Source of the DNA: Epithemia pelagica
Taxonomy: Eukaryota > Protista > Bacillariophyta
NCBI GenBank assembly: GCA_946965045.2
Contig: OX337234.1
Span: forward strand, 372,001-436,000
Direction of reading: 5' to 3'
DNA: 64,000 nucleotides
Shown: positions 1-64,000 of the stretch, in pieces
How the letters are laid out: each line of letters starts with the position of its first letter
Numbering within the stretch: the stretch's first letter is position 1
Translations under genes and position numbers: made by a program
The notes under the pieces: generated by a model
Seen by the model: the letters and a program-made list of their open reading frames with translations, nothing else
Told to the model about the DNA's origin: nothing
The model's database searches: none

Positions 1-911
1 AATACGGATTGATAGCTGTCATCGCATCCTCCTGCAACGACAAGACAGGAGCCCACTTGGACTGCAGAAAATACAGCTCTCGACTTGTTCAAAACGAGTT
101 TCTTGTGGACGGTCCAAGACTTTGTCGACAATGCGACAGTGGATGCGGCAGTAGGAGCATCCAACCAGCCATCAAACTCCAGGTATTCGACAGATTTCAG
201 GCAACTGGCGAAAAGTGTTTTCCACCCACCAACAGCATAGATGCGTGGACCTACCACAGCTAAAGCAAAAGCGCTTCGACCTTCTTTCAATGGTGGCCCA
301 GATACGACCGAATACGGATTCCCAGATGCCGTATCCAGGATCTCCACGGATGATAAGCAATTGTCGTATCCAGAAATGCATCCGCCCGTCACCACAATAA
401 ATCTGTCGGAAACAGCGACAGCCGCGCAGCCATATCGTTTACTGGTCAAACGACAATTCAACATCTTCCATCCCGTGGAGCTGTTACTGCAAGATGATGA
501 TGATGAAGGAAGTAAATCGCCGACATGGATACGTTCAATAGTATCCAAGGCAGTTCGGCCATTGTGTCCGCCAATGGCATAAACAGCGCCATTGCATACC
601 ACGGAAGCAAGTCTTCTTCGTTTTTCTTGTAAAGGCGGTCCAGTTTGCCATCTTGAATCGTCAACGTTCCAGAGACTTACTGAATTTGTTGCACCATGAA
701 CCGGCCATCCTCCCAACAAAACCACCATCTTGTCGCGGTTCATGGCTGGATGATGAACAAGAACCGACGCATGGCCCCCCATATGCCGCCCCATGAGTGT
801 AGTCCAGTTTTCACTAGATGGCCTCCACTGTGGTTCTATTTTGTCCTTGCTGTCGGTAAAGACCAATCCTGACAACAACGCTTGTTCCTGAACCTTCATA
901 CTTGCGGGCAT
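1..911 (-). CDS. Kelch-repeat protein, copy A (3' end runs off the left edge; an upstream exon is possible)
   Basis: Manual translation from ATG at 911 is open to the window edge: MPASMKVQEQ...VVLLGGWPVHG...WQTGPPLQEKRRRLASVVCNGAVYAIGG...FIVVTGG...RIYAVGGW...CLVVAGG. GG doublets and W/P spacing are typical of Kelch blades. It is absent from the ORF track, presumably because it has no stop inside the window. Confidence 0.85.
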   Translation of the reverse strand, partial: MPASMKVQEQALLSGLVFTDSKDKIEPQWRPSSENWTTLMGRHMGGHASVLVHHPAMNRDKMVVLLGGWPVHGATNSVSLWNVDDSRWQTGPPLQEKRRRLASVVCNGAVYAIGGHNGRTALDTIERIHVGDLLPSSSSSCSNSSTGWKMLNCRLTSKRYGCAAVAVSDRFIVVTGGCISGYDNCLSSVEILDTASGNPYSVVSGPPLKEGRSAFALAVVGPRIYAVGGWKTLFASCLKSVEYLEFDGWLDAPTAASTVALSTKSWTVHKKLVLNKSRAVFSAVQVGSCLVVAGGCDDSYQSV

Positions 912-1759
912 TGGACTTTTTTTGTGGAACAGGTGAAAAAGGTCCTTTTCCTCTGCGTGGGGCGCTTTCTTTTTGTGGCACAAAGACGAGTTTTGGTGGG
1001 TGCTTGTTGTTCCCTCCAAAGAAACAATATGTGTTTTGGATGTGTTCCGATTGACTGTTGCGTTCTCGTTCCTGGAATCTGAAGGTTATGGGGGTTGGCG
1101 TTGACTACGACTGATTCGTGCTCGTTCTTTATCCAACATCATTCGACCGATCCAAATCAGTCATATGTTGGGAAAGTCAGCCACTGATTGGAAGGGAAAG
1201 CAGTGGAGCGGTTTCGATGGTTGAGAGGAGACACCTCGACGGATCACAAGAGGTGCTGATTCGCACCGGATCCCAGGCAGGTGTGGCATGTCTGTCCGAA
1301 TGGATCGATTGCCTTTTCAGCAGACAACGGTTGCTTGATTCGTCTCCGAGGGCATTTAGAGGGATGCCGTCTTAGAATGCATAACTGATGCGTCGCTTCA
1401 TAGCACGATTCATGGTAGATAAGACAATCACCTTCGACATCACGGATTTCCAATATTCGGTCCAGGTCCCGACCTATCCACAACTTTGCCACCTCGGAAA
1501 TCCACCATGATGGCCTTCTGAGCGCCGTCACATACATCTTCCATGTCGGTTGCTTTTTTGGCACAATCAATCACCACCCCAACAGGGATATCTTGGCGAT
1601 TCTTCTTGCGAGCACGATGGCGACGAAGAGAAACCATCCCCTTGTCTTGATTGCTTCTTCTTCTTCCTCCTCCTTATTTCTTGCCACTACCCACTTCCGG
1701 AAGGGAATCGGCGTCCATCGTTCGAAAAGTAGCCAGAACGGCCCTGGGTGTCCTTCCAA

Positions 1760-2100
1760 CAAGTACTATAGAACAAGAATGACATCCATTCCATCATCAG
1801 TACTGCAGACTCAACCGAACGAACCACGAAACAACGGGGCAGAACCATCGCTGCAGAGATGGATTGGGGTGTCGTCAGAACTTGTAGATTGGAAAAACTG
1901 GGCGATCGTCTCAATCGTGGACAGGAATTTGACTCCATGAAGCAGATCTCGTTCCCATGGCGGTAATCTTGCAAGATGTTGTTGTAGAGTGTTGGGGACA
2001 GCGTGTGTATCGAGGCAAGGGATGGATTCGTTCGATGTCAAAACTATAGGATTTGCTCGGAGCTGAAAGTACCGCCTGGAATCGAACTATCTATTAGTGA
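1760..2100 (-). pseudogene. Degenerate RNase H fragment, probably from a non-LTR retrotransposon
   Basis: PNTLQQHLARLPPWERDLLHGV...HLCSDGSAPLFRGSFG*VCSTDDG contains an RNase H-type DGS...GSFG(W) start motif with W changed to a stop. There are further stops nearby. Confidence 0.55.
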
Positions 2101-2557
2101 CCAAAGGATGCGAAGAGGAATTTGACACAAGAGCACAGATTGATTAAGATATTTGTGGAACAAAGTTTTTGTATACTCCACTGCTTTTTGATGCTTCTTT
2201 CCATTCAACGTTGCAACAAGTCACTTCATGACACGTTTTCAATTCCTTGGTGGCTAAAAAGGGCCCATCACCACAGAACCTCTTTCACGCAGGGTCCAAA
2301 TTAAAACATGTCGATGATGGCCCAGGTGAGGTTGGAATTTTGCCAATATCCAACAGAACCTTGGACGAGGTTCAGGATGAGCATGTTGTGCTCCTTCCAA
2401 AAGATGACCCGGGTAAGGTTGGAACTTTGCCAATATCCAACCTTCTGCATTCACCAACACCAAGTTCAAAACACGACAGTCAATTCCTGGTGACCAGGAC
2501 ACAGTCACCACAGAACCTCTTGACACAGGGTCCTAAAAACATGCTCTTGTTGTGCTG

Positions 2558-3688
2558 TTAGGTTGGAACTTTGCCGATCTCCAACAAACGTGCAAAGAGC
2601 CAACTCTTCTTGTCCACAAGTGACACTGTTTCACACCAAAATTCCATTCGACTATTACGGATAATCACAGTAAGAGCATTCGACAAGGGCATCATGCCAC
2701 AAAAACTCCCCATACAAGTCAAGTCCGGAAGCTTCCAAACCATGTTTCTCACAGTATCCAAAACCTCCACAGAACGTACGTCTTCACCCCTGTCATCGCA
2801 TCCTCCTGCAACAACAATACAGGAACCCACGTGAACTGCAGAAAAGCCAGCTCTCGGCTTGTTCAAAATGAGTTCCTTGTGGATGGTCCAAGACTTTGTG
2901 GACAATGCGACAGTGAATGTGACAGGATCCAACCAATCATCAAACTCCAGGTATTCGACAGATTCCCGGTAATCCCCGGGGGTTATTCTCTCCCACCCAC
3001 CAACGGCATAGATGCGTGGACCTACCACAGCCATTGCAAAATTGCTTCGACATTTTTTCAACGATGGTCCAGATAGGACTAAATACGGCGTTCCAGATGC
3101 CGTATGCAGGATATCAACAGATGATAAGCATTTGTGGGGACTTGAATTGCATCCACCTGCCACCACAATAAATCTGTCACAAACAGCAACAGCGGCGCAG
3201 CCATATCGTTTACTTGTCAAACAACACTTCAACATCTTCCATCCTTCGGAGCTGCTCTTGGAAGAAGATGATGACGATGATGAAGGAAGTAAATCGCCGA
3301 CAGGGATACTTTCAATAGTATCCAAGGCAGTGTGGCCATTGTGTCCGCCAATGGCGTAAACAGCGCCATTGCAAACAACGGAAGCAAGTCTTCCTCGTTT
3401 TTCTTGGAGAGGCGGTCCAGTTTGCCATCTTTTCTCGTCAACGTTCCAGAGACTTACTGAATTTGTTGCACCATGAACCGGTCATCCTCCCAACAAAACC
3501 ACCATCTTGTCGCGGTTCATGGCTGGATGATGAACAAGAACCGACGCATGGCCCCCCATATGCCGCCCCATGAGTGAAGTCCAGTTTTCACTAGATGGCC
3601 TCCACTGCGGTTTTATTTCGTCCTTTCTGTCGGCAAAGACCAATCCCGACAGCAAAGCTTGTTCCTGGACCTTCATCCTTGTGGGCAT
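2558..3688 (-). pseudogene. Kelch-repeat protein, copy B, with a premature stop
   Basis: Colinear with copy A, but the LLGG-W codon TGG is TGA at 3482-3484. The frame continues through Kelch blades to LEIGKVPT* at 2558. Confidence 0.8.
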
Positions 3689-5001
3689 TGGACTTTTTTT
3701 GTGGAACAGGTCAAAAGGTTCTTTGTTTGTCTCAAGGAGCGCTTTCTTTTTCTGGCATCGAGAAACGTTTTTTCATGGATGTGTTTTGACTGACTGGTAA
3801 GTTCTCGGTCCTAAGCTCTGGAGGTTATTGGTGATTACCACTGATTCGTGCTCGTTCGTCATCGAACACAATTTGACCGATCCAAATCCATCATACATGT
3901 TGCGTTGGGAGAGTTCGAAGGGAAATAGGCGGAGCGGTTTCGATGGTTGAGAAAACACACCTCGACGGATCAGACAATAGGTGCTGATTCGCGCGTGACA
4001 TGTGCTCGTTGAACTGTCCGAATGGATCGATTGTTTTTTTTCAGCGGACAACGGTTGCTTGATTCGTCTCCGAGGGCATTTCGAGGGACAACGTCTTACC
4101 ATGCATATTTCCTCCTCCTCCTTCTTTCTTGCCACTGAAATTGGTTCCATTGCTTTTCCGATGCTTTTGCTACAATGACCCATTGTCCATACCATTTGTT
4201 CAAGATAAAGAGAATATGCATTCACTGCTCTCTCTTCATCATTAGCAATGGTCCGGCAAGCATCCTAGCAGGAATCTACCAACCAAGAACACATTCGTCT
4301 CGAACAAATAGAAATAGCTCTCTTCAACTTGAGCGACTGTACGCAGGTGACCTTGCAGGAATCTATGAACCAAGAACACATTCGTCTCTGTCCCGTGCAA
4401 GGATATCTCTTGGAATGACCGGAGCGCTACTCTGCAACACTCCTGTCATTGCAAGGAATAAACTTGCACGCATCCAAGAACCGTCGAGTTGTCCACCGTT
4501 CCAAAGTAGTACCCCAATAGGACAACAATAATAACCACAACCACAAGATCTTGGTAGACGATGAGAGGACAACAATTTGAACAACGCTAATTGTTGTCCT
4601 CTCATAAAGACGACTACATTTCTGGTGGCCAAGATCGTGATGTGTGGTTGTTGATCATAGATGATGAATAAAAAATAAGTAGTCCCTCATTCGCACACAG
4701 CACGACGAGGATCAGAGGGCCTGCAAACAGAAGAAGCAACAACAACAAACACAACCAGACAGAAGAGAACCGAATCACCAATCACAACAAAGAGGGATAC
4801 CCCTTTCTGTCCGACAGCGGACATAGCTGCGCATACCGCCATTGCCAATTGCCAGGCCATGGCGGTGCTTTTGGCCAAACCGGATAGGAGGACAGACAGA
4901 AACCAGCCGCATGATCTTCACCCCGCCGGCGCGCGCATGGGGGGTCGTTTGGGGGGAATGTCGGGCGCGCAACGCTCACAAATTCCAAACCCACAGCCCA
5001 A

Positions 5002-6798
5002 ATGGCCATGGCGTCGTTGTCGTCCTCGAAATGGTTGTCATCATCCCCCCATAAACGAAAACAGGAAGACAAAAGAGGAGGAGGAGGAGGAGGAGGAGGA
5101 GATTTCAGTGGTACGAATGGCAGAACAAGAACAGCACCAAAAATGGAAGCAACCGATCGAGTTCAACGGTGGATCGTCGTGTGCCTGTTGTGTTTGTGGA
5201 GTGCCTCGATTCCCTTTCGGTATTCGTACGGAACAACAAGCACTAGGATGATTCGTACTACCACCACACTCACACAGTCACCACCGCCAACAACAACAAC
5301 AACTCCATCCTCCTCTGGCGGGTCTCTATCCTCCTGGATCACTCCTCCTCCATTGTTGTCGCCATTCCCCAACCACCACAACGACAACCACAACTGGTTG
5401 GTTTGGGTCACCTTGACGCGTCGTCAACCGACGCAATTTCCACTCTTGGTCTGCACCGCTCAAGCCTTGCTGGCTGTGCCTCCATCCACCAGCAACATCA
5501 ACAGGAACAACCACACTTCCACCAATGTGTATTGGCTGGTGGTGGAACTTCCACCCCTGCCACAACCCGACGACGACAACGACCATGGCAATCTCGGTCG
5601 TCCTCGTCACCATCAGAAGAAGAAGAAGAAGAAGAAGCGGCAACAACGTCAACCCAAACAAGAAGAAGAAGAAACCAACAACCAACACCAGACACAGCAC
5701 TCTCATTCTCCTTTGGACGACTCGAATGGTGGTGGTTGTACGGCTGCTGTTCGTGACTATTTGCACGAGACGCTTCCACCACGCGTACATCCAAGCGAGA
5801 ACGATGATGATGACGACCATCCACCACAACCTCGTTTGGCGTGGGCCCACGTATGTTGGAAGGACCTGGTCTATCCGTACTACCACCATTCTCCTCGTTC
5901 GGATGCGGAGTCATCTCCATGGACTACAACTAAAACGGCAACGACACCGACAGCCACGGCCGTGGACCTTCTTCCACGAGCGATTGCCGACCTGGTACAA
6001 CGGCACGTGGTACTGCCAAGTCTACCAGTGTCGTCGTCGTCACGATCCAACCCAACGACGACAACAATGGTCCAAGTCGTGTACAGTCATGCCGGAACCT
6101 TGCCCTTGTTGTTGCATGTGGGACGCTTGCATCGGTTCTTGGGGGCTGCACCAACGAGTCGTCGTCGTATCCTGGCCTGTCGACAACACCAACAACAAGT
6201 GCTCGTCCCTCCTCATCCGGATGGTTCCACCACCACCACGAACATTGTGGCAATCACCCTGAACTCCTGGTTGCCACCCTCCTGGTGTCCCACCAAGAAC
6301 CACACGGCCGGACCAAAAGCAGGGTCCAGGAATAGCAGCAGTAGTAGTAGTATCAACACACACACGAGTACCCACCCAGAACAACCAGACCATCAACACG
6401 CAGAGACGTTCTTCTTTTTGCCCTGGCGACTCGAGGTGACACCTGGCTATTTGGAAAATGTCCAAGGGGAATTGTGGAATCTGGTGGTTGCACAAGAACA
6501 ACAGCAACAAGACAAGGAAGCGCCATTCGAACCAACCACAACCATCCAAACACCCGAACACCGTCGATTGGTCATGATGCAACGACGGGCGCAATGGAAT
6601 CGACGACAACCGCCACCACCATCCATTGCTGCTGCTGCTGTGGGGGATGGTAGTAGCGCCAATGAGTCGTCGTCGCCGTTGTCGCCACTGTTTTGGGAGC
6701 CGCCCTGGGACATGCTGCAGGTCCTACCCTCCCTTCCATCCACAACAGCAACCGCAGTAGAGGGAATCTCGAACCACCCGGAAGGAAGGAATGCATGA
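5002..6798 (+). CDS. Type II membrane protein with a GT43 (B3GAT)-like N-terminal motif, paralog 1
   Basis: A TM segment (WIVVCLLCLWSASI) is followed by WVTLTRRQPTQFPLLVCTAQALLAVP...VYWLVVE, which resembles GT43 VVTPTYARxxQKAELxRLxQTLxLVPxLHWxxVE. It also has PGYLEN near the C-terminus. The start may be M at 5143. Confidence 0.6.
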   Translation: MAMASLSSSKWLSSSPHKRKQEDKRGGGGGGGGDFSGTNGRTRTAPKMEATDRVQRWIVVCLLCLWSASIPFRYSYGTTSTRMIRTTTTLTQSPPPTTTTTPSSSGGSLSSWITPPPLLSPFPNHHNDNHNWLVWVTLTRRQPTQFPLLVCTAQALLAVPPSTSNINRNNHTSTNVYWLVVELPPLPQPDDDNDHGNLGRPRHHQKKKKKKKRQQRQPKQEEEETNNQHQTQHSHSPLDDSNGGGCTAAVRDYLHETLPPRVHPSENDDDDDHPPQPRLAWAHVCWKDLVYPYYHHSPRSDAESSPWTTTKTATTPTATAVDLLPRAIADLVQRHVVLPSLPVSSSSRSNPTTTTMVQVVYSHAGTLPLLLHVGRLHRFLGAAPTSRRRILACRQHQQQVLVPPHPDGSTTTTNIVAITLNSWLPPSWCPTKNHTAGPKAGSRNSSSSSSINTHTSTHPEQPDHQHAETFFFLPWRLEVTPGYLENVQGELWNLVVAQEQQQQDKEAPFEPTTTIQTPEHRRLVMMQRRAQWNRRQPPPPSIAAAAVGDGSSANESSSPLSPLFWEPPWDMLQVLPSLPSTTATAVEGISNHPEGRNA

Positions 6799-6986
6799 GA
6801 GTGAAGGAATGAGTCACACGAGCCCGCCATTGTCCCACCCAATAGGAAGGTCTTGTGGAAGTCTCGGATTCCTATCCCTCCAGCTAGATTCATTGTACGG
6901 CGTCTAGACCAACCGTGGGGTGGTGGTTCGTTGGGTGGCGGGCCGTTCCAATCCAAGTCGTGGGCTCTCTCTACTATGCGAGTACA

Positions 6987-6987
<1 letters not shown>

Positions 6988-7024
<37 letters not shown>
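6988..7024. repeat. (CT)n microsatellite
   Basis: Directly visible dinucleotide run. Confidence 0.9.
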
Positions 7025-7027
<3 letters not shown>

Positions 7028-7669
7028 TAGTAGAGAGACTCTCTCTCATAGCTAGGAGGCGTACTCGTTTGGAATCCTCCCATTTGGTTTCTGGACCATT
7101 GTTTGTTTGTCAGTTCGGATTCGACCACCAAGGATCTCTATCGTTGTATGGAATAGATGATTGGATCGTCCTACTATCTCATCTCTTTTTTATTGTGGGG
7201 TAGTTTTGGAGAGAGGGTATCGAATAGGAGTGTAGCTAAATGTACTCATATACGATATAGGCAGAGTAGATTGTAGATTAGATTTTTGCATAGCTCGTAA
7301 ACCGGTATGCAGGATGCAGTAGTGCCGGGGTCTTGCGTGGTGCATAGAACGGTACTCGCATTCTTCGGCGTGTACGTAGGGTGCGTTCGTTGTGGGCCAT
7401 TCCCTACAAAGTTGCGCCCCGGAGGAATCCCCCTCAATGGATGGGCAAAAACATTCGATCCAACGCTATATACGCTGCTACGGACGGAGAGGCATTCACA
7501 ACAAACAACAACAACGATATCCTCTCTCTCTATCGGGTTGGAACACAGACACCACACATCAATGAGAGTGCTGTTGTCAAGCACATCCAACGGACAATCC
7601 TTTCGTTTCGCAACGAGGAACCAGTAACCAGCAGCAGACTCTCTCTCTCCAGTCATTATCATCATTATC

Positions 7670-9004
7670 ATGTCGTCGCGTGGACTGTCCACTCCGCAAT
7701 CCGCAGCCACAGCAGCACCATCATCACCACCACGACAAACACCCTTTGTTCGACACTACCGATTGTATCACTGGCAGTCCTTGGTGAAATGCCTCGTATC
7801 ACTTTCCATTGTCGGTGCCTTTGCCATAACTGAATTTCGAAACAGCTTGTCCTTGACCGTGGGAACGACCGATTCCTTGTGGGCCGAACTCAATGCCACC
7901 TATGCCGCCCTCTTGACCGATGCCACGACCACAACAGCGGCTGCCAAAAGTACCAGTATCACCACCCTAACCGGACACTCGCCACCACCGCCGCCGCCAG
8001 GGACCGTTCTCGTGACGGATCCATCCACCACCGAGACGGTTCAGTCCTTGATTCCCTACCTGGGTGGTTCCCACCCTGACAACAACCACAACAACGACAA
8101 CAATGAACGGTGGTTGGTCTGGGTTACCTTGACCTCCCGTCAACCGACGCAATTTGTGGATCTGGTTCGCACCTCCCAAGCCTTGGCCGCCCTGCCCCAG
8201 TTGTATGACAACAACGAAACCAACGACAACCACGACGACACGACAAACCAGAAACGCCAGCATGTGAACGTGTATTGGGTCGTGGTCGAACTCTTGCCCC
8301 GAGCATCGGGGAAAAAGAGCTCCAGTACTACGACTACCCATAAGCCCTCGATTGATGAATTAATGGACCAAAAGCAAGAGCAATATCCCACCACTCCCCA
8401 GAATGGTGAGTGTTCCCGGGCCGTGCGAGAGTACGTCCTGGATACGATCCAAGAGGCGCACCTGCCCGTCGCACACTTGTGTTGGAAGGACATTGTGGTC
8501 GGGGCAGCCGACTCGACTCTTACCCAACCAGAACAAATTCAACACGCCGTGCACCAATTGGTCACTCAGGAATTGGTGGCCGATCGGCAATCCAACCACA
8601 ATCATAATAAGGTGACCATTGTCTATGGTCACAGTGGCACAGCACCCCTCCTGCTCAATGTCGGACGCTTGTACCAGATTGCCACCACGCCGCCACAACA
8701 CAATACCCCGAACCAGGAACGACGTGCCAGCACGGCACGAACGACCCTGGGAGGCTGTATGGTCCAACAACCCCATAGTAGTAGTAGTAGTACGGCCGAC
8801 GACCCAACCAATCATGAATCCTCGTGGCGGGTGGAATCCTGGTTGCCGCGCGCCTATTGTTCCAGCATCAGCAACCGCATGACAACAACCACCACACAGG
8901 CTCCGTGGCCCTGTGGCTTTTGTCGGGGCTATCAAACCTTTTGGGCCGGCAGTGCTCGAGGAAATGAGCTCCTCCGAGGAGAAGTTTGGAATCATTGGTG
9001 GTAA
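7670..9004 (+). CDS. GT43-like type II membrane protein, paralog 2
   Basis: A TM segment is followed by WLVWVTLTSRQPTQFVDLVRTSQALAALP...VYWVVVELLP, AHLCWKD, IVYGHSGTAPLLLNVGRL and RGYQ...GEVWN. These blocks align with paralog 1. Confidence 0.6.
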   Translation: MSSRGLSTPQSAATAAPSSPPRQTPFVRHYRLYHWQSLVKCLVSLSIVGAFAITEFRNSLSLTVGTTDSLWAELNATYAALLTDATTTTAAAKSTSITTLTGHSPPPPPPGTVLVTDPSTTETVQSLIPYLGGSHPDNNHNNDNNERWLVWVTLTSRQPTQFVDLVRTSQALAALPQLYDNNETNDNHDDTTNQKRQHVNVYWVVVELLPRASGKKSSSTTTTHKPSIDELMDQKQEQYPTTPQNGECSRAVREYVLDTIQEAHLPVAHLCWKDIVVGAADSTLTQPEQIQHAVHQLVTQELVADRQSNHNHNKVTIVYGHSGTAPLLLNVGRLYQIATTPPQHNTPNQERRASTARTTLGGCMVQQPHSSSSSTADDPTNHESSWRVESWLPRAYCSSISNRMTTTTTQAPWPCGFCRGYQTFWAGSARGNELLRGEVWNHWW

Positions 9005-9584
9005 CAACGAATCATGCATACGTCTCATACGACCAGTTGCATCCTAGAAGGTCCACCACACACAAGTACCAGCTATACGAATACAAAGGGGAATCATGCG
9101 ACAAAAAAGGAATCACACCAAGGTCCTTAGTCATTGACACCACAAACGATTAATAGATTCGTACGGATGGTATTCTTCTTCTTCCAGAGAGAGAGAGAGA
9201 GCATAATTGGACAACTTCTTGGTAATAGGCAGAGGATTCGTCTCGAAAGAAGGCCCGTTGATGGATGCACTGTAGATTCGCCATGGCCGTGGATGTCGAT
9301 TGGATCTGAAAGAAAATGGGGGGGTCATTTGGGTTTTTGGGTTTGGGGGGGGGTTGACTTTTAAGAGGTCGCTGTTAATTCGCTCATTTAGTGCGTGCCA
9401 CTTGGCAGTTGGCCCCCCCGATGCTGACCCTGACGACACAAAAGGCATCTGATCCTTCGTGCAAAGAAGAACTTGCCAACACTTTTCTGGGTCTTTTCTT
9501 GTTGTCCGTCTCCGTCCCAGTTTGGACATCCAAACAACAGAACAACAGCAACCAACAGGCCGCTCGTTGCCTTGTTTTGTTGCC

Positions 9585-10577
9585 ATGGACGGCAATGAAC
9601 TCTCTATCGGCGGAGAGCAGCAGCAAGCAGCCGAAGATTATGCCCAATTCCCCGGGTTGGTGAGTTCTCCGACACGGACAGCCTATCTTTCCGATGGGGT
9701 CTATCTCTTGGGCCTTGTCTTGGCCATGATTTCGACTTGCTTGTCCGCCTTTGGGTCCACGACCCTCATTACCTTGATGCTGCGCAACCGGCAAACATTA
9801 TTATGGAAGAGTCTCAGCAATCGCTTGGTGTTTGGCATGAGTGTCTTGGATTTGGTCGTGTGTCTCTCCTTGGTCCTGCAATCCTTTTTGGTACGACACG
9901 ATTCCGAAATTTTGACAGCCGTCGGCACTCGTCAATCCTGCGAGGCCGTTGGGTCTTTGTTTCTCTTTTATATCGGCGTGTCCAGTTACAATTGTGGGTT
10001 GAGCCTGTATTATTTGCTCAGTGTCCGCCTCCCAAAAACCCGAGCCCAATTCGTCCAACGACAAGTGTTGGAACCGTGTATTCATGTCGTGCCGATTGGA
10101 TTGCCCTTGGGATTGGGGATTGCCGCCGTGGCGACGCAGAGTGTGAATCCCTTGTTGGCCATGAATGTGTGTGATATTGCCGTGTATCCAGCCGCCTGCG
10201 AATTTCGAAGTGACGTGGACTGTCAACGAGGAACCGGGGCCGCCTGGTCCATTGTGTCGGCCATTCAAAACAGTGCCTCCCTCTTGTTTCCCGCAATCGG
10301 AGGTCTGTGTACCTGGCTCATTTATTGGACGACGCGCCAAAAATTGCGGGATCGTACGTGGACATTGCGGCGCTCTCTTTGTGAAGTAAGCACACTCAAC
10401 AACAAAGCGACAAGACAACCCAATAGAAGCGATGGAAGGTGTCCGACGTTGTGTATGTATGAAACCAGTGTTGGATTGGCCTTTTATTATTGTGGTGGTG
10501 AAACGAACGTGATTCGATATGGATGGAAAAACAGAACGATATGCATGTACAGCATCGGCGAGATAGACGGTGAGTGA
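9585..10577 (+). pseudogene. 7TM GPCR-like receptor truncated after TM5
   Basis: Five hydrophobic helices are visible with SNRLVFGMSVLDL, GTRQSCEAVG, YNCGLSLYYLLSVR, EPCIHVVP and the C-x-YPxxC...C-xRG loop. From 10349 the frame reads into a repeat also found at 37940, and no TM6/TM7 is visible. Confidence 0.7.
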
Positions 10578-11500
10578 CAAGACAGCAGATCTTCTTTTCT
10601 TTCTTTCACAAGTAGAGAACGAGACAAAGCACGGAAAGTATGGTAATGGTGTTGATCCTTCCTTCCGCCCTAACATCATCATCAGTCAGGTGCTTCCCTC
10701 TAGACGCCTTACGATTATTAGGGCATCGTAACAGGAGAAGGAGCAACAACAAGAACAACAACGAGTCAGAAACGAAACGGTGGGTGTCACAGATGCTTCT
10801 CTGTGTCTGTGAATGGGGAGAAGAATGGGCCCCCTACAAAAATAGCGGAATCCACATTCGAATCGTCGAGGAGCCCCAGACATGGGTATGTGTGTCTGTG
10901 TGCAAAGGCTCTCTCTCTCTCTCTCCGTGCGAGAACAGCACACGCAAGGAACGATCCACTCCTACAAAACTTTACAGAGTCCAAAAGGGTTGGGAGTGTA
11001 CCTACAAAAGAGTGCGACAACGCTCGAGACACAGATGACAAGAGAAGGAACGTTGCTATTCCCATGTTTCTTCTCTCAACGCTTTTGACATGGGAACTAC
11101 TGCAATAAGAACGGCCATCCATTTAGCGAGGCGCTCGGTAGGCAATCACAAGCCAGAGGGTGACCACACGATAGACAGCTGCGCTGATCACTGTCATTAT
11201 CCATCGCCATTGGATTCTGCGCAGCGGTGTATGGTGTGGTCACCCTCTGGCTTGGGAATTCCGGCCAAGCATATTGCCAAATGGACAGCCATTCACCAAC
11301 TGTTTGGCCATGCATCGACAACGGGTCCAACGGGTTCACGTACGGATTGAAAAATTAGATCGACTGACTACTCCTACTGGCGTCGCTGGATTGGGAATTG
11401 CCATGACCCGTGACCAACTAGCAACACCAACCGAATAATCGTATCGTCGGTCGTCCATGATGGCCGAATGAGAGACGATCGGTCACTTGGGGTTCATGGT
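10349..11500 (+). repeat. Dispersed ~1.1-kb repeat R, copy 1
   Basis: Aligns in direct orientation with 37940-~38990, starting at ggatc(g/c)tacgtggacattgcgg. It includes a (CT)n tract and a long hairpin. Confidence 0.85.
11149..11254. other. Long imperfect hairpin (36-bp arms, 3 mismatches, 34-nt loop)
   Basis: caagccagagggtgaccacacgatagacagctgcgc (11149-11184) pairs with gcgcagcggtgtatggtgtggtcaccctctggcttg (11219-11254). Confidence 0.85.
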
Positions 11501-12204
11501 GAATAGTCTGGCGATCTCGAAATGATGTGTCCGTATAACTTGCGTTGTTCGTATATTCTTGAAGTATAGACATCGGTCGCTTTCGCTTGCAGGAGAGTCG
11601 CCACGTCCATGGCAAGGCGGTCATCCATGTGGTGGACTAACATTGAAGAAGTGGCACAGTGTATACCGAGAGTACGAGACACTGCTTGCTTTTGTTTCCT
11701 TCTCGAAATACGCCGAAATAAAGCAAGTAAGATGATTTTTGCCATTCTCTTTTTGGTTTCTTTCCTCTTTGCAAAGACTGGTATTAGCGCAGTTTTGTGA
11801 AAGACAGTATTGACTTGATCATTGTTACTGTGGCTTGACTTGATCCGACACACAAGCTTTTTGTTCGTTTTGTACAAAGCACTATAATATATTTCACGAC
11901 TCTTATCTATGAGCTCATAATCGACAAAACGGGATGTTTAGTGACAGAGTCCAATTTGGTCGAACACATTCCATGTATGAGACTATGGATGACGGCTTTT
12001 CCTGGACATTGATATGAATCATGGTGCACAGACAGGTGGACGTCGATCGTATCCAATACTACCGACATATTAACTTCGTAGCAGTGTGAGGAGAACGCTG
12101 TCGCCTCCTCCTCTTTCTTTCTCCGATTTCACCACGACAGAAATAGACTGATGAAATGAGTTTAGGTATGTGATATTCGTTGTATTGGTGCACAGACCAG
12201 CCTA

Positions 12205-14547
12205 CTAGATTGGTCCGGTTTCAATAATTACAAGGAGGAACTTCGTCTCTTCCGTTGGTGCGAGGGAAACCGTGCCATTTTCAACAGTGAGCCAGCTCGG
12301 ACCTCCCGCCGCCAGCCCAAGAAAAGCCACTTCGTGCGGGTCCACCAGCAATTGGTCCGCCATGTATTTGTCCCAACTAATATCTAACTCGGCAAACAAG
12401 TTTTGGAGGGAAGATGCAAACAAAACTGATACTTCGCAGTTCGATCTCAGACGATTGACCACGTTTGAAAAGACCTCCTTTGTCAAACCGTTAGCATAGT
12501 TTGTGCATTCAACGTGCAATACATCCTGGATCTTGCCCCCAACTTGCTTGGTGATGCAGCCATCCCGGCGTTCACCTTCCCGACGGCGCTTCAAGGAACC
12601 TTGAAAGGCATTGGCTGTCGCTTTTTTCCACTTCTCCAAGTAGGGGGAGTCAGTACTCGAGCAACACGGCATGACCACGTCAACAAACTTTTTTGCCGTC
12701 GCGTACTCGTTTAGTGCCGACTGAATGGCTTTCGTGGTTGCGGAAACCTTGTCGGCTTGCAACTCATCCGTATTTTGCATAAAGTGATAAACACAAGCAA
12801 AGAAATGCGGAAGCAGGATTCCTTGTCCCACACCCCGGTCACAGTTCATGGACGCCAAGCAAACCGAAGCAAGACTTAATATCTCTAACAAGTCTCCATT
12901 TAGTTTGAGGGCAGCTGGGTTCGCGGAAGGAACACTGGGCTGGAATAGCTCCGAGTTTTTCTGATACGCTCTCCGAACAGATATTGCATTGCACGTCTCA
13001 TCAACTAGTGGAAATAGTTTTGGATTGCTGGGGTCCAAGGAAGACGTGGACCAGCTTGTCAATGCTGTAAACAACAGTGGCTCTTCGCTGGGGACGACCA
13101 TTTGAACGCGAAAACCGAGACGAAGGGCTTGAGAACGCGTGAGCCGATGGGTTCCGCTGGAATAGTCTGAAGGATTGACCATGTATCCAAAATGTTTCCC
13201 AACAAGCTGATAGGTGGTCAAATCTGTAGCATTGTGGTCAACTTGTGCTCGATATAGTTGACAGAGCTGGAAGGTCGGATTCTCCGTCCATGCCGACGAT
13301 TTTTTCCGCTGCAACCTGACTTGGACAGTTTCGACAATCTGGTCAAAAGAAGTCTCGGCAGTACCCAAATCAGATAGATAGGAGGCAACCAAAGGTCGTT
13401 CCAGTGGACTTAGGTATGGTATCTCGGCGGTCGGTTTTGTCGTATGAAATCTGGGCAATCTGGTAACAAGTCCACACCAGTCAGGATCAGCATCCGTACT
13501 ACTCGAATCAGAGCCTTGCACAATTGCATTCTGCGCCCCAGTATGAGTGCTCATGAGCACCGGAGATATTCCAAGGGCTCTCAAAACATCGCGAAGACTG
13601 ATGAATAGCGAGTAGTCAGAGTTTCCAGTGGAGGGTATTTCGTCCAGAAACACCAACAAAGGTTCTCCGAGATTCTTGACTTTCTCTTGTATGCTTGAAA
13701 AGGTGACTTTGGCGTCTGGACGTTCGGAGTTTGGGAACAAAATCCGGTCCAATAAAGTTGCCAATTGGCAAACCACACCGCTTACCCGAAACCAAATCCG
13801 ATACGCATTTGCGCCATTTGACCCCTCTTCCTTGGCAAGCCGTCCAAAGTCTTTCAATGCATTTCTTAGCAGGATTGCCAGTTCTTTGTGAGGTTTGTAA
13901 AATTCTTGAACAAAGTCGGAGTAGCTGGCATCGCAAAGCAAATAGCGAACCCTGTCACCGTACTTGTAGGCCGCAGTTGCGGCAAGCTGGGTCTTGCCCG
14001 TTCCCGAAGGCGCAATAATGGCTGTGAACGACGCGGCACCGTAGCCAAGAGTTGTGGTGGATAATGGGACAAGATGCGCCAACGACTCGTCAACGTCGTC
14101 TTGATTGGCACATGCTATCGCGGCGTTGGCGTAGGAATGTAAGTCGTGATCCTTCAAAAACTGCAGTGTCAGGAAGGAACAATCCAACGAACATTGGTCC
14201 ACTCGGGTAAGGAACTCTTGCATCGCCGCAGTACGGTGTTGCTGTTGAAACAGCTGCTGCTGCTCCTGCTGTACTTGAATGCGGTAGCGTGTCTCTCCAA
14301 TCGTCACGATACCACCATCACAATAGAGGAGAGACCCGAACGTCTGGACAGTCGGCACACGTCCATTGGAATCCAACGCCGAAAAGGAAATCGGAAGGTC
14401 CGCGTAACTCGATGTCAAGCCTCCGATGGTGTGGTCTGCTCCGTCTTGACCCCATTGCACCGTCACGCAGCTGTCGACTCTCTGGAACACTACCACCACA
14501 GGAAGCTCCTCCCGAGGATCTGCTGCAGCAGCGGTAATAGTAGCCAT
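12205..14547 (-). CDS. CRN-like P-loop NTPase + C-terminal REase-like protein with its own ~100-aa header (780 aa)
   Basis: Walker A APSGTGKT and Walker B LLVFLDE are present. The C-terminus has GDLLE...RRDGC...HVECTNY, which resembles PD-(D/E)xK. A poly-Q linker follows the header. It is a close paralog of 35726-37819. Confidence 0.75.
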   Translation of the reverse strand: MATITAAAADPREELPVVVVFQRVDSCVTVQWGQDGADHTIGGLTSSYADLPISFSALDSNGRVPTVQTFGSLLYCDGGIVTIGETRYRIQVQQEQQQLFQQQHRTAAMQEFLTRVDQCSLDCSFLTLQFLKDHDLHSYANAAIACANQDDVDESLAHLVPLSTTTLGYGAASFTAIIAPSGTGKTQLAATAAYKYGDRVRYLLCDASYSDFVQEFYKPHKELAILLRNALKDFGRLAKEEGSNGANAYRIWFRVSGVVCQLATLLDRILFPNSERPDAKVTFSSIQEKVKNLGEPLLVFLDEIPSTGNSDYSLFISLRDVLRALGISPVLMSTHTGAQNAIVQGSDSSSTDADPDWCGLVTRLPRFHTTKPTAEIPYLSPLERPLVASYLSDLGTAETSFDQIVETVQVRLQRKKSSAWTENPTFQLCQLYRAQVDHNATDLTTYQLVGKHFGYMVNPSDYSSGTHRLTRSQALRLGFRVQMVVPSEEPLLFTALTSWSTSSLDPSNPKLFPLVDETCNAISVRRAYQKNSELFQPSVPSANPAALKLNGDLLEILSLASVCLASMNCDRGVGQGILLPHFFACVYHFMQNTDELQADKVSATTKAIQSALNEYATAKKFVDVVMPCCSSTDSPYLEKWKKATANAFQGSLKRRREGERRDGCITKQVGGKIQDVLHVECTNYANGLTKEVFSNVVNRLRSNCEVSVLFASSLQNLFAELDISWDKYMADQLLVDPHEVAFLGLAAGGPSWLTVENGTVSLAPTEETKFLLVIIETGPI

Positions 14548-15740
14548 GGTGGACTTTTGCTAATACGACCGGAATACACAAAGGGTGATTTTGTTGTACC
14601 CTCTGGTGGGATTTTTGTTTGTCGCGGGCATTGGGTGGAGGAATCTCATAGCGGTTACAGTTACAGCGTAGCCGCAATCTCTTGCAAAAAAAGGGTGGGT
14701 CTTGACATCGTAAGTTTCCCGAAAAATGGTGATTTGACCGAAAAAATCAAAAACTCTTTCAAATAAAATGGACAAAAGTTTTGTATTTTTCTGGAATTGA
14801 TTCTGTTTTCGTTTCTGTGAACAAAAATGTTCGACCGGGTACAGAATGAACGTGTCGGGTAAGCCGGCAGGCTACAATAAGTGGGTCTGGGGGTGGAAAA
14901 ATAACAATGACCGGGTATCAGATTCCACCATTGCAACAAAACTTTCCAACGGTAGCCAAAAAATCGCCGGGCCATCCGATATTCAAAAACATTCGGAAAG
15001 AAAGAAAATGAATGCTCGAAGAACGGTCATTGCCTGCAAAGACGTTTTATTGAATATAAAACATTTTCCCACGTCAAGCCACGTCATAATCACGCCCAAC
15101 GAACTTACCATGAAATATCTCCCTTTGCCCTACTACTGTAGCAGGAGTAGCAACTATGTCACTAACATGTCTCTAGAGCCAAACATAGAGGCTGATCAAG
15201 ACCCTGACTTCTAGACTCTACCTAGCTAGACCCTGGCAAACGCCACAAAAAAGCATCAGAAGGCAGCACCGCCATGCAATGCGTTCGCAATTGACGATGT
15301 CAGCCCCAGTCACGGAAGGACTAGGAAGCAGACTCCCCCTAGCTAGACCTAGCTAGAATCAGACGTGGTAGTCCTGACCTACTACCTAGAGATGCTGGCG
15401 AAAAATCGTACACCATTAACAAACCAAAGTTTTCCTTAGAATTGCGGCGGGATTACGTTTCTACAACCGATCGTACCCATCATTCTGAATCGTAAGCAGA
15501 GGCAGCCGCGACGACAAACCGACGAACAATCGATACAGTGCAATCGTCGCACCAAGGAACGACGACGGAGTTGGGGGAAATCGGTCCTCCCACCCGAAGA
15601 GTGCCTAGGCTAGGGGAGTTGACTATGATTGTGTTCCATTTAGATTGTTACTAGTAGATTATTTTTTGCTATATGTAGTATGTAGTTCAGCTCTCCCACA
15701 GATCACTCCAGTTAGAGCCGACAAGTTCACCAAATCGAAG

Positions 15741-16872
15741 TCATCCATCCATATGCTCTTCGTCCTCATCCAACATGACCACACGATTGGTCGCAACTTG
15801 TTCGTTGTCGACGTTCACGTAAGTGCTGCGTAGTTCCACATGCACAATTGCGTCAAATTGCTGCGCTTGAACTTGATCGGTGAGCTCCTCCAAATTGATC
15901 GGGGTGAGGATCACGTCCCATTGGACAACTTGCTCCTCACATGGGAATGGAAGAGGGACTTCCATTGGGTCTGACCAAATGATGCGCTTGTCCTCCATTG
16001 TCTTCGTGATATCCCCAACCTTGGCTTCGAATGCATTCTTGAGGGCCGAAAGCTCATGCAGAATGCCTAAACTTTGTAGAATGGCATTATTCATAGGCTT
16101 GCTGTAGAGACGGTCAGCAACCCGAACTCGGAGCTGCAAGTATCCGCCATCAGGGGTGACCGAGATCTTGTAGTGACTCTTGGGGCGGCACAGTCCATGG
16201 AAACGGGTTGTCACATGGTCTCGGCCACCATTAGCCTTGTAAACAAAAGAGAACCAAGGAAAATAAAACTTTTTCGACTCTGTCATCTTCTTGGACACCG
16301 TCATCCGTCCCATCTGATTGGTCAAATCATCCAAGGCCGTGGTTGGTTGTAGCTTCGGATTTGGAGTTGACGCTTTCTTGGGCGGAGCTTTCTTGCGGGC
16401 TGGGGTTGTTCCGAGACGAGCAACAGGCATGGTGTCGGCGATGAGTTCTTCGTTGTCTTCTTCTTCGGTATCTTCGAGGTCTTCTCCGAGTTCAAACTCG
16501 TCTTCGCTACCACTATCGTCCGAGATGTCACCAAGACGAAGTTCCTCTTGAGCGGCTTTCGATCCTGTGAATAGAAAAGTAGATTAGAAGACAGAATGAG
16601 TAACCAGTAATAAAGTAGCAAATCACAAACTTACGAGCACGATGTCCATCTTGTGTGCGGCTCACACAGAAATCTCTCGCCTTCTCTCGGAAGCGGTTCG
16701 CGAAGGTTTTCTCTCGCATCACAGGCCAGTGCACGACACGAACGGCCTCAATATCCTCGGGGTCTCGGAGGAGTGGATTGACACCACCACGCTTCTGTCG
16801 AAACAGTCGCAGCAGCTTGATGTCATCCTCTGGACCCCATCGAGGAGCCTTAACAGAAAGCTCGGCACTCAT
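15741..16872 (-). CDS. Harbinger second gene (Myb/SANT-like N-terminus, acidic middle); two exons, intron ~16565-16630, exact splice sites uncertain
   Basis: Exon 1 is MSAELSVKAPRWGPEDDIKLLRLF...HWP...FANRFREKA. After a ttcacag acceptor, the frame DRKAAQEELRLGDISDD...MPVARL joins ORF 15741-16430. Its position opposite the transposase is typical of Harbinger. Confidence 0.6.
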
Positions 16873-17191
16873 TCTGTTGGAACTACTTACGATTTACGCG
16901 AACCATCCAAAATTATGTGAGAAAGATGGCTTTTCTCTGGAGCAGGTTCCTTCGAAAAGTCATCGAGGTTCGAGTTCCGAGACCGGCATGCTTACCTGTG
17001 ACACAATTGTGGAGTGATTGAATACCGTCAAGACCAACTACTCTTGATTTTAGTATTCGTATCATTTATTGCCGTTATTCTATGGTTGAATTCGTGAATA
17101 TGATCTCACGAGTGTCAACAATACATGTGTTATTTGTTATATTCGTTTCTAATTTGTCACGGGCTATTGTATAGGCTATTATAATGGTCAT

Positions 17192-17395
17192 CCCGATATG
17201 ATCGGGCTAGCCCGATATGATCGGGCTAGCCCGAATTGTGCATGCCCTCCCGAATTGATCGGGCTAGCCCGAATTGTGCAAATTACTATGGGGTTTTACA
17301 CGGTGTTTGCCCGATATGATCGGGCTAGCCCGATATGAGCAGTTCTGCCCGATATGATCGGGATAGCCCGATATGATCGGGCTAGCCCGATATGA
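17192..17395. repeat. Palindromic 19-bp tandem repeats (cccgatatgatcgggctag) between the two Harbinger genes
   Basis: About 7 copies of cccgatatga in two clusters. The junctions form the perfect palindrome atcgggctagcccgat. Confidence 0.85.
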
Positions 17396-17737
17396 GCATT
17401 TTGACTGGCTTGCGTGACACATTATACAAGCCCCAATGAAAGGGCTATTGACAGAATGGTACCCAATTTGTACTTTACTACTAAGAAATGGTCCTAGTTT
17501 CAAACGATCAATTTATCAAACTCTCTCTTCAGTTTACATGTGTTCATATTGGCTTGCTTTCTACTACCGAGTCCACCTCCCTACAATATGCTGCTGTGTG
17601 TTATGATAAAATTTGGATTTGGCAGTCGGGGGAGTAGGAAATCTTAAGCAAGATTCCGAACAGAGCCTGCCACTTTTCCAAACGGTTCCGAATGAACTTT
17701 CTCCTCAACTTTGTGATCGGACCATCCGAATCACAAT

Positions 17738-18836
17738 ATGTTCACAATCCTACGTGCACTGTGGACTCCGTCGACCATGACGGATGCGCCTCCTCTGAAG
17801 CGCTCTCGCCTTCATGAGCTCTCCATAGAAGATATGATGCATAAGGCACGCATCATCTTCGGACGCGACCCATACAAGGAGCGGGCTCCAGAAACAGAGG
17901 AGCGGAAGTTTCGGGCACTTTTTGGATGCTCACCCACTGTCATGCTTGCGTTGTGGAACCTTCTGGTAGAGTATTGTTTGTTGCCTGAAGGAGGCAGGCT
18001 CATCCATTTGTTTTGGGCCTTGATGTTCGTCAAAGTGTATCCCACAGAGGATACACTTGCAAAACTTTGCGCGGATCCAAGGGTCCATGATCGAAAAACA
18101 CTTCGAAAATGGATTCGGCTGTTCATGACAGCCGTCTCCTACCTAACAGATATAGTGGTAAGTTGATTGCAATGTCGACCTGAATGTTTCCTATTATGGT
18201 CTAACCCTTTGGATTGCTTTTCTTTGGCAGATTGATTTTGATAATCGTCTTAGTGATGACGTTGGCAATGATTGCCTTGTCAATGTAGATGGCACGGATT
18301 TTCTTATTCGCCACAATGGGCGCAAATTTTTCTCCTACAAGTATCAGCACTCCGGTCTCCGCTACGAGGTTGCAACGTGCATTCGCACGGGAGATCTGGT
18401 GTGGATTTCTGGTCCATGGGAGCCAGGCATCTACAACGATCTGTCTGTGTTCCGCAACAGCGGAATCATCAATCTACTGGACGAGGGTGAACGCGTGGAA
18501 GCCGATGATGGCTACCGTGGTGAAGCGCCCATGTATGTCCGTTGCCCGTGCGTCTGTGGAACGGCAATCGAAGAATTCGAACGGATGGAAGCAATCTGCC
18601 GACGACGCCACGAAACAATCAACAAACGATTTAAACAATTTGGCGCCCTCAAACAAGTGTGGCGCCACCAGCTCATCAATCATGGGAAGGCATTTCGACT
18701 GGCTGCCGTTGTGACGCAGCTTTCAATCCAGCATGGTGAGCCTCTATTTGATGTAGACTACGTCGATCCCAATTGGGACGACGACTACATTGCTCAAATT
18801 GAGTATGGCCCAGATTTGGCAGCCGTGGAGCTCTAG
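17738..18836 (+). CDS. Harbinger (DDE_Tnp_4-type) transposase, 341 aa; exons 17738-18157 and 18231-18836
   Basis: The GTAAGT...GGCAG intron is phase 0. The spliced protein has VDGTDF, SYKYQHSGLRYEV, WISGPWEPG, NDLSVFR, VEADDGYRGE and RRRHETINKRFKQFGAL, so the D-D-E triad is intact. Confidence 0.9.
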
Positions 18837-19025
18837 AAGTTAGCGTATCTTTAATCTAGTAATTACTCATAGTGTGTTACTACAATTCCATTCCATTAGT
18901 AGACATGACCGTCCTCCCCAGTTGCCAAAATCTATACTCGTTAGAGTGTCCTATGACTCCGACGCCCTATTTTTTTGCCTAAAACCCTGATTGTGCATAG
19001 TAGGGCCGATTTCCCCCAACTCCGA

Positions 19026-19310
19026 CGTCACCGTCACCGAGGTGATTACAAAAGTAGGAGTAGATGAAGACGAAAGGATCGCCAGAGCCGTCGTAACGCC
19101 GCCGACTCGGAGGATTCCAACGACAGTCATCGTCACCGTAACCACAAACGACGCCCCAAGGAGGAAACGCACAAGGACAATGGCGAGGACAAGAAGATGA
19201 AACCAATGGCCGAGTTTCTAGAGGCATCCTCCGTTCAAGGTTCCAAACAGGGCTAAGTCTTTGAACAGGGATCCAAAGGGTTGGGTTACTATCGTGATCG
19301 AATGGGTGCC
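19026..19310 (+). pseudogene. 3' part of an Arg-rich gene ending in an FxxAxxxxGxKxGYVFxxGxxGLGYYxD-type motif, interrupted by the Harbinger element
   Basis: The frame reads RHRHRGDYKSRSR*RRKD...EFLEASSVQGSKQG*VFEQGSKGLGYYRD, with stops at 19065-67 and 19254-56. It is in frame with the left flank (15440-15566) once the element is removed. Confidence 0.5.
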
Positions 19311-20156
19311 ACGTAATGTTGGGAAGAGAAATCCAATACCAAGTGCAGGAGCTATAACGCAGTGATTCAAGTACAATTTCACAGAGCTGAGGAGAACGAG
19401 AAAGGGGGTAGTATGAATGTGGACCTGGTTCTATACCAAAGGGTGGCATGTGCGGGATGGGTGACAGGAATTGTGAGCCAGAGGGTTGCTGTAAGCATAT
19501 ACTCGAATCAAAATGTTACTCTTCCGCTGGAGAGAGATACGCTCGCCTGTGTTGATGTGCAATAACTTGACTTGAGAGTAGTTGATGGTTGAGGGCAGTG
19601 GTTGGATTGGCGGCTAACAACAACAACAACAACACTCACCAAGCAATCCATAATCACATCAGTTGGATCATTTCTGTTTCTAGTTGTGGTGGATTCGACC
19701 AAATGATTCTAGTTGTGGTGGATTCGACAACCGAGCCCCTCCCCCCCCTTGTGGTGCACTTCTTCTTCTTCTTCTTTCGAATGATATAGGTCCCATCACA
19801 CGGCTCTCACAACAACACGGGCGGTTCTTTTGTGTATTGGAACTCTGGAACGGTACTACCTGCCTGTTGCTCCGAGTTTGGCGTTTGGTACCCTCCTAGC
19901 AGTAGACATTTCGTTTCTTTCTGTATACAGATAATGTATGTGTGTGTACCAGCAGATCTACGACACACTTTCCCCAAAACTGGGAGGAATGCATAGGCAT
20001 CCCCACTTCTACACACAAACCAAACTCGGTCATCATGTGGTTGCTCTGGTTCTTCTTTGGTTGTTGTTGAAGTTGTTGTTGTTGTTTTGATGATGGTGGT
20101 GACAGAAGTGATGGTGGTTGCTTTGTCGTCCTCGTCGTCGTGTGGTGGTGGATCGG

Positions 20157-21987
20157 CTATTGTTGTGGTTCTTGTGCTTCTTGTTGCTCCCAGAGACGAC
20201 GCGCTTCCACCGCCGTTCGTTGCACGGCCACGAGCAGGGCCGCCTGATACTGGACCAGGACGGTCCATTCGGGAAGGGGAATCTCCACGGGTCGGTGTTG
20301 TTGTTGTTGTTGCTGTTGTTGTTGGAGCCAGACGGCCTGTCGTTCCATAAAGTCCACCACGTTGGTGGTCATGGTTTTGGGTTGTCGAATCCACCAAAAT
20401 TTCAAACAGGGGTCATCAAAGTGGTACAACAAAGTCGTCTTGTTGTGGTTGTCTGCACGGCACTGATTGTCCAATCCAATCGAGACATGGCGTCGAAAGG
20501 ACCATTTTTGCGGATAGGCCTCCACAAAGCCATAATCCCGAAAAAGTTCTGGTGTCCCATACCAGGACTTGGCCCGTCCTTGACAATCCAAGGGACAGGC
20601 ATTATAACTAATCGCGAGTTCGTCACCCTGCGGAATATCGTGTGTGGCATAAATGGTAATGTTGGCTTGTCGGGTATCATGGACCGAATGCCGTTCGGCC
20701 AAATTGGCGGCCGGACCATTGGCATGACTGACCATGTCGTAGACGGGAATCAACACTTCATCCCACGATCGATACGTCAAGACGAGATTGGCCAAGCCAT
20801 GATAGTGGGTGGGTTCCGGACACTGGGGACCCGCTTCCAACACTTTGGCCGGTGGCAACACGGCCTTGTCCGACGTGGTATTCCAGGCCAGGATGTTCGT
20901 TTTTAAAAATTCTTGACTGGCCGGGGACCATGTCCGGGGAATCAAGTGGGGCGTTTGCACTTGTTTGTAGAGAAAGGACAAGTAGGGTTCGTAAAAGGCC
21001 GACGACGATGATCGATGGCCCGTTTCAAGGAGCGTTTGCCATTGCTGGGCCACAAAGTCGACCGTTTCACACACGTCGCCGCGAGCCAAAGTACTTGTTT
21101 TCGTGGAGGGTCCTCCCCCTCCTCCCATGGTATTCGTTTCGGGGTGGTGGTGGGAGACAAAGGGTGGTCGAATGACACAGGCTTGTGGAATGACCAAGAG
21201 TACTTGGTCTTGAGCAATGTGGGTCTTGGCAAAAATGCCATGGTACGAGGTGGAGTCGTGGGGGGGTTGCGCGACGCAATTCATAACTGGAATGGACAAA
21301 GCCACCATTGGATCGAACCCATTCGACCAACCGGTCAAAGTGTTGTTCCGTGGTCCAATCATGATTGACATTGACGACGACCGAATCCTTTGTTCGGGGA
21401 GTGTCCTTGTCGTTGTCCGGGGGATTCTGGTTGTCCTGGTAGTGTCTTTGTTGTGGGTCCTTTTCCGAACGAATGCTTGGTTCCATCGGCCCGCCATGTT
21501 GTTCTTCTTGTTGTTGTTGTAGTTGTTGTTGATCCATTGAGGCTGTTGTAAGGACCGTTGTGTACTTGTTGTGGTTTGGTTCATTGTACGGAATGGCATG
21601 GTGTTTCTTCATGTTTTGTGGTGGTGATGGTTCCAATCTCCAATCATCATCATCATCATCTTTTGTGGTCGTTGGATGCAAATCGGTACGAACCATGACA
21701 ATGCACAAGGCCAGAGACAAGAGGAGGGATCGAGGGATCCATCGAGTACTGCAAAGAGAATCGAAGGACCATTGTTGTTGTTCTTGTGGCTGCTTTTGTG
21801 GCTGTTGCGGCTGTGGCAGTGGCTGCTCTCGCACCAGCATCCACTGGTGGTTTTGGAACAGGGACCTTCGGTTTCTTCTAGTGAGTGTCATGTTTCGTGT
21901 GTGTGTGTCTCTCTCTCGTCTCGGCTCGTTGGTTGTGTGGTTGTGGAACTTTTTGTTCGGTGACAAAGAACCCCCCACAAATGTCAT
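20157..21987 (-). CDS. SET-domain (Rubisco LSMT-like) protein with an N-terminal TM anchor; split by a 1-nt frameshift in the G7 run at 21260-21266
   Basis: ORF 21067-21987 (FDRLVEWVRSNGGFVH...ELRRATPP) continues in ORF 20157-21599 (HGIFAK...LLVIPQACVI...LIPVYDMVSH...DIPQGDELAISYN...ELFRDYGFVE). This could be a pseudogene or a homopolymer sequencing error. Confidence 0.75.
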
Positions 21988-22368
21988 TTTTTTGGTGTTG
22001 TGAGAGATGTGATGGCCTCTCTCTTCATTCGTGACTCCAAAGAATATTGCCCTTCGCGAGCATCGCGCCAGACAAACTTGATGCCAAACGTGACGTCATG
22101 TACTAGGACAAATTACGTAGGCTCTACTGCGTTGGGACACATAGCAGCGCGGCGAAATTTACCCCCCAGCGGGGATGAGTCATGAGGTTTAGTGATTCGA
22201 TTCTTGTGTGCAAAATTCACGACACATATGCGACCCGACTATTCACCCCTGCTTGGGGGTAGGCGAAATTGGAGTTCAGCCGTGTTCCAAACAATTCGGA
22301 TTGTTGGACAGACGACCAACGAGACATCTACGAGAAATCTGTACGGAGTGCGGGGGAGATACAAAAAT

Positions 22369-22420
22369 GTGAGTTGTGAGTTGTGAGTTGTGAGCTACGA
22401 GAGTTGTGAGTTGTGAGTTG
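22369..22420. repeat. Short 7-bp tandem repeat (tgtgagt)n
   Basis: gtgagttgtgagttgtgagttgtgagc...gagttgtgagttgtgagtt. Confidence 0.8.
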
Positions 22421-22671
22421 GAAGCTATACATGCTATCCATGATAGGTATGCTAGGTGTCCCAACAGCCCCTAGTACGGTCATAAGCTAGATTTGTAGGA
22501 GTAAATGAGAGTTTACCCTCCGATTGCGGGGGTACCTCCCGTCTGCTGTCTACACGCTAATATCCAAATTTTTAAAAAAATATCATTTGGATTTTTTACA
22601 GTAACTTTTTTATTTTTCTAGATTCAATAATTGGATATAACGGTCAAACAGACCTCCCCGAACCACAGTTA

Positions 22672-22860
22672 ACCTGTGGGCCATTTATACCCTATCCCTA
22701 ATGACCCTACGACAAATCCTTTTGATGCTCCCACCTGTGGGCCATTTATACCCTATCCCTAATGACCCTACGACAAATCCTTTTGATGCTCCCACCTGTG
22801 GGCCATTTATACCCTATCCCTAATGACCCTATGACAAAACCTTTGGATACTCCCACCTGT
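22672..22860. repeat. 61-bp minisatellite, 3 copies plus a partial copy
   Basis: acctgt recurs at 22672, 22733, 22794 and 22855 with near-identical intervening sequence. Confidence 0.9.
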
Positions 22861-23462
22861 TGACCATCCATACGCTACTCCTCCACGGGATGATGTGACA
22901 GTGGCATGATGTCCGGTCATTCAGAACTTGGTCATCACAATCCAGCACACAGACTGGAAGGACCATATCTCCACATCTTCTGGTGGGATTTGAGTCAACC
23001 TTTTTTCCTTGGAACCGTCTTTGAGTCTACTTTCTGATACAATACTGCCCATCAGATTTGAAAAAGAAAGGCTGGCGCGAAAAGGAGGGCATGCGTTCCA
23101 AAGGCGGCGCGAATGGAAAAAGAATTTTGTTTTTGTCTATTTTATTTTTCCTGGACGACGGACAAACAAAGGTACCCCCCCCCCAATCGCTCCCAAAAAT
23201 GAGAGAACTGTTATATCACCCAGCTTGCCTCCCACTAAGATTCCAATTGCAAAAATTAGAATTTCTACACGATGCAACAATGGAGGTATAAGAACACTTC
23301 TTTTCACATGTATGTCCTAGATAGCCTCCAACTAAGTTGCCAATTGGAAAAATTGGAATATACTACACGAAACAACAACGGGAGTACAAGATCATTTCAT
23401 TTCACATGCATGTCCTAATAGTATGTAGTAAGTGTTATTGCTATGTAAGAAGTTTCTTTCCC

Positions 23463-24533
23463 TCACTTTGGACTGACATCATGTTGCAGCTCACGAACAA
23501 CTTTCACCACTTCTGCTTCAACCCATCGCTTTTCCATGAATGACCTCATATGCTCTCTGCTCAATTTTCGCAAACATGTTGCTTCACAATGATATTGGGA
23601 AATCGTGTTATAATTAAAGTTCTTTTTTTCTTTCCAATTATGACGTATGGTATTCTGTCCATATTCAATTCTTTTGCCACATCCCTGACAAGTTGGCCTT
23701 GGACCACGGCTTTGTATGTTCTCTCGTAATGAAAAGCCATGTGGAATGCGTTGCTTTGATGCACTTTTGGGTTTTTTCCTACTTACGTTGTCACTTTCTT
23801 CACTGCTCTCTGCTTTCCTTTTCCTTTTGTCGTCCTTGCCTTTCATTTTGTGTTTCCTTTGTTGTGACAAAATTTCGCTTGAGAGTTTTGTCAATGATTC
23901 TCCTATATCTCGCGGTAGGCGATCAGATCTCTCAACATCAAACAATTCCTCCCAATCAACAAAATCCTGTACTTTACTGCTTGCATTATTGTCTGTTACC
24001 TCATATGTTCCCACAACGAGAGTTTTAGGTGATCCTTCCATAATCAATTGGGTTTCATCGCATGAATACAATTTGAATTTGTGTGGATTACTGAGACCAT
24101 CATACTGCATCCACCCATCTTCACACTTAATCAAAGTTATGAAGTGTTCTCGTTGCTCATCCAGAAGGATACAACCACGTAGTATGAGCTCTTTGTCATC
24201 TATTTCAAACTGTGGTGTGAGGACCGAAAGATCTTGATATTTTCTTGTCGCGGTAGTTAAATCCAGGGCCACTGTATGTGGCCAAGTCACAGTGTGTGCT
24301 CTATCTACCCAACCAATACTTCCACATTTGCATCTTCCACTTCTCAAACGACTTCTCAAATGGTCTCCAACCATCACCCTTTCCACTACCTCCCAGCTTG
24401 CCTCATGTTCTGGCTGAATATTGAATTCATTTTTGTGTGTCGTCGATATTTTTCCATGCTGATTATAACGACAACGTTCGCGGCGACAACAATGAAATTT
24501 GTGCTCTGCATACATTGTTAGGCTCATCTGCAT
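23463..24533 (-). CDS. Orphan protein with a papain-like peptidase His motif and a C-terminal Zn-finger-like motif; probably transposon-associated, 5' part degenerate
   Basis: 356-aa ORF with EHFITLIKCEDGWMQYDGL (H...W-x2-YDG) and CQGCGKRI...IRH...QYHCEATC (PARP-ZnF-like). Upstream frames at 24540-25000 are broken by stops. Confidence 0.4.
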   Translation of the reverse strand: MQMSLTMYAEHKFHCCRRERCRYNQHGKISTTHKNEFNIQPEHEASWEVVERVMVGDHLRSRLRSGRCKCGSIGWVDRAHTVTWPHTVALDLTTATRKYQDLSVLTPQFEIDDKELILRGCILLDEQREHFITLIKCEDGWMQYDGLSNPHKFKLYSCDETQLIMEGSPKTLVVGTYEVTDNNASSKVQDFVDWEELFDVERSDRLPRDIGESLTKLSSEILSQQRKHKMKGKDDKRKRKAESSEESDNVSRKKPKSASKQRIPHGFSLRENIQSRGPRPTCQGCGKRIEYGQNTIRHNWKEKKNFNYNTISQYHCEATCLRKLSREHMRSFMEKRWVEAEVVKVVRELQHDVSPK

Positions 24534-25484
24534 TGGGTGAACAGTTGTGACACCTTGTACTTCTTCCTGAAAAAGTGGATTTGGACCAATGGAATGTAAT
24601 CAGTACCGGGAGCAGTTGTCACTGGGCTTGCCTGGCAAAGCTAATTAGGTGTGACACGCTTCCACTGCAGTCTTTAGGCTAGGTAGCTACTCGGAAGTAA
24701 CCAAGAACTAGCAAGTTCTGACGGTAACTGTTCTTGTCTCCACACACCGGGATTGCCAGTCCCTAGCCCAATCTCCAGACATAGACAGTTGAGGAATTGT
24801 AAGGAGCAAGATGAACTCTGGCTACTCTGGCTGCACTGAAATCGTTCCAATTTGATGAATTCCACGCTTGTCCGATTGCAAAAGTGTAGATTCTCAAGAC
24901 GGACCAACCTGCCACAGCACAAAGATAGAGAGCCTTGTCGCTTGGCAGGCGACAGCAACAGATGCTTTGTTAGGAAACAAGCGGTGTGCCGGAGCACGCG
25001 AAGTAGTACCTGTTGAGTACCTTAACTTCGCCCCCCTAACGATATCCAGCCGGTCTGGCAAGGATCGCCCTCTTTTCAGCCTGTTGGCCTACTTGTACAA
25101 TCACGTACGGGGTGGGGGATTACACAGTCTCGCGGGGACTGGGAATTGGGTTGGCCGTGGGATTGGTTACCTCGGATATGTCCCCCAATTCAGTGGAAAA
25201 ACTCACAATGCCAGGTATCTAGTTACGGGACGGGGCAAGCACAAAGAGGCCCAATGCAATATCAGGTGGGTCTAGTGACGCTTCTTGCAAGATAAATTCA
25301 AAAATGAGCACGCAGCACACAAAAACCAATCGCACAAAAAACACAACAGATTTCTATTCTGTAATCTCACAGATTGTGAGAAGTAGAGGAAAAAATGGTC
25401 GGGATTAGTGCCTCAGGGGTATCTTCTAGTCATTGAACTTGGTGTATGCTGTATGCTGGATAGTTAGAGTAGTAGTACGTAGCT

Positions 25485-25870
25485 GGCCCAATACAACATC
25501 AGATAACGAGCTCACATCTTTTTCTTCTTTTGTGCTCCAGGGAGTTCCTTACCTAGGCCCAATAAAAATCAGATGACGAGCTCACATCTTTTTCTTCTTT
25601 TGTGTTCCGGTGAATTCTTTTATTTGGCCCAATACATTATCAGATGACGAGCTCACATCTTTTTCTTCTTTTGTGTTCCGGTGAATTCTTTTTTTGACCC
25701 AATACAATATCAGATGACGAGCTCACAACTTTTTCTTCTTTTGTGTTCCAGTGAGTTCTTTAGCTCACAACATTGGACAAAATGAAATTTTTCTTATGTG
25801 TTCCAGTGAGTTCTTTAGCTCACAAAATTGGCCAAAAAATCAGACGGTCGACAACTTGAACTCACAAAAT
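25485..25870. repeat. 70-71-bp minisatellite (4 copies) plus two shorter derived copies, each containing (g)agctcaca
   Basis: Units start at 25485, 25556, 25626 and 25696. Confidence 0.9.
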
Positions 25871-26169
25871 TTGCCATTTAGTACCAGTGAGACATCTGAA
25901 TAATGTCCGAAGAATCAAAATTAGATTCAACTATGGTCTATTGTGAGTATTGAGACATAATGTGGACAAAAAAAAGAAACTACCCTTAGAAACTCCCCTC
26001 TAGGCTGTGGACAATTTTGTGAGCTCACAACGAACTCACAAAATTATCCTCCCTCCGGAGTGCGCCGTGTTTGCCAGAAAACTTGTTGAACCATGGCGAC
26101 GGCATGCCCAACAACGTCCTTCCATAATACGACCTCTCAGCACCCTAGTAGACACATTGAAACCAACCA

Positions 26170-26748
26170 ATGGCCACGACAGCTCAAACGTCTACAAATA
26201 ATTCATCCGCAGCAAAAGACTGCGTCAAAGAGGCTGGACGAAACACCAGTGCTACTCGTGCTGGCGACGGAACGGGTGGCCAGTTCACCAAGCACACGGC
26301 GGCGCCACCGCCCATTTCATCGCCAACCACCAAGTCGAAGCGCGAGAGGGGGTCGGCGCCGTTATCCTACTCGAGTATCCACGCCACCTCCCGTTCGTCA
26401 TTGGGCGCGAAGAAGAAGAAGAAGAAGAAAAAGACTAGGAAACGACGGCTGCCAGCACCAACGGAGAATCACGTGAAGCTCCGAAACGCCATTGACGCAG
26501 GAGAAAAATGGGAAGTAGGCCTCGAACAAATTCATGGTCTAACAGACGAAGAAGCTTGCGTATGCGTATCTATTGTCACCAAGCATTTGCACGATGAAAC
26601 ATTGCCTCCGTCGAATGGAAATCGATTGATGGAGCTAGCCCGAGAAGGATGGAAAACGCTCAAGGAGGTTGATCGTCTGGTGAAGCTTTATCCAGAATGT
26701 GGGAACCAAGACAAGATTGACGGGAAATGGGTCATGTTTCATGTTTGA
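26170..26748 (+). CDS. Hypothetical 192-aa protein with a poly-Lys NLS-like tract
   Basis: ATG-initiated ORF with AKKKKKKKKTRKRR and an ordered-looking C-terminal half, followed by an aataataaaa 3' tract. No family recognised. Confidence 0.5.
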   Translation: MATTAQTSTNNSSAAKDCVKEAGRNTSATRAGDGTGGQFTKHTAAPPPISSPTTKSKRERGSAPLSYSSIHATSRSSLGAKKKKKKKKTRKRRLPAPTENHVKLRNAIDAGEKWEVGLEQIHGLTDEEACVCVSIVTKHLHDETLPPSNGNRLMELAREGWKTLKEVDRLVKLYPECGNQDKIDGKWVMFHV

Positions 26749-27070
26749 TGAATAATAAAATAGGGAGTATACGCATGCGATACACTGGTAGCTCATTTTG
26801 GTCTCCCTGTCTCTGCTACGCACTGGAGAATACTCGTAGTTGTTGGTTTCAAATCGTTGCATCATGTTGCTCCATACCCTTGGACAATTCCGAGTGTATC
26901 ACTTAATAAGAGATGAAATCTACATAGGAGGACAACGGATATCCAGTTGCCCAGGGATCTATTTCACACTATTATGGACAAAATACCGGGTAACCCTGTT
27001 GGTCGATTTCGGAGACGAATGCACTTCTACTCGATTCTACCTTCTCTTGCATCGTGCGAGTCTCCGGCTG

Positions 27071-30000
27071 TCAACATGACACAATGATAGGAGAGGACGA
27101 CGATGCCGGTTCATGTGGCGGTGAATTGGAATCGCGAATTTGTTCCAAAATGGAATGCAGTACATGTCTCCAGCCTTGAACGTGGACATGATCCGATCCA
27201 AACTTGGCTTCCAATTCTTGGACAACTTCTTGCATTAAGACCCGTGCCAACAGCAACTTGCCTTGTGCTCTTAACAGCGTGGCCAAATACAACATGGCCT
27301 TGTGTGTATCCGAATGCTCATTGCCCAGGGCTGTCCGCCGTCCCTTTAACACCACCCACAAGAGTGGTTCCGCCTCTTGTAGTTTGCCTTGATCTCGCCA
27401 CAAAATGGCAAGATTCTCCACCGTTGTCAGTGTATGTGGATGTTCCTCACCCAAGGAATGCAGCTGCTTGTCTGCCGCTTCCCGTAGTACTTCGTCCGCT
27501 TCGGTCAAATCGCCTCGATCATGCAACAGCATGCCCAGGTTGTTGAGAGACAAGAGGACATTGGGGTGTGTGTCACCCAACACTTTGCGTTGCTTCTCCA
27601 CTGCTTCAAACAGCAACACCTCGGCTTCGTCCAATTTTCCGCGAGATTTCAACATCATGCCTAGATTGTTGATCGAACCCAGTGTATTGGGATGTTCATC
27701 CCCCAAGACCTCGCGCTGATTCTCGAGGGATGTACGGAGCAGCTGCTCGGCCTCATCCGACTTGCCGGTCTCTTGAAGCACGACTGCCAAGTTATCAATC
27801 GACAATTGAATATTTGGATGAGACCCTCCCAGAACCAGTCGTTGCTGTTCCACAGTCTTTCGTAACAGTGATTCCGCTTCGTCCAATTGACCTAAATCTT
27901 TCATGAGCAATCCCAAACTACTGTAGGCCAACAAGGTGCTGGGGTGTTGATCGCCCAAATCTTTCCGTTGATGTTCCAAGGCCTCGCGCAACAAGGACTC
28001 GGACTCGGTCATTTTCGCACCTCGCTCTCTCAAAGTTGCTGCCATATTGTTGACAAAGAGCTGTGTGTTTGCATGATGAACGCCAAGTACTTGTCGATGC
28101 TTCTCTAGGGCATCACGACCATCATTTTCTCGCAACAGATCTCCCATACTATTGATAATTGATGCTTGAGTGAGAGGATGATCGTTTCTCAATGCAGGCT
28201 CATCCTCATCACTACCCTCGTCATCTTCATCCTCGCCCTCCGTCGAGTCATCTTGGTTTCCTTCATCTACGACTACACCCCTTCCTGCTGTGCCAACCTT
28301 TGCCCGGTCGAGGTCCATGCTAGTATCCACAATATCGACCTCGCCCACATAGACGGGGCCATTGCTGTCAATACTGTCCATTGTATTGTTCTTAGCATCA
28401 TTCTCAAGTTCTGTCTCCTCAATGATGGGCATATCCGTTTGGCCCCCCTCGTCAAAGACAGTCTCGGATTCTTCGACTGGTCCTGGTGACTTGGATGAAA
28501 CCACATGAGTTTCCATGAGATGATCTTCCAGGTCGTTCCGCCATGGCTTGCGGACGTTCTCCTCCTCCACTTCAATCACCATACTTTTCGCCGGTGTTGG
28601 CTTACCGTCCCTGCGTGTTTCTTCGTTCTTTGTTAAGACATTCCAGTCAGGGTCCATAAAGTCGTTGTAAAAAATAATGAGTTCTTCCGGTTCTCCATAT
28701 TCTTCCACCAAAGCCTGTGCCTCGTCCATCTTATCTAGAGCTCGAAGCACCAAAACTAATGTTTGCACTGTTATCCTTATTTCATTCTCGTCGTCAAGCG
28801 AACCATGTAGTTGTTGGTCCTTCCAAACCTCTCGTAGTAAGGATTCAGCTTCTTCCAGTTTGTGAGTAGCCTCCTCCTTATTTTGTGTATGTCCTTCATA
28901 GAGAACTTTGGCCAACCGGTATCGGAGATTCAGTTTACGATGGAAGCGAGGCCCGTCGTCATCAGGAACCTCTCCATCACTGTTTGTTGCATCTTGTATC
29001 GTTTGCTCCAAGCCTTGTCTCAAGAAGGCTTCACATTCTTCCAGTTTGCCTTGTACATGGAGAATCTTCACATACGTATCAAACGTGTGTTCTTTCTGTT
29101 GGTTTTCTTCCTGTTGGTATTCCCATACTTGCCGAATCAAGGGTTCGGCTTGACTGTGTTTCCTCAGTGCCACGAGAACAAGAGCCCATTCTTCCAAGGC
29201 CTGCATCCAACGACTTTTCGTTGCAGCGTTCACCACGCCCTCGGTAGATTTGCCTTGTGGTTGTACTTGACAAACTTGTTGGTAGAGGAAATCGGCCTCG
29301 TCCAGCTGTTTAGTTTTCCACAAAACTTTGGCCAAACCAAGCTTGGTGTCTTGTATTGCTGCCTCCAAACCGTTGTCTTCCTGATGTGGAGTGGACCCGT
29401 GACCTTCGTCTGCTGGTCCAGCATCAGCCTCGGACTGCTTTTGCTGTTCTTGGTCCTTTTCCTTTTGTGGTGGAGTGGATTCGTCGCCTTCGTATGCTGG
29501 CCCAGCATCGGCCTCGGAATGGTTTTGCTGTTCTTGATTCTTTTCCTTTTGTTGTGAAGTAGATCCGTCACCATTATCTACTGGTCCAGAAATGGCTTCT
29601 GGCTGTTGCTGCTCCTGGCCCTTTTCTTGTGGAGTGGATTCGTCGCCTTGAACTATTATTTCAGCATCGGCCTGTGACTGTTGTTGTTCCTGGCCCTTTT
29701 CTTGTGGAGTGGATTCGTCGCCTTGATCTATTATTTCAGCATCGGCCTGTGACTGTTGTTGTTCCTGGCTTTGTTCTTCGTGCTGCGGGGTGGATTTGTC
29801 GCTTTGATCTACTTCAGCATCAACCTGTGACTGTTGTTGTTCATGGCTTTGTTCTTCGTGCTGCGGGGTGGCTTTGTCGCTTTGATCTACTGCTTCAGCA
29901 TCAACCTGTGACTGTTGTTGTTCCTGGGCCTGATCTTCGTGCTCGGGAGTGGATTCGTCACCTTCATCGACTGTTTCAGCATCAGGCTGTTCCTGGGCCT

Positions 30001-32506
30001 GATCTTCGTGCTCTGGAGTGGATTCGTCGCCTTCATCTACTCTTTCAGCATCGGCCTCGGACTGTTCCTGTTTCTTTTCTTCGCTTTGTGGAATGGATTC
30101 GTCGCCTTCATCTACTGTTACAGCTCTGGCCTCGACCTCTGACTGCTGCTGATGTTCATGGTCCTTTTCATTTTGTTGTGGAGTAGATTCTTCACCTTCA
30201 TCAACGGGTCCAGTAACAGTTTCGGGCTGTGGTTGTGGCTCGGAGTCCTGTTCCTTGTCTCGTGGAGTGGATTCGTCCCCTTCTTCCTCTGTTGGTCCAG
30301 CAGCGTCTGCCTCTGACTGGTTTTGCTGCTGCTGCTGCTGCTGTTGGTCCTGAAGCAAGTGTCTCAAGACGGGTTCCGCTTGGTCCCACTGTTGCAATTC
30401 CACCAATGCTTGGGCCCACAGGACGCGTTGCTCCAACAACAGAATGGTTTCGGTCCCCGTGGCGTCGTTGTTGTCGTTGTCGTCGTCCAGAATGTCTGGT
30501 TCGGATGCTTCTTGTCCTTGATGATGTTGAATGGTTTGCCGCAACAAGGGTTCCGCCTGGTCCCATTTTTGTTGGAGTGCCAAAACGGTGGCCAATTGTT
30601 GACACGATTCTTGTGTGTAGGGATGTTCGTCTCCCAGCCATTGGGCATGGTGAGCATGGACATGTTGCAACCACATTTCCGCATCGTGCCAGTCGGTGTC
30701 TCGTTCCTTCTCGTCGTCGGGTGTTTCTTCTTGTCCTTGTGGATGCTGTCGCAGTACCAATCCAGCCAAGATGGACATGGTTTCAATGGTATCGGGATGT
30801 TCTCGTCCTTGTTCTTGCTCCTGTTCTTTTAATATCGCCCGGAAATAAACCTTGGCCTGGGACCATTTCCCTTGTTCCAACAAGGCCGTCGCCAATCCCT
30901 GTCGAGTGTCACTGCTTTGTTCCAATTCCAAGGCTTGGCGCCAGACTGGTTCGGCTTGCTCCCATTGTTCTTGTTCTTGCAAGAGTTCGGCCAATCGCAA
31001 CAGGGTTGGCAACAGGCCCTCCACATCCTTCTTGTGGTTGTCATCGTCGTCGTGATTGTCGTCTGTGTCGTTCTTTTCTTGTGTGTTTTGTGCGAATGGC
31101 GCTTGGTACTCTTGAAGGGCTTGTTGCAACAAGGTTTGTGCTTGTTCCAACCGTCCTTGCAGACGCAGCACCGTCGTCCATTCCAGCAGGGCTTGTCGGG
31201 TCAATCCATGATGGACTCCCAACACGTGTCGATAGGCGTGATAGACTTGTTGCAACAAGGGTTCGGCTTGATCCCACTGGTCCAGTTCCGCCAAGACCAA
31301 TCCCAAACACGACTGGGACTCCAAGGTATTGACATGATGGACGCCCCACATGTGTTGATGATGCATCCAGACTTGTCGTAGGAGTGGTTCTGCCTGTGAC
31401 AATTTGCCGCGTTCTGTCAAGAGGACAGCCAATTGTTGAATGGAATGGACCGTATCGGGATGGCCTTGTCCCAAGACGTGCTGTTGAGACACCAAGGTTT
31501 GCTGAAACAAGGGTTCGGCTTGTTCGTAATCGCCGCGATCTCGCAACAAGGTGGCCAAATTGGCGACCGATTCCAATGTATCGGGATGATCTCCTCCCAG
31601 TGCTTGTCGTTGTTGTCCCCAGGCAGCGCGGAGCAAGGGCTCGGCTTCTTCCAACTGTCCCAACTCTCGTAAGACCACTGCCAAACTGGACAAGGTTTCT
31701 TGCGTTTGGACATGATGCCGTCCCAACAATCGTTCTTGTTCGTAAAGGGCATGTCGTAAGAGAGGTTCGGCCTGATCCAATTGGTGCAAATCGCGATACA
31801 ATCGACCCAAGACATGTTCCGATAAGAGTGTATTGGGATGCGTGGGTCCCAAGGTGACTCGTTCTTGTTCCAGCACATGTCTCAATAAGGGTTCGGCTTG
31901 TTGGAATTTTCCGGCATCTCGGAGCAAGAGTCCCAAATTACTCGCCGTGGTCAAGGTATGTACATGTGCCGGACCCAGAACGTCTTGTTGTTGGTCCCAG
32001 ACATGGCGCAACAAGGCCTCGGCCTCTTCCAATTTGCCTTGATCGGTCAAGACCAAGGCCAAATTGGAACTACCCGCCAAGGTTTGTGGATGACGTGGTC
32101 CATACAACAATCGTTGTTGGACATTGGCTTCCCGTAACAAGGCTTCGGCCTGCTGCAAATCGCCATGATCTTGCCAGAGCAAGGCCAATTGATTCAAAAA
32201 GACGGTACTAATTACCACAGCCGTCGTACTCTTGTTGTCATTGTCATGATCCTCGTCGTCGTTCTTGTCCTGATGATTCTGCTGTCCCGTCATGAGACTC
32301 TTGGCTTTTTCTTCTTCCTCCTCCTCCTCCTCCTCCTCTTGTTGGTCTTCCCAAGCTTCTTGTTCGTGACGCAATTCTTCCAAATGCGCTTGTCCCATGG
32401 TCAAAAACCACTGTCGAATGGTGCGACATACCGCATCTTGGACCGGATACAAGCTATTCGTCAACGACGACGACTCGTCCTCGGTGTGGAGGAGGTGGTT
32501 CGTAGG

Positions 32507-32537
<31 letters not shown>

Positions 32538-34546
32538 GATGATGCTTCGTATTCCTTTCGTTCGTCCTTTGGATGGTCGTCATTGAGTGCTTGTTGCTGT
32601 TGCTGTTGTTCTTGTTTCAATTGTTGCTGTTGTTTCAATTGTTCTTGTTGTTGCTGCCGCAATACGTGTCGTAGGACGATTCGATCCGAGGCACGATGTG
32701 TCGTGGCACGGGTTTCCAAACTGGCATGGACCAAAATTTCTTGCAAGTCAATGACCCCTTGGGCATGTTGATACAATGTGTCCACCACGTGCCCTCGTTC
32801 CTCGGGGGACAGGCACACGTGCAACCGATTGTTGTGGTGGTTGTGGTGGTTCCGACTGGTACTACTACTACCGCTAATGCAATACAATTCCCAGACCAAC
32901 CACAAGTGATTCAAACCATGGTCGAGCAAGGCCGGCCAGGAATCCACCACCAGTGCCATGCGACCCACGTCCTGCGACAAAAAGTGGGCCAAGTCCAGCA
33001 ACATTCGTTGTCGTCGTTGTCGTTGTTGTGCAGGGTCCGACAGGTACATGGCAGTCGAGGAGGAATACGGTTCTGGTTGTCGTGTTGTTGTTGTGGTGGT
33101 TGCAGTTGTCGTGACACCCCGAGCCGCAGGAGGAGGCGAGGGGACGGACGACGACGACGAATCGTCGTGGTACAAATGCGACGCCGAAGACACGTCGTCG
33201 TCGTCGTCGTGAGAGGAAGGGGTGGCCCGATTCCAAGGGTGAAGGTATTCTTCGTCTGCTTTTTCGTGTTCGTCCTCCAATAATGGCGTCCGTGGTTCTT
33301 CTTCCTCCCAATGACTGGTCCAGATTCCTTGATCCACGCACAACCAATCCATCCACACATATTCTGGTGCATGGGATTGGGATTGGGATTGTGATTGTTG
33401 CTCGGTTTCCTCCTCCTGCCATTGGTGCAACCGTTTCTGAACCAAGGACAGGGGAGATTGACCCGACGCGGACAGGTAAATGGTGGCGGATTGTGTCATG
33501 GCAAACGACGACGAATCCTTCCTGCTGCTGCTGCTGCTATTGGTACTACGGTGGTCGTCCACCTTTTTTTCATCCCCTCCCGCGTGGTCCACAATGACGA
33601 ATCGTTCGTGGTTCGACGCCGTCGTCGTACGAGCAGCCGCAGCCGCAACGAGTTGTGGCACGTGGTGAATCAAGGGTCCATAATACGAACCAACCAAGTG
33701 TGTGTTGTTGGTGTCGTCGGAATGTTGTTCTTGTGGTTGTGGTTGTAATGATGATGGAGGAGTCGTACTGGCAGTCGTTCGATAGATCCATTCCAAGACG
33801 GCCACGCGTCGGACAAACCAGAGAGGACACTGATAGTGACACAGGGTTTGCCAATAGGGCAATTGGCACAGCACCGAGACGCACCAATCGAGACGAACGC
33901 CCCGTCGACTAAACCACCCATGGTCGTCCTTGTTGTTGTCGTCGTTGTTGTCCTTGTCGTCCTCACTCGGCGAGACTCTGGATGGTGGTGGTGGCTCTAG
34001 TTGTTGTTGTTTCAACTCGGCAATTAAGTGGGGAATGGATTTCAACGAATGATTGGGTGGTCCCATGGCTTGATTGTACAATTGACGGGCCAAGTGCCAT
34101 TCTTGTTCCAGTGTTGTCGTAGTCGTAGTACTCTGATGGCCAAGAGCCGCCTCATACCAATCGTCAAACGTGTCGTACTGCGGATACCACTCTTCTGTTT
34201 CGGAATGGGAGGATTGGTCGTTGTCGTCCCTGCTGATTTCGTCCTCGTCATTGTTACTGTCGAGCGCCAACCGCAGGGTCGTATCGGTTTCTTCCAAGGC
34301 ATCCTTATTCTTTGTGTTCTCGTCGTTGTCGTCATCCTTTTGCGGTGAGGATGGATCCGTCGTGTGCTGCTGCTGTTTGGTAGTACTGGCTGCTGCTGCC
34401 GCATCCTCCGTCCCAGTGGTCGCTCGTGTGGTGGGGGTGGTTCTGGTCGTTATCGTCGTCGTTGTCGCGCTCTTGTGGTGGTGCTGCGGTGGGAACGAAC
34501 GGGAAGCGGAGGAGGATGCTGATGGTTTGGACTGTCGACACCCCAT
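27071..34546 (-). CDS. 2491-aa predicted lipid-anchored HET-like + kinesin-light-chain-type TPR protein
   Basis: The N-terminus MGCRQSK fits myristoylation/palmitoylation. It has YLSASG, YVWMDWLCVDQ, VGRMALVVDSW and LWLVWELYC (HET/TIR-like blocks seen in protist TPR proteins). About 25 42-aa TPR repeats were counted by eye (LGxxHPxTLxxxxNLAxLLxxxGxxxEAE) in clusters, with a central acidic repeat. Single uninterrupted ORF. Confidence 0.9.
29380..30330 (-). repeat. Intragenic acidic tandem repeat, 12 imperfect copies of (D/E)-x-GDESTP...EQQQ-x-(E/Q)ADA
   Basis: Counted in the translation. The DNA shows recurring gagtggattcgtc(g/c)cctt. Confidence 0.85.
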
Positions 34547-35081
34547 GATGGTTGTCGTCCTCTTTTTTTTTCTCCCACAATTATGGAATGCCGCACGTCA
34601 CTCGGGTCCGTCTCTCTCTTGCTTGGTTCCAGCCGCCGAGGGAGAGTTTCTCGAATGGGTTGCGAACGCAGGCGGGTGCAACTCTCTTTCTATATATGTG
34701 AGAGAAAAAGGACCGGAATGGCAGACACTCTCGACGACCAGAGTTCCAAACACAACTCTCTGCCTCTGTCTTGTGCTGGTGAATGTGCCTCTTCTTCTTC
34801 TTTTCTTGTGGTCTCTTTTGTTGTTGAATGATAGTCTCAAACTCCAAACGGCTCGATTCTCGTGGTTCCAATGATGATTCCACAAAGATTCCTGGTGTGC
34901 GGCGCGTCCAGATCTCATCGCCATCGCCATGGTCGCATGTGTGGGCACGAGACGGCACGCGTCTAATCTCGAGCGGTTTAATTCCAGTAAAATGTGATGT
35001 TGATTATGACACAAAAAAAGAAAGGAACGCCTGGGTGGTACAGAACCTGCAGAGCCTGCCATCCCTGCGGGACAGCCCGCC

Positions 35082-37819
35082 ATGCCACCAAAGAGGCGCG
35101 ACGATAGTGCACCATGGAATATATCTCTACCTAGCTGTAGTAGAGTTGGAGGACATGACAGAGAGATACACGAATCATCGACGCCCGACCACACAGAACC
35201 ATATCGAGCAAAGGTCGTAGATATCATCATGTCGAGCGACGAGCAAAGAAACATGCCTGAGCAAAGTGTTTGGGTCAAGGTTATCCAAAAGACGAGCAGT
35301 GACAATTACGAGGACCTCGGAGATCTGTTTCAGATAGTGCCGCGTCCGGCGAACGTGAGTCACTTGCGCGAGAAAGTCAAGGAAAAGGCGGCAAACAACC
35401 TTGCGCATGTTGCCGCTAATGAACTCCTTGTCTACCGTCTCAACAACGAAGTCAGACTGCCGGACGACAATAATGCAATCTTTTCCTTGAATGACAACTC
35501 CACGAAGCTTCATCCAAGGATCCGAATGGACGATTTGCAACTACGAGAGGACGAAACTTTAGTTGTCGTTGCTCCGAAACCACAACAACAACAGCAGGTG
35601 AGTTTTGTTCATGCTTGATGAACTGAACTGAACTGAACTGAACTGAATTTGATTTCTTTTAAATGGTCGATTCTGTTGATGCATGTTTACTCAAACTGTA
35701 TATATATGTTTGTCTTTAACTCATTTTGAAAATCATCAAATCTTGGAACCTGTGTGCGCTAACGTCCGCAGTATGCTCGACTTCCTCTCCATTGAACTCA
35801 GTCGAACCATCACATGAAATAAGGCGCATGGACAATATTTCGTTGGATTGTTCCTTCCTGAAACTGCAGTTTTTGAAGGATCACGACTTAGATTCCTACG
35901 CCAACGCCGCGATAGCATGTGCCAATCAAGACGACGTTGACGAGTCGTTGGCGCATCTTGTCCCATTATCCACCACAACTCGTGGTGCCGCGTCGTTCAC
36001 AGCCATTATTGCGCCTTCGGGAACGGGCAAGACCCAGCTTGCCGCAACTGCGGCCTACAAGTACGGTGACAGGGTTCGCTATTTGCTTTGCGATGCCAGC
36101 TACTCCGACTTTGTTCAAGAGTTTTACGTACCTCACAAGGAACTGGCAATCCTGCTAAGAGATGCATTGAGAGACTTTGGACGGCTTGCCAACCAAGAGG
36201 GGTCAAATGGCGCAAATGCGTATCGGATTTGGTTTCGGGTAAGCGGTGTGGTTTGCCAATTGGCAACTTTATTGGACCGGATTTTGTTCCCAAACTCCGA
36301 ACGTCCAGACGCCAAAGTCACCTTTTCAAGCATACAAGAGAAAGTCAAGAATCTCGGAAAACATATGTTGGTGTTTCTGGACGAAATACCCTCCACTGGA
36401 AACTCTGACTACTCGCTATTCATCAGTCTTCGCGATGTTTTGAGAGCCCTTGGAATATCTCCTGTGCTCATGAGCACTCATACTGGAGCGCAGAATGCAA
36501 TTGTGCAAGGCTCTGAATCGAGTGGTAGTGATGCTGATCCTGACTGGTGTGGGCTTATTACCAGATTGCCCAGATTTCATACGACGAAACCGACCGACGA
36601 GATACCCTACCTAAGTCCACTGGAACGACCTTTGGTTGCCTCCTATCTATCTGAATTTGACCTTGCCGAGACTTCCCTCGACCAGATTGTCGAAACTGTC
36701 CAATCCAGGTTGCAGCGGAAAAAATCGTCGGCATGGACGGAGAATCCGGTCTTCCAGCTCTGTCAACTATTTCGAGCACAAGTCGACCACAATGCTACGG
36801 ATTTGACCACCTATCAGCTTGTTGGGAAACATTTTGGATACATGGTCAATCCTTCAAACTATTCCCGCCGAGACCATCGGCTCACGCGTTCTCAAGCCCT
36901 TCGTCTCGGTTTTCGCGTTCAAATGGTCGTCCCCAGCGAAGAGCCACTGTTGTTTACAGCATTGACAAGCTGGTCCACGTCTTCCTTGGACCCTAGCAAT
37001 CCAAAACTTTTTCCACTAGTTGATGAGACGCGCAATGCAATATCTGTTCGGAGAGCGTATCAGAAAAACTCGGAGCTATTCCAGCCCAGTGTTCCTTCCG
37101 CGAACCCAGCTGCCCTCAAACTAAATGGAGACTTGTTAGAGATGATCAGTCTTGCTTCGGTTTGCTTGGCGTCCATGAATTGTGACCGGGGTGTGGGACA
37201 AGGAATCCTGCTTCCGCATTTCTTTGCTTGTGTTTATCACTTTATGCAAAATACAGATGAGTTGCAAACCGACAAGGTTTCCGCAACCACGAAAGCCATT
37301 CAGTCGGCACTAAACGAGTACGCGACGACCAGCAAGTTTGTTGACGTGGTCATGCCGTGTTGCTCGAGTACTGACTCCCCCTACTTGGAGAAGTGGAAAA
37401 AAGCTACAGCCAATGCCTTTCAAGGTTCCTTGAAGCGCCGTCGGGAAGGTGAACGCCGGGATGGCTGCATCACCAAGCAAGTTGGGGACAAGATCCTGGA
37501 CGTAACACACGTTGAATGCACAAACTATGCTAACGGTTTGACAAAGGAGGTCTTTTCAAATGTGGTCAATCGTCTGAGATCGAACTGCGAAGTATCAGTT
37601 TTGTTTGCATCTTCCCTCCAAAACTTGTTTGCCGAGTCAGATATTAGTTGGGACAACTACATGGCGGACCAATTGCTGGTGGACCCTCACGAAGTGGCTT
37701 TTCTTGGGCTGTCGGCGGAAGGTCCGAGCTGGCTCACTGTTGAAAATGGCAAGGTTTCCCTCGCACCAACAGAAGAGACGAAGTTCCTCCTTGTAATTAT
37801 TGAAACCGGACCCATCTAG
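35082..37819 (+). CDS. CRN-like gene: ubiquitin-like header exon (35082 or 35229 to 35597), intron 35598-35771, NTPase+REase body; the spliced frame is broken by a 1-nt deletion near 35793
   Basis: The header VWVKV...VSHLREKVKEKAANNLAHVAANELLVY...LVVVAPKPQQQ matches the CRN N-terminal pattern (LK-x2-IK-x-K...L..VDA..L.LY and a terminal xLVVxP). The donor is GTGAGT, the branch point gctaac and the acceptor ccgcag. The body is a close paralog of 12205-14547. Confidence 0.75.
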
Positions 37820-37939
37820 TAGGCTGGGCTGTGCACCAATACAACGAATATCGCAGACCGAAATTCATTTCATCAGTCCATTTCTGTCGTGGTGAAATCG
37901 GAGAAGGGAAGAGGATGAGGCGACAGCGTCCTGCTACGA

Positions 37940-38990
37940 GGATCCTACGTGGACATTGCGGTGCTCTCGTTGTTAAGTAAGCACACTCAACAACAAAGCG
38001 ACAAGACAACCCAATAAAAGCGATGGAAGGTGTCGGACGTTATGTATGTATGAAACCAGTGTTGGATTGGCCTTTTATTATTGTGGTGGTGAAACGAACG
38101 TGATTCGATATGGATTGACAAACAGATGTACAAGAGAACAATAAGGTGCCAACGATATGCATGTACAGCATCGGCGAAATAGACGGTGTGTCCCTTTTTT
38201 GGACTGGAGTCTGACAAGACAGTCTTTCCTTTCTTTCACATGAAAGAAACGAGACAAAGCACGGAAAGAATGGCAATGGTGTTGATCCTTCCTTCCTCCC
38301 TAACTGCGAATGGGGAGAAGAATGGACCCCCTGCAAAAATAGCGGAATCCACATTCGAATCGTCGAGGAGCCCCAGACATGGGTGTGTGTGTGTCTGTGT
38401 GAAAAGACTCTCTCTCTCTCTCTCTCCGTGCGAAAACAGCACACGCAAGGAACGGTCCACTCCTACAAAACTATAGTGTCTAAAAACGTTGGGAGTGTAC
38501 CTACAAAAGAGTGCGACAACGCTCGAGACACAGATGACAAGAGAAGGAACGTTGCTATTCCCATGTTTCTTCTCGTAACGCTTTTGACATGGGACCTACT
38601 GCACTAGGAACGGCCATGCATTTAGCGAGGCGCTTGGTAGGCATTCCCAAGCCAGACGGTGACCACACCCTAGACAGCTACGGTGTATGGTGTGGTCACC
38701 CTCTGGCTTGGGAATTCCGGCCAAGCACAGTGCCAAATTGACAGCCGTTGCAAGTGCTCGGGCACGACATTTGCACCATTTGTTTGGCCGTGCATCGACA
38801 ACGGGTTCACGTACGTACGGATTGAAACATTCGATCGACGGACGACTATACTTGTGGCGACGCTGGATTGGGAATTGCCATGACCCGTGACCAACCAGCA
38901 ACTCCAACCGAATCATTGTATAGATCGTCGGTCGTCCATCGGAACCGGCCGTGGGAGCTGAATCGGTCAAGTCGGGCACTATATAGACCA
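37940..38990 (+). repeat. Dispersed repeat R, copy 2
   Basis: Aligns with 10349-~11500 and starts ~120 bp after the CRN stop codon. Confidence 0.85.
38643..38715. other. Hairpin in repeat R copy 2 (27-bp arms, 1 mismatch, 19-nt loop)
   Basis: attcccaagccagacggtgaccacacc (38643-38669) pairs with ggtgtggtcaccctctggcttgggaat (38689-38715). Confidence 0.85.
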
Positions 38991-39560
38991 TGGAATAGAG
39001 AACACGTACTCCCATGTCTAGGTAGGTAGTAGAGATCGAGTAGAGTTTGAGGACATGAAATAGAGAGAGACGAATCGACCAAGCAGAACCATACTCCAAG
39101 CTCGTTGGGAGGTTTGTTGCTGGGTCCCTGTGTGTGGGTGTGTGTCTTGTCGTAATCCTCTTGCAATCTTGCTCCGAACGATCCGACACAAGTTCAACGT
39201 CTATATGAAAAAACACAAAACTCGATCCTGTTTCAGCGTTAGTTGTGGTTTGGCTTATTAGATTCGCTGTTGGAAGATATCGAAATTGCCTTAAAAGCTT
39301 GTTCCGTCTCGGATTGCACTGCAGATAGATTATCAACAAGCTAGCCTTTCTCGTCCTAGAGAGGTCGCGTCAATGTCCCAAAAGGCTAGGTCGTTCGTCC
39401 AAACATCATCCAAGATTTCGGGGAGGCAACGTGTTCTCGTAGGACAGAATTCAGGTCTCGGCGTATATCTACAACCGATTATGCGTAAGAAAGTGCGCCG
39501 GTCAGTTGGATGGCACGTGTCTATAATTAATTTTGGTCCTGATGTCGGGAATCTGGTCCC

Positions 39561-39766
39561 GATCTCGGAATTCGGGTCGATCTCGGAATTCGGGCCAGAT
39601 CTCGGAATTCGGGTCGATCTCGGAATTCGGGCCAGATCTCGGAATTTGGGTTACTACTCTCAAATAAAGTATACTTTTGTCGGAATTCGGGTCGATCTCG
39701 GAATTCGGGCCAGATCTCGGAATTCGGGTCGATCTCGGAATTCGGGCCAGATCTCGGAATTTGGTC
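39561..39766. repeat. Alternating 18/19-bp tandem repeat (gatctcggaattcggg-tc / -cca), two blocks of five
   Basis: Directly visible. It forms a 37-bp higher-order unit. Confidence 0.9.
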
Positions 39767-40153
39767 TCTCCGTTGAACGGATTTCAAGTTGCCGTGCCTG
39801 CTCGCAATATCCTGTTTGACAGGTCAACTCGGCTCTCTATTGACTAGATAGCTAGGAGTACTATTAGCCATTATCGAAATTCGGGGTTTTAGCTATGGAA
39901 TGGGAACACTATCTACTTCAAGGAATGATTAACTAGGATAGGTTGTGCTATGGCTTTTGTCTGACTTCTTGTCCGGACTCGACAGGTCATTTGCAAATCT
40001 CTTGTCAGCCTCTCGTCCGAGACGGAACCAGCTTTTAAGGCAATTTCATCCACGTGTCTTCCTCCGTAGCTCGCATAGCTGCCCTAGACACCAAAGCCGA
40101 CGATGCTGACGCGTGCACCCCCAGCACTTCCTATCTAGGGTCTAGGGAGTTGA

Positions 40154-40224
40154 ACGAAGCACGTGATTTGGGAGTACTTTGGACGAAGCACGTGATTTAG
40201 CACGTTGGACGAAGCACGTGATTT
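40154..40224. promoter_or_regulatory. Three copies of acgaagcacgtgattt containing a CACGTG (E/G-box) core
   Basis: CACGTG occurs at 40160, 40189 and 40215, about 1 kb upstream of the INO1 ATG. A regulatory role is inferred only. Confidence 0.4.
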
Positions 40225-40289
40225 GGGAGCACTGACTGTGGACTGTGTGTGGACCACTCATATTTCTCGGAGCGACGAATGGCGGCAGC

Positions 40290-40872
40290 AAGGATGCTAC
40301 TGTGACGACGTCACAATTGACGCACGTCACGTGACGTGACGTGAAATTGACGACGTCGCGTCAGGCCATCAGGCTGTGACGAATGACGGGAATGAAAAAA
40401 AGTGACGGGAAACAAAAAAATCTTTTGTGGATCTTCTGTAGTCAAACAGATACGTCGAGAAACGCACAAAAATGGCATCCAAAGTGATCCAAGGAATGAA
40501 CAACAATCAACCATTGATGATCAAGCATGGTCATAACTATTATGTGTGCATGATCGATGTTGACTTACCGTGGTTGGATGTCAGAACCACTACTGCGACG
40601 GGACAAGGACAAACTTTGGGGATTCATCCTTGGATAAGGAGACGAAGTGGAGCTTCCGTCCACTTCAGGCACCATTAACAGACATCAGAGACCATTAATC
40701 ATGATACATACAGTCAAAACATCCTATTTCTATATCATGCATCCCTATTGTCTTATCAATATCCCAAAATTGACGAAAGTGACGGGAAAAACCTGACGGG
40801 AACATATTCCCGTCACTATTTGACGGCGTCACGTCACGGTTGTGGCCCGTGACGTGACGTAGTAGCAACCTT
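40290..40872. mobile_element. Non-autonomous Mutator-like MITE (583 bp)
   Basis: A 9-bp direct repeat ggcggcagc lies at 40281-40289 and 40873-40881. The terminal IRs are aaggatgctact and agtagcaacctt (11/12). Both subtermini are rich in TGACG motifs, and there is no recognisable coding capacity. Confidence 0.8.
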
Positions 40873-41242
40873 GGCGGCAGCTCTCCTACGTATCCCTTAA
40901 TGGGGTATAAGCCTTGGCCTTATGGCCTTGGCCTGCTGGGTCTGCTAGCCTCCGCCAACAGGCCAACAGCAAAGATGCGCTTATTTCTCGGTTCTCCGAA
41001 TCACGTTCTTTGGACCCAGCCCCACCATTCGTGCCATTCTCAGCATTGCTTTTGTTTTCTCATTACACAGAAAAGCTTCTCCTTTTGAAGCGACACATCG
41101 TCTCTGATCTTCTTCTTCTTCTTCTTGTGTGGGATTGACGACTCTACCTCCTCTATTACTTGGTTTTGGACAGGCCAGGACGCAACAACGAGCGCATATC
41201 TCCAAACTCCAAACCACCAAGAACCACGAAACACACAACATC

Positions 41243-43498
41243 ATGAGTGAGACCACCAATGATGCGAATGGCAGTGCGGACACACCACCACCACCACAAT
41301 TACACAATGGATTGTTTCATGTCCAATCCAAAGATTGTCGGTACACGGATGAGGCCATTTATTCCAATTACACGTACGTTCGTTTGGTTGTTTCTTTGGT
41401 TCCATGGGTTTGTCTATGTCGTCGGGCAAACTCTCTCTCTCTCTCTCTCGGTGTAGTAATTGGGTTGGATCTCGCTCGCTCACTTTGATCCGTCTTGTTG
41501 TTGCTGTGGTTGTTGCTGGTCCTGACAGGTACGAAACGACCGTGGTGGATGGACCCGTCGTGCGACCGGTGCACACGAAATTGCGGTTTCGAACGCAACG
41601 AACGGTCCCCAAGGTACGACACCCGAAAACAGAGTACTGTTGTTGTCAAGGAAGGACCATGGTCTCACCCGAAAACCACAAACGATGGTTCTGTTCTTCT
41701 TCGTGTTGTTGTTGTTCTTGTTGGTTTTCCTGGCGTTGCTTTGGTTGGTTGCTTGGTTGTTGTCGTTGTGGAATGGGGTTTTGTCCATGACGCCACAATG
41801 ATGCACTCTCTATATATACATATTTATCGATACTTGGTTCTCGAATCATAGATGGGTGTCATGTTGGTGGGCTTGGGTGGCAACAATGGGAGTACTTGTG
41901 TGGCAGCGGCCGTGGCCAATCGCTTGGGCTTGACGTGGGAGACCAAACAGGGGACCCAGTCGGCCAATTATTGGGGCAGTTTGTTGTTGGCCAGTACGGT
42001 CAAATTAGGCCATGCCGCCGCCACGGGACAAGCCGTCTATACGCCCTTGCAATCCTTGCTGCCCCTTGGACATCCCAATGAGATTGTCTGGGGTGGCTGG
42101 GATATCAATGGGGCCAACTTGGCCGAGGCCATGAAACGGGCCCAAGTTTTGGAAGTGGACTTGCAACGACAATTGGAACCGCACTTGCGCGAGATTGTGC
42201 CGCTACCATCGATTTACCATGCCGATTTTATTGCCGCCAATCAACAAGAACGGGCCAACAATGTGTTGCCACCGGACATGACCAAATGGGAAAAAGTCCA
42301 ACACATTCGACGCGACATTGCCCAGTTCAAGGCGCACCATGACTTGGATCATGTCACGGTCGTGTGGACGGCCAATACCGAACGCTTTTGTGAAATTCAA
42401 CCGGGCGTTCATGATACCGCCGATCACTTGTTGCAAGCCTTGGAACAAGGCAACGATACGGAAGTGAGTCCGTCCACCTTGTTTGCCATTGCCTCCATTT
42501 TGGAACAGGCTCCCTTTGTCAATGGGTCGCCCCAAAATACCTTGGTTCCCGGCGTCGTTCAATTGGCCGAACGACATGGCGTCTTGATTGGCGGCGACGA
42601 TTTCAAATCGGGACAAACCAAACTCAAATCGGTCTTGGTGGATTTTCTCGTGTCGGCCGGCTGCAAGCCCGTCTCCATGGTCAGTTACAATCATTTGGGC
42701 AACAATGATGGCCGCAATCTCAGTGCTCCCCATCAATTCCGATCCAAGGAAATTTCCAAATCCAATGTCGTGGACGATATGGTGGCCTCCAATGCCATTT
42801 TGTATCCTCACGTGAATAAAACGGAAAACAAGGACACTACTACTACATCGGATCATCCCGATCATGTCGTGGTCATTAAATACGTTCCCTATGTGGGAGA
42901 TTCCAAACGGGCCATGGATGAATATACGTCAGAAATTTTCATGGGTGGAACCAATACCCTCGTCATTCACAATACCTGTCAAGATTCTCTCTTGGCCACA
43001 CCCTTGATTTATGATTTGATTCTCTTGACCGAATTGTGTTCCCGGATTCAAGTCCAAACAGTGGACGAACAGGACGATTCCACCTTGGACTCGGTCGTGA
43101 ACCAGGACGACAAGGACGACAAGAATACTACTGCTTGGGAACCCTTTCACCCCGTCTTGTCCCTCTTGTCCTACATGCTCAAGGCACCCATGGTTCCACC
43201 GGGTGCACCCGTTGTCAATGCCTTGTTTCCGCAACGAGAGGCCATTACCAATGTCCTCAAGGCCTGTCTGGGATTGCCGCCCGAAAATTACATGACCTTG
43301 CAGCACAAATTTGCCTCCTCCCTCCAACAGCAACACGACGAAACCATGCGGCGACGACAACAAACACAAGTAGAAGAGCAAGAAAAACAGACTAGTACCA
43401 ATGGAGTCTCGCATACCACCACCAATGGAGTGATGCCTACCAGCAATGGACACGCCACAAGGAATGGCACTGGACAGTACCAGAATGGAACTCACTAG
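41243..43498 (+). CDS. INO1: myo-inositol-1-phosphate synthase, intact copy; exons 41243-41373, 41529-41613, 41852-43498
   Basis: The spliced N-terminus reads [26 protein letters not shown]...[25 protein letters not shown]. The motifs LWTANTER-like (VWTANTERF), [37 protein letters not shown] and [10 protein letters not shown] are present. Both GT-AG introns keep frame. Confidence 0.97.
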
Positions 43499-44492
43499 AC
43501 AAGAACTGTTGGATGTATCCGTTTATTTCCTGTTTTGTTTGTTTCTTGGCCCAATCTATTACTTACATGTTTGACACCCACAATTCTAGTTTCACCAGCA
43601 CACCTTCGGTTCCGTTTGGGTCCACACACGTTATACAAAGTGTGGAGACCAACGGGTTCCTCCCATACCTTTCACGCAATTCCCATTCCGCTATAGTATA
43701 CCGACCACACAACTGCCATTACTGTGTGATTACACACGTCCCTCCACCGACACACACATAGGCAAAGTGATGACACGATTCTCTCCTGGAACGACTACTG
43801 GATCTCCATGGCTGCCTGCCACATGCAATATGTGGGACAGCTGTTCCGATGCAGTGATATTCACCAGAAGGAGAACATGATCTCCAAATTCCCAAACGTA
43901 TAATGCACTCCAATAATCATAGAGCAGATTACCAGTCGTAGTTGTGGAGAATCGTAGGAATCCAAACACGCGTCCGACTACGTACTGCTTGGAGAAGGAT
44001 CACTGGCCATACAATGAACAAGCTTGTACTTGATGATACTATCATTAGAATGGGAGGTGTAGATCCTTAGTCTCGTCCATGGACACTTAGCATTGCTCGT
44101 CTACCTAGACACATACATGACAGAGGCAAAGGAACATACACGTTTACAGTAATATTATTTTTAACTTGAATCGCCATTGCGTTTCGTGACGCCGCGCAAT
44201 TCACCGAAAACGGAAGCGACAGAGAGTAAAAGAGCTCGTATAGCCATGCACAAACAACACCCGGGACATCACGAGACACTGCATGCTTTACAAAACACAA
44301 AAACCAAGAGACCAACACACATGCCTGTCCACAGCAAAAGGGGCTTTCCTGGGCGGTCACCTTTTTACAGTCTTGCAGTCATCCCTGGTCATTTGTTTTG
44401 TTCCACACGTGCTGCTCCTGCTTGACCACACATGTCTCTTTTCTTTTTAGCTTGGACTGTTGCTGGTATCGTATTCTTGGACGTGAGACCAA

Positions 44493-47337
44493 CTACAGGA
44501 CTACGCAACAACAGCCAGCATTTTGTTGAACAGGCAACAATGGTTCTCCTGTTTCCCGCTCGTAAATTAAGAATTCAATAACCTCTGTGGCATAGGCGCG
44601 GGGATTCGTCCAATCCCAGTTTCGGTAATAGGTTTCATCTTGTTCGGTTAACACCGTTTCTTGATAGGTCTTGTCTTCGACAAAATTACCAATTTCGGCT
44701 TGACTGGCCGCATTGACATCCTTGGCTGGTACATAGGGAGGCCGTTTTCGATCGGAAATGATGGATTCCCAATTGACATTGCGAAAGTAGGGATGGGCCA
44801 TAATTTCTTCGCATCCACCCGTGCCCAATCGCTTGTGTTCGTCCTTTTCCAGTAAGCGCATACACAAATCTTTGGCATCCGGTTCAAAGTATTCCTTGGG
44901 AAAATCTGGTTCCATTTCCAGTGTGGCACAATCAATTGCTTTTTCCTTGGTTTGTTTGCCCTTGGACAAGCCAAAGTTGAGAGCGGCTTCGGATCGGAAC
45001 GGATTGGCACCGCAGATAAATTCGGTGACACAGCAACCAAAACTGAACCAATCGACCGTGTGTCCATAGGGCATGCGTTTGCCACGCTTGTCGCGACGCA
45101 ACATTTCCGGGGCCCAATACCCACGGGTACCCGCGGCGCCGTGCAAGGTGGGAGTAATTTTGGTGGCCAAGCCCAAATCCGTGATTTTGACTCGGCCGTC
45201 ATCGGCCATGAGACAATTCTCTGGCTTCAAATCGCGGTAGACATAGCCTTGATCATGCAAGGCTTGCAATCCCAACATGATGCGGGCTGCGTAATACTGA
45301 ACTTCTCGTTTGGGGAAGCGACCCTTTTGGTGCAAATGGAAACCAAGATCACCGCCCGTCATGAGATCCAATATCAGATAGACATCGTCCTTGCTATGAA
45401 ATGAGTATTTGAGATTCACCACAAAGTTGCTTTCCACAGCCGCCAAGGCAGATCGTTCATTTACTGCCAGTGTTTCTGATTTCTTCATTTTGATCCGTCT
45501 CTTGTTCATGACCTTCATTGCATAGAGCTTTCCAGACGTACCCTTCTTGCAAGCTACGAAAAAAGGAACAGGTGAGAACTAGTTGGATGCCTTTGTCAAC
45601 ATGTGTGTGTGTGTGGCTTGTGACGGTTCCTGCAAAACCACACATTGGACGACTGTCTCTACCACAAAAAGCGCAACGACAGACACACACACACACACAC
45701 ACACACACTAGCACTACTAGAGACATGTACGTACCATTGACCAACCCAAAGCCTCCTCGTCCCAAGACTCGCATGATATAAAAATCTTCCGGTACAACGG
45801 GTCGATCCTGATACCACAAGAATTGTTTGGCCTTGAGAAATTCTGGCGATTCCAAAAACAAGTGGCAATAATCGCGTCGAAGCGATTCCATCACGACCGT
45901 TTCCGCCTTGTCAAAGAGGCCATCGTAGACGGCTTCTTTTTGCGATTGCAAAAATCGATGTTTCAACAATCGCATACTCATGGTGGCCTCTCCAAATTCT
46001 TCCACGGACAATCCCGAAACACTTCGTTCTCCCATGAGAGCCGGTGGCGGTGCCTTGCGCGGTGTGTGGGAGGAGGAGCCCATCGATGCCGTGTCGGTTG
46101 TCGTATTAGTGGGAGCAGCAGGAGCCGGAGGACTGTTACTTGTTGGTTGGGATTGGGGAGGTTGTCCATGATTGGACGATTGAAAGGATAAGGACGAGGA
46201 CGCTGCCGTATCGGCATCCTTGACAGCCTTGGCTTCGGCGGATTCCTCCGGTTTGGTGGCATCCGTATTAGGGTCAAGTGTTTCCACTTGTGGTTGTTGT
46301 TGCTGTTGTGGTGGTGGTTGAGGTTGGTTCCATCCAGATGATAGGGTCGTCGGATTGGCGGTGGGGACTGTGGGATCGGTGGAAGCCGATGCCGATCCAT
46401 CGGCCATGGTTTCCTCTGTCATATTATTTGGTGGTTCCACGGACGACGATCGTCCTCCTCCGGTACTGCCACCACTGCTACGTCGCGTCGATCGTGGTTT
46501 GGACGACGACAGTGTCGTTGTATTCGTAGTCGTAAAGTCACCACTGGCGGTACTACTGGCCGACGCTCGTCGTCCATTGGATCCATGGTGTGATGGTGGG
46601 TTTGCCTGTCGTGATTTGGCGGCAGCCACGGCGGCTTCTTCCTTTTCCTTTTCTTCCCATTCTCTCCAATCGTCAATCAAATCGTCCAAAATGGCATCGC
46701 GAATGCCAATCAAGGATTGACTGCATTTGGGATAATCGCAATAAATTCGAAAGGACGCATCTTCTTTTAAATAGGCATGGGTCGATTGGCGCTCGCTCAC
46801 GATTCGTTCCAAATCGCATTCGTCAATTTCCGTCCGCGGTGGCAATTGCGTCGTGCCCACGGCCCACGCGGCTGCACCCGCTGCCGATTCCGCCACCAAA
46901 TTGCCATTGTTCGTGGCATCTTTGGGGGCTGTCGTCGTACTAGTACTCGTCGTAGCAGCCGGTGTTACGGTTGCTCCGGCGGCGGGCGGTGGACTGGGTT
47001 TGACCAAAATGTAGTGTTCCAAAATGGCTTGGGCTTGTTTGCGTCGCGATCGGCCGCGCAATTTTTTGAACCTCAACACATCTTCGCAAAAATTGAGACG
47101 CACATAATCGTCGTGATGTTGTTTGATAAAACTGGAAAACAAAAAGACACAAATGGCCGATTGTTCCAAAAAGGAATCCAAATTGCCCAAACTACGGGCC
47201 TTGGTTTTGGACCATTCCACCAACAATTCATCCGACGACGGTGTCTCCCAGGGCAAGACGGGTTTGGGTCCATCGTCCTGCGTATTGATCGCATTCACGT
47301 ATTGGGCGTCTTCAATGGCATCCTGTAATTCCTCCAT
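44493..47337 (-). CDS. GRK: G protein-coupled receptor kinase-like (RGS-homology + AGC kinase), 887 aa, copy 1; exons 47337-45735 and 45553-44493
   Basis: The N-helix MEELQDAIEDAQYVNAI resembles GRK2 MADLEAVLADVSYLMAM. RH-like blocks are FSSFIKQ...LNFCEDVLRFKK and FLESPEF. Kinase motifs are LGRGGFGLV-ACKK...YAMK, VYRDLKPEN, DLGLA and GTRGYWAPE. The C-terminus CCCVVL is a CaaX motif. Confidence 0.9.
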
Positions 47338-47526
47338 GATGAAGAATCCGCCGGTAGTCTCTGTATATCGTGCTTGGTTCTAGCAGCACGATTTTGGTGG
47401 CTGTGGTTGTTGGTTTGTCAATAATAATTCTTCGGATTATATATCCTCGACAACAGGAACGGTTCTCACCTCCAAACGGTCAAGGAACCAAAAGAGACGA
47501 ATGGATGCCTTTTCGTTTGGATCTCT

Positions 47527-48999
47527 CTACAGAAAATATATAGCAGCAGTCACCCAAACAATCGGTTCTGGTTGTAGTGTTGTTGTTGTGGTGGTTGCAG
47601 TTGTCGTGACACCCCGAGCCGCAGGAGGAGGCGAGGGGACGGAGGAGGACGACGAATCGTCGTGGTACAAATGCGATGCCGAAGACACGTCGTCGTCGTC
47701 GTCTTGATGAGAAGAGGATGGGGTGGCCCGATTCCAAGGGTGAAAGTATTCTTCGTCTTCTGTTTCTTTGTTTTCGTCCTCCAATAATTGCGTCCGTGGT
47801 TCTTCTTCCTCCCACTGACTGGTCCAGATTCCTTGATCCACGCACAACCAATCCATCCACACATATTCGGGTGGTGGTTGGGATTGTTGTTGTTGTTGTT
47901 GGGTGATTTCCTCCTGCCATTGGTGCAAGCGTTTCTGAACCAACGACAGGGGAGATTGACCCGACGCGGACAGGTAACTGGTGGCGGGTTGTGTCATGGT
48001 AGGATTCGTAGTACTCGAACGATGGTGGTCGTCCACCTTTTTTTTATCCCCTCCCGGGTGGTCCCCAACGACGAATCGTTCGTGGTTCGACACCGTCGTC
48101 AAACGAGCAGCAGCGGTAACGAGTTGTGGCACGTGGTGAATCAAGGGTCGAAACAAGTGTGTGTTGTTGGTGTCATCGGAATGTTGTTCTTGTTGTTCTT
48201 GTGGTTGTGGTTGTAATGATGATTGAGGAGCCGTACTGGCAGTCGTTCGATAGATCCATTCCAAGACGGCCACGCGTCGGACAAACCAGAGGGGACACTG
48301 ATAGTGACAAAGCGTTTGCCAATAGGGCAATTGGCACAGCACCGAGACGCACCAATCGAGACGAACGCCCCGTCGACTAAACCACCCATGGTCGTCCTTG
48401 TTGTTGTCAATGTTGTTGTCGTCCTCACTCGGCGAGACTCTGGATGGTGGTGGTGGTGGCTCTTGTGGTGGTGGTTGTTGGTTCAACTCGGCAATTAACT
48501 GGGGAATGGGTTTCAACGAATGATTGGGTAGCCCAATGGCTTGATTGTACAATTGACGGGCCAAGTGCCATTCTTGTTCCAACGTTGTCGTTATTGTCGT
48601 CGTAGTATTCTGACTGCTGATAGCCGCCTCATACCAATCGTCAAACGTGTCGTACTGCGGATACGACTCTTCTGGTTCGGTTTCGTCGGAATGGGAGGAT
48701 TCGTCGTTGTCGTCGTCCCTGCTGCTTTCGTCGTCATGGTCACTGTCGAGCGCCAACCGCAGAGTCGTATCGGTTTCTTCCAAGGCATCCTTCTTTGTGT
48801 TCTCGTCGTTGTCGTCCTTCTTGGGTGGTGACCATGGATCCGTCGTGTGCTGCCGCGGTTTGGTAGGAGTGGCCGCTGCTGCCGCCGCATCCTCCTTTTC
48901 AGTGGTTTTGGTGGTTCTTGTCGTCGCGCTCGTTGGCTGCGGTTTTTGGAATCCAGTGGAAGCGGGGGTAGATGCTGGTTTCGACTGTCGACACCCCAT
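47527..48999 (-). CDS. C-terminally truncated copy (490 aa) of the HET-like/TPR gene; N-terminus only, no TPRs
   Basis: Homologous to 33068-34546 (MGCRQSKP...YVWMDWLCVDQ...QPEP). Homology ends at 47563, and the ORF closes with the novel tail IVWVTAAIYFL*. It may be non-functional. Confidence 0.7.
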   Translation of the reverse strand: MGCRQSKPASTPASTGFQKPQPTSATTRTTKTTEKEDAAAAAATPTKPRQHTTDPWSPPKKDDNDENTKKDALEETDTTLRLALDSDHDDESSRDDDNDESSHSDETEPEESYPQYDTFDDWYEAAISSQNTTTTITTTLEQEWHLARQLYNQAIGLPNHSLKPIPQLIAELNQQPPPQEPPPPPSRVSPSEDDNNIDNNKDDHGWFSRRGVRLDWCVSVLCQLPYWQTLCHYQCPLWFVRRVAVLEWIYRTTASTAPQSSLQPQPQEQQEQHSDDTNNTHLFRPLIHHVPQLVTAAARLTTVSNHERFVVGDHPGGDKKKVDDHHRSSTTNPTMTQPATSYLSASGQSPLSLVQKRLHQWQEEITQQQQQQSQPPPEYVWMDWLCVDQGIWTSQWEEEEPRTQLLEDENKETEDEEYFHPWNRATPSSSHQDDDDDVSSASHLYHDDSSSSSVPSPPPAARGVTTTATTTTTTLQPEPIVWVTAAIYFL

Positions 49000-49750
49000 G
49001 ATGCTCCTCTTTTTCCCTCTCCCACAATTATGGAATGCAGCAATACGTCACTCGGGTCCGTCTCTCTCTCTCTCTCGCTTGTTTCCAGCCGAGGGAGAGT
49101 TTCTCGAATGGGTTGCGAACGCAGGCGGGTGCAACTCTCTCTGTATTAGAAAGAGGACCGGAATGGCAGACACTCTCGACACGACAAGAGTTCCAAACAC
49201 AACTCTCTGCCTCTGTCGTGTGCTGCGGATAATGTGTCTCTTCTTTTAGTGTGGTCGTTGTTGGATAGTCTCAAACTCCAAACGGCTCGATTCTCGTGGT
49301 TCCAATGATGATTCCACAAAGATTCCTGGTGTGCGGCGCGTCCAGATCTCATCGCCATCGCCATGGTCGCATGTGTGGGCACGAGACGGCACGCGTCGAA
49401 TCTCGAGCGGTTGAATTCCAGTAAAATCTGATGTTGATTTTGAATCAAATAGAGAAAGAAACGCCTGGGTAGTACCGAACCTGCAGAGCCTGCCATCCCT
49501 GCGGGACAGCCCGCCACGCCACCAAAGAGGCGCGACGACATAGTGCACCCGGTGCACTGGAACACACATGTGCTATTGTCGCCCAGAAGGAAGATTTCCA
49601 CGATACTCCCTATCTACCGTAGATACGGCCTCTTTTAAGAATGGTTAAATAGTCGGGTATCGAAAGCTCTAGGTAGTTGAGAAAAACGGTCCACGGCGCC
49701 AGATCTGCTTCCACCCATGTATATCGTCTCACAAAGTTCAATTTTTTTGT

Positions 49751-51431
49751 ATGCAACGAGCAAAGGTCGTAGAACTCATCATGTCGAGCGACGAGCAAGG
49801 AAACATGCCTGAGCAAAGTGTTTGGGTCAAGGTCATCCAAAAGACGGGTGAAGACAATTACGTGGACCTCGGAGATCCGTTTCAGATAGTGCCGCGTCCG
49901 GCGAACGTGAGTCACTTGCGCGAGAAAGTCAAGGAAAAGGCGGCAAACAACCTTGCGCATGTTGACGCTAATGAACTCCTTGTCTACCGTCTCAACAACG
50001 AAGTCAGACTGCCGGACGACAATCATGCAATCTTTTCCATGAATGGCAACTGCACGAAGCTTAATTCAATGACCCGAATGGAATCATTGCAACTACGAGA
50101 GGACGAGAATTTAATTGTCGTTGCTCCGAAACCACAACAGCAGCAGCAGCAGCAGGTAAGTTTTGTTCATGCTTGATGAACTGAACTGAACTGAATTTGA
50201 TTTCTTTTAAATGGTCGATTCTGTTGATGCATGTTTACTCAAACTGTATATATGTTTGTCTTTTACTCATTTTGAAAATCATCAAATCTTGGAACCTTTG
50301 TGCGCTTATCGTCCGCAGTATGCTCGACCACCTCTACATCCGAACTCAGTCGAACCCACCAAGAACCACGACACACACAACATCATGAGTGGGACCACCA
50401 ATGATGAAATGAATGAACAACAAAAACAACAGGCGAATGATTCGGAGGATATGAAACGGAAAATTGAAAACATAGAGAAAATGATGATCGAGTCAAAAAC
50501 GGATGACAGAAACATGTCGAAGGCGAACACTGAATTTGCAACCGATCTGTTGACCGGGCTGTCGATCTCCTGGCGTAACGCCGTCGCCAACATGAATGTC
50601 GGAGTCGGATCTGTTGTAGGAAATTTTGAATGGGAGCAAGCACTTTTGACGGGAGGAACAGGAAAACTTTCGGAAAATGATGGGACCCCATTGGCACTGA
50701 AATGGCTCTTTGGTAAGTTGGATCAAGCGCTTGCTGTGGACGGCAAGAAGCTAGGCATAAGAGACGTGAAAGGAAAGAAATTAGCACCTATCAAGGCCGA
50801 TCGAAAGGTGGCAAACGGCAAGTCTGACGGATGTGTTACGGAGGAATCAATGCTCGTACTTTGTGAGCGGTCTCAGGAATCGTTCTACACATACGGTATG
50901 GCACTGGTCGAGATGAAGACCGACAGGACGCCGATGAATAAGGCCCAAATGTTACTCCAGCTTGCTGCTTTCTCGAGGGAAAGTGTATGGGGGCAATCAA
51001 CAATTCTGCTGGGTACGGATGGGAACAAGAAATGGTACTTGGTACAATTTGAGGCCCTCAACAGCATGTTGATAACCCAGTACTATGATGGGCGGGAGTG
51101 TTTGAATGAATTTGAATCTCTCCTGTAGTCTTTGAAAACCAGGGAGGCAAAACTGCGAGGTAGCAAGCGCGCTAAACTTGCTCCAGTATTGGAAGAACAG
51201 TTTCAATCAGAACATCATCTTCCTGGGGCTTCTACCCCGGGCACAGCTTCTCTAGCATGGACCGATGGAGCGGGAGAAGGCCAGGATGCTGTGGACAAGG
51301 CAATAGAGAACGAGGCTCTGTTACATCGACTTGCTAACGCACTTGCGGAGTCACCTTTGAGTGACGGAGTCCGCCCATCTCTTCCGGAATGGTCTCTTGC
51401 TAAAAATGTGGTTCCTTCATACTATACGTAG
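49751..51431 (+). pseudogene. CRN header (49751-50155) + intron + REase exon (50319-51431) with a premature TAG at 51126-51128
   Basis: The splice is in frame (QQQ|YARPPLHP). AAG in the 61-62 kb copy is TAG here, and the frame continues to 51431. Confidence 0.8.
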
Positions 51432-52729
51432 AGGGGAAGGATTGAAACCATTCTAAGAAAGCTTTTCCCCTAGCTCACACATGCTAACCCCAAAATACAA
51501 ATGTCACCGCTCAAGATTTTCTGCAATTCTGAAGATCCACAGCGACTACCTCTGTTTAGAATTAAGGTGTTGTGGAATCGAACCACTGCGCTACCAGCCA
51601 CCTTAATCCAACTATTAGTCGTATGTACGTCGTCCGCAAACTGTCCCCCCAATGGAGATTTTTTTCTCGATTCATATCCTATTTTCCATAAAAAATCAGA
51701 AAGGACACGCCGGCATTTCCTTGTCACATTTCAAATCAGTTTGAGCGACCCAGCGTGCATGACGGTTGCCGTTGGTGGTTGGTGCACGACACTCATAAAA
51801 CAAACAAACCTCCAGTACAGCGGCCGTGTCCATGGCAATTCTTGCAATGGCATGATTTTTCAGCTTCCATGCTACCCAGGTACGTCAAGAAAGACAGTGC
51901 TGCGATTGGGCTAAGGACAAGCATCTCAATAGTCCCTCCCTGTTGTTTTTGTTCGCATACACCCCTTGAGCCCCATTTTCTGGACTCGTTGCGACGTCTC
52001 ACTTTTCACCAGTCCAATTTTGCTTGTAGTCTTTATGATTGATTCATTTGTAGCCCTTTTACTCCGATACTAGTCTAGGTAGAATTCCTGTTCTATATTT
52101 TATCATAGGGGTAAATATGAAGGTCAATGGTGGTGTCCTGCTCGACCAGGGATTCTCTTGTCTTTTTTCTTCTCCTTCTCCTCGTCTTCACCTTGAAGAA
52201 GATTCAGCAAACACTAAGAATTTGTCTCAGCGACCATTAGCCTAGAAAGAAAGTGGTGACAATCAGCCTCATGATGTAGTACTACTCCTAAGAGTAAGAA
52301 GAAGAAACCAAATCGTCCCCAACCAAGAAGACAACTCGAACCATGGATGTGACAAGCCCTACAATCAGAAAATGGGCGAAAACACTACCAATCTATCAAT
52401 CCTAAGAAGAAACAGAAGGCACAAACAACAACTGAAGGAAAGACGCGCTCTGTCTACAGTCTACAATGATTCGTCCGCGGTTCATGTGCCATGGCCGATG
52501 GTCTTACCGGTACCGTGATAGGGCCCTTCAGATTTTGCTCGCATGGTTTTTATGAGCTGTCGCTCGCGAGCGTCTGGAATTTGAATCGTGTTGATCAGAG
52601 GACGCCCGCCAACCTTCAACTGTCACTTGCACGCCGGCCATTCTACATGACGATTTGCTTTTGGGACATTTTATGGGGGAGAAGGACAGAGTTCTGTGCG
52701 GACGACGTACGTACGGTTTATAGGTGGTC

Positions 52730-54943
52730 ATGGCAGTGCGGACACACCACCACCACCACAATTACACAATGGATTGTTTCATGTCCAATCCAAAGATTGT
52801 CGGTACACGGATGAGGCCATTTATTCCAATTACACGTACATTCGTTTGGTTGTTTCTTTGGTTCCATGGGTTTGTCAATGTCGTCGGGCAAACTCTCTCT
52901 CTCTCTCTCGGTGTAGTAATTGGGTTGGATCTCACTCGCGCACTTTGATCCGTCTTGTTGTTGTTGTTGCTGGTCCTGACAGGTACGAAACGACCGTGGT
53001 GGATGGACCCGTCGTGCGACCGGTGCAGACGAAATTGCGGTTTCGAACGCAACGAACGGTCCCCAAGGTACGACACCCGAAAACAGAGTACTGTTGTTGT
53101 CAAGGAAGGACCATGGTCTCACCCGAAAACCACAAACGATGGTTCTGTTCTTCTTCGTGTTGTTGTTGTTCTTGTTGGTTTTCCTGGCGTTGCTTTGGTT
53201 GGTTGCTTGGTTGTTGTCGTTGTGGAATGGGGTTTTGTCCATGACGCCACAATGATGCACTCTCTATATATACATATTTATCGATACTTGGTTCTCGAAT
53301 CATAGATGGGTGTCATGTTGGTGGGCTTGGGTGGCAACAATGGGAGTACTTGTGTGGCAGCGGCCGTGGCCAATCGCTTGGGCTTGACGTGGGAGACCAA
53401 ACAAGGGACCCAGTCGGCCAATTATTGGGGCAGCCTGTTATTGGCCAGTACGGTCAAATTGGGTCATGCCGCCGCCACCGGAGAGGCCGTCTATACGCCC
53501 TTGCAATCCTTGTTGCCCCTTGGACATCCCAATGATATCGTGTGGGGTGGCTGGGATATAAATCGGGCCAATTTGGCCGAGGCCCTGAAACGGGCCCAAG
53601 TCTTGGAAGTGGACTTGCAACAACAATTGGAACCGTATTTGCGCGAGATTGTGCCGCTGCCATCGATTTACCATGCCGATTTTATTGCCGCCAATCAACA
53701 AGAACGGGCCAACAATGTGTTGCCACCGGACATGACCAAATGGGAAAAAGTCCAACACATTCGACGCGACATTGCCCAGTTCAAGGCGCACCATGACTTG
53801 GATCATGTCACGGTCGTGTGGACGGCCAATACCGAACGCTTTTGTGAGATTCAACCGGGCGTTCATGATACCGCCGATCACTTGTTGCAAGCCTTGGAAC
53901 AAGGCAACGATACGGAAGTTAGTCCGTCCACCTTGTTTGCCATTGCCTCCATTTTGGAACAGGCCCCCTTTGTCAATGGGTCGCCCCAAAATACCTTGGT
54001 TCCCGGCGTTGTCCAATTGGCCGAACGACACGGCGTCTTGATTGGCGGCGACGATTTCAAATCGGGACAAACCAAACTCAAATCGGTCTTGGTCGATTTT
54101 CTCGTGTCGGCCGGCTGCAAGCCCGTCTCTATGGTCAGTTACAATCATTTGGGCAACAATGATGGCCGCAATCTCAGTGCTCCCCATCAATTCCGATCCA
54201 AGGAAATTTCCAAATCCAATGTCGTGGACGATATGGTGGCCTCCAATGCCATTTTGTATCCTCACGTGAATAAAACGGAAAACAAGGACACTACTAGTAC
54301 ATCGGGTCATCCCGATCATGTCGTGGTCATTAAATACGTTCCCTATGTGGGAGATTCCAAACGGGCCATGGATGAATATACGTCAGAAATTTTCATGGGT
54401 GGAACCAATACCCTCGTCATTCACAATACCTGTCAAGATTCTCTCTTGGCCACACCCTTGATTTATGATTTGATTCTCTTGACGGAATTGTGTTCCCGGA
54501 TTCAAGTCCAAAAAGTGGACGAACAGGACGATTCCACCTTGGACTCGGTCGTGGACAATGACAATGACAAGAATACCACTGCTTGGGAACCCTTTCATCC
54601 CGTCTTGTCCCTCTTGTCCTACATGCTCAAGGCACCCATGGTTCCACCGGGTGCACCCGTCGTCAATGCCTTGTTTCCGCAACGAGAGGCCATTACCAAT
54701 GTCCTCAAGGCCTGTCTGGGATTGCCACCCGAAAATTACATGACCTTGCAACACAAATTTGCCTCCTCCCTCCAACAGCAACACGACGAAACCATGCGGC
54801 GACGACAACAACAAGAAGAAGAGCAAGAAAAACAGACTAGTACCAATGGCGTCTCGCATACCACCACCAATGGAGTGATGCCTACCAGGAATGGGCACGC
54901 CACAAGGAATGGCACTGGACAGTACCAGAATGGAACTCACTAG
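52730..54943 (+). pseudogene. INO1: INO1 copy 2, separated from its ATG and promoter (5' piece at 50356-50406)
   Basis: Homology to copy 1 starts abruptly at 52730, inside codon 9, and the rest is intact (both introns, ORF 53306-54943). It could at most initiate at the MGVML of exon 3. Confidence 0.75.
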
Positions 54944-55931
54944 ACAAGAACTGTTGGATGTATCCGTTTATTTCCTGTTTTGTTTGTTTCTTGGCCCAAT
55001 CTATTACTTACATGTTTGACACCCACAATTCTAGTTTCACCAGCACACCTTCGGTTCCGTTTGGGTCCACACACGTTATAATACAAAGTGTGGAGACCAA
55101 CGGGTTCCTCCCATACCTTTCACGCAATTCCCATTCCGCTATAGTATACCGACCACACAACTGCCATTACTGTGTGATTACACACGTTCTCCACCGACAC
55201 ACACATAGGCAAAGTGATGACACGATTCTCTCCTGGAACGACTACTGGATCTCCATGGCTGCCTGCCGCATACAATATGTGGGACAGCTGTTCCGATGCA
55301 GTGATATTCACCAGAAGGAGAACATGATCTCCAAATTCCCAAACGTATAATGCACTCCAATAATCATAGAGCAGATTACCAGTCGTAGTTGTGGAGAATC
55401 GTAGGAATCCAAACACGCGTCCGACTACGTACTGCTTGGAGAAGGATCACTGGTCACACAATGAACAAGCTTGTACTTTTGATGATACCATCATTCGAAA
55501 GGGAGATGCAGATCCTTAGTCTCGCCCATTCACACTTGGCATTGCTCGTCTATACATACATGACAGAGGCAAAGGAACATACACGTTTACAGTAATATGA
55601 TTTTTAACTTGAATCGCCATTGCGTTCGGTGACGCAGCGCACAATTCACCGAACACGGAAGCGACAGAGAGTAAAAGAGCTAGTATAGCCATGCACAAAC
55701 AACACCCGGGACACCACGAGACACTGCATGCTTCACAAAACAACCAAGAGACGAATACATATGCCTGTCCACAGCAAAAGGGGCTTTCCTCGGCGGTCAC
55801 CTTTCTCCTACATATTGAATGCCGACAGTCTTGCATTTATCCCTGGTCATTTGTTTTGTTCCACACGTGCTACACATGTCTCTTTTTTGCTTGGACTGTT
55901 GCTGGTATCGTATTCTTGGACGTGAGACCAA

Positions 55932-58762
55932 CTACAGCACTACGCAACAACAGCCAGCATTTTGTTGAACAGGCAACAATGGTTCTCCTGTTTCCCGCTC
56001 GTAAATTAAGAATTCAATCACCTCTGTGGCATAGGCGCGGGGATTCGTCCAATCCCAGTTTCGATAGTAGGTTTCATCTTGTTCGGTTAACACCGTTTCT
56101 TGATAGGTCTTGTCTTCGACAAAATTACCAATTTCGGCTTGACTGGCCGCATTGACATCCTTGGCTGGTACATAGGGAGGCCGTTTTCGATCGGAAATGA
56201 TGGATTCCCAATTGACATTGCGAAAGTAGGGATGGGCCATAATTTCTTCGCATCCACCCGTGCCCAATCGCTTGTGTTCGTCCTTTTCCAGTAAGCGCAT
56301 ACACAAATCTTTGGCATCCGGTTCAAAGTATTCCTTGGGAAAATCTGGTTCCATTTCCAGTGTGGCACAATCAATGGCTTTTTCCTTGGTTTGTTTGCCC
56401 TTGGACAAGCCAAAGTTGAGAGCGGCTTCGGATCGGAACGGATTGGCCCCGCAAATGAATTCGGTGACACAGCACCCAAAACTGAACCAATCGACCGTGT
56501 GTCCATAGGGCATGCGTTTGCCACGCTTGTCGCGACGCAACATTTCCGGGGCCCAATACCCACGCGTACCCGCGGCGCCGTGCAAGGTGGGAGTAATTTT
56601 GGTGGCCAAGCCCAAATCCGTGATTTTGACACGACCGTCATCGGCCATGAGACAATTCTCTGGCTTCAAATCGCGGTAGACATAGCCTTGATCATGCAAG
56701 GCTTGCAATCCCAACATGATGCGGGCTGCGTAATATTGGACTTCTCGTTTGGGGAAGCGACCCTTTTGGTGCAAATGGAAACCCAAATCACCACCCGTCA
56801 TGAGATCCAATATCAGATAGACATCGTCCTTGCTATGAAACGAGTATTTGAGATTCACCACAAAGTTGCTTTCCACAGCAGCCAAGGCAGATCGTTCATT
56901 TACTGCCAGTGTTTCTGATTTCTTCATTTTGATCCGTCTCTTGTTCATGACCTTCATTGCATAGAGTTTTCCGGATGTACCCTTCTTGCAAGCTACGAAG
57001 AAAGGAACAGGTGAGAACCAGTTGGATGCCGTTGTCAACATGTGTGTGTGTGTGTGGCTTGTGACGGTTCCTGCAAAACCACACGTTGGACGACCGTCTC
57101 TACCACAAAAAGCGCAACGACAGACACACACACTAGCACTACTAGAGACATGTACGTACCATTGACCAACCCAAAGCCTCCTCGTCCCAAGACTCGCATG
57201 ATATAAAAATCTTCGGGTACAACGGGTCGATCCTGATACCACAAGAATTGTTTGGCCTTGAGAAATTCTTGCGATTCCAAAAACAAGTGCCAATAATCGC
57301 GTCGAAGCGATTCCATCACGACCGTTTCCGCCTTGTCAAAGAGGCCATCGTAGACGGCTTCTTTTTGCGATTGCAAAAATCGATGTTTCAACAATCGCAT
57401 ACTCATGGTGGCCTCTCCAAATTCTTCCACCGACAATCCCGAAACACTCCGTTCTCCCATGAGAGCCGGTGGCGGTGCCTTGCGCGGTGTGTGGGAGGAA
57501 GAGCCCATCGATGCCGTGTCGGTTGTCGTATTAGTGGGAGCAGCAGGAGCAGGAGGACTGCTATTACTGGGCGGTTGGGATTGGGGAGGTTGTCCATGAT
57601 TGGACGATTGAAAGGATAAGGACGAGGACGCAGCCGTATCGGCATCCTTGACAGCCTTGGCTTCGGCGGATTCCTCCGGTTTGGTGGCATCCGTATTAGG
57701 GTCAAGTGTTTCCACTTGTGGTTGTTGTTGCTGTTGTGGTGGTGGTTGAGGTTGGTTCCATCCAGATGATGATAGGGTCGTCGGATTGGCGGTGGGGACT
57801 GTGGCATCGGTGGAAGCCGATGCCGATCCATCGGCCGTCGTTTCCTCCGTAGTATTCGGTGGTTCCACGGACGACGATCGTCCTCCTCCGGTACTGCCAC
57901 CACTGCTACGTCGCGTCGATCGTGGTTTGGACGACGACAGTGTCGTTGTATTCGTAGTCGTAAAGTCACCACTGGCCGTACTACTGGCCGACGCTCGTCG
58001 TCCATTGGATCCATGGTGTGATGGTGGGTGTCGTGATTTGGCGGCAGCCACGGCGGCTTCTTCCTTTTCCTTTTCTTCCCATTCTCTCCAATCGTCAATC
58101 AAATCGTCCAAAGTGGCATCGCGAATGCCAATCAAGGATTGACTGCATTTGGGATAATCGCAATAAATTCGAAAGGTTGCATCTTCTTTTAAATAGGCAT
58201 GGGTCGATTGGCGATCGTTCACGATTCGTTCCAAATCGCATTCGTCAATTTCCGTCCGCGGTGGCAATTGCGTCGTGCCCACGGCCCACGCGGCTGCACC
58301 CGCCGCCGATTCCGCCACCAAATTCCCATTGTTCGTGGCATCTTTGGGGGCTGTCGTCGTTGGATTCGTACTCGTCGTAGCAGCCGGTGTTACGGTTGCT
58401 CCGGCGGCGGGCGGTGGACTGGGTTTGACCAAAATGTAGTGTTCCAAAATGGCTTGGGCTTGTTTGCGTCGCGATCGGCCGCGCAATTTTTTGAACCTCA
58501 ACACATCTTCGCAAAAATTGAGACGCACATAATCGTCGTGATGTTGTTTGATAAAACTGGAAAACAAAAAGACACAAATGGCCGATTGTTCCAAAAAGGA
58601 ATCCAAATTGCCCAAACTACGGGCCTTGGTTTTGGACCATTCCACCAACAATTCATCCGACGACGGTGTCTCCCAGGGCAAGACGGGTTTGGGTCCATCG
58701 TCTTGCGTATTGATCGCATTCACGTATTGGGCGTCTTCAATGGCATCCTGTAATTCTTCCAT
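55932..58762 (-). CDS. GRK: GRK-like kinase, copy 2; exons 58762-57160 and 56992-55932
   Basis: Same structure and exon lengths (1603 + 1061 nt) as copy 1, with scattered substitutions and compensating small indels. Confidence 0.9.
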
Positions 58763-58951
58763 GATGAAGAATCCGCCGGTAGTCTCTGTATATCGTGCTT
58801 GGTTCTAGCAGCACGATTGTGGTGGCTGTGGTTGTTGGTTTGTCAATAATAATTCTTCGGATTATATATCCTCGACAACAGGAACGGTTCTCACCTCCAA
58901 ACGGTCAAGGAACCAAAAGAGACGAATGGATGCCTTTTCGTTTGGATCTCT

Positions 58952-60424
58952 CTACAGAAAATATATAGCAGCAGTCACCCAAACAATCGGTTCTGGTTGT
59001 AGTGTTGTTGTTGTGGTGGTTGCAGTTGTCGTGACACCCCGAGCCGCAGGAGGAGGCGAGGGGACGGAGGAGGACGACGAATCGTCGTGGTACAAATGCG
59101 ATGCCGAAGACACGTCGTCGTCGTCGTCTTGATGAGAAGAGGATGGGGTGGCCCGATTCCAAGGGTGAAAGTATTCTTCGTCTTCTGTTTCTTTGTTTTC
59201 GTCCTCCAATAATTGCGTCCGTGGTTCTTCTTCCTCCCACTGACTGGTCCAGATTCCTTGATCCACGCACAACCAATCCATCCACACATATTCGGGTGGT
59301 GGTTGGGATTGTTGTTGTTGTTGTTGGGTGATTTCCTCCTGCCATTGGTGCAAGCGTTTCTGAACCAACGACAGGGGAGATTGACCCGACGCGGACAGGT
59401 AACTGGTGGCGGGTTGTGTCATGGTAGGATTCGTAGTACTCGAACGATGGTGGTCGTCCACCTTTTTTTTATCCCCTCCCGGGTGGTCCCCAACGACGAA
59501 TCGTTCGTGGTTCGACACCGTCGTCAAACGAGCAGCAGCGGTAACGAGTTGTGGCACGTGGTGAATCAAGGGTCGAAACAAGTGTGTGTTGTTGGTGTCA
59601 TCGGAATGTTGTTCTTGTTGTTCTTGTGGTTGTGGTTGTAATGATGATTGAGGAGCCGTACTGGCAGTCGTTCGATAGATCCATTCCAAGACGGCCACGC
59701 GTCGGACAAACCAGAGGGGACACTGATAGTGACAAAGCGTTTGCCAATAGGGCAATTGGCACAGCACCGAGACGCACCAATCGAGACGAACGCCCCGTCG
59801 ACTAAACCACCCATGGTCGTCCTTGTTGTTGTCAATGTTGTTGTCGTCCTCACTCGGCGAGACTCTGGATGGTGGTGGTGGTGGCTCTTGTGGTGGTGGT
59901 TGTTGGTTCAACTCGGCAATTAACTGGGGAATGGGTTTCAACGAATGATTGGGTAGCCCAATGGCTTGATTGTACAATTGACGGGCCAAGTGCCATTCTT
60001 GTTCCAACGTTGTCGTTATTGTCGTCGTAGTATTCTGACTGCTGATAGCCGCCTCATACCAATCGTCAAACGTGTCGTACTGCGGATACGACTCTTCTGG
60101 TTCGGTTTCGTCGGAATGGGAGGATTCGTCGTTGTCGTCGTCCCTGCTGCTTTCGTCGTCATGGTCACTGTCGAGCGCCAACCGCAGAGTCGTATCGGTT
60201 TCTTCCAAGGCATCCTTCTTTGTGTTCTCGTCGTTGTCGTCCTTCTTGGGTGGTGACCATGGATCCGTCGTGTGCTGCCGCGGTTTGGTAGGAGTGGCCG
60301 CTGCTGCCGCCGCATCCTCCTTTTCAGTGGTTTTGGTGGTTCTTGTCGTCGCGCTCGTTGGCTGCGGTTTTTGGAATCCAGTGGAAGCGGGGGTAGATGC
60401 TGGTTTCGACTGTCGACACCCCAT
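58952..60424 (-). CDS. Truncated HET-like/TPR N-terminus, second copy (490 aa)
   Basis: The translation appears identical to 47527-48999. Confidence 0.7.
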   Translation of the reverse strand: MGCRQSKPASTPASTGFQKPQPTSATTRTTKTTEKEDAAAAAATPTKPRQHTTDPWSPPKKDDNDENTKKDALEETDTTLRLALDSDHDDESSRDDDNDESSHSDETEPEESYPQYDTFDDWYEAAISSQNTTTTITTTLEQEWHLARQLYNQAIGLPNHSLKPIPQLIAELNQQPPPQEPPPPPSRVSPSEDDNNIDNNKDDHGWFSRRGVRLDWCVSVLCQLPYWQTLCHYQCPLWFVRRVAVLEWIYRTTASTAPQSSLQPQPQEQQEQHSDDTNNTHLFRPLIHHVPQLVTAAARLTTVSNHERFVVGDHPGGDKKKVDDHHRSSTTNPTMTQPATSYLSASGQSPLSLVQKRLHQWQEEITQQQQQQSQPPPEYVWMDWLCVDQGIWTSQWEEEEPRTQLLEDENKETEDEEYFHPWNRATPSSSHQDDDDDVSSASHLYHDDSSSSSVPSPPPAARGVTTTATTTTTTLQPEPIVWVTAAIYFL

Positions 60425-61208
60425 GATGCTCCTCTTTTTCCCTCTCCCACAATTATGGAATGCAGCAATACGTCACTCGGGTCCGTCTCTCTCTCTCTCT
60501 CGCTTGTTTCCAGCCGAGGGAGAGTTTCTCGAATGGGTTGCGAACGCAGGCGGGTGCAACTGTCTTTCTATATATGTGAGAGAAAAAGGACCGGAATGGC
60601 AGACACTCTCGACACGACAAGAGTTCCAAACACAACTCTCTGCCTCTGTCGTGTGCTGGTGAATGTGCCTCTTCTTCTTCTTTTCTTGTGGTCTCTTGTT
60701 GTTGGATGATAGTCTCAAACTCCAAACGGCTCGATTCTCGTGGTTCCAATGATGATTCCACAAAGATTCCTGGTGTGCGGCGCGTCCAGATCTCATCGCC
60801 ATCGCCATGGTCGCATGTGTGGGCACGAGACGGCACGCGTCGAATCTCGAGCGGTTGAATTCCAGTAAAATCTGATGTTGATTTTGAATCAAATAGAGAA
60901 AGAAACGCCTGGGTAGTACAGAGTCCGGAGCCGACCTGCATGCAGAGCCTGCCATCCCTGCGGGACAGCCCGCCACGCCACCAAAGAGGCGCGACGATAG
61001 TGCACCCGGTGCACTGGAACACACATGTGCTATTGTCGCCCAGAAGGAAGATTTCCACGATACTCCCTATCTACCGTAGATACGGCCTCTTTTGAGAATG
61101 GCTGAATAGTCGGGTATCGAAAGCTCTAGGTAGTCGAGAAAAACGGTCCACGGCGCCAGATCTGCTTCCACCCATGTATATCGTCTCACACAGTTCAATT
61201 TTTTTTGT

Positions 61209-62889
61209 ATGCAACGAGCAAAGGTCGTAGAACTCATCATGTCGAGCGACGAGCAAGGAAACATGCCTGAGCAAAGTGTTTGGGTCAAGGTCATCCAAAA
61301 GACGGGTGAAGACAATTACGTGGACCTCGGAGATCCGTTTCAGATAGTGCCGCGTCCGGCGAACGTGAGTCACTTGCGCGAGAAAGTCAAGGAAAAGGCG
61401 GCAAACAACCTTGCGCATGTTGACGCTAATGAACTCCTTGTCTACCGTCTCAACAACGAAGTCAGACTGCCGGACGACAATCATGCAATCTTTTCCATGA
61501 ATGGCAACTGCACGAAGCTTAATTCAATGACCCGAATGGAATCATTGCAACTACGAGAGGACGAGAATTTGATTGTCGTTGCTCCGAAACCACAACAGCA
61601 GCAGCAGCAGCAGGTAAGTTTTGTTCATGCTTGATGAACTGAACTGAACTGAATTTGATTTCTTTTAAATGGTCGATTCTGTTGATGCATGTTTACTCAA
61701 ACTGTATATATGTTTGTCTTTTACTCATTTTGAAAATCATCAAATCTTGGAACCTTTGTGCGCTTATCGTCCGCAGTATGCTCGACCACCTCTACATCCG
61801 AACTCAGTCGAACCCACCAAGAACCACGACACACACAACATCATGAGTGGGACCACCAATGATGAAATGAATGAACAACAAAAACAACAGGCGAATGATT
61901 CGGAGGATATGAAACGGAAAATTGAAAACATAGAGAAAATGATGATCGAGTCAAAAACGGATGACAGAAACATGTCGAAGGCGAACACTGAATTTGCAAC
62001 CGATCTGTTGACCGGGCTGTCGATCTCCTGGCGTAACGCCGTCGCCAACATGAATGTCGGAGTCGGATCTGTTGTAGGAAATTTTGAATGGGAGCAAGCA
62101 CTTTTGACGGGAGGAACAGGAAAACTTTCGGAAAATGATGGGACCCCATTGGCACTGAAATGGCTCTTTGGTAAGTTGGATCAAGCGCTTGCTGTGGACG
62201 GCAAGAAGCTAGGCATAAGAGACGTGAAAGGAAAGAAATTAGCACCTATCAAGGCCGATCGAAAGGTGGCAAACGGCAAGTCTGACGGATGTGTTACGGA
62301 GGAATCAATGCTCGTACTTTGTGAGCGGTCTCAGGAATCGTTCTACACATACGGTATGGCACTGGTCGAGATGAAGACCGACAGGACGCCGATGAATAAG
62401 GCCCAAATGTTACTCCAGCTTGCTGCTTTCTCGAGGGAAAGTGTATGGGGGCAATCAACAATTCTGCTGGGTACGGATGGGAACAAGAAATGGTACTTGG
62501 TACAATTTGAGGCCCTCAACAGCATGTTGATAACCCAGTACTATGATGGGCGGGAGTGTTTGAATGAATTTGAATCTCTCCTGAAGTCTTTGAAAACCAG
62601 GGAGGCAAAACTGCGAGGTAGCAAGCGCGCTAAACTTGCTCCAGTATTGGAAGAACAGTTTCAATCAGAACATCATCTTCCTGGGGCTTCTACCCCGGGC
62701 ACAGCTTCTCTAGCATGGACCGATGGAGCGGGAGAAGGCCAGGATGCTGTGGACAAGGCAATAGAGAACGAGGCTCTGTTACATCGACTTGCTAACGCAC
62801 TTGCGGAGTCACCTTTGAGTGACGGAGTCCGCCCATCTCTTCCGGAATGGTCTCTTGCTAAAAATGTGGTTCCTTCATACTATACGTAG
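61209..62889 (+). CDS. Intact CRN-like effector: Ubl header exon 61209-61613 + exon 61777-62889 encoding a PD-(D/E)xK REase (505 aa spliced)
   Basis: The GTAAGT...ccgcag intron is phase 0. The C-terminus has FEW...SENDG..., DVKG, GKSDGCV, MALVEMKT, AQMLLQLAA and ILLGTDGNKKWYLV, matching the D...ExK...Q...TD..W pattern of CRN C-terminal nucleases. Confidence 0.8.
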
Positions 62890-63429
62890 AGGGGAAGGAT
62901 TGAAACCATTCTAAGAAAGCTTTTCCCCTAGCTCACACATGCTAACCCCAAAATACAAATGTCACCGCTCAAGATTTTCTGCAATTCTGAAGATCCACAG
63001 CGACTACCTCTGTTTAGAATTAAGGTGTTGTGGAATCGAAATACTGCGCTACCAGCCACCTTAATCCAACTATTAGTCGTATGTACGTCGTCCGCAAACT
63101 GTCCCCCCAATGGAGATTTTTTTCTCGATTCATATCCTATTTTCCATAAAAAATCAGAAAGGACACGCCGGCATTTCCTTGTCACATTTCAAATCAGTTT
63201 GAGCGACCCAGCGTGCATGACGGTTGCCGTTGGTTTTATGAGCTGTCGCTCGCGAGCGTCTGGAATTTGAATCGTGTTGATCAGAGGACGCCCGCCAACC
63301 TTCAACTGTCACTTGCACGCCGGCCATTCTACATGACGATTTGCTTTTGGGACATTTTATGGGGGAGAAGGACAGAGTTCTGTGCGGACGACGTACGTAC
63401 GGTTTATAGGTGGTCATGGCAGTGCGGAC

Positions 63430-64000
63430 CAGGGTTGTGAAGTAAAAAGTAACAAAGTCCCAAGTATGTAGAGAATTTTACTTTACTTTTGTGTTTTTTC
63501 GTCATTCCCATTCAATTCCATTCCGACCTCTTACACGACTTCTTATTCCCAAGTAAATCCCCTATATTTGATTATAGTTACTTTCATCCGTTAAGTCAAG
63601 TCTCCTTCCCTATTTGTGTTACTTTAATTCTCGAAGTAATTCTCTCTCCACTGGACCAATGAATTACAATTCCCCTACCTTCAGGCCCAAAGTACTCTAC
63701 AGAAGTCATAATTCTAAGTCTGCGACCCACAGTACGAAAGTCATTTGTTAATGTGTCGTATCAAAAGCAAACACCAAATGACTGTTTGACCCAACAACCA
63801 ACAACCAACAACCAACAACCAACCACTAACAACTTGAGGTGCAAAGATACAAGTACATCCCACACACACAGGCAATACACAATACGTAAACGAACGCTCA
63901 AGACAACAACATGGCTCCTCCTACGAAGAAGAAAGCATCGAGACGTTCGTCACAAGACAATAGCGAGGAAGCTCTTGATCCAGCCTCCTCCGCCAGGCTG
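63430..64000 (+). mobile_element. 5' end of a putative hAT-family DNA transposon (runs off the window)
   Basis: INO1 homology stops abruptly and CAGGGTTGTGAAGTAAAAAGTAAC begins. Many AAGTA/TACTT subterminal motifs follow, reminiscent of Tol2-type ends. The other TIR and the TSD are outside the window. Confidence 0.55.
63911..64000 (+). CDS. Start of an ORF inside the putative hAT element (partial)
   Basis: ATG GCT CCT CCT ACG AAG AAG AAA (MAPPTKKKASRRSS...) follows an acaacaac leader and is open to the edge. It has an NLS-like basic patch. Confidence 0.4.
   Translation, partial: MAPPTKKKASRRSSQDNSEEALDPASSARL

What the first reader, a model, noticed from the sequence alone, without database searches (positions are those of the whole stretch)
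35082..62889. Crinkler-like modular toxin/effector system caught shuffling headers and nuclease bodies
Seen: two headers and two bodies occur in three combinations. These are header B + NTPase-REase (12205-14547), Ubl header A + the same NTPase-REase (35082-37819), and header A + an unrelated REase (49751-51431, 61209-62889). The switch point in header-A genes lies just after the LVVVAP-polyQ motif and intron, at gtcgaacc (about 35810 vs 50355). Established: oomycete and fungal CRNs diversify by recombination after the HVLVVVP motif, and many C-termini are REase or NTPase+REase domains related to mobile elements. Inference: a presumably free-living alga is running the same combinatorial system, for defence, competition or selfish spread. 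No signal peptide is evident.
Basis: partly seen in the sequence, partly recalled or inferred. Interest (0 to 1): 0.85.

Follow-up and report, generated by a model that had tools for sequence, protein, structure and literature searches.

The report
Diatom Crinkler-like genes swapping modules
In a likely diatom, genes resembling the Crinkler effectors of plant pathogens pair different front ends with predicted DNA-cutting back ends, but two of the three copies of the shared front end here are broken, and the intact one is a patchwork that contains a scrap of a housekeeping gene.

Summary
The three header-body pairings exist at the stated places. Header A is a divergent Crinkler-type N-terminal domain (Pfam PF20147 E 1e-4, just under the cut-off; 6 of its 23 relatives pass it). 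Body 2 is predicted to have a restriction-endonuclease fold with an intact D..ExK motif. Near-identical database proteins widen the set to five headers on three bodies, and named relatives are diatom proteins.

Header A + NTPase-REase (35082-37819) is out of frame under the homologous splice (stop after 7 codons). One A + REase copy has a premature stop. Both NTPase-REase copies read ExT where 19 of 19 more distant homologues have K. gtcgaacc is not a header-body joint: in the REase genes it joins header A to 57 bp of the neighbouring INO1 gene's start, and body 2 sits inside INO1, whose remainder resumes 2.3 kb later.

Verdict: likely diatom members of the known CR (Crinkler/RHS) class, diversifying by duplication, non-homologous joining and decay. 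Function, expression and secretion are untested.

The parts
12205..14547 (-). Gene B: intronless 780-aa ORF; about 92-aa N-terminal 'header B' of unknown fold, Q-rich linker, body 1 (P-loop NTPase + helical region + predicted REase with ExT in place of ExK)
   Evidence: close counterparts P0001 and P0108 lie on another contig
27071..34546 (-). 2500-aa TPR-repeat gene, head to head with header A (about 680 bp between starts); its 5' part was duplicated together with header A
35229..35597 (+). Header A exon, copy A1 (Crinkler-type Ubl-like domain + polyQ); an in-frame ATG lies upstream at 35082
   Evidence: (PF20147 E 1.7e-4, 22.7 bits, cut-off 24.6)
35598..35771 (+). Predicted phase-0 intron of A1
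   Evidence: splice sites read from sequence, no transcript seen
35772..35827 (+). Exon-2 stub shared with A2/A3 up to 35808 (one base shorter, stop after 7 codons in the header frame), then 19 bases of unassigned origin
35828..37819 (+). Body 1 in A1: 663-aa ORF from its own ATG, out of frame with header A, ExT motif
   Evidence: (P0002)
37940..38939 (+). Copied fragment of 10349-11458 (3' end and downstream of a membrane-protein gene next to gene B), inverted relative to body 1; about 8% substitutions
41208..43498 (+). INO1 (myo-inositol-1-phosphate synthase) copy 1; predicted exons 41243-41373, 41529-41613, 41852-43498; source of the 57-bp piece
47563..49549 (-). Duplicated 5' fragment of the TPR gene and its upstream region (second copy at 58988-61006)
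49781..50155 (+). Header A exon, copy A2 (in-frame ATG also at 49751); intron 50156-50318
50350..50406 (+). 57-bp piece of INO1 5' UTR and first seven codons inside A2, in frame with header A and body 2 (same piece in A3 at 61808-61864)
50407..52729 (+). Segment lying between the two parts of INO1 copy 2: body 2 (REase, to 51431, premature TAG at 51126-51128) plus 1.3 kb of flank; no terminal inverted repeats or target duplication found
52730..54943 (+). Remainder of INO1 copy 2, from codon 9; no in-frame ATG before exon 3
61239..62889 (+). Gene A3, the only intact header-A gene in the window: header exon 61239-61613, intron 61614-61776, exon 2 (stub + INO1 piece + REase body with D170/E198/K200, KRAK and a conserved C-terminal helix)

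Best explanation
These are likely diatom members of the CR (Crinkler/RHS-type) class: genes that join interchangeable N-terminal headers to predicted nuclease bodies, which likely act inside the cell's own nucleus, and that turn over fast, with two of the three header-A copies here broken. Shown in sequence: the pairings, the joints, the breaks and the nested duplications. Inferred history: (1) body 1 from a gene-B-like donor was joined behind the header A exon, together with a neighbouring fragment of the donor region; (2) the block TPR 5' end - header A - ... - INO1 - kinase was duplicated in tandem (6-9% divergence); (3) in the copy, 5.4 kb were lost between similar short sequences, bringing the header A stub against the INO1 5' end; (4) more recently a header-less body 2 with 1.3 kb of flank entered INO1 at codon 7-8, in frame; (5) the unit was duplicated again (0.6%). 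The order of steps 3 and 4 is not established. New pairings therefore likely arise by duplication and repair-type, non-homologous joining rather than by crossover at a conserved motif. The most likely role of intact members is intracellular defence or cell suicide through DNA cleavage (about 45%), ahead of selfish or neutral persistence (about 40%) and export against competitors (about 15%).
For: Header A: PF20147 at E 1.4-1.7e-4. Of its 23 relatives among 1.84 billion proteins, 16 hit PF20147 at E<=0.05 and 6 pass the cut-off. Body 2 model (pLDDT 73, core above 85) aligns with restriction-endonuclease folds: BpuSI Z 9.7, rmsd 3.7, 134 aligned; DrdV Z 8.9, 3.2, 130; TT1808 Z 8.8, 3.8, 131. Its Asp and Glu are invariant in 11 of 11 aligned sequences and the Lys is kept in 10 of 11. 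Body 1 has Walker A and B motifs and a C-terminal D..ExK pattern in 19 of 19 homologues outside the close copies. Near-identical modules occur in other pairings: body 2 behind headers C (P0026, P0061, P0071; 92-97%) and D (P0067; 98.8%); the first 65 residues of header A on a third body (P0022-P0024, P0039, P0073, P0077; 88-93%); that body also behind header E (P0075). Named relatives are diatom proteins (Seminavis, Entomoneis, Bacillariaceae). Contigs of public runs leave the A1 sequence at 35792 and 35597 into other sequence, and at 35808 into the A2/A3 continuation (one study). INO1 split. Birth-and-death with many pseudogenes and fragment recombination is described for Phytophthora CRNs (PMC3726527, passages).
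Against: Header A is below Pfam's cut-off and was not folded. Neither body matches a named CR family in Pfam, NCBIfam or PADLOC beyond weak NTPase hits. The REase fold of body 1 rests on motif and secondary structure only, and its NTPase matches are middling (best Z 8.7, rmsd 4.9, 196 aligned). The two best fold matches of body 2 are mitoribosomal proteins (Z 10.7 and 10.0), so fold alone shows no activity. Purifying selection is not shown for header A (dN/dS 1.5, P 0.6) and is borderline for body 1 (0.63, P 0.06), against 0.13 and 0.02 for the INO1 and kinase copies. All four close body-1 copies that keep this stretch in frame read ExT. Nothing here tests function. That the other contigs belong to the same species is inferred from near-identity only.
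Confidence: 0.62

Rival explanations
1. The header-A genes in this window are unselected debris of an unstable, repeatedly duplicated region. The functional CR genes lie elsewhere, and these chimeras only look like a combinatorial system.
For: Two of three header-A genes are broken. Header A dN/dS is 1.5. The same events also copied a TPR 5' fragment, a membrane-protein gene fragment and split INO1. The counterpart of the A1 body on another contig is itself in two pieces (P0106, P0107).
Against: Both joints in A2/A3 keep the frame (chance about 1 in 9). Intronless open header-body ORFs with the same modules exist elsewhere (P0026, P0067, P0073, P0077). Distant homologues also carry unrelated headers, so swapping is old and recurrent.
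Confidence: 0.23
2. The bodies are selfish mobile elements that insert themselves by their own NTPase and nuclease and pick up host promoters and exons, header A among them.
For: Body 2 sits inside INO1 and is 98.8-99.7% identical to copies on other contigs. The body 1 NTPase resembles MuB and TnsC among others (Z 8.1-8.2). A selfish CRN-like gene is described in animals (PMC12957317, abstract and section 6).
Against: No terminal inverted repeats or target-site duplication bound either segment. Body 2 lacks an NTPase and arrived without its own 5' end. Body 1 came with an inverted neighbour fragment, as segmental copying would give. Body 1 lacks the motif lysine.
Confidence: 0.1
3. The chimeras, the frameshift or the stop are assembly errors such as collapsed haplotypes or indel errors.
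For: A2 and A3 differ at only 2 of 1654 bases. The one-base difference in A1 has no read-level check. No listed contig was seen to span the A1 joint (tables cut).
Against: A second contig of 519,440 bases carries counterparts of gene B, the A1 body, the A3 ORF and two INO1 copies. A contig from another sample crosses the joint at gtcgaacc into the A2/A3 sequence. The duplicates have graded, nested divergences.
Confidence: 0.05

Closest known systems
CR (Crinkler/RHS-type) proteins as redefined by Zhang et al. 2016 (seen only through the review PMC5289972, section 11 read; the paper itself was not held)
   Same: Ubl or helical header without a signal peptide, joined to NTPase+REase or REase C-termini; several unrelated headers on related bodies; presence in free-living eukaryotes.
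   Different: Header A scores under the Pfam cut-off and has no LxLFLAK. The bodies match no named family in the libraries searched. The header is its own exon, and the joints here include host-gene DNA.
Phytophthora CRN effectors (PMC3726527, passages read)
   Same: The same N-terminus on unrelated C-termini and the reverse; tandem and segmental duplication; many pseudogenes; header ends in a motif like HVLVVVP (here L[VI]VVAP).
   Different: The host is likely a diatom, with no evidence of delivery into another organism. Breakpoints lie 36 or more bases into the next exon, or in mid-header on the third body, not at the motif.
AACRN/AACRNL, selfish Crinkler-like ADP-ribosyltransferase genes of animals (PMC12957317, abstract and section 6 read)
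   Same: Crinkler-type gene in a free-living eukaryote, multi-copy, near transposons.
   Different: Bodies here are predicted nucleases, not ADP-ribosyltransferases; header A is not degenerate; no self-amplification was shown.

Membership tests
CR / Crinkler proteins | N-terminal CR-Ubl header (Pfam PF20147) in header A | tested here: inconclusive
   22.7-23.0 bits against a cut-off of 24.6, E 1.4-1.7e-4, the best family hit for both copies scanned; 6 of 23 relatives pass the cut-off; no fold was predicted for the header
CR / Crinkler proteins | Recognised header in 'header B' | tested here: inconclusive
   No Pfam hit at E<=0.05, no match to the header A profile or to a four-sequence profile of small headers, pLDDT under 50 over residues 25-78; no search was run with header B alone
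CR / Crinkler proteins | Terminal-strand motif like HVLVVVP closing the header | tested here: met
   TLVVVAP and NLIVVAP at the end of the header exon; LIV[VI]AP-like motif in 11 of 23 relatives that end soon after it
CR / Crinkler proteins | REase-fold C-terminal domain with catalytic motif (body 2) | tested here: met
   Fold matches to BpuSI, DrdV, TT1808, HsdR (Z 8.1-9.7); D170, E198, K200 conserved
CR / Crinkler proteins | P-loop NTPase followed by REase (body 1) | tested here: inconclusive
   NTPase supported (AAA_22 E 8e-4; STAND/AAA+ folds Z about 8). REase rests on a D..ExK pattern in 19 of 19 homologues and on secondary structure; the window's copies read ExT; this domain was not folded alone
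CR / Crinkler proteins | Same header on unrelated bodies and same body behind unrelated headers | tested here: met
   Five headers on three bodies among modules 87-100% identical; in the window one of the three pairings is out of frame
Oomycete CRN effectors (narrow sense) | LxLFLAK motif | tested here: not met
   Absent from header A; the matching stretch reads LLVYRLN
Oomycete CRN effectors (narrow sense) | Recombination breakpoint at the end-of-header motif | tested here: not met
   Homology runs on through polyQ, the intron and 37 bases of exon 2; bodies start further downstream
Oomycete CRN effectors (narrow sense) | Secretion and translocation into a host cell; nuclear action | not testable with these tools
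   No hydrophobic segment in the first 40 residues of header A, basic KRAK and KRRR patches in the bodies; these are hints only
Autonomous DNA transposon | Terminal inverted repeats and target-site duplication around the body segments | tested here: not met
   None found at 50407/52729 or around 35809-41207

The most novel reading that the evidence does not exclude
Diatoms carry a large, unannotated CR arsenal in which a self-contained header exon, with its promoter and splice donor, works as a capture cassette: whatever ORF a rearrangement drops behind it in frame becomes a new fusion. This locus would record the process base by base, including a stage in which the Crinkler header was fused in frame to the housekeeping enzyme INO1 before a nuclease body entered the same joint, beside a TPR receptor-like gene that shares the promoter region.
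Probability: 0.2. Interest if true: 0.75.

Novelty: new member of a known kind. Interest (0 to 1): 0.5.

Why it matters
What Crinkler-type proteins do in organisms that infect nothing is an open question. This locus gives a likely diatom example with one intact candidate (61239-62889), relatives in culturable diatoms (Seminavis, Entomoneis) and resolved joints showing how a new header-body pair can be born from ordinary duplication and repair. It also warns that header-body matrices counted from DNA overstate the working repertoire: here one pairing is out of frame, one copy is truncated, and one body has lost a motif residue.

Tried and rejected
No genome is held for this window, so the genome-wide header x body matrix could only be approximated from protein clusters. 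No RNA holder was listed among 5 runs; the kind of the four runs laid is not on record, so they say nothing about splicing or expression. Contig tables were cut, so the A1 joint and its one-base difference remain unchecked in reads. Close viral or prokaryotic relatives of the bodies: none for body 2 in viral contigs (0 of 29 candidate stretches); for body 1 three short P-loop matches only (3 of 149) and none in prokaryote genomes (0 of 250); one eukaryote-like metagenome locus for body 2 (1 of 66, L001, with yet another header). Foldseek gave no match at E<=0.001 for either model. The header alignment found nothing significant in PDB sequences. The two small INO1 exons found nothing alone in PDB sequences; their assignment rests on splice sites, frame, the 72 codons they supply against 54-77 missing residues and recalled likeness to plant INO1 N-termini. 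A HET-like domain in the TPR gene was suspected by eye but has no Pfam support. PolyQ as the breakpoint: fits body 2 behind headers C and D but not the joints in this window. The ESM Atlas gave no answer. Six literature searches on Crinkler or CR proteins in diatoms or free-living eukaryotes (listings only) showed no paper describing them in diatom genomes; Zhang et al. 2016 and its supplements could not be read and may list diatom members. Five look-ups in earlier findings returned nothing on this locus or family.
Full report
1. What is in the sequence. Self-comparison of the window shows body 1 twice (12089-14191 minus, 35839-37935 plus, 95.6%), header A with its intron three times (35205-35808, 49757-50356, 61215-61814) and a 10.5-kb tandem unit twice (41268-51776, 52730-63234). 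Header A is an exon of 123-125 codons ending in L[VI]VVAPKP-polyQ, followed by a phase-0 GT..AG intron. Gene B (14547-12205) is one open frame of 780 codons. No whole genome is held.

2. State of the genes. With the homologous acceptor, A3 reads through for 370 codons, A2 stops at codon 270, and A1 stops after 7 codons because it is one base shorter between the acceptor and gtcgaacc. In-frame splices for A1 would need a GTTTTG donor, GC or intra-exon donors, or acceptors inside the body. A2 and A3 differ at 2 of 1654 bases, one being the stop. Both window copies of body 1, and two close copies on another contig, read ECT where 19 of 19 more distant homologues have K; one further close copy is frameshifted before this point. 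So only A3 is an intact header-A gene with a complete predicted nuclease motif.

3. What the modules are. Header A hits Pfam Crinkler (PF20147) at E 1.4-1.7e-4, about 2 bits under the cut-off. A search of 1.84 billion proteins gave 23 relatives; 16 of 23 hit PF20147 and 6 of 23 pass the cut-off. Eleven of 23 end soon after the LIV[VI]AP motif, as an intron at the same place would cause (inferred from protein ends). Body 2 is predicted with a confident core that aligns with restriction-endonuclease folds (BpuSI Z 9.7, rmsd 3.7, 134 residues; DrdV 8.9, 3.2, 130; TT1808 8.8, 3.8, 131), behind two mitoribosomal proteins at Z 10.7 and 10.0; D170, E198 and K200 are conserved. Body 1 has a P-loop NTPase with middling matches to STAND and AAA+ proteins (best Z 8.7, rmsd 4.9, 196 residues); its REase assignment rests on motif and secondary structure. 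The two bodies are unrelated by profile comparison. Header B remains unassigned.

4. Swapping beyond the window. Among the 108 stored proteins compared, body 2 occurs at 92-99% identity behind two other headers (P0026, P0061, P0071; P0067), the first 65 residues of header A occur at 88-93% on a third body (P0022-P0024, P0039, P0073, P0077), and that body also follows a fifth header (P0075). More distant homologues of both bodies carry further unrelated headers, several ending in Q runs. Named relatives come from Seminavis robusta, Entomoneis sp. and a Bacillariaceae assembly, which with the GT-AG introns makes a diatom host likely. Contigs of four public runs (one study) leave the A1 sequence at 35597 and 35792 into sequence absent from the window, and at 35808 into the A2/A3 continuation.

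5. How the joints were made. The 57 bases after the parting point in A2/A3 match 41208-41264 at 53 of 57 (next best unrelated place 30 of 57). That stretch is the 5' UTR and first seven codons of INO1: two small exons with canonical introns supply 72 in-frame codons ahead of the INO1 ORF, where solved enzymes have 54-77 residues. INO1 resumes at codon 9 at 52730. Body 2 and 1.3 kb of flank therefore lie inside INO1 copy 2, without terminal repeats or target duplication. In A1, body 1 begins at about 35828-35839, after 19 unassigned bases, and is followed by an inverted fragment of the region next to gene B. Header A was duplicated as part of a larger block with the TPR 5' end (8-9% substitutions), header (6%), and INO1 and kinase (dS 0.08-0.09); the last duplication is at 0.6%. 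The history in Best explanation is inferred from these values; the order of the deletion and the body 2 insertion is open. If the deletion came first, header A was for a time in frame with INO1.

6. Selection. Pairwise dN/dS (Nei-Gojobori): header A 1.5 (25 changes, P 0.6), body 1 0.63 (P 0.06), TPR fragment 0.69 (P 0.05), INO1 0.13 and kinase 0.02 (both P about 1e-11). The CR modules are much less constrained than their neighbours; the counts cannot separate relaxed from diversifying selection.

7. Mechanism. Most likely these are CR-type genes made and lost at a high rate. The header exon supplies promoter, start and a Ubl-like domain; the body supplies a predicted nuclease with basic patches that could direct it to the nucleus. 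With no signal segment, action inside the producing cell is more likely than export (inference). Defence or cell suicide is the leading guess, close to selfish or neutral persistence; none is tested.

8. Relation to what is known. The review PMC5289972 (passages; section 11 whole) reports that CR proteins with Ubl or helical headers and NTPase+REase bodies occur in free-living eukaryotes. PMC3726527 (passages) describes N/C-terminal exchange, fragment recombination and about half pseudogenes in Phytophthora CRNs. PMC12957317 (abstract, passages and section 6) lists chlorophytes, plants, amoebozoans and animals and describes a selfish variant. Searches (listings only) showed no paper on diatom CR genes, but Zhang et al. 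2016 and its supplements were not available and may include them.

9. Verdict. Observation partly confirmed, interpretation partly supported. A new, likely diatom member of a known class, with an unusually legible record of how a new pairing forms. Interest 0.5.

Noticed in passing
window 41268-63429: Tandem array of an INO1 + RGS/kinase (GRK-like) block. INO1 copy 2 has lost its start codon yet differs from copy 1 with dN/dS 0.13 (33 synonymous, 15 non-synonymous changes), so it was likely functional until recently or is being gene-converted. A third INO1 start is cut after 14 bases at 63429.
   Followed up: partly
window 27071-34546 (-): 2500-aa TPR protein with an MGC N-terminus and an unannotated N-terminal region holding a YVWMDWLCVDQ motif that recalls HET domains (from memory; no Pfam support). 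It lies head to head with header A.
   Followed up: partly
window 15561-19029: DDE_Tnp_4 (Harbinger-type) transposase fragment at 18162-18836 (E 1.8e-7) and an unknown acidic ORF at 15741-16583, between 28-bp inverted repeats, about 1 kb upstream of gene B.
   Followed up: partly
window 39282-40047: MITE-like element: 32-bp inverted repeats (97%) around tandem 18/19-bp units.
   Followed up: no
P0022-P0025, P0073, P0075, P0077-P0079: A third body (P-loop NTPase, 590 aa, no Pfam match) behind a half-swapped header A; in three records a second header is nested between the header A half and the body.
   Followed up: partly
window 51126-51128: The stop in A2 falls at codon 270 of exon 2, after the predicted nuclease core but before the KRAK patch and the conserved C-terminal helix, so a truncated product would keep the core.
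   Followed up: partly
P0105: A body 2 homologue with two headers in tandem: the header of P0030 in front of the header of P0033.
   Followed up: no
window 16-4107: Two Kelch-repeat gene copies, 81% identical.
   Followed up: no
P0062 and P0087: A 99.7% copy of body 2 and a member of a Seminavis robusta protein cluster lie on contigs of the same length, a weak hint that the host is a Seminavis-like pennate diatom.
   Followed up: no

What the first reader, a model, noticed from the sequence alone, without database searches (positions are those of the whole stretch)
50356..52743. REase module sits inside the first codons of INO1 and has captured its 5'UTR and start codon
50356-50406 matches the INO1 leader and first codons (41214-41264) at 49/51 nt (MSETTND vs MSGTTND). 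INO1 resumes at 52730 (atggcagtgcggac), only 3 nt further along the original. So a 2.3-kb segment carrying the REase ORF interrupts INO1 exon 1 in frame with its ATG, and the CRN header is spliced on upstream. Exon 2 is a three-part chimera: header-gene remnant, INO1 leader, nuclease. The same structure recurs at 61814-63429. No TIR or clear TSD is visible. This fits a nuclease cassette that moves, or is copied by break repair, into an expressed gene and then acquires headers, which would link CRN toxins to their proposed transposon ancestry.
Basis: partly seen in the sequence, partly recalled or inferred. Interest (0 to 1): 0.8.

Follow-up and report, generated by a model that had tools for sequence, protein, structure and literature searches.

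The report
Break-repair patch builds Crinkler-like fusion gene
In what is likely a diatom, a duplicated copy of the housekeeping gene INO1 carries a 2.3-kb insert made of a nuclease exon and a clipped repeat element, likely pasted in once by DNA-break repair rather than by a self-moving element, which yields a predicted Crinkler-like fusion protein.

Summary
The INO1 leader (49/51 nt), the 3-nt loss and the resumption at 52730 are exact. The insert is a composite, not one element. 50406-51607 is an exon of a CRN-type REase paralog, starting exactly at that paralog's splice acceptor, plus 3' flank. 51608-52730 is a multi-copy inverted-repeat element clipped at both ends, by 13 nt on the right. 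Other near-identical REase paralogs join other headers at other points. The "recurrence" at 61814 is a tandem duplicate of the same event; a second assembled contig has one chimera ORF. The header and the INO1 leader came from a duplicate of 33068-47562 with a 5.4-kb deletion. There is no TSD or poly-A, and an intron is retained, so the best reading is a one-off, DNA-templated repair insertion. The REase fold and catalytic residues are supported. No displayed contig bridges the REase/leader junction. Still unexplained: why the left break hits the exon boundary exactly. This is a base-resolution example of known CRN module swapping, not evidence that CRN nucleases move themselves.

The parts
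41214..43498 (+). Intact INO1 (unit A); ATG at 41243; the empty site is 41264-41268
   Evidence: Pfam PF07994/PF01658; junction read-out
33068..35808 (.). Likely source region of the duplicated part: 5' end of a TPR gene (- strand) plus CRN-like header exon 35229-35597, intron and start of exon 2
   Evidence: Self-BLAST to 47563-50356 and 58988-61814; alignment
47563..49549 (-). Duplicated 5' fragment of the TPR gene; start of unit B
49781..50155 (+). CRN-like header exon 1 (125 codons, phase-0 GT donor)
   Evidence: Pfam Crinkler E 1.4e-4, 23 bits against cut-off 24.6, on the copy-2 exon
50319..50355 (+). Header-gene exon-2 remnant; ends at the 5.4-kb deletion junction (35808 to 41214; 1-nt overlap)
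   Evidence: run X4 has zero depth in the intron bin and a contig that starts at the acceptor
50356..50405 (+). INO1 5' leader and first 7 codons, now internal coding linker
   Evidence: 49/51 match
50406..51431 (+). REase exon of a paralogous CRN-type gene; starts at that paralog's exon start; stop at 51126-51128 in this copy
   Evidence: Loose ends before 50406/61864; paralogs P0020/P0030 differ at 1 and 2 of 340 residues; fold
51432..51607 (+). 3' flank shared with other REase loci; no poly-A
51608..52730 (.). Multi-copy inverted-repeat element, outer ends missing on both sides; arms 51608-51638 and 52697-52727; keeps an intron (about 51876-52008) that run X4 splices
52730..54943 (+). INO1 of unit B without its leader and start; last-exon ORF still open (545 codons)
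61239..62889 (+). Second (tandem-duplicated) chimeric gene: exon 1 61239-61613, exon 2 61777-62889; open frame of 495 codons
63066..63416 (.). Same clipped element with a 772-nt internal deletion
63430..64000 (.). Start of a separate insertion 14 nt into the third INO1 copy (about 4.2 kb, inferred)
   Evidence: 4,288- and 4,301-nt contigs at depth 76-79; a third INO1 ORF on a contig of the window's length

Best explanation
The insert is an exon of a Crinkler-type nuclease paralog joined to a clipped inverted-repeat element, likely copied once from genomic DNA into a break in a spare INO1 copy. Steps: (1) Shown: 47563 onward is collinear with 33068-47562; inferred: a tandem duplication made a spare INO1. 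(2) Shown: 35809-41213 is missing in the duplicate, which puts the CRN header exon, its intron and 37 nt of exon 2 in frame with the INO1 leader. (3) Inferred: a double-strand break after INO1 codon 7 was repaired by copying about 2.3 kb from one ectopic template (if a donor already carried the element) or from two, with loss of 3 nt and no TSD. The break may have come from the element's transposase; nothing shows that the REase made it. (4) Shown: the whole unit was duplicated again on the window's contig; one copy reads a stop and the other lost 772 nt. (5) Predicted: copy 2 encodes a 495-residue header + linker + REase protein. The order of steps 2 and 3 is not fixed.
For: Collinearity and tandem units. 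INO1 proteins fall into A-type (P0268, P0264, P0178) and B-type (P0263, P0267, P0266) with 9 fixed columns. The 538,985-nt contig holds 3 INO1 ORFs; the 519,440-nt contig holds 2 and one chimera ORF, P0022, so one event explains all copies. Donor-like paralogs lie on other contigs: P0020 and P0030 start at the same MNEQ and differ at 1 and 2 of 340 residues. Before 50406, X1 and X2 contigs carry a pyrimidine-rich stretch ending in AG and X4 carries a different, coding-like end, so 50406 is a paralog's exon start. The right arm continues for 13 shared nt in 4, 2 and 4 contigs of X1, X2 and X3 before the flanks differ; the left arm continues 16 nt in X1-X3. There is no run of 7 or more A in the insert, and an intron spliced in X4 is retained. 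Small deletions, absence of poly-A and two-donor chimeras are described for repair-mediated duplication (PMC2671141, passages).
Against: The outer junctions overlap by only 1 nt, which chance gives often and which is below the 2-9 nt range in PMC2671141; the insert is also far longer than the 162-bp mean there. The left break hits the donor's exon start exactly, and repair from DNA does not predict that. The INO1 end resembles the spliced donor junction (5 of 9) more than the genomic one (2 of 9). No displayed contig bridges 50406 in chimeric form, and none has 31 letters on both sides of 52730/63416 (16, 29, 16 on the left). In X2 the depth leaves no room for a contig over 61801-61823 (374 seen, 383 expected without one). 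Donor DNA was not retrieved, so one template against two is open; depth arithmetic in X2 suggests most REase loci share the flank to at least 63063. The four runs are one study and may be the assembly's own source.
Confidence: 0.68

Rival explanations
1. The inverted-repeat element mobilised the neighbouring REase exon (one-ended or aberrant transposition, or gap repair at an element end), so the element rather than a random break drove the capture.
For: The insert's right end lies 13 nt from the element's apparent terminus. One X1 contig runs unbroken from the REase into the left arm (61924-63098), and most REase loci may share the flank up to the arm. A second insertion sits 14 nt away in the third INO1 copy. 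TE-assisted copying of a CRN-like gene is proposed in fish (PMC12957317, section 8).
Against: Both arms are clipped, there is no TSD, and the REase lies outside the arm pair. An X4 contig leaves the shared flank at 63054 and an X3 contig at 63072, so at least some REase loci lack the element.
Confidence: 0.13
2. An RNA step set the left junction. Either a donor cDNA was the template, or the insert first carried the donor's acceptor, the four INO1 bases starting with GC at 41264 served as a GC splice donor, and that intron was later lost precisely. This would explain both the exact exon boundary and the missing bases.
For: The junction is exactly at the donor's exon start. Both introns are phase 0, so a break inside the donor intron would also have been in frame and selection does not force the exact boundary (inference). 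Similarity to the spliced end is 5 of 9 against 2 of 9.
Against: No poly-A, and the element's intron and the header intron are retained. The GC donor context is weak (recalled consensus). Other paralogs switch headers within about 20 nt of this point, so the linker is a frequent breakpoint. The coincidence was noticed after the fact.
Confidence: 0.09
3. One reading: the REase segment is a self-mobile cassette with fixed ends, which cuts its target and inserts.
For: The REase fold and catalytic residues are intact. The same left end occurs behind a different flank in X1 and X2. The family is multi-copy and recently spread.
Against: That other flank is a splice acceptor, as the spliced X4 form shows. 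Paralogs join at 61870 and further downstream. The right end belongs to another element, the second copy is a tandem duplicate, and no other paralog seen sits in INO1.
Confidence: 0.05
4. The junctions are an assembly artefact among collapsed repeats.
For: No displayed contig bridges 50406 in chimeric form; X2 lacks cover at 61801-61823; X4 joins the header remnant and leader to INO1, not to the REase.
Against: The chimeric ORF is on two assembled contigs with 1 residue difference (P0027, P0022). B-type INO1 copies share fixed changes across both contigs. X1 has excess depth of about 264 over the header/leader junction bin. The leader differs from intact INO1 at 2 sites.
Confidence: 0.04

Closest known systems
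CRN/CR (Crinkler-RHS) header and C-terminus reassortment (PMC5289972, passages and section 11; PMC3726527, passages)
   Same: A header plus a REase-fold C-terminus. The same header carries different C-termini and the same C-terminus carries different headers, with the switch just after the header. CRNs in free-living eukaryotes are reported there.
   Different: There the swap is between CRN genes at the HVLVVVP hotspot. Here the join runs through the leader of a housekeeping gene, lies downstream of an intron, and its junctions can be read base by base.
Repair-mediated duplication at double-strand breaks (PMC2671141, passages)
   Same: A copy of DNA present elsewhere, a small target deletion, no poly-A or TSD, and sometimes two donors.
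   Different: Here the insert is 2.3 kb against a mean of 162 bp, the donors are on other contigs, and the outer overlaps are only 1 nt.
AACRNL of fish, copied with flanking hAT/mariner elements (PMC12957317, abstract and section 8)
   Same: A CRN-like gene of a free-living eukaryote next to TIR elements.
   Different: There the TIRs flank the gene on both sides. Here both arms lie 3' of the REase and are clipped, and the toxin domain differs.
Homing endonuclease genes (recalled)
   Same: A nuclease ORF interrupting a conserved gene.
   Different: No intron or intein restores INO1, there are no fixed ends, and no independent second insertion was found.

Membership tests
CR (Crinkler-RHS) protein | Ubl-type Crinkler header | tested here: inconclusive
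   PF20147 E 1.4e-4, 23 bits, below the 24.6 cut-off; header not folded
CR (Crinkler-RHS) protein | C-terminal REase-fold domain | tested here: met
   Model pLDDT 69.7. VIA: 1wdj Z 7.8 / rmsd 3.8 / 130 aligned, BpuSI 7.7 / 4.2 / 140, DrdV 7.5 / 3.3 / 122, HsdR 7.1 / 6.4 / 132; ranks 3-13 are all nuclease-fold entries; ranks 1-2 are mitoribosomal chains at Z 9.7, 9.6, rmsd 8. Each Z alone is middling. Foldseek had no hit at E 0.001 and Pfam none.
CR (Crinkler-RHS) protein | PD-(D/E)xK-type catalytic residues kept | tested here: met
   E 54/59, D 55/59, E 58/59, K 55/59, Q 57/59 in the alignment, which used 58 of the homologs found; all present in both window copies
CR (Crinkler-RHS) protein | Headers and C-termini exchanged among paralogs | tested here: met
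   REase with other N-termini in P0004, P0025, P0006, P0008; header with NTPase C-termini in P0002 and P0174/P0177; P0003 header like that of REase protein P0080, 40% over 145 aa
CR (Crinkler-RHS) protein | Nuclease or toxin activity, delivery | not testable with these tools
   needs an assay
Cut-and-paste DNA transposon (whole 2.3-kb insert) | TIRs at both ends of the insert | tested here: not met
   The only strong arm pair is 51608-51638 / 52697-52727
Cut-and-paste DNA transposon (whole 2.3-kb insert) | Target-site duplication | tested here: not met
   3-nt loss instead
Cut-and-paste DNA transposon (whole 2.3-kb insert) | Same two ends at unrelated sites | tested here: inconclusive
   No genome held. 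Contigs show the right end continuing and other left ends, but the tables were cut.
Non-autonomous TIR element (51608-52730 only) | Terminal inverted repeats, many copies, variable flanks | tested here: met
   superfamily and TSD not determined
Retrocopy | Poly-A tail, TSD, introns removed | tested here: not met
Helitron capture | 5' TC and 3' CTRR ends (motifs recalled) | tested here: not met
   The insert ends read otherwise
Homing endonuclease cassette | Independent insertions at the same target | tested here: not met
   The second copy is a tandem duplicate
Homing endonuclease cassette | Enzyme cuts the empty site | not testable with these tools
   needs an in vitro assay
Repair-mediated duplication | Donor elsewhere, small deletion, no poly-A or TSD | tested here: met
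   donor seen only as protein and as contig ends
Repair-mediated duplication | Microhomology of 2-9 nt | tested here: not met
   1 nt at both outer junctions; up to 7 nt inferred at the inner REase/element junction from one X3 contig

The most novel reading that the evidence does not exclude
Diatom CRN nuclease exons are dispatched as near-whole units by a repeatable route, either driven by an adjacent TIR element or through an RNA step that sets the junction at the exon start. They land in the 5' ends of expressed genes, so CRN reassortment can recruit non-CRN leaders and has a definable mechanism.
Probability: 0.15. Interest if true: 0.75.

Novelty: new member of a known kind. Interest (0 to 1): 0.4.

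Why it matters
CRN module swapping is well described, but its mechanism is argued mostly from protein architecture. This locus gives a recent event with the empty site, donor-like paralogs and all junctions in one genome. It points to non-homologous repair inside a segmental duplicate, with a housekeeping-gene leader as linker. It makes the question testable by a genome-wide junction survey. It does not show that CRN nucleases are mobile.

Tried and rejected
No whole genome is held, so the genome-wide end search could not be run. The metagenome scan with the REase alignment gave 585 pattern hits and 0 confirmed relatives. The arm-motif scan gave 1 locus, L001, a bacterial chance match. Rfam gave 0 hits in 49500-53500. 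Foldseek gave no hit at E 0.001. The ESM Atlas gave no answer. None of 5 exact look-ups of neighbouring ORFs was in the collection. Four look-ups of earlier findings were empty. Zhang et al. 2016 is not held and is known here only through PMC5289972. Rejected: the 14-nt INO1 match at 63416-63429 as a microhomology that made the duplication, because a third INO1 ORF exists on a contig of the window's length, so INO1 is better read as interrupted at 63430. Rejected: a multi-copy element at 63430, because single 4.3-kb contigs at low depth cover it. Translation of the element's interior with X4's introns gave no long frame. Six literature searches (listings seen) showed no paper on this kind of event in diatoms; that is not proof of absence.
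Full report
Observation. The INO1 leader match (49 of 51 nt), the 3 missing bases and the resumption at 52730 = 41268 are exact, and header exon 1 splices in phase 0 onto an exon 2 that is open through header remnant, INO1 leader and REase. Only the second copy is open (495 codons); the copy at the given coordinates has a stop at 51126-51128, near the end of the nuclease core. Contigs of all 4 runs read the copy-2 base there, but contigs drop minority variants. Named INO1 and REase relatives are mostly diatom proteins, so the host is likely a diatom.

Context. The window holds a tandem array. 41268-51776 matches 52730-63234 at 97%, and 33068-35808 matches 47563-50356 and 58988-61814. Unit B is therefore collinear with 33068-47562, minus 35809-41213 and plus the insert. 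The INO1 leader was not captured by the nuclease; it is simply what follows the deletion. The two chimeric copies differ at 4 of 1,934 aligned nt over 49843-51776, while the INO1-kinase parts differ at 141 of 6,000. Of 7 INO1 cluster members, 3 lie on a 538,985-nt contig (the length given for the window's own ORFs), 2 on a 519,440-nt contig, 1 on a 69-kb contig and 1 is a 66-residue fragment. The 6 long ones split into A-type and B-type with 9 fixed columns. The 519-kb contig carries one chimera ORF, P0022. One insertion, present on both contigs and re-duplicated on one, explains this; that the contigs are haplotypes is inferred.

Left end. Logan contigs of 4 runs (one study, possibly the assembly's source; 4 of 24 runs listed) were laid twice. 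One search showed 24 of 52 loose ends and 32 of 188 pieces; one search showed 24 of 493 and 32 of 1,481. In X1 and X2 the sequence before 50406/61864 is pyrimidine-rich and ends in AG; in X4, which shows GT-AG skips and so behaves as RNA, it is a different, coding-like end. So 50406 is the first base of an exon in a paralog. P0020 and P0030 (contigs of 1.09 and 0.81 Mb) start at the same MNEQ and differ at 1 and 2 of 340 residues. Other paralogs join elsewhere: the P0025 type at 61870 and the P0004 type a few codons later, each with an unrelated header.

Right half. 51608-52730 has inverted arms and several times the depth of the REase in X1-X3 (depth is only a rough guide). In other copies the right arm runs on for 13 shared nt (4, 2 and 4 contigs in X1, X2, X3) before the flanks differ, and the left arm for at least 16 nt. 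The window's copy is clipped at both ends, so the insert's right end is not an element end. An intron that X4 splices is retained, and there is no A-run of 7 or more, which favours a DNA template. Whether a donor already carried REase and element together is open: one X1 contig runs unbroken across the join and X2 depth suggests most loci share the flank to 63063, while X4 and X3 contigs leave at 63054 and 63072.

Protein. The domain has a restriction-endonuclease-like fold by VIA (Z 7.1-7.8 to DUF820, BpuSI, DrdV and HsdR; middling scores, but ranks 3-13 agree), with no Foldseek or Pfam hit. E, D, E-x-K and Q are kept in 54-58 of 59 aligned sequences. A profile search found 138 relatives; among the 16 I read, N-termini are varied. 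The header scores just under the Crinkler cut-off.

Results against my reading. No displayed contig bridges the leader/REase junction in chimeric form. None has 31 letters on both sides of the element/INO1 junction. X2 has no depth left for the header/leader junction, although X1 has an excess of about 264 there. One X4 contig joins header remnant and leader to intact INO1, with no REase. The longest exact run shared by the chimera and the window's INO1 leader is 19 nt, too short for a 31-mer graph to switch, so this is either an empty-site allele (header first, REase later) or a mosaic through an unseen allele. The exact exon boundary and the 5/9 against 2/9 similarity are not predicted by DNA repair; they keep the RNA-step rival alive at low odds.

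Comparison. Header and C-terminus exchange is the known mode of CRN evolution (PMC3726527, passages; PMC5289972, passages and section 11, which also relay the proposed transposon ancestry and a Helitron hypothesis). The junctions fit repair-mediated duplication except for size and the short overlaps (PMC2671141, passages). TE-assisted copying of a CRN-like gene is proposed in fish (PMC12957317, abstract and section 8). No supplements were read. Homing, Helitron, hAT and GC-donor features are recalled, not taken from a call.

Verdict. The feature is real and recent, and most likely a one-off repair insertion inside a segmental duplicate that makes a new CRN-like fusion. It is a new member of a known kind, interest 0.4. 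The bolder reading, a repeatable exon-dispatch route, is not excluded (0.15).

Noticed in passing
window 35839-37935 and 12089-14191: A 2.1-kb NTPase module is present twice, inverted, at 95.6%, once behind its own header (P0003) and once behind the Ubl-like header: a second header swap in the same window.
   Followed up: partly
window 35229-37819: At the acceptor shared with the chimeric copies this gene runs into a stop after 7 codons; three downstream AG sites would keep the frame. It is a pseudogene or is spliced differently.
   Followed up: partly
window 35229-35597 vs 49781-50155: Header exons differ by 18 non-synonymous and 4 synonymous codons, whereas the kinase exon copies differ by 0 and 22.
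   Followed up: no
window 63430-64000: A separate insertion 14 nt into the third INO1 copy; its start looks like a hAT end (recalled). It is covered by single 4.3-kb contigs at lower depth than other single loci, so it may be hemizygous.
   Followed up: partly
window 61800 (run X2): A contig shares the header intron and exon start, then continues in frame into another sequence: a further C-terminus for the same header.
   Followed up: no
window 61773-61864 (run X4): An RNA-like contig joins header remnant and INO1 leader to intact INO1 without the REase; a possible header-INO1 fusion or empty-site allele.
   Followed up: partly
window 47563-50356 vs 33068-35808: This part of the duplicate is about 10% diverged (262 of 2,612) while INO1-kinase is 2.3%; a patch near 34664-34915 matches unit C better than unit B, which suggests conversion or unequal exchange.
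   Followed up: no
window 53306-54943: B-type INO1 ORFs stay open although they lack their own start (30 synonymous and 14 non-synonymous codons against A); they may be translated from a later Met.
   Followed up: no
window 16-1383 vs 2790-4107; 10349-11458 vs 37940-38939: Older duplications at about 81%; a Kelch ORF at 2558-3481 overlaps the first.
   Followed up: no
window 27071-34597: A 2,508-codon open frame with TPR repeats; its 5' part is copied into units B and C.
   Followed up: no
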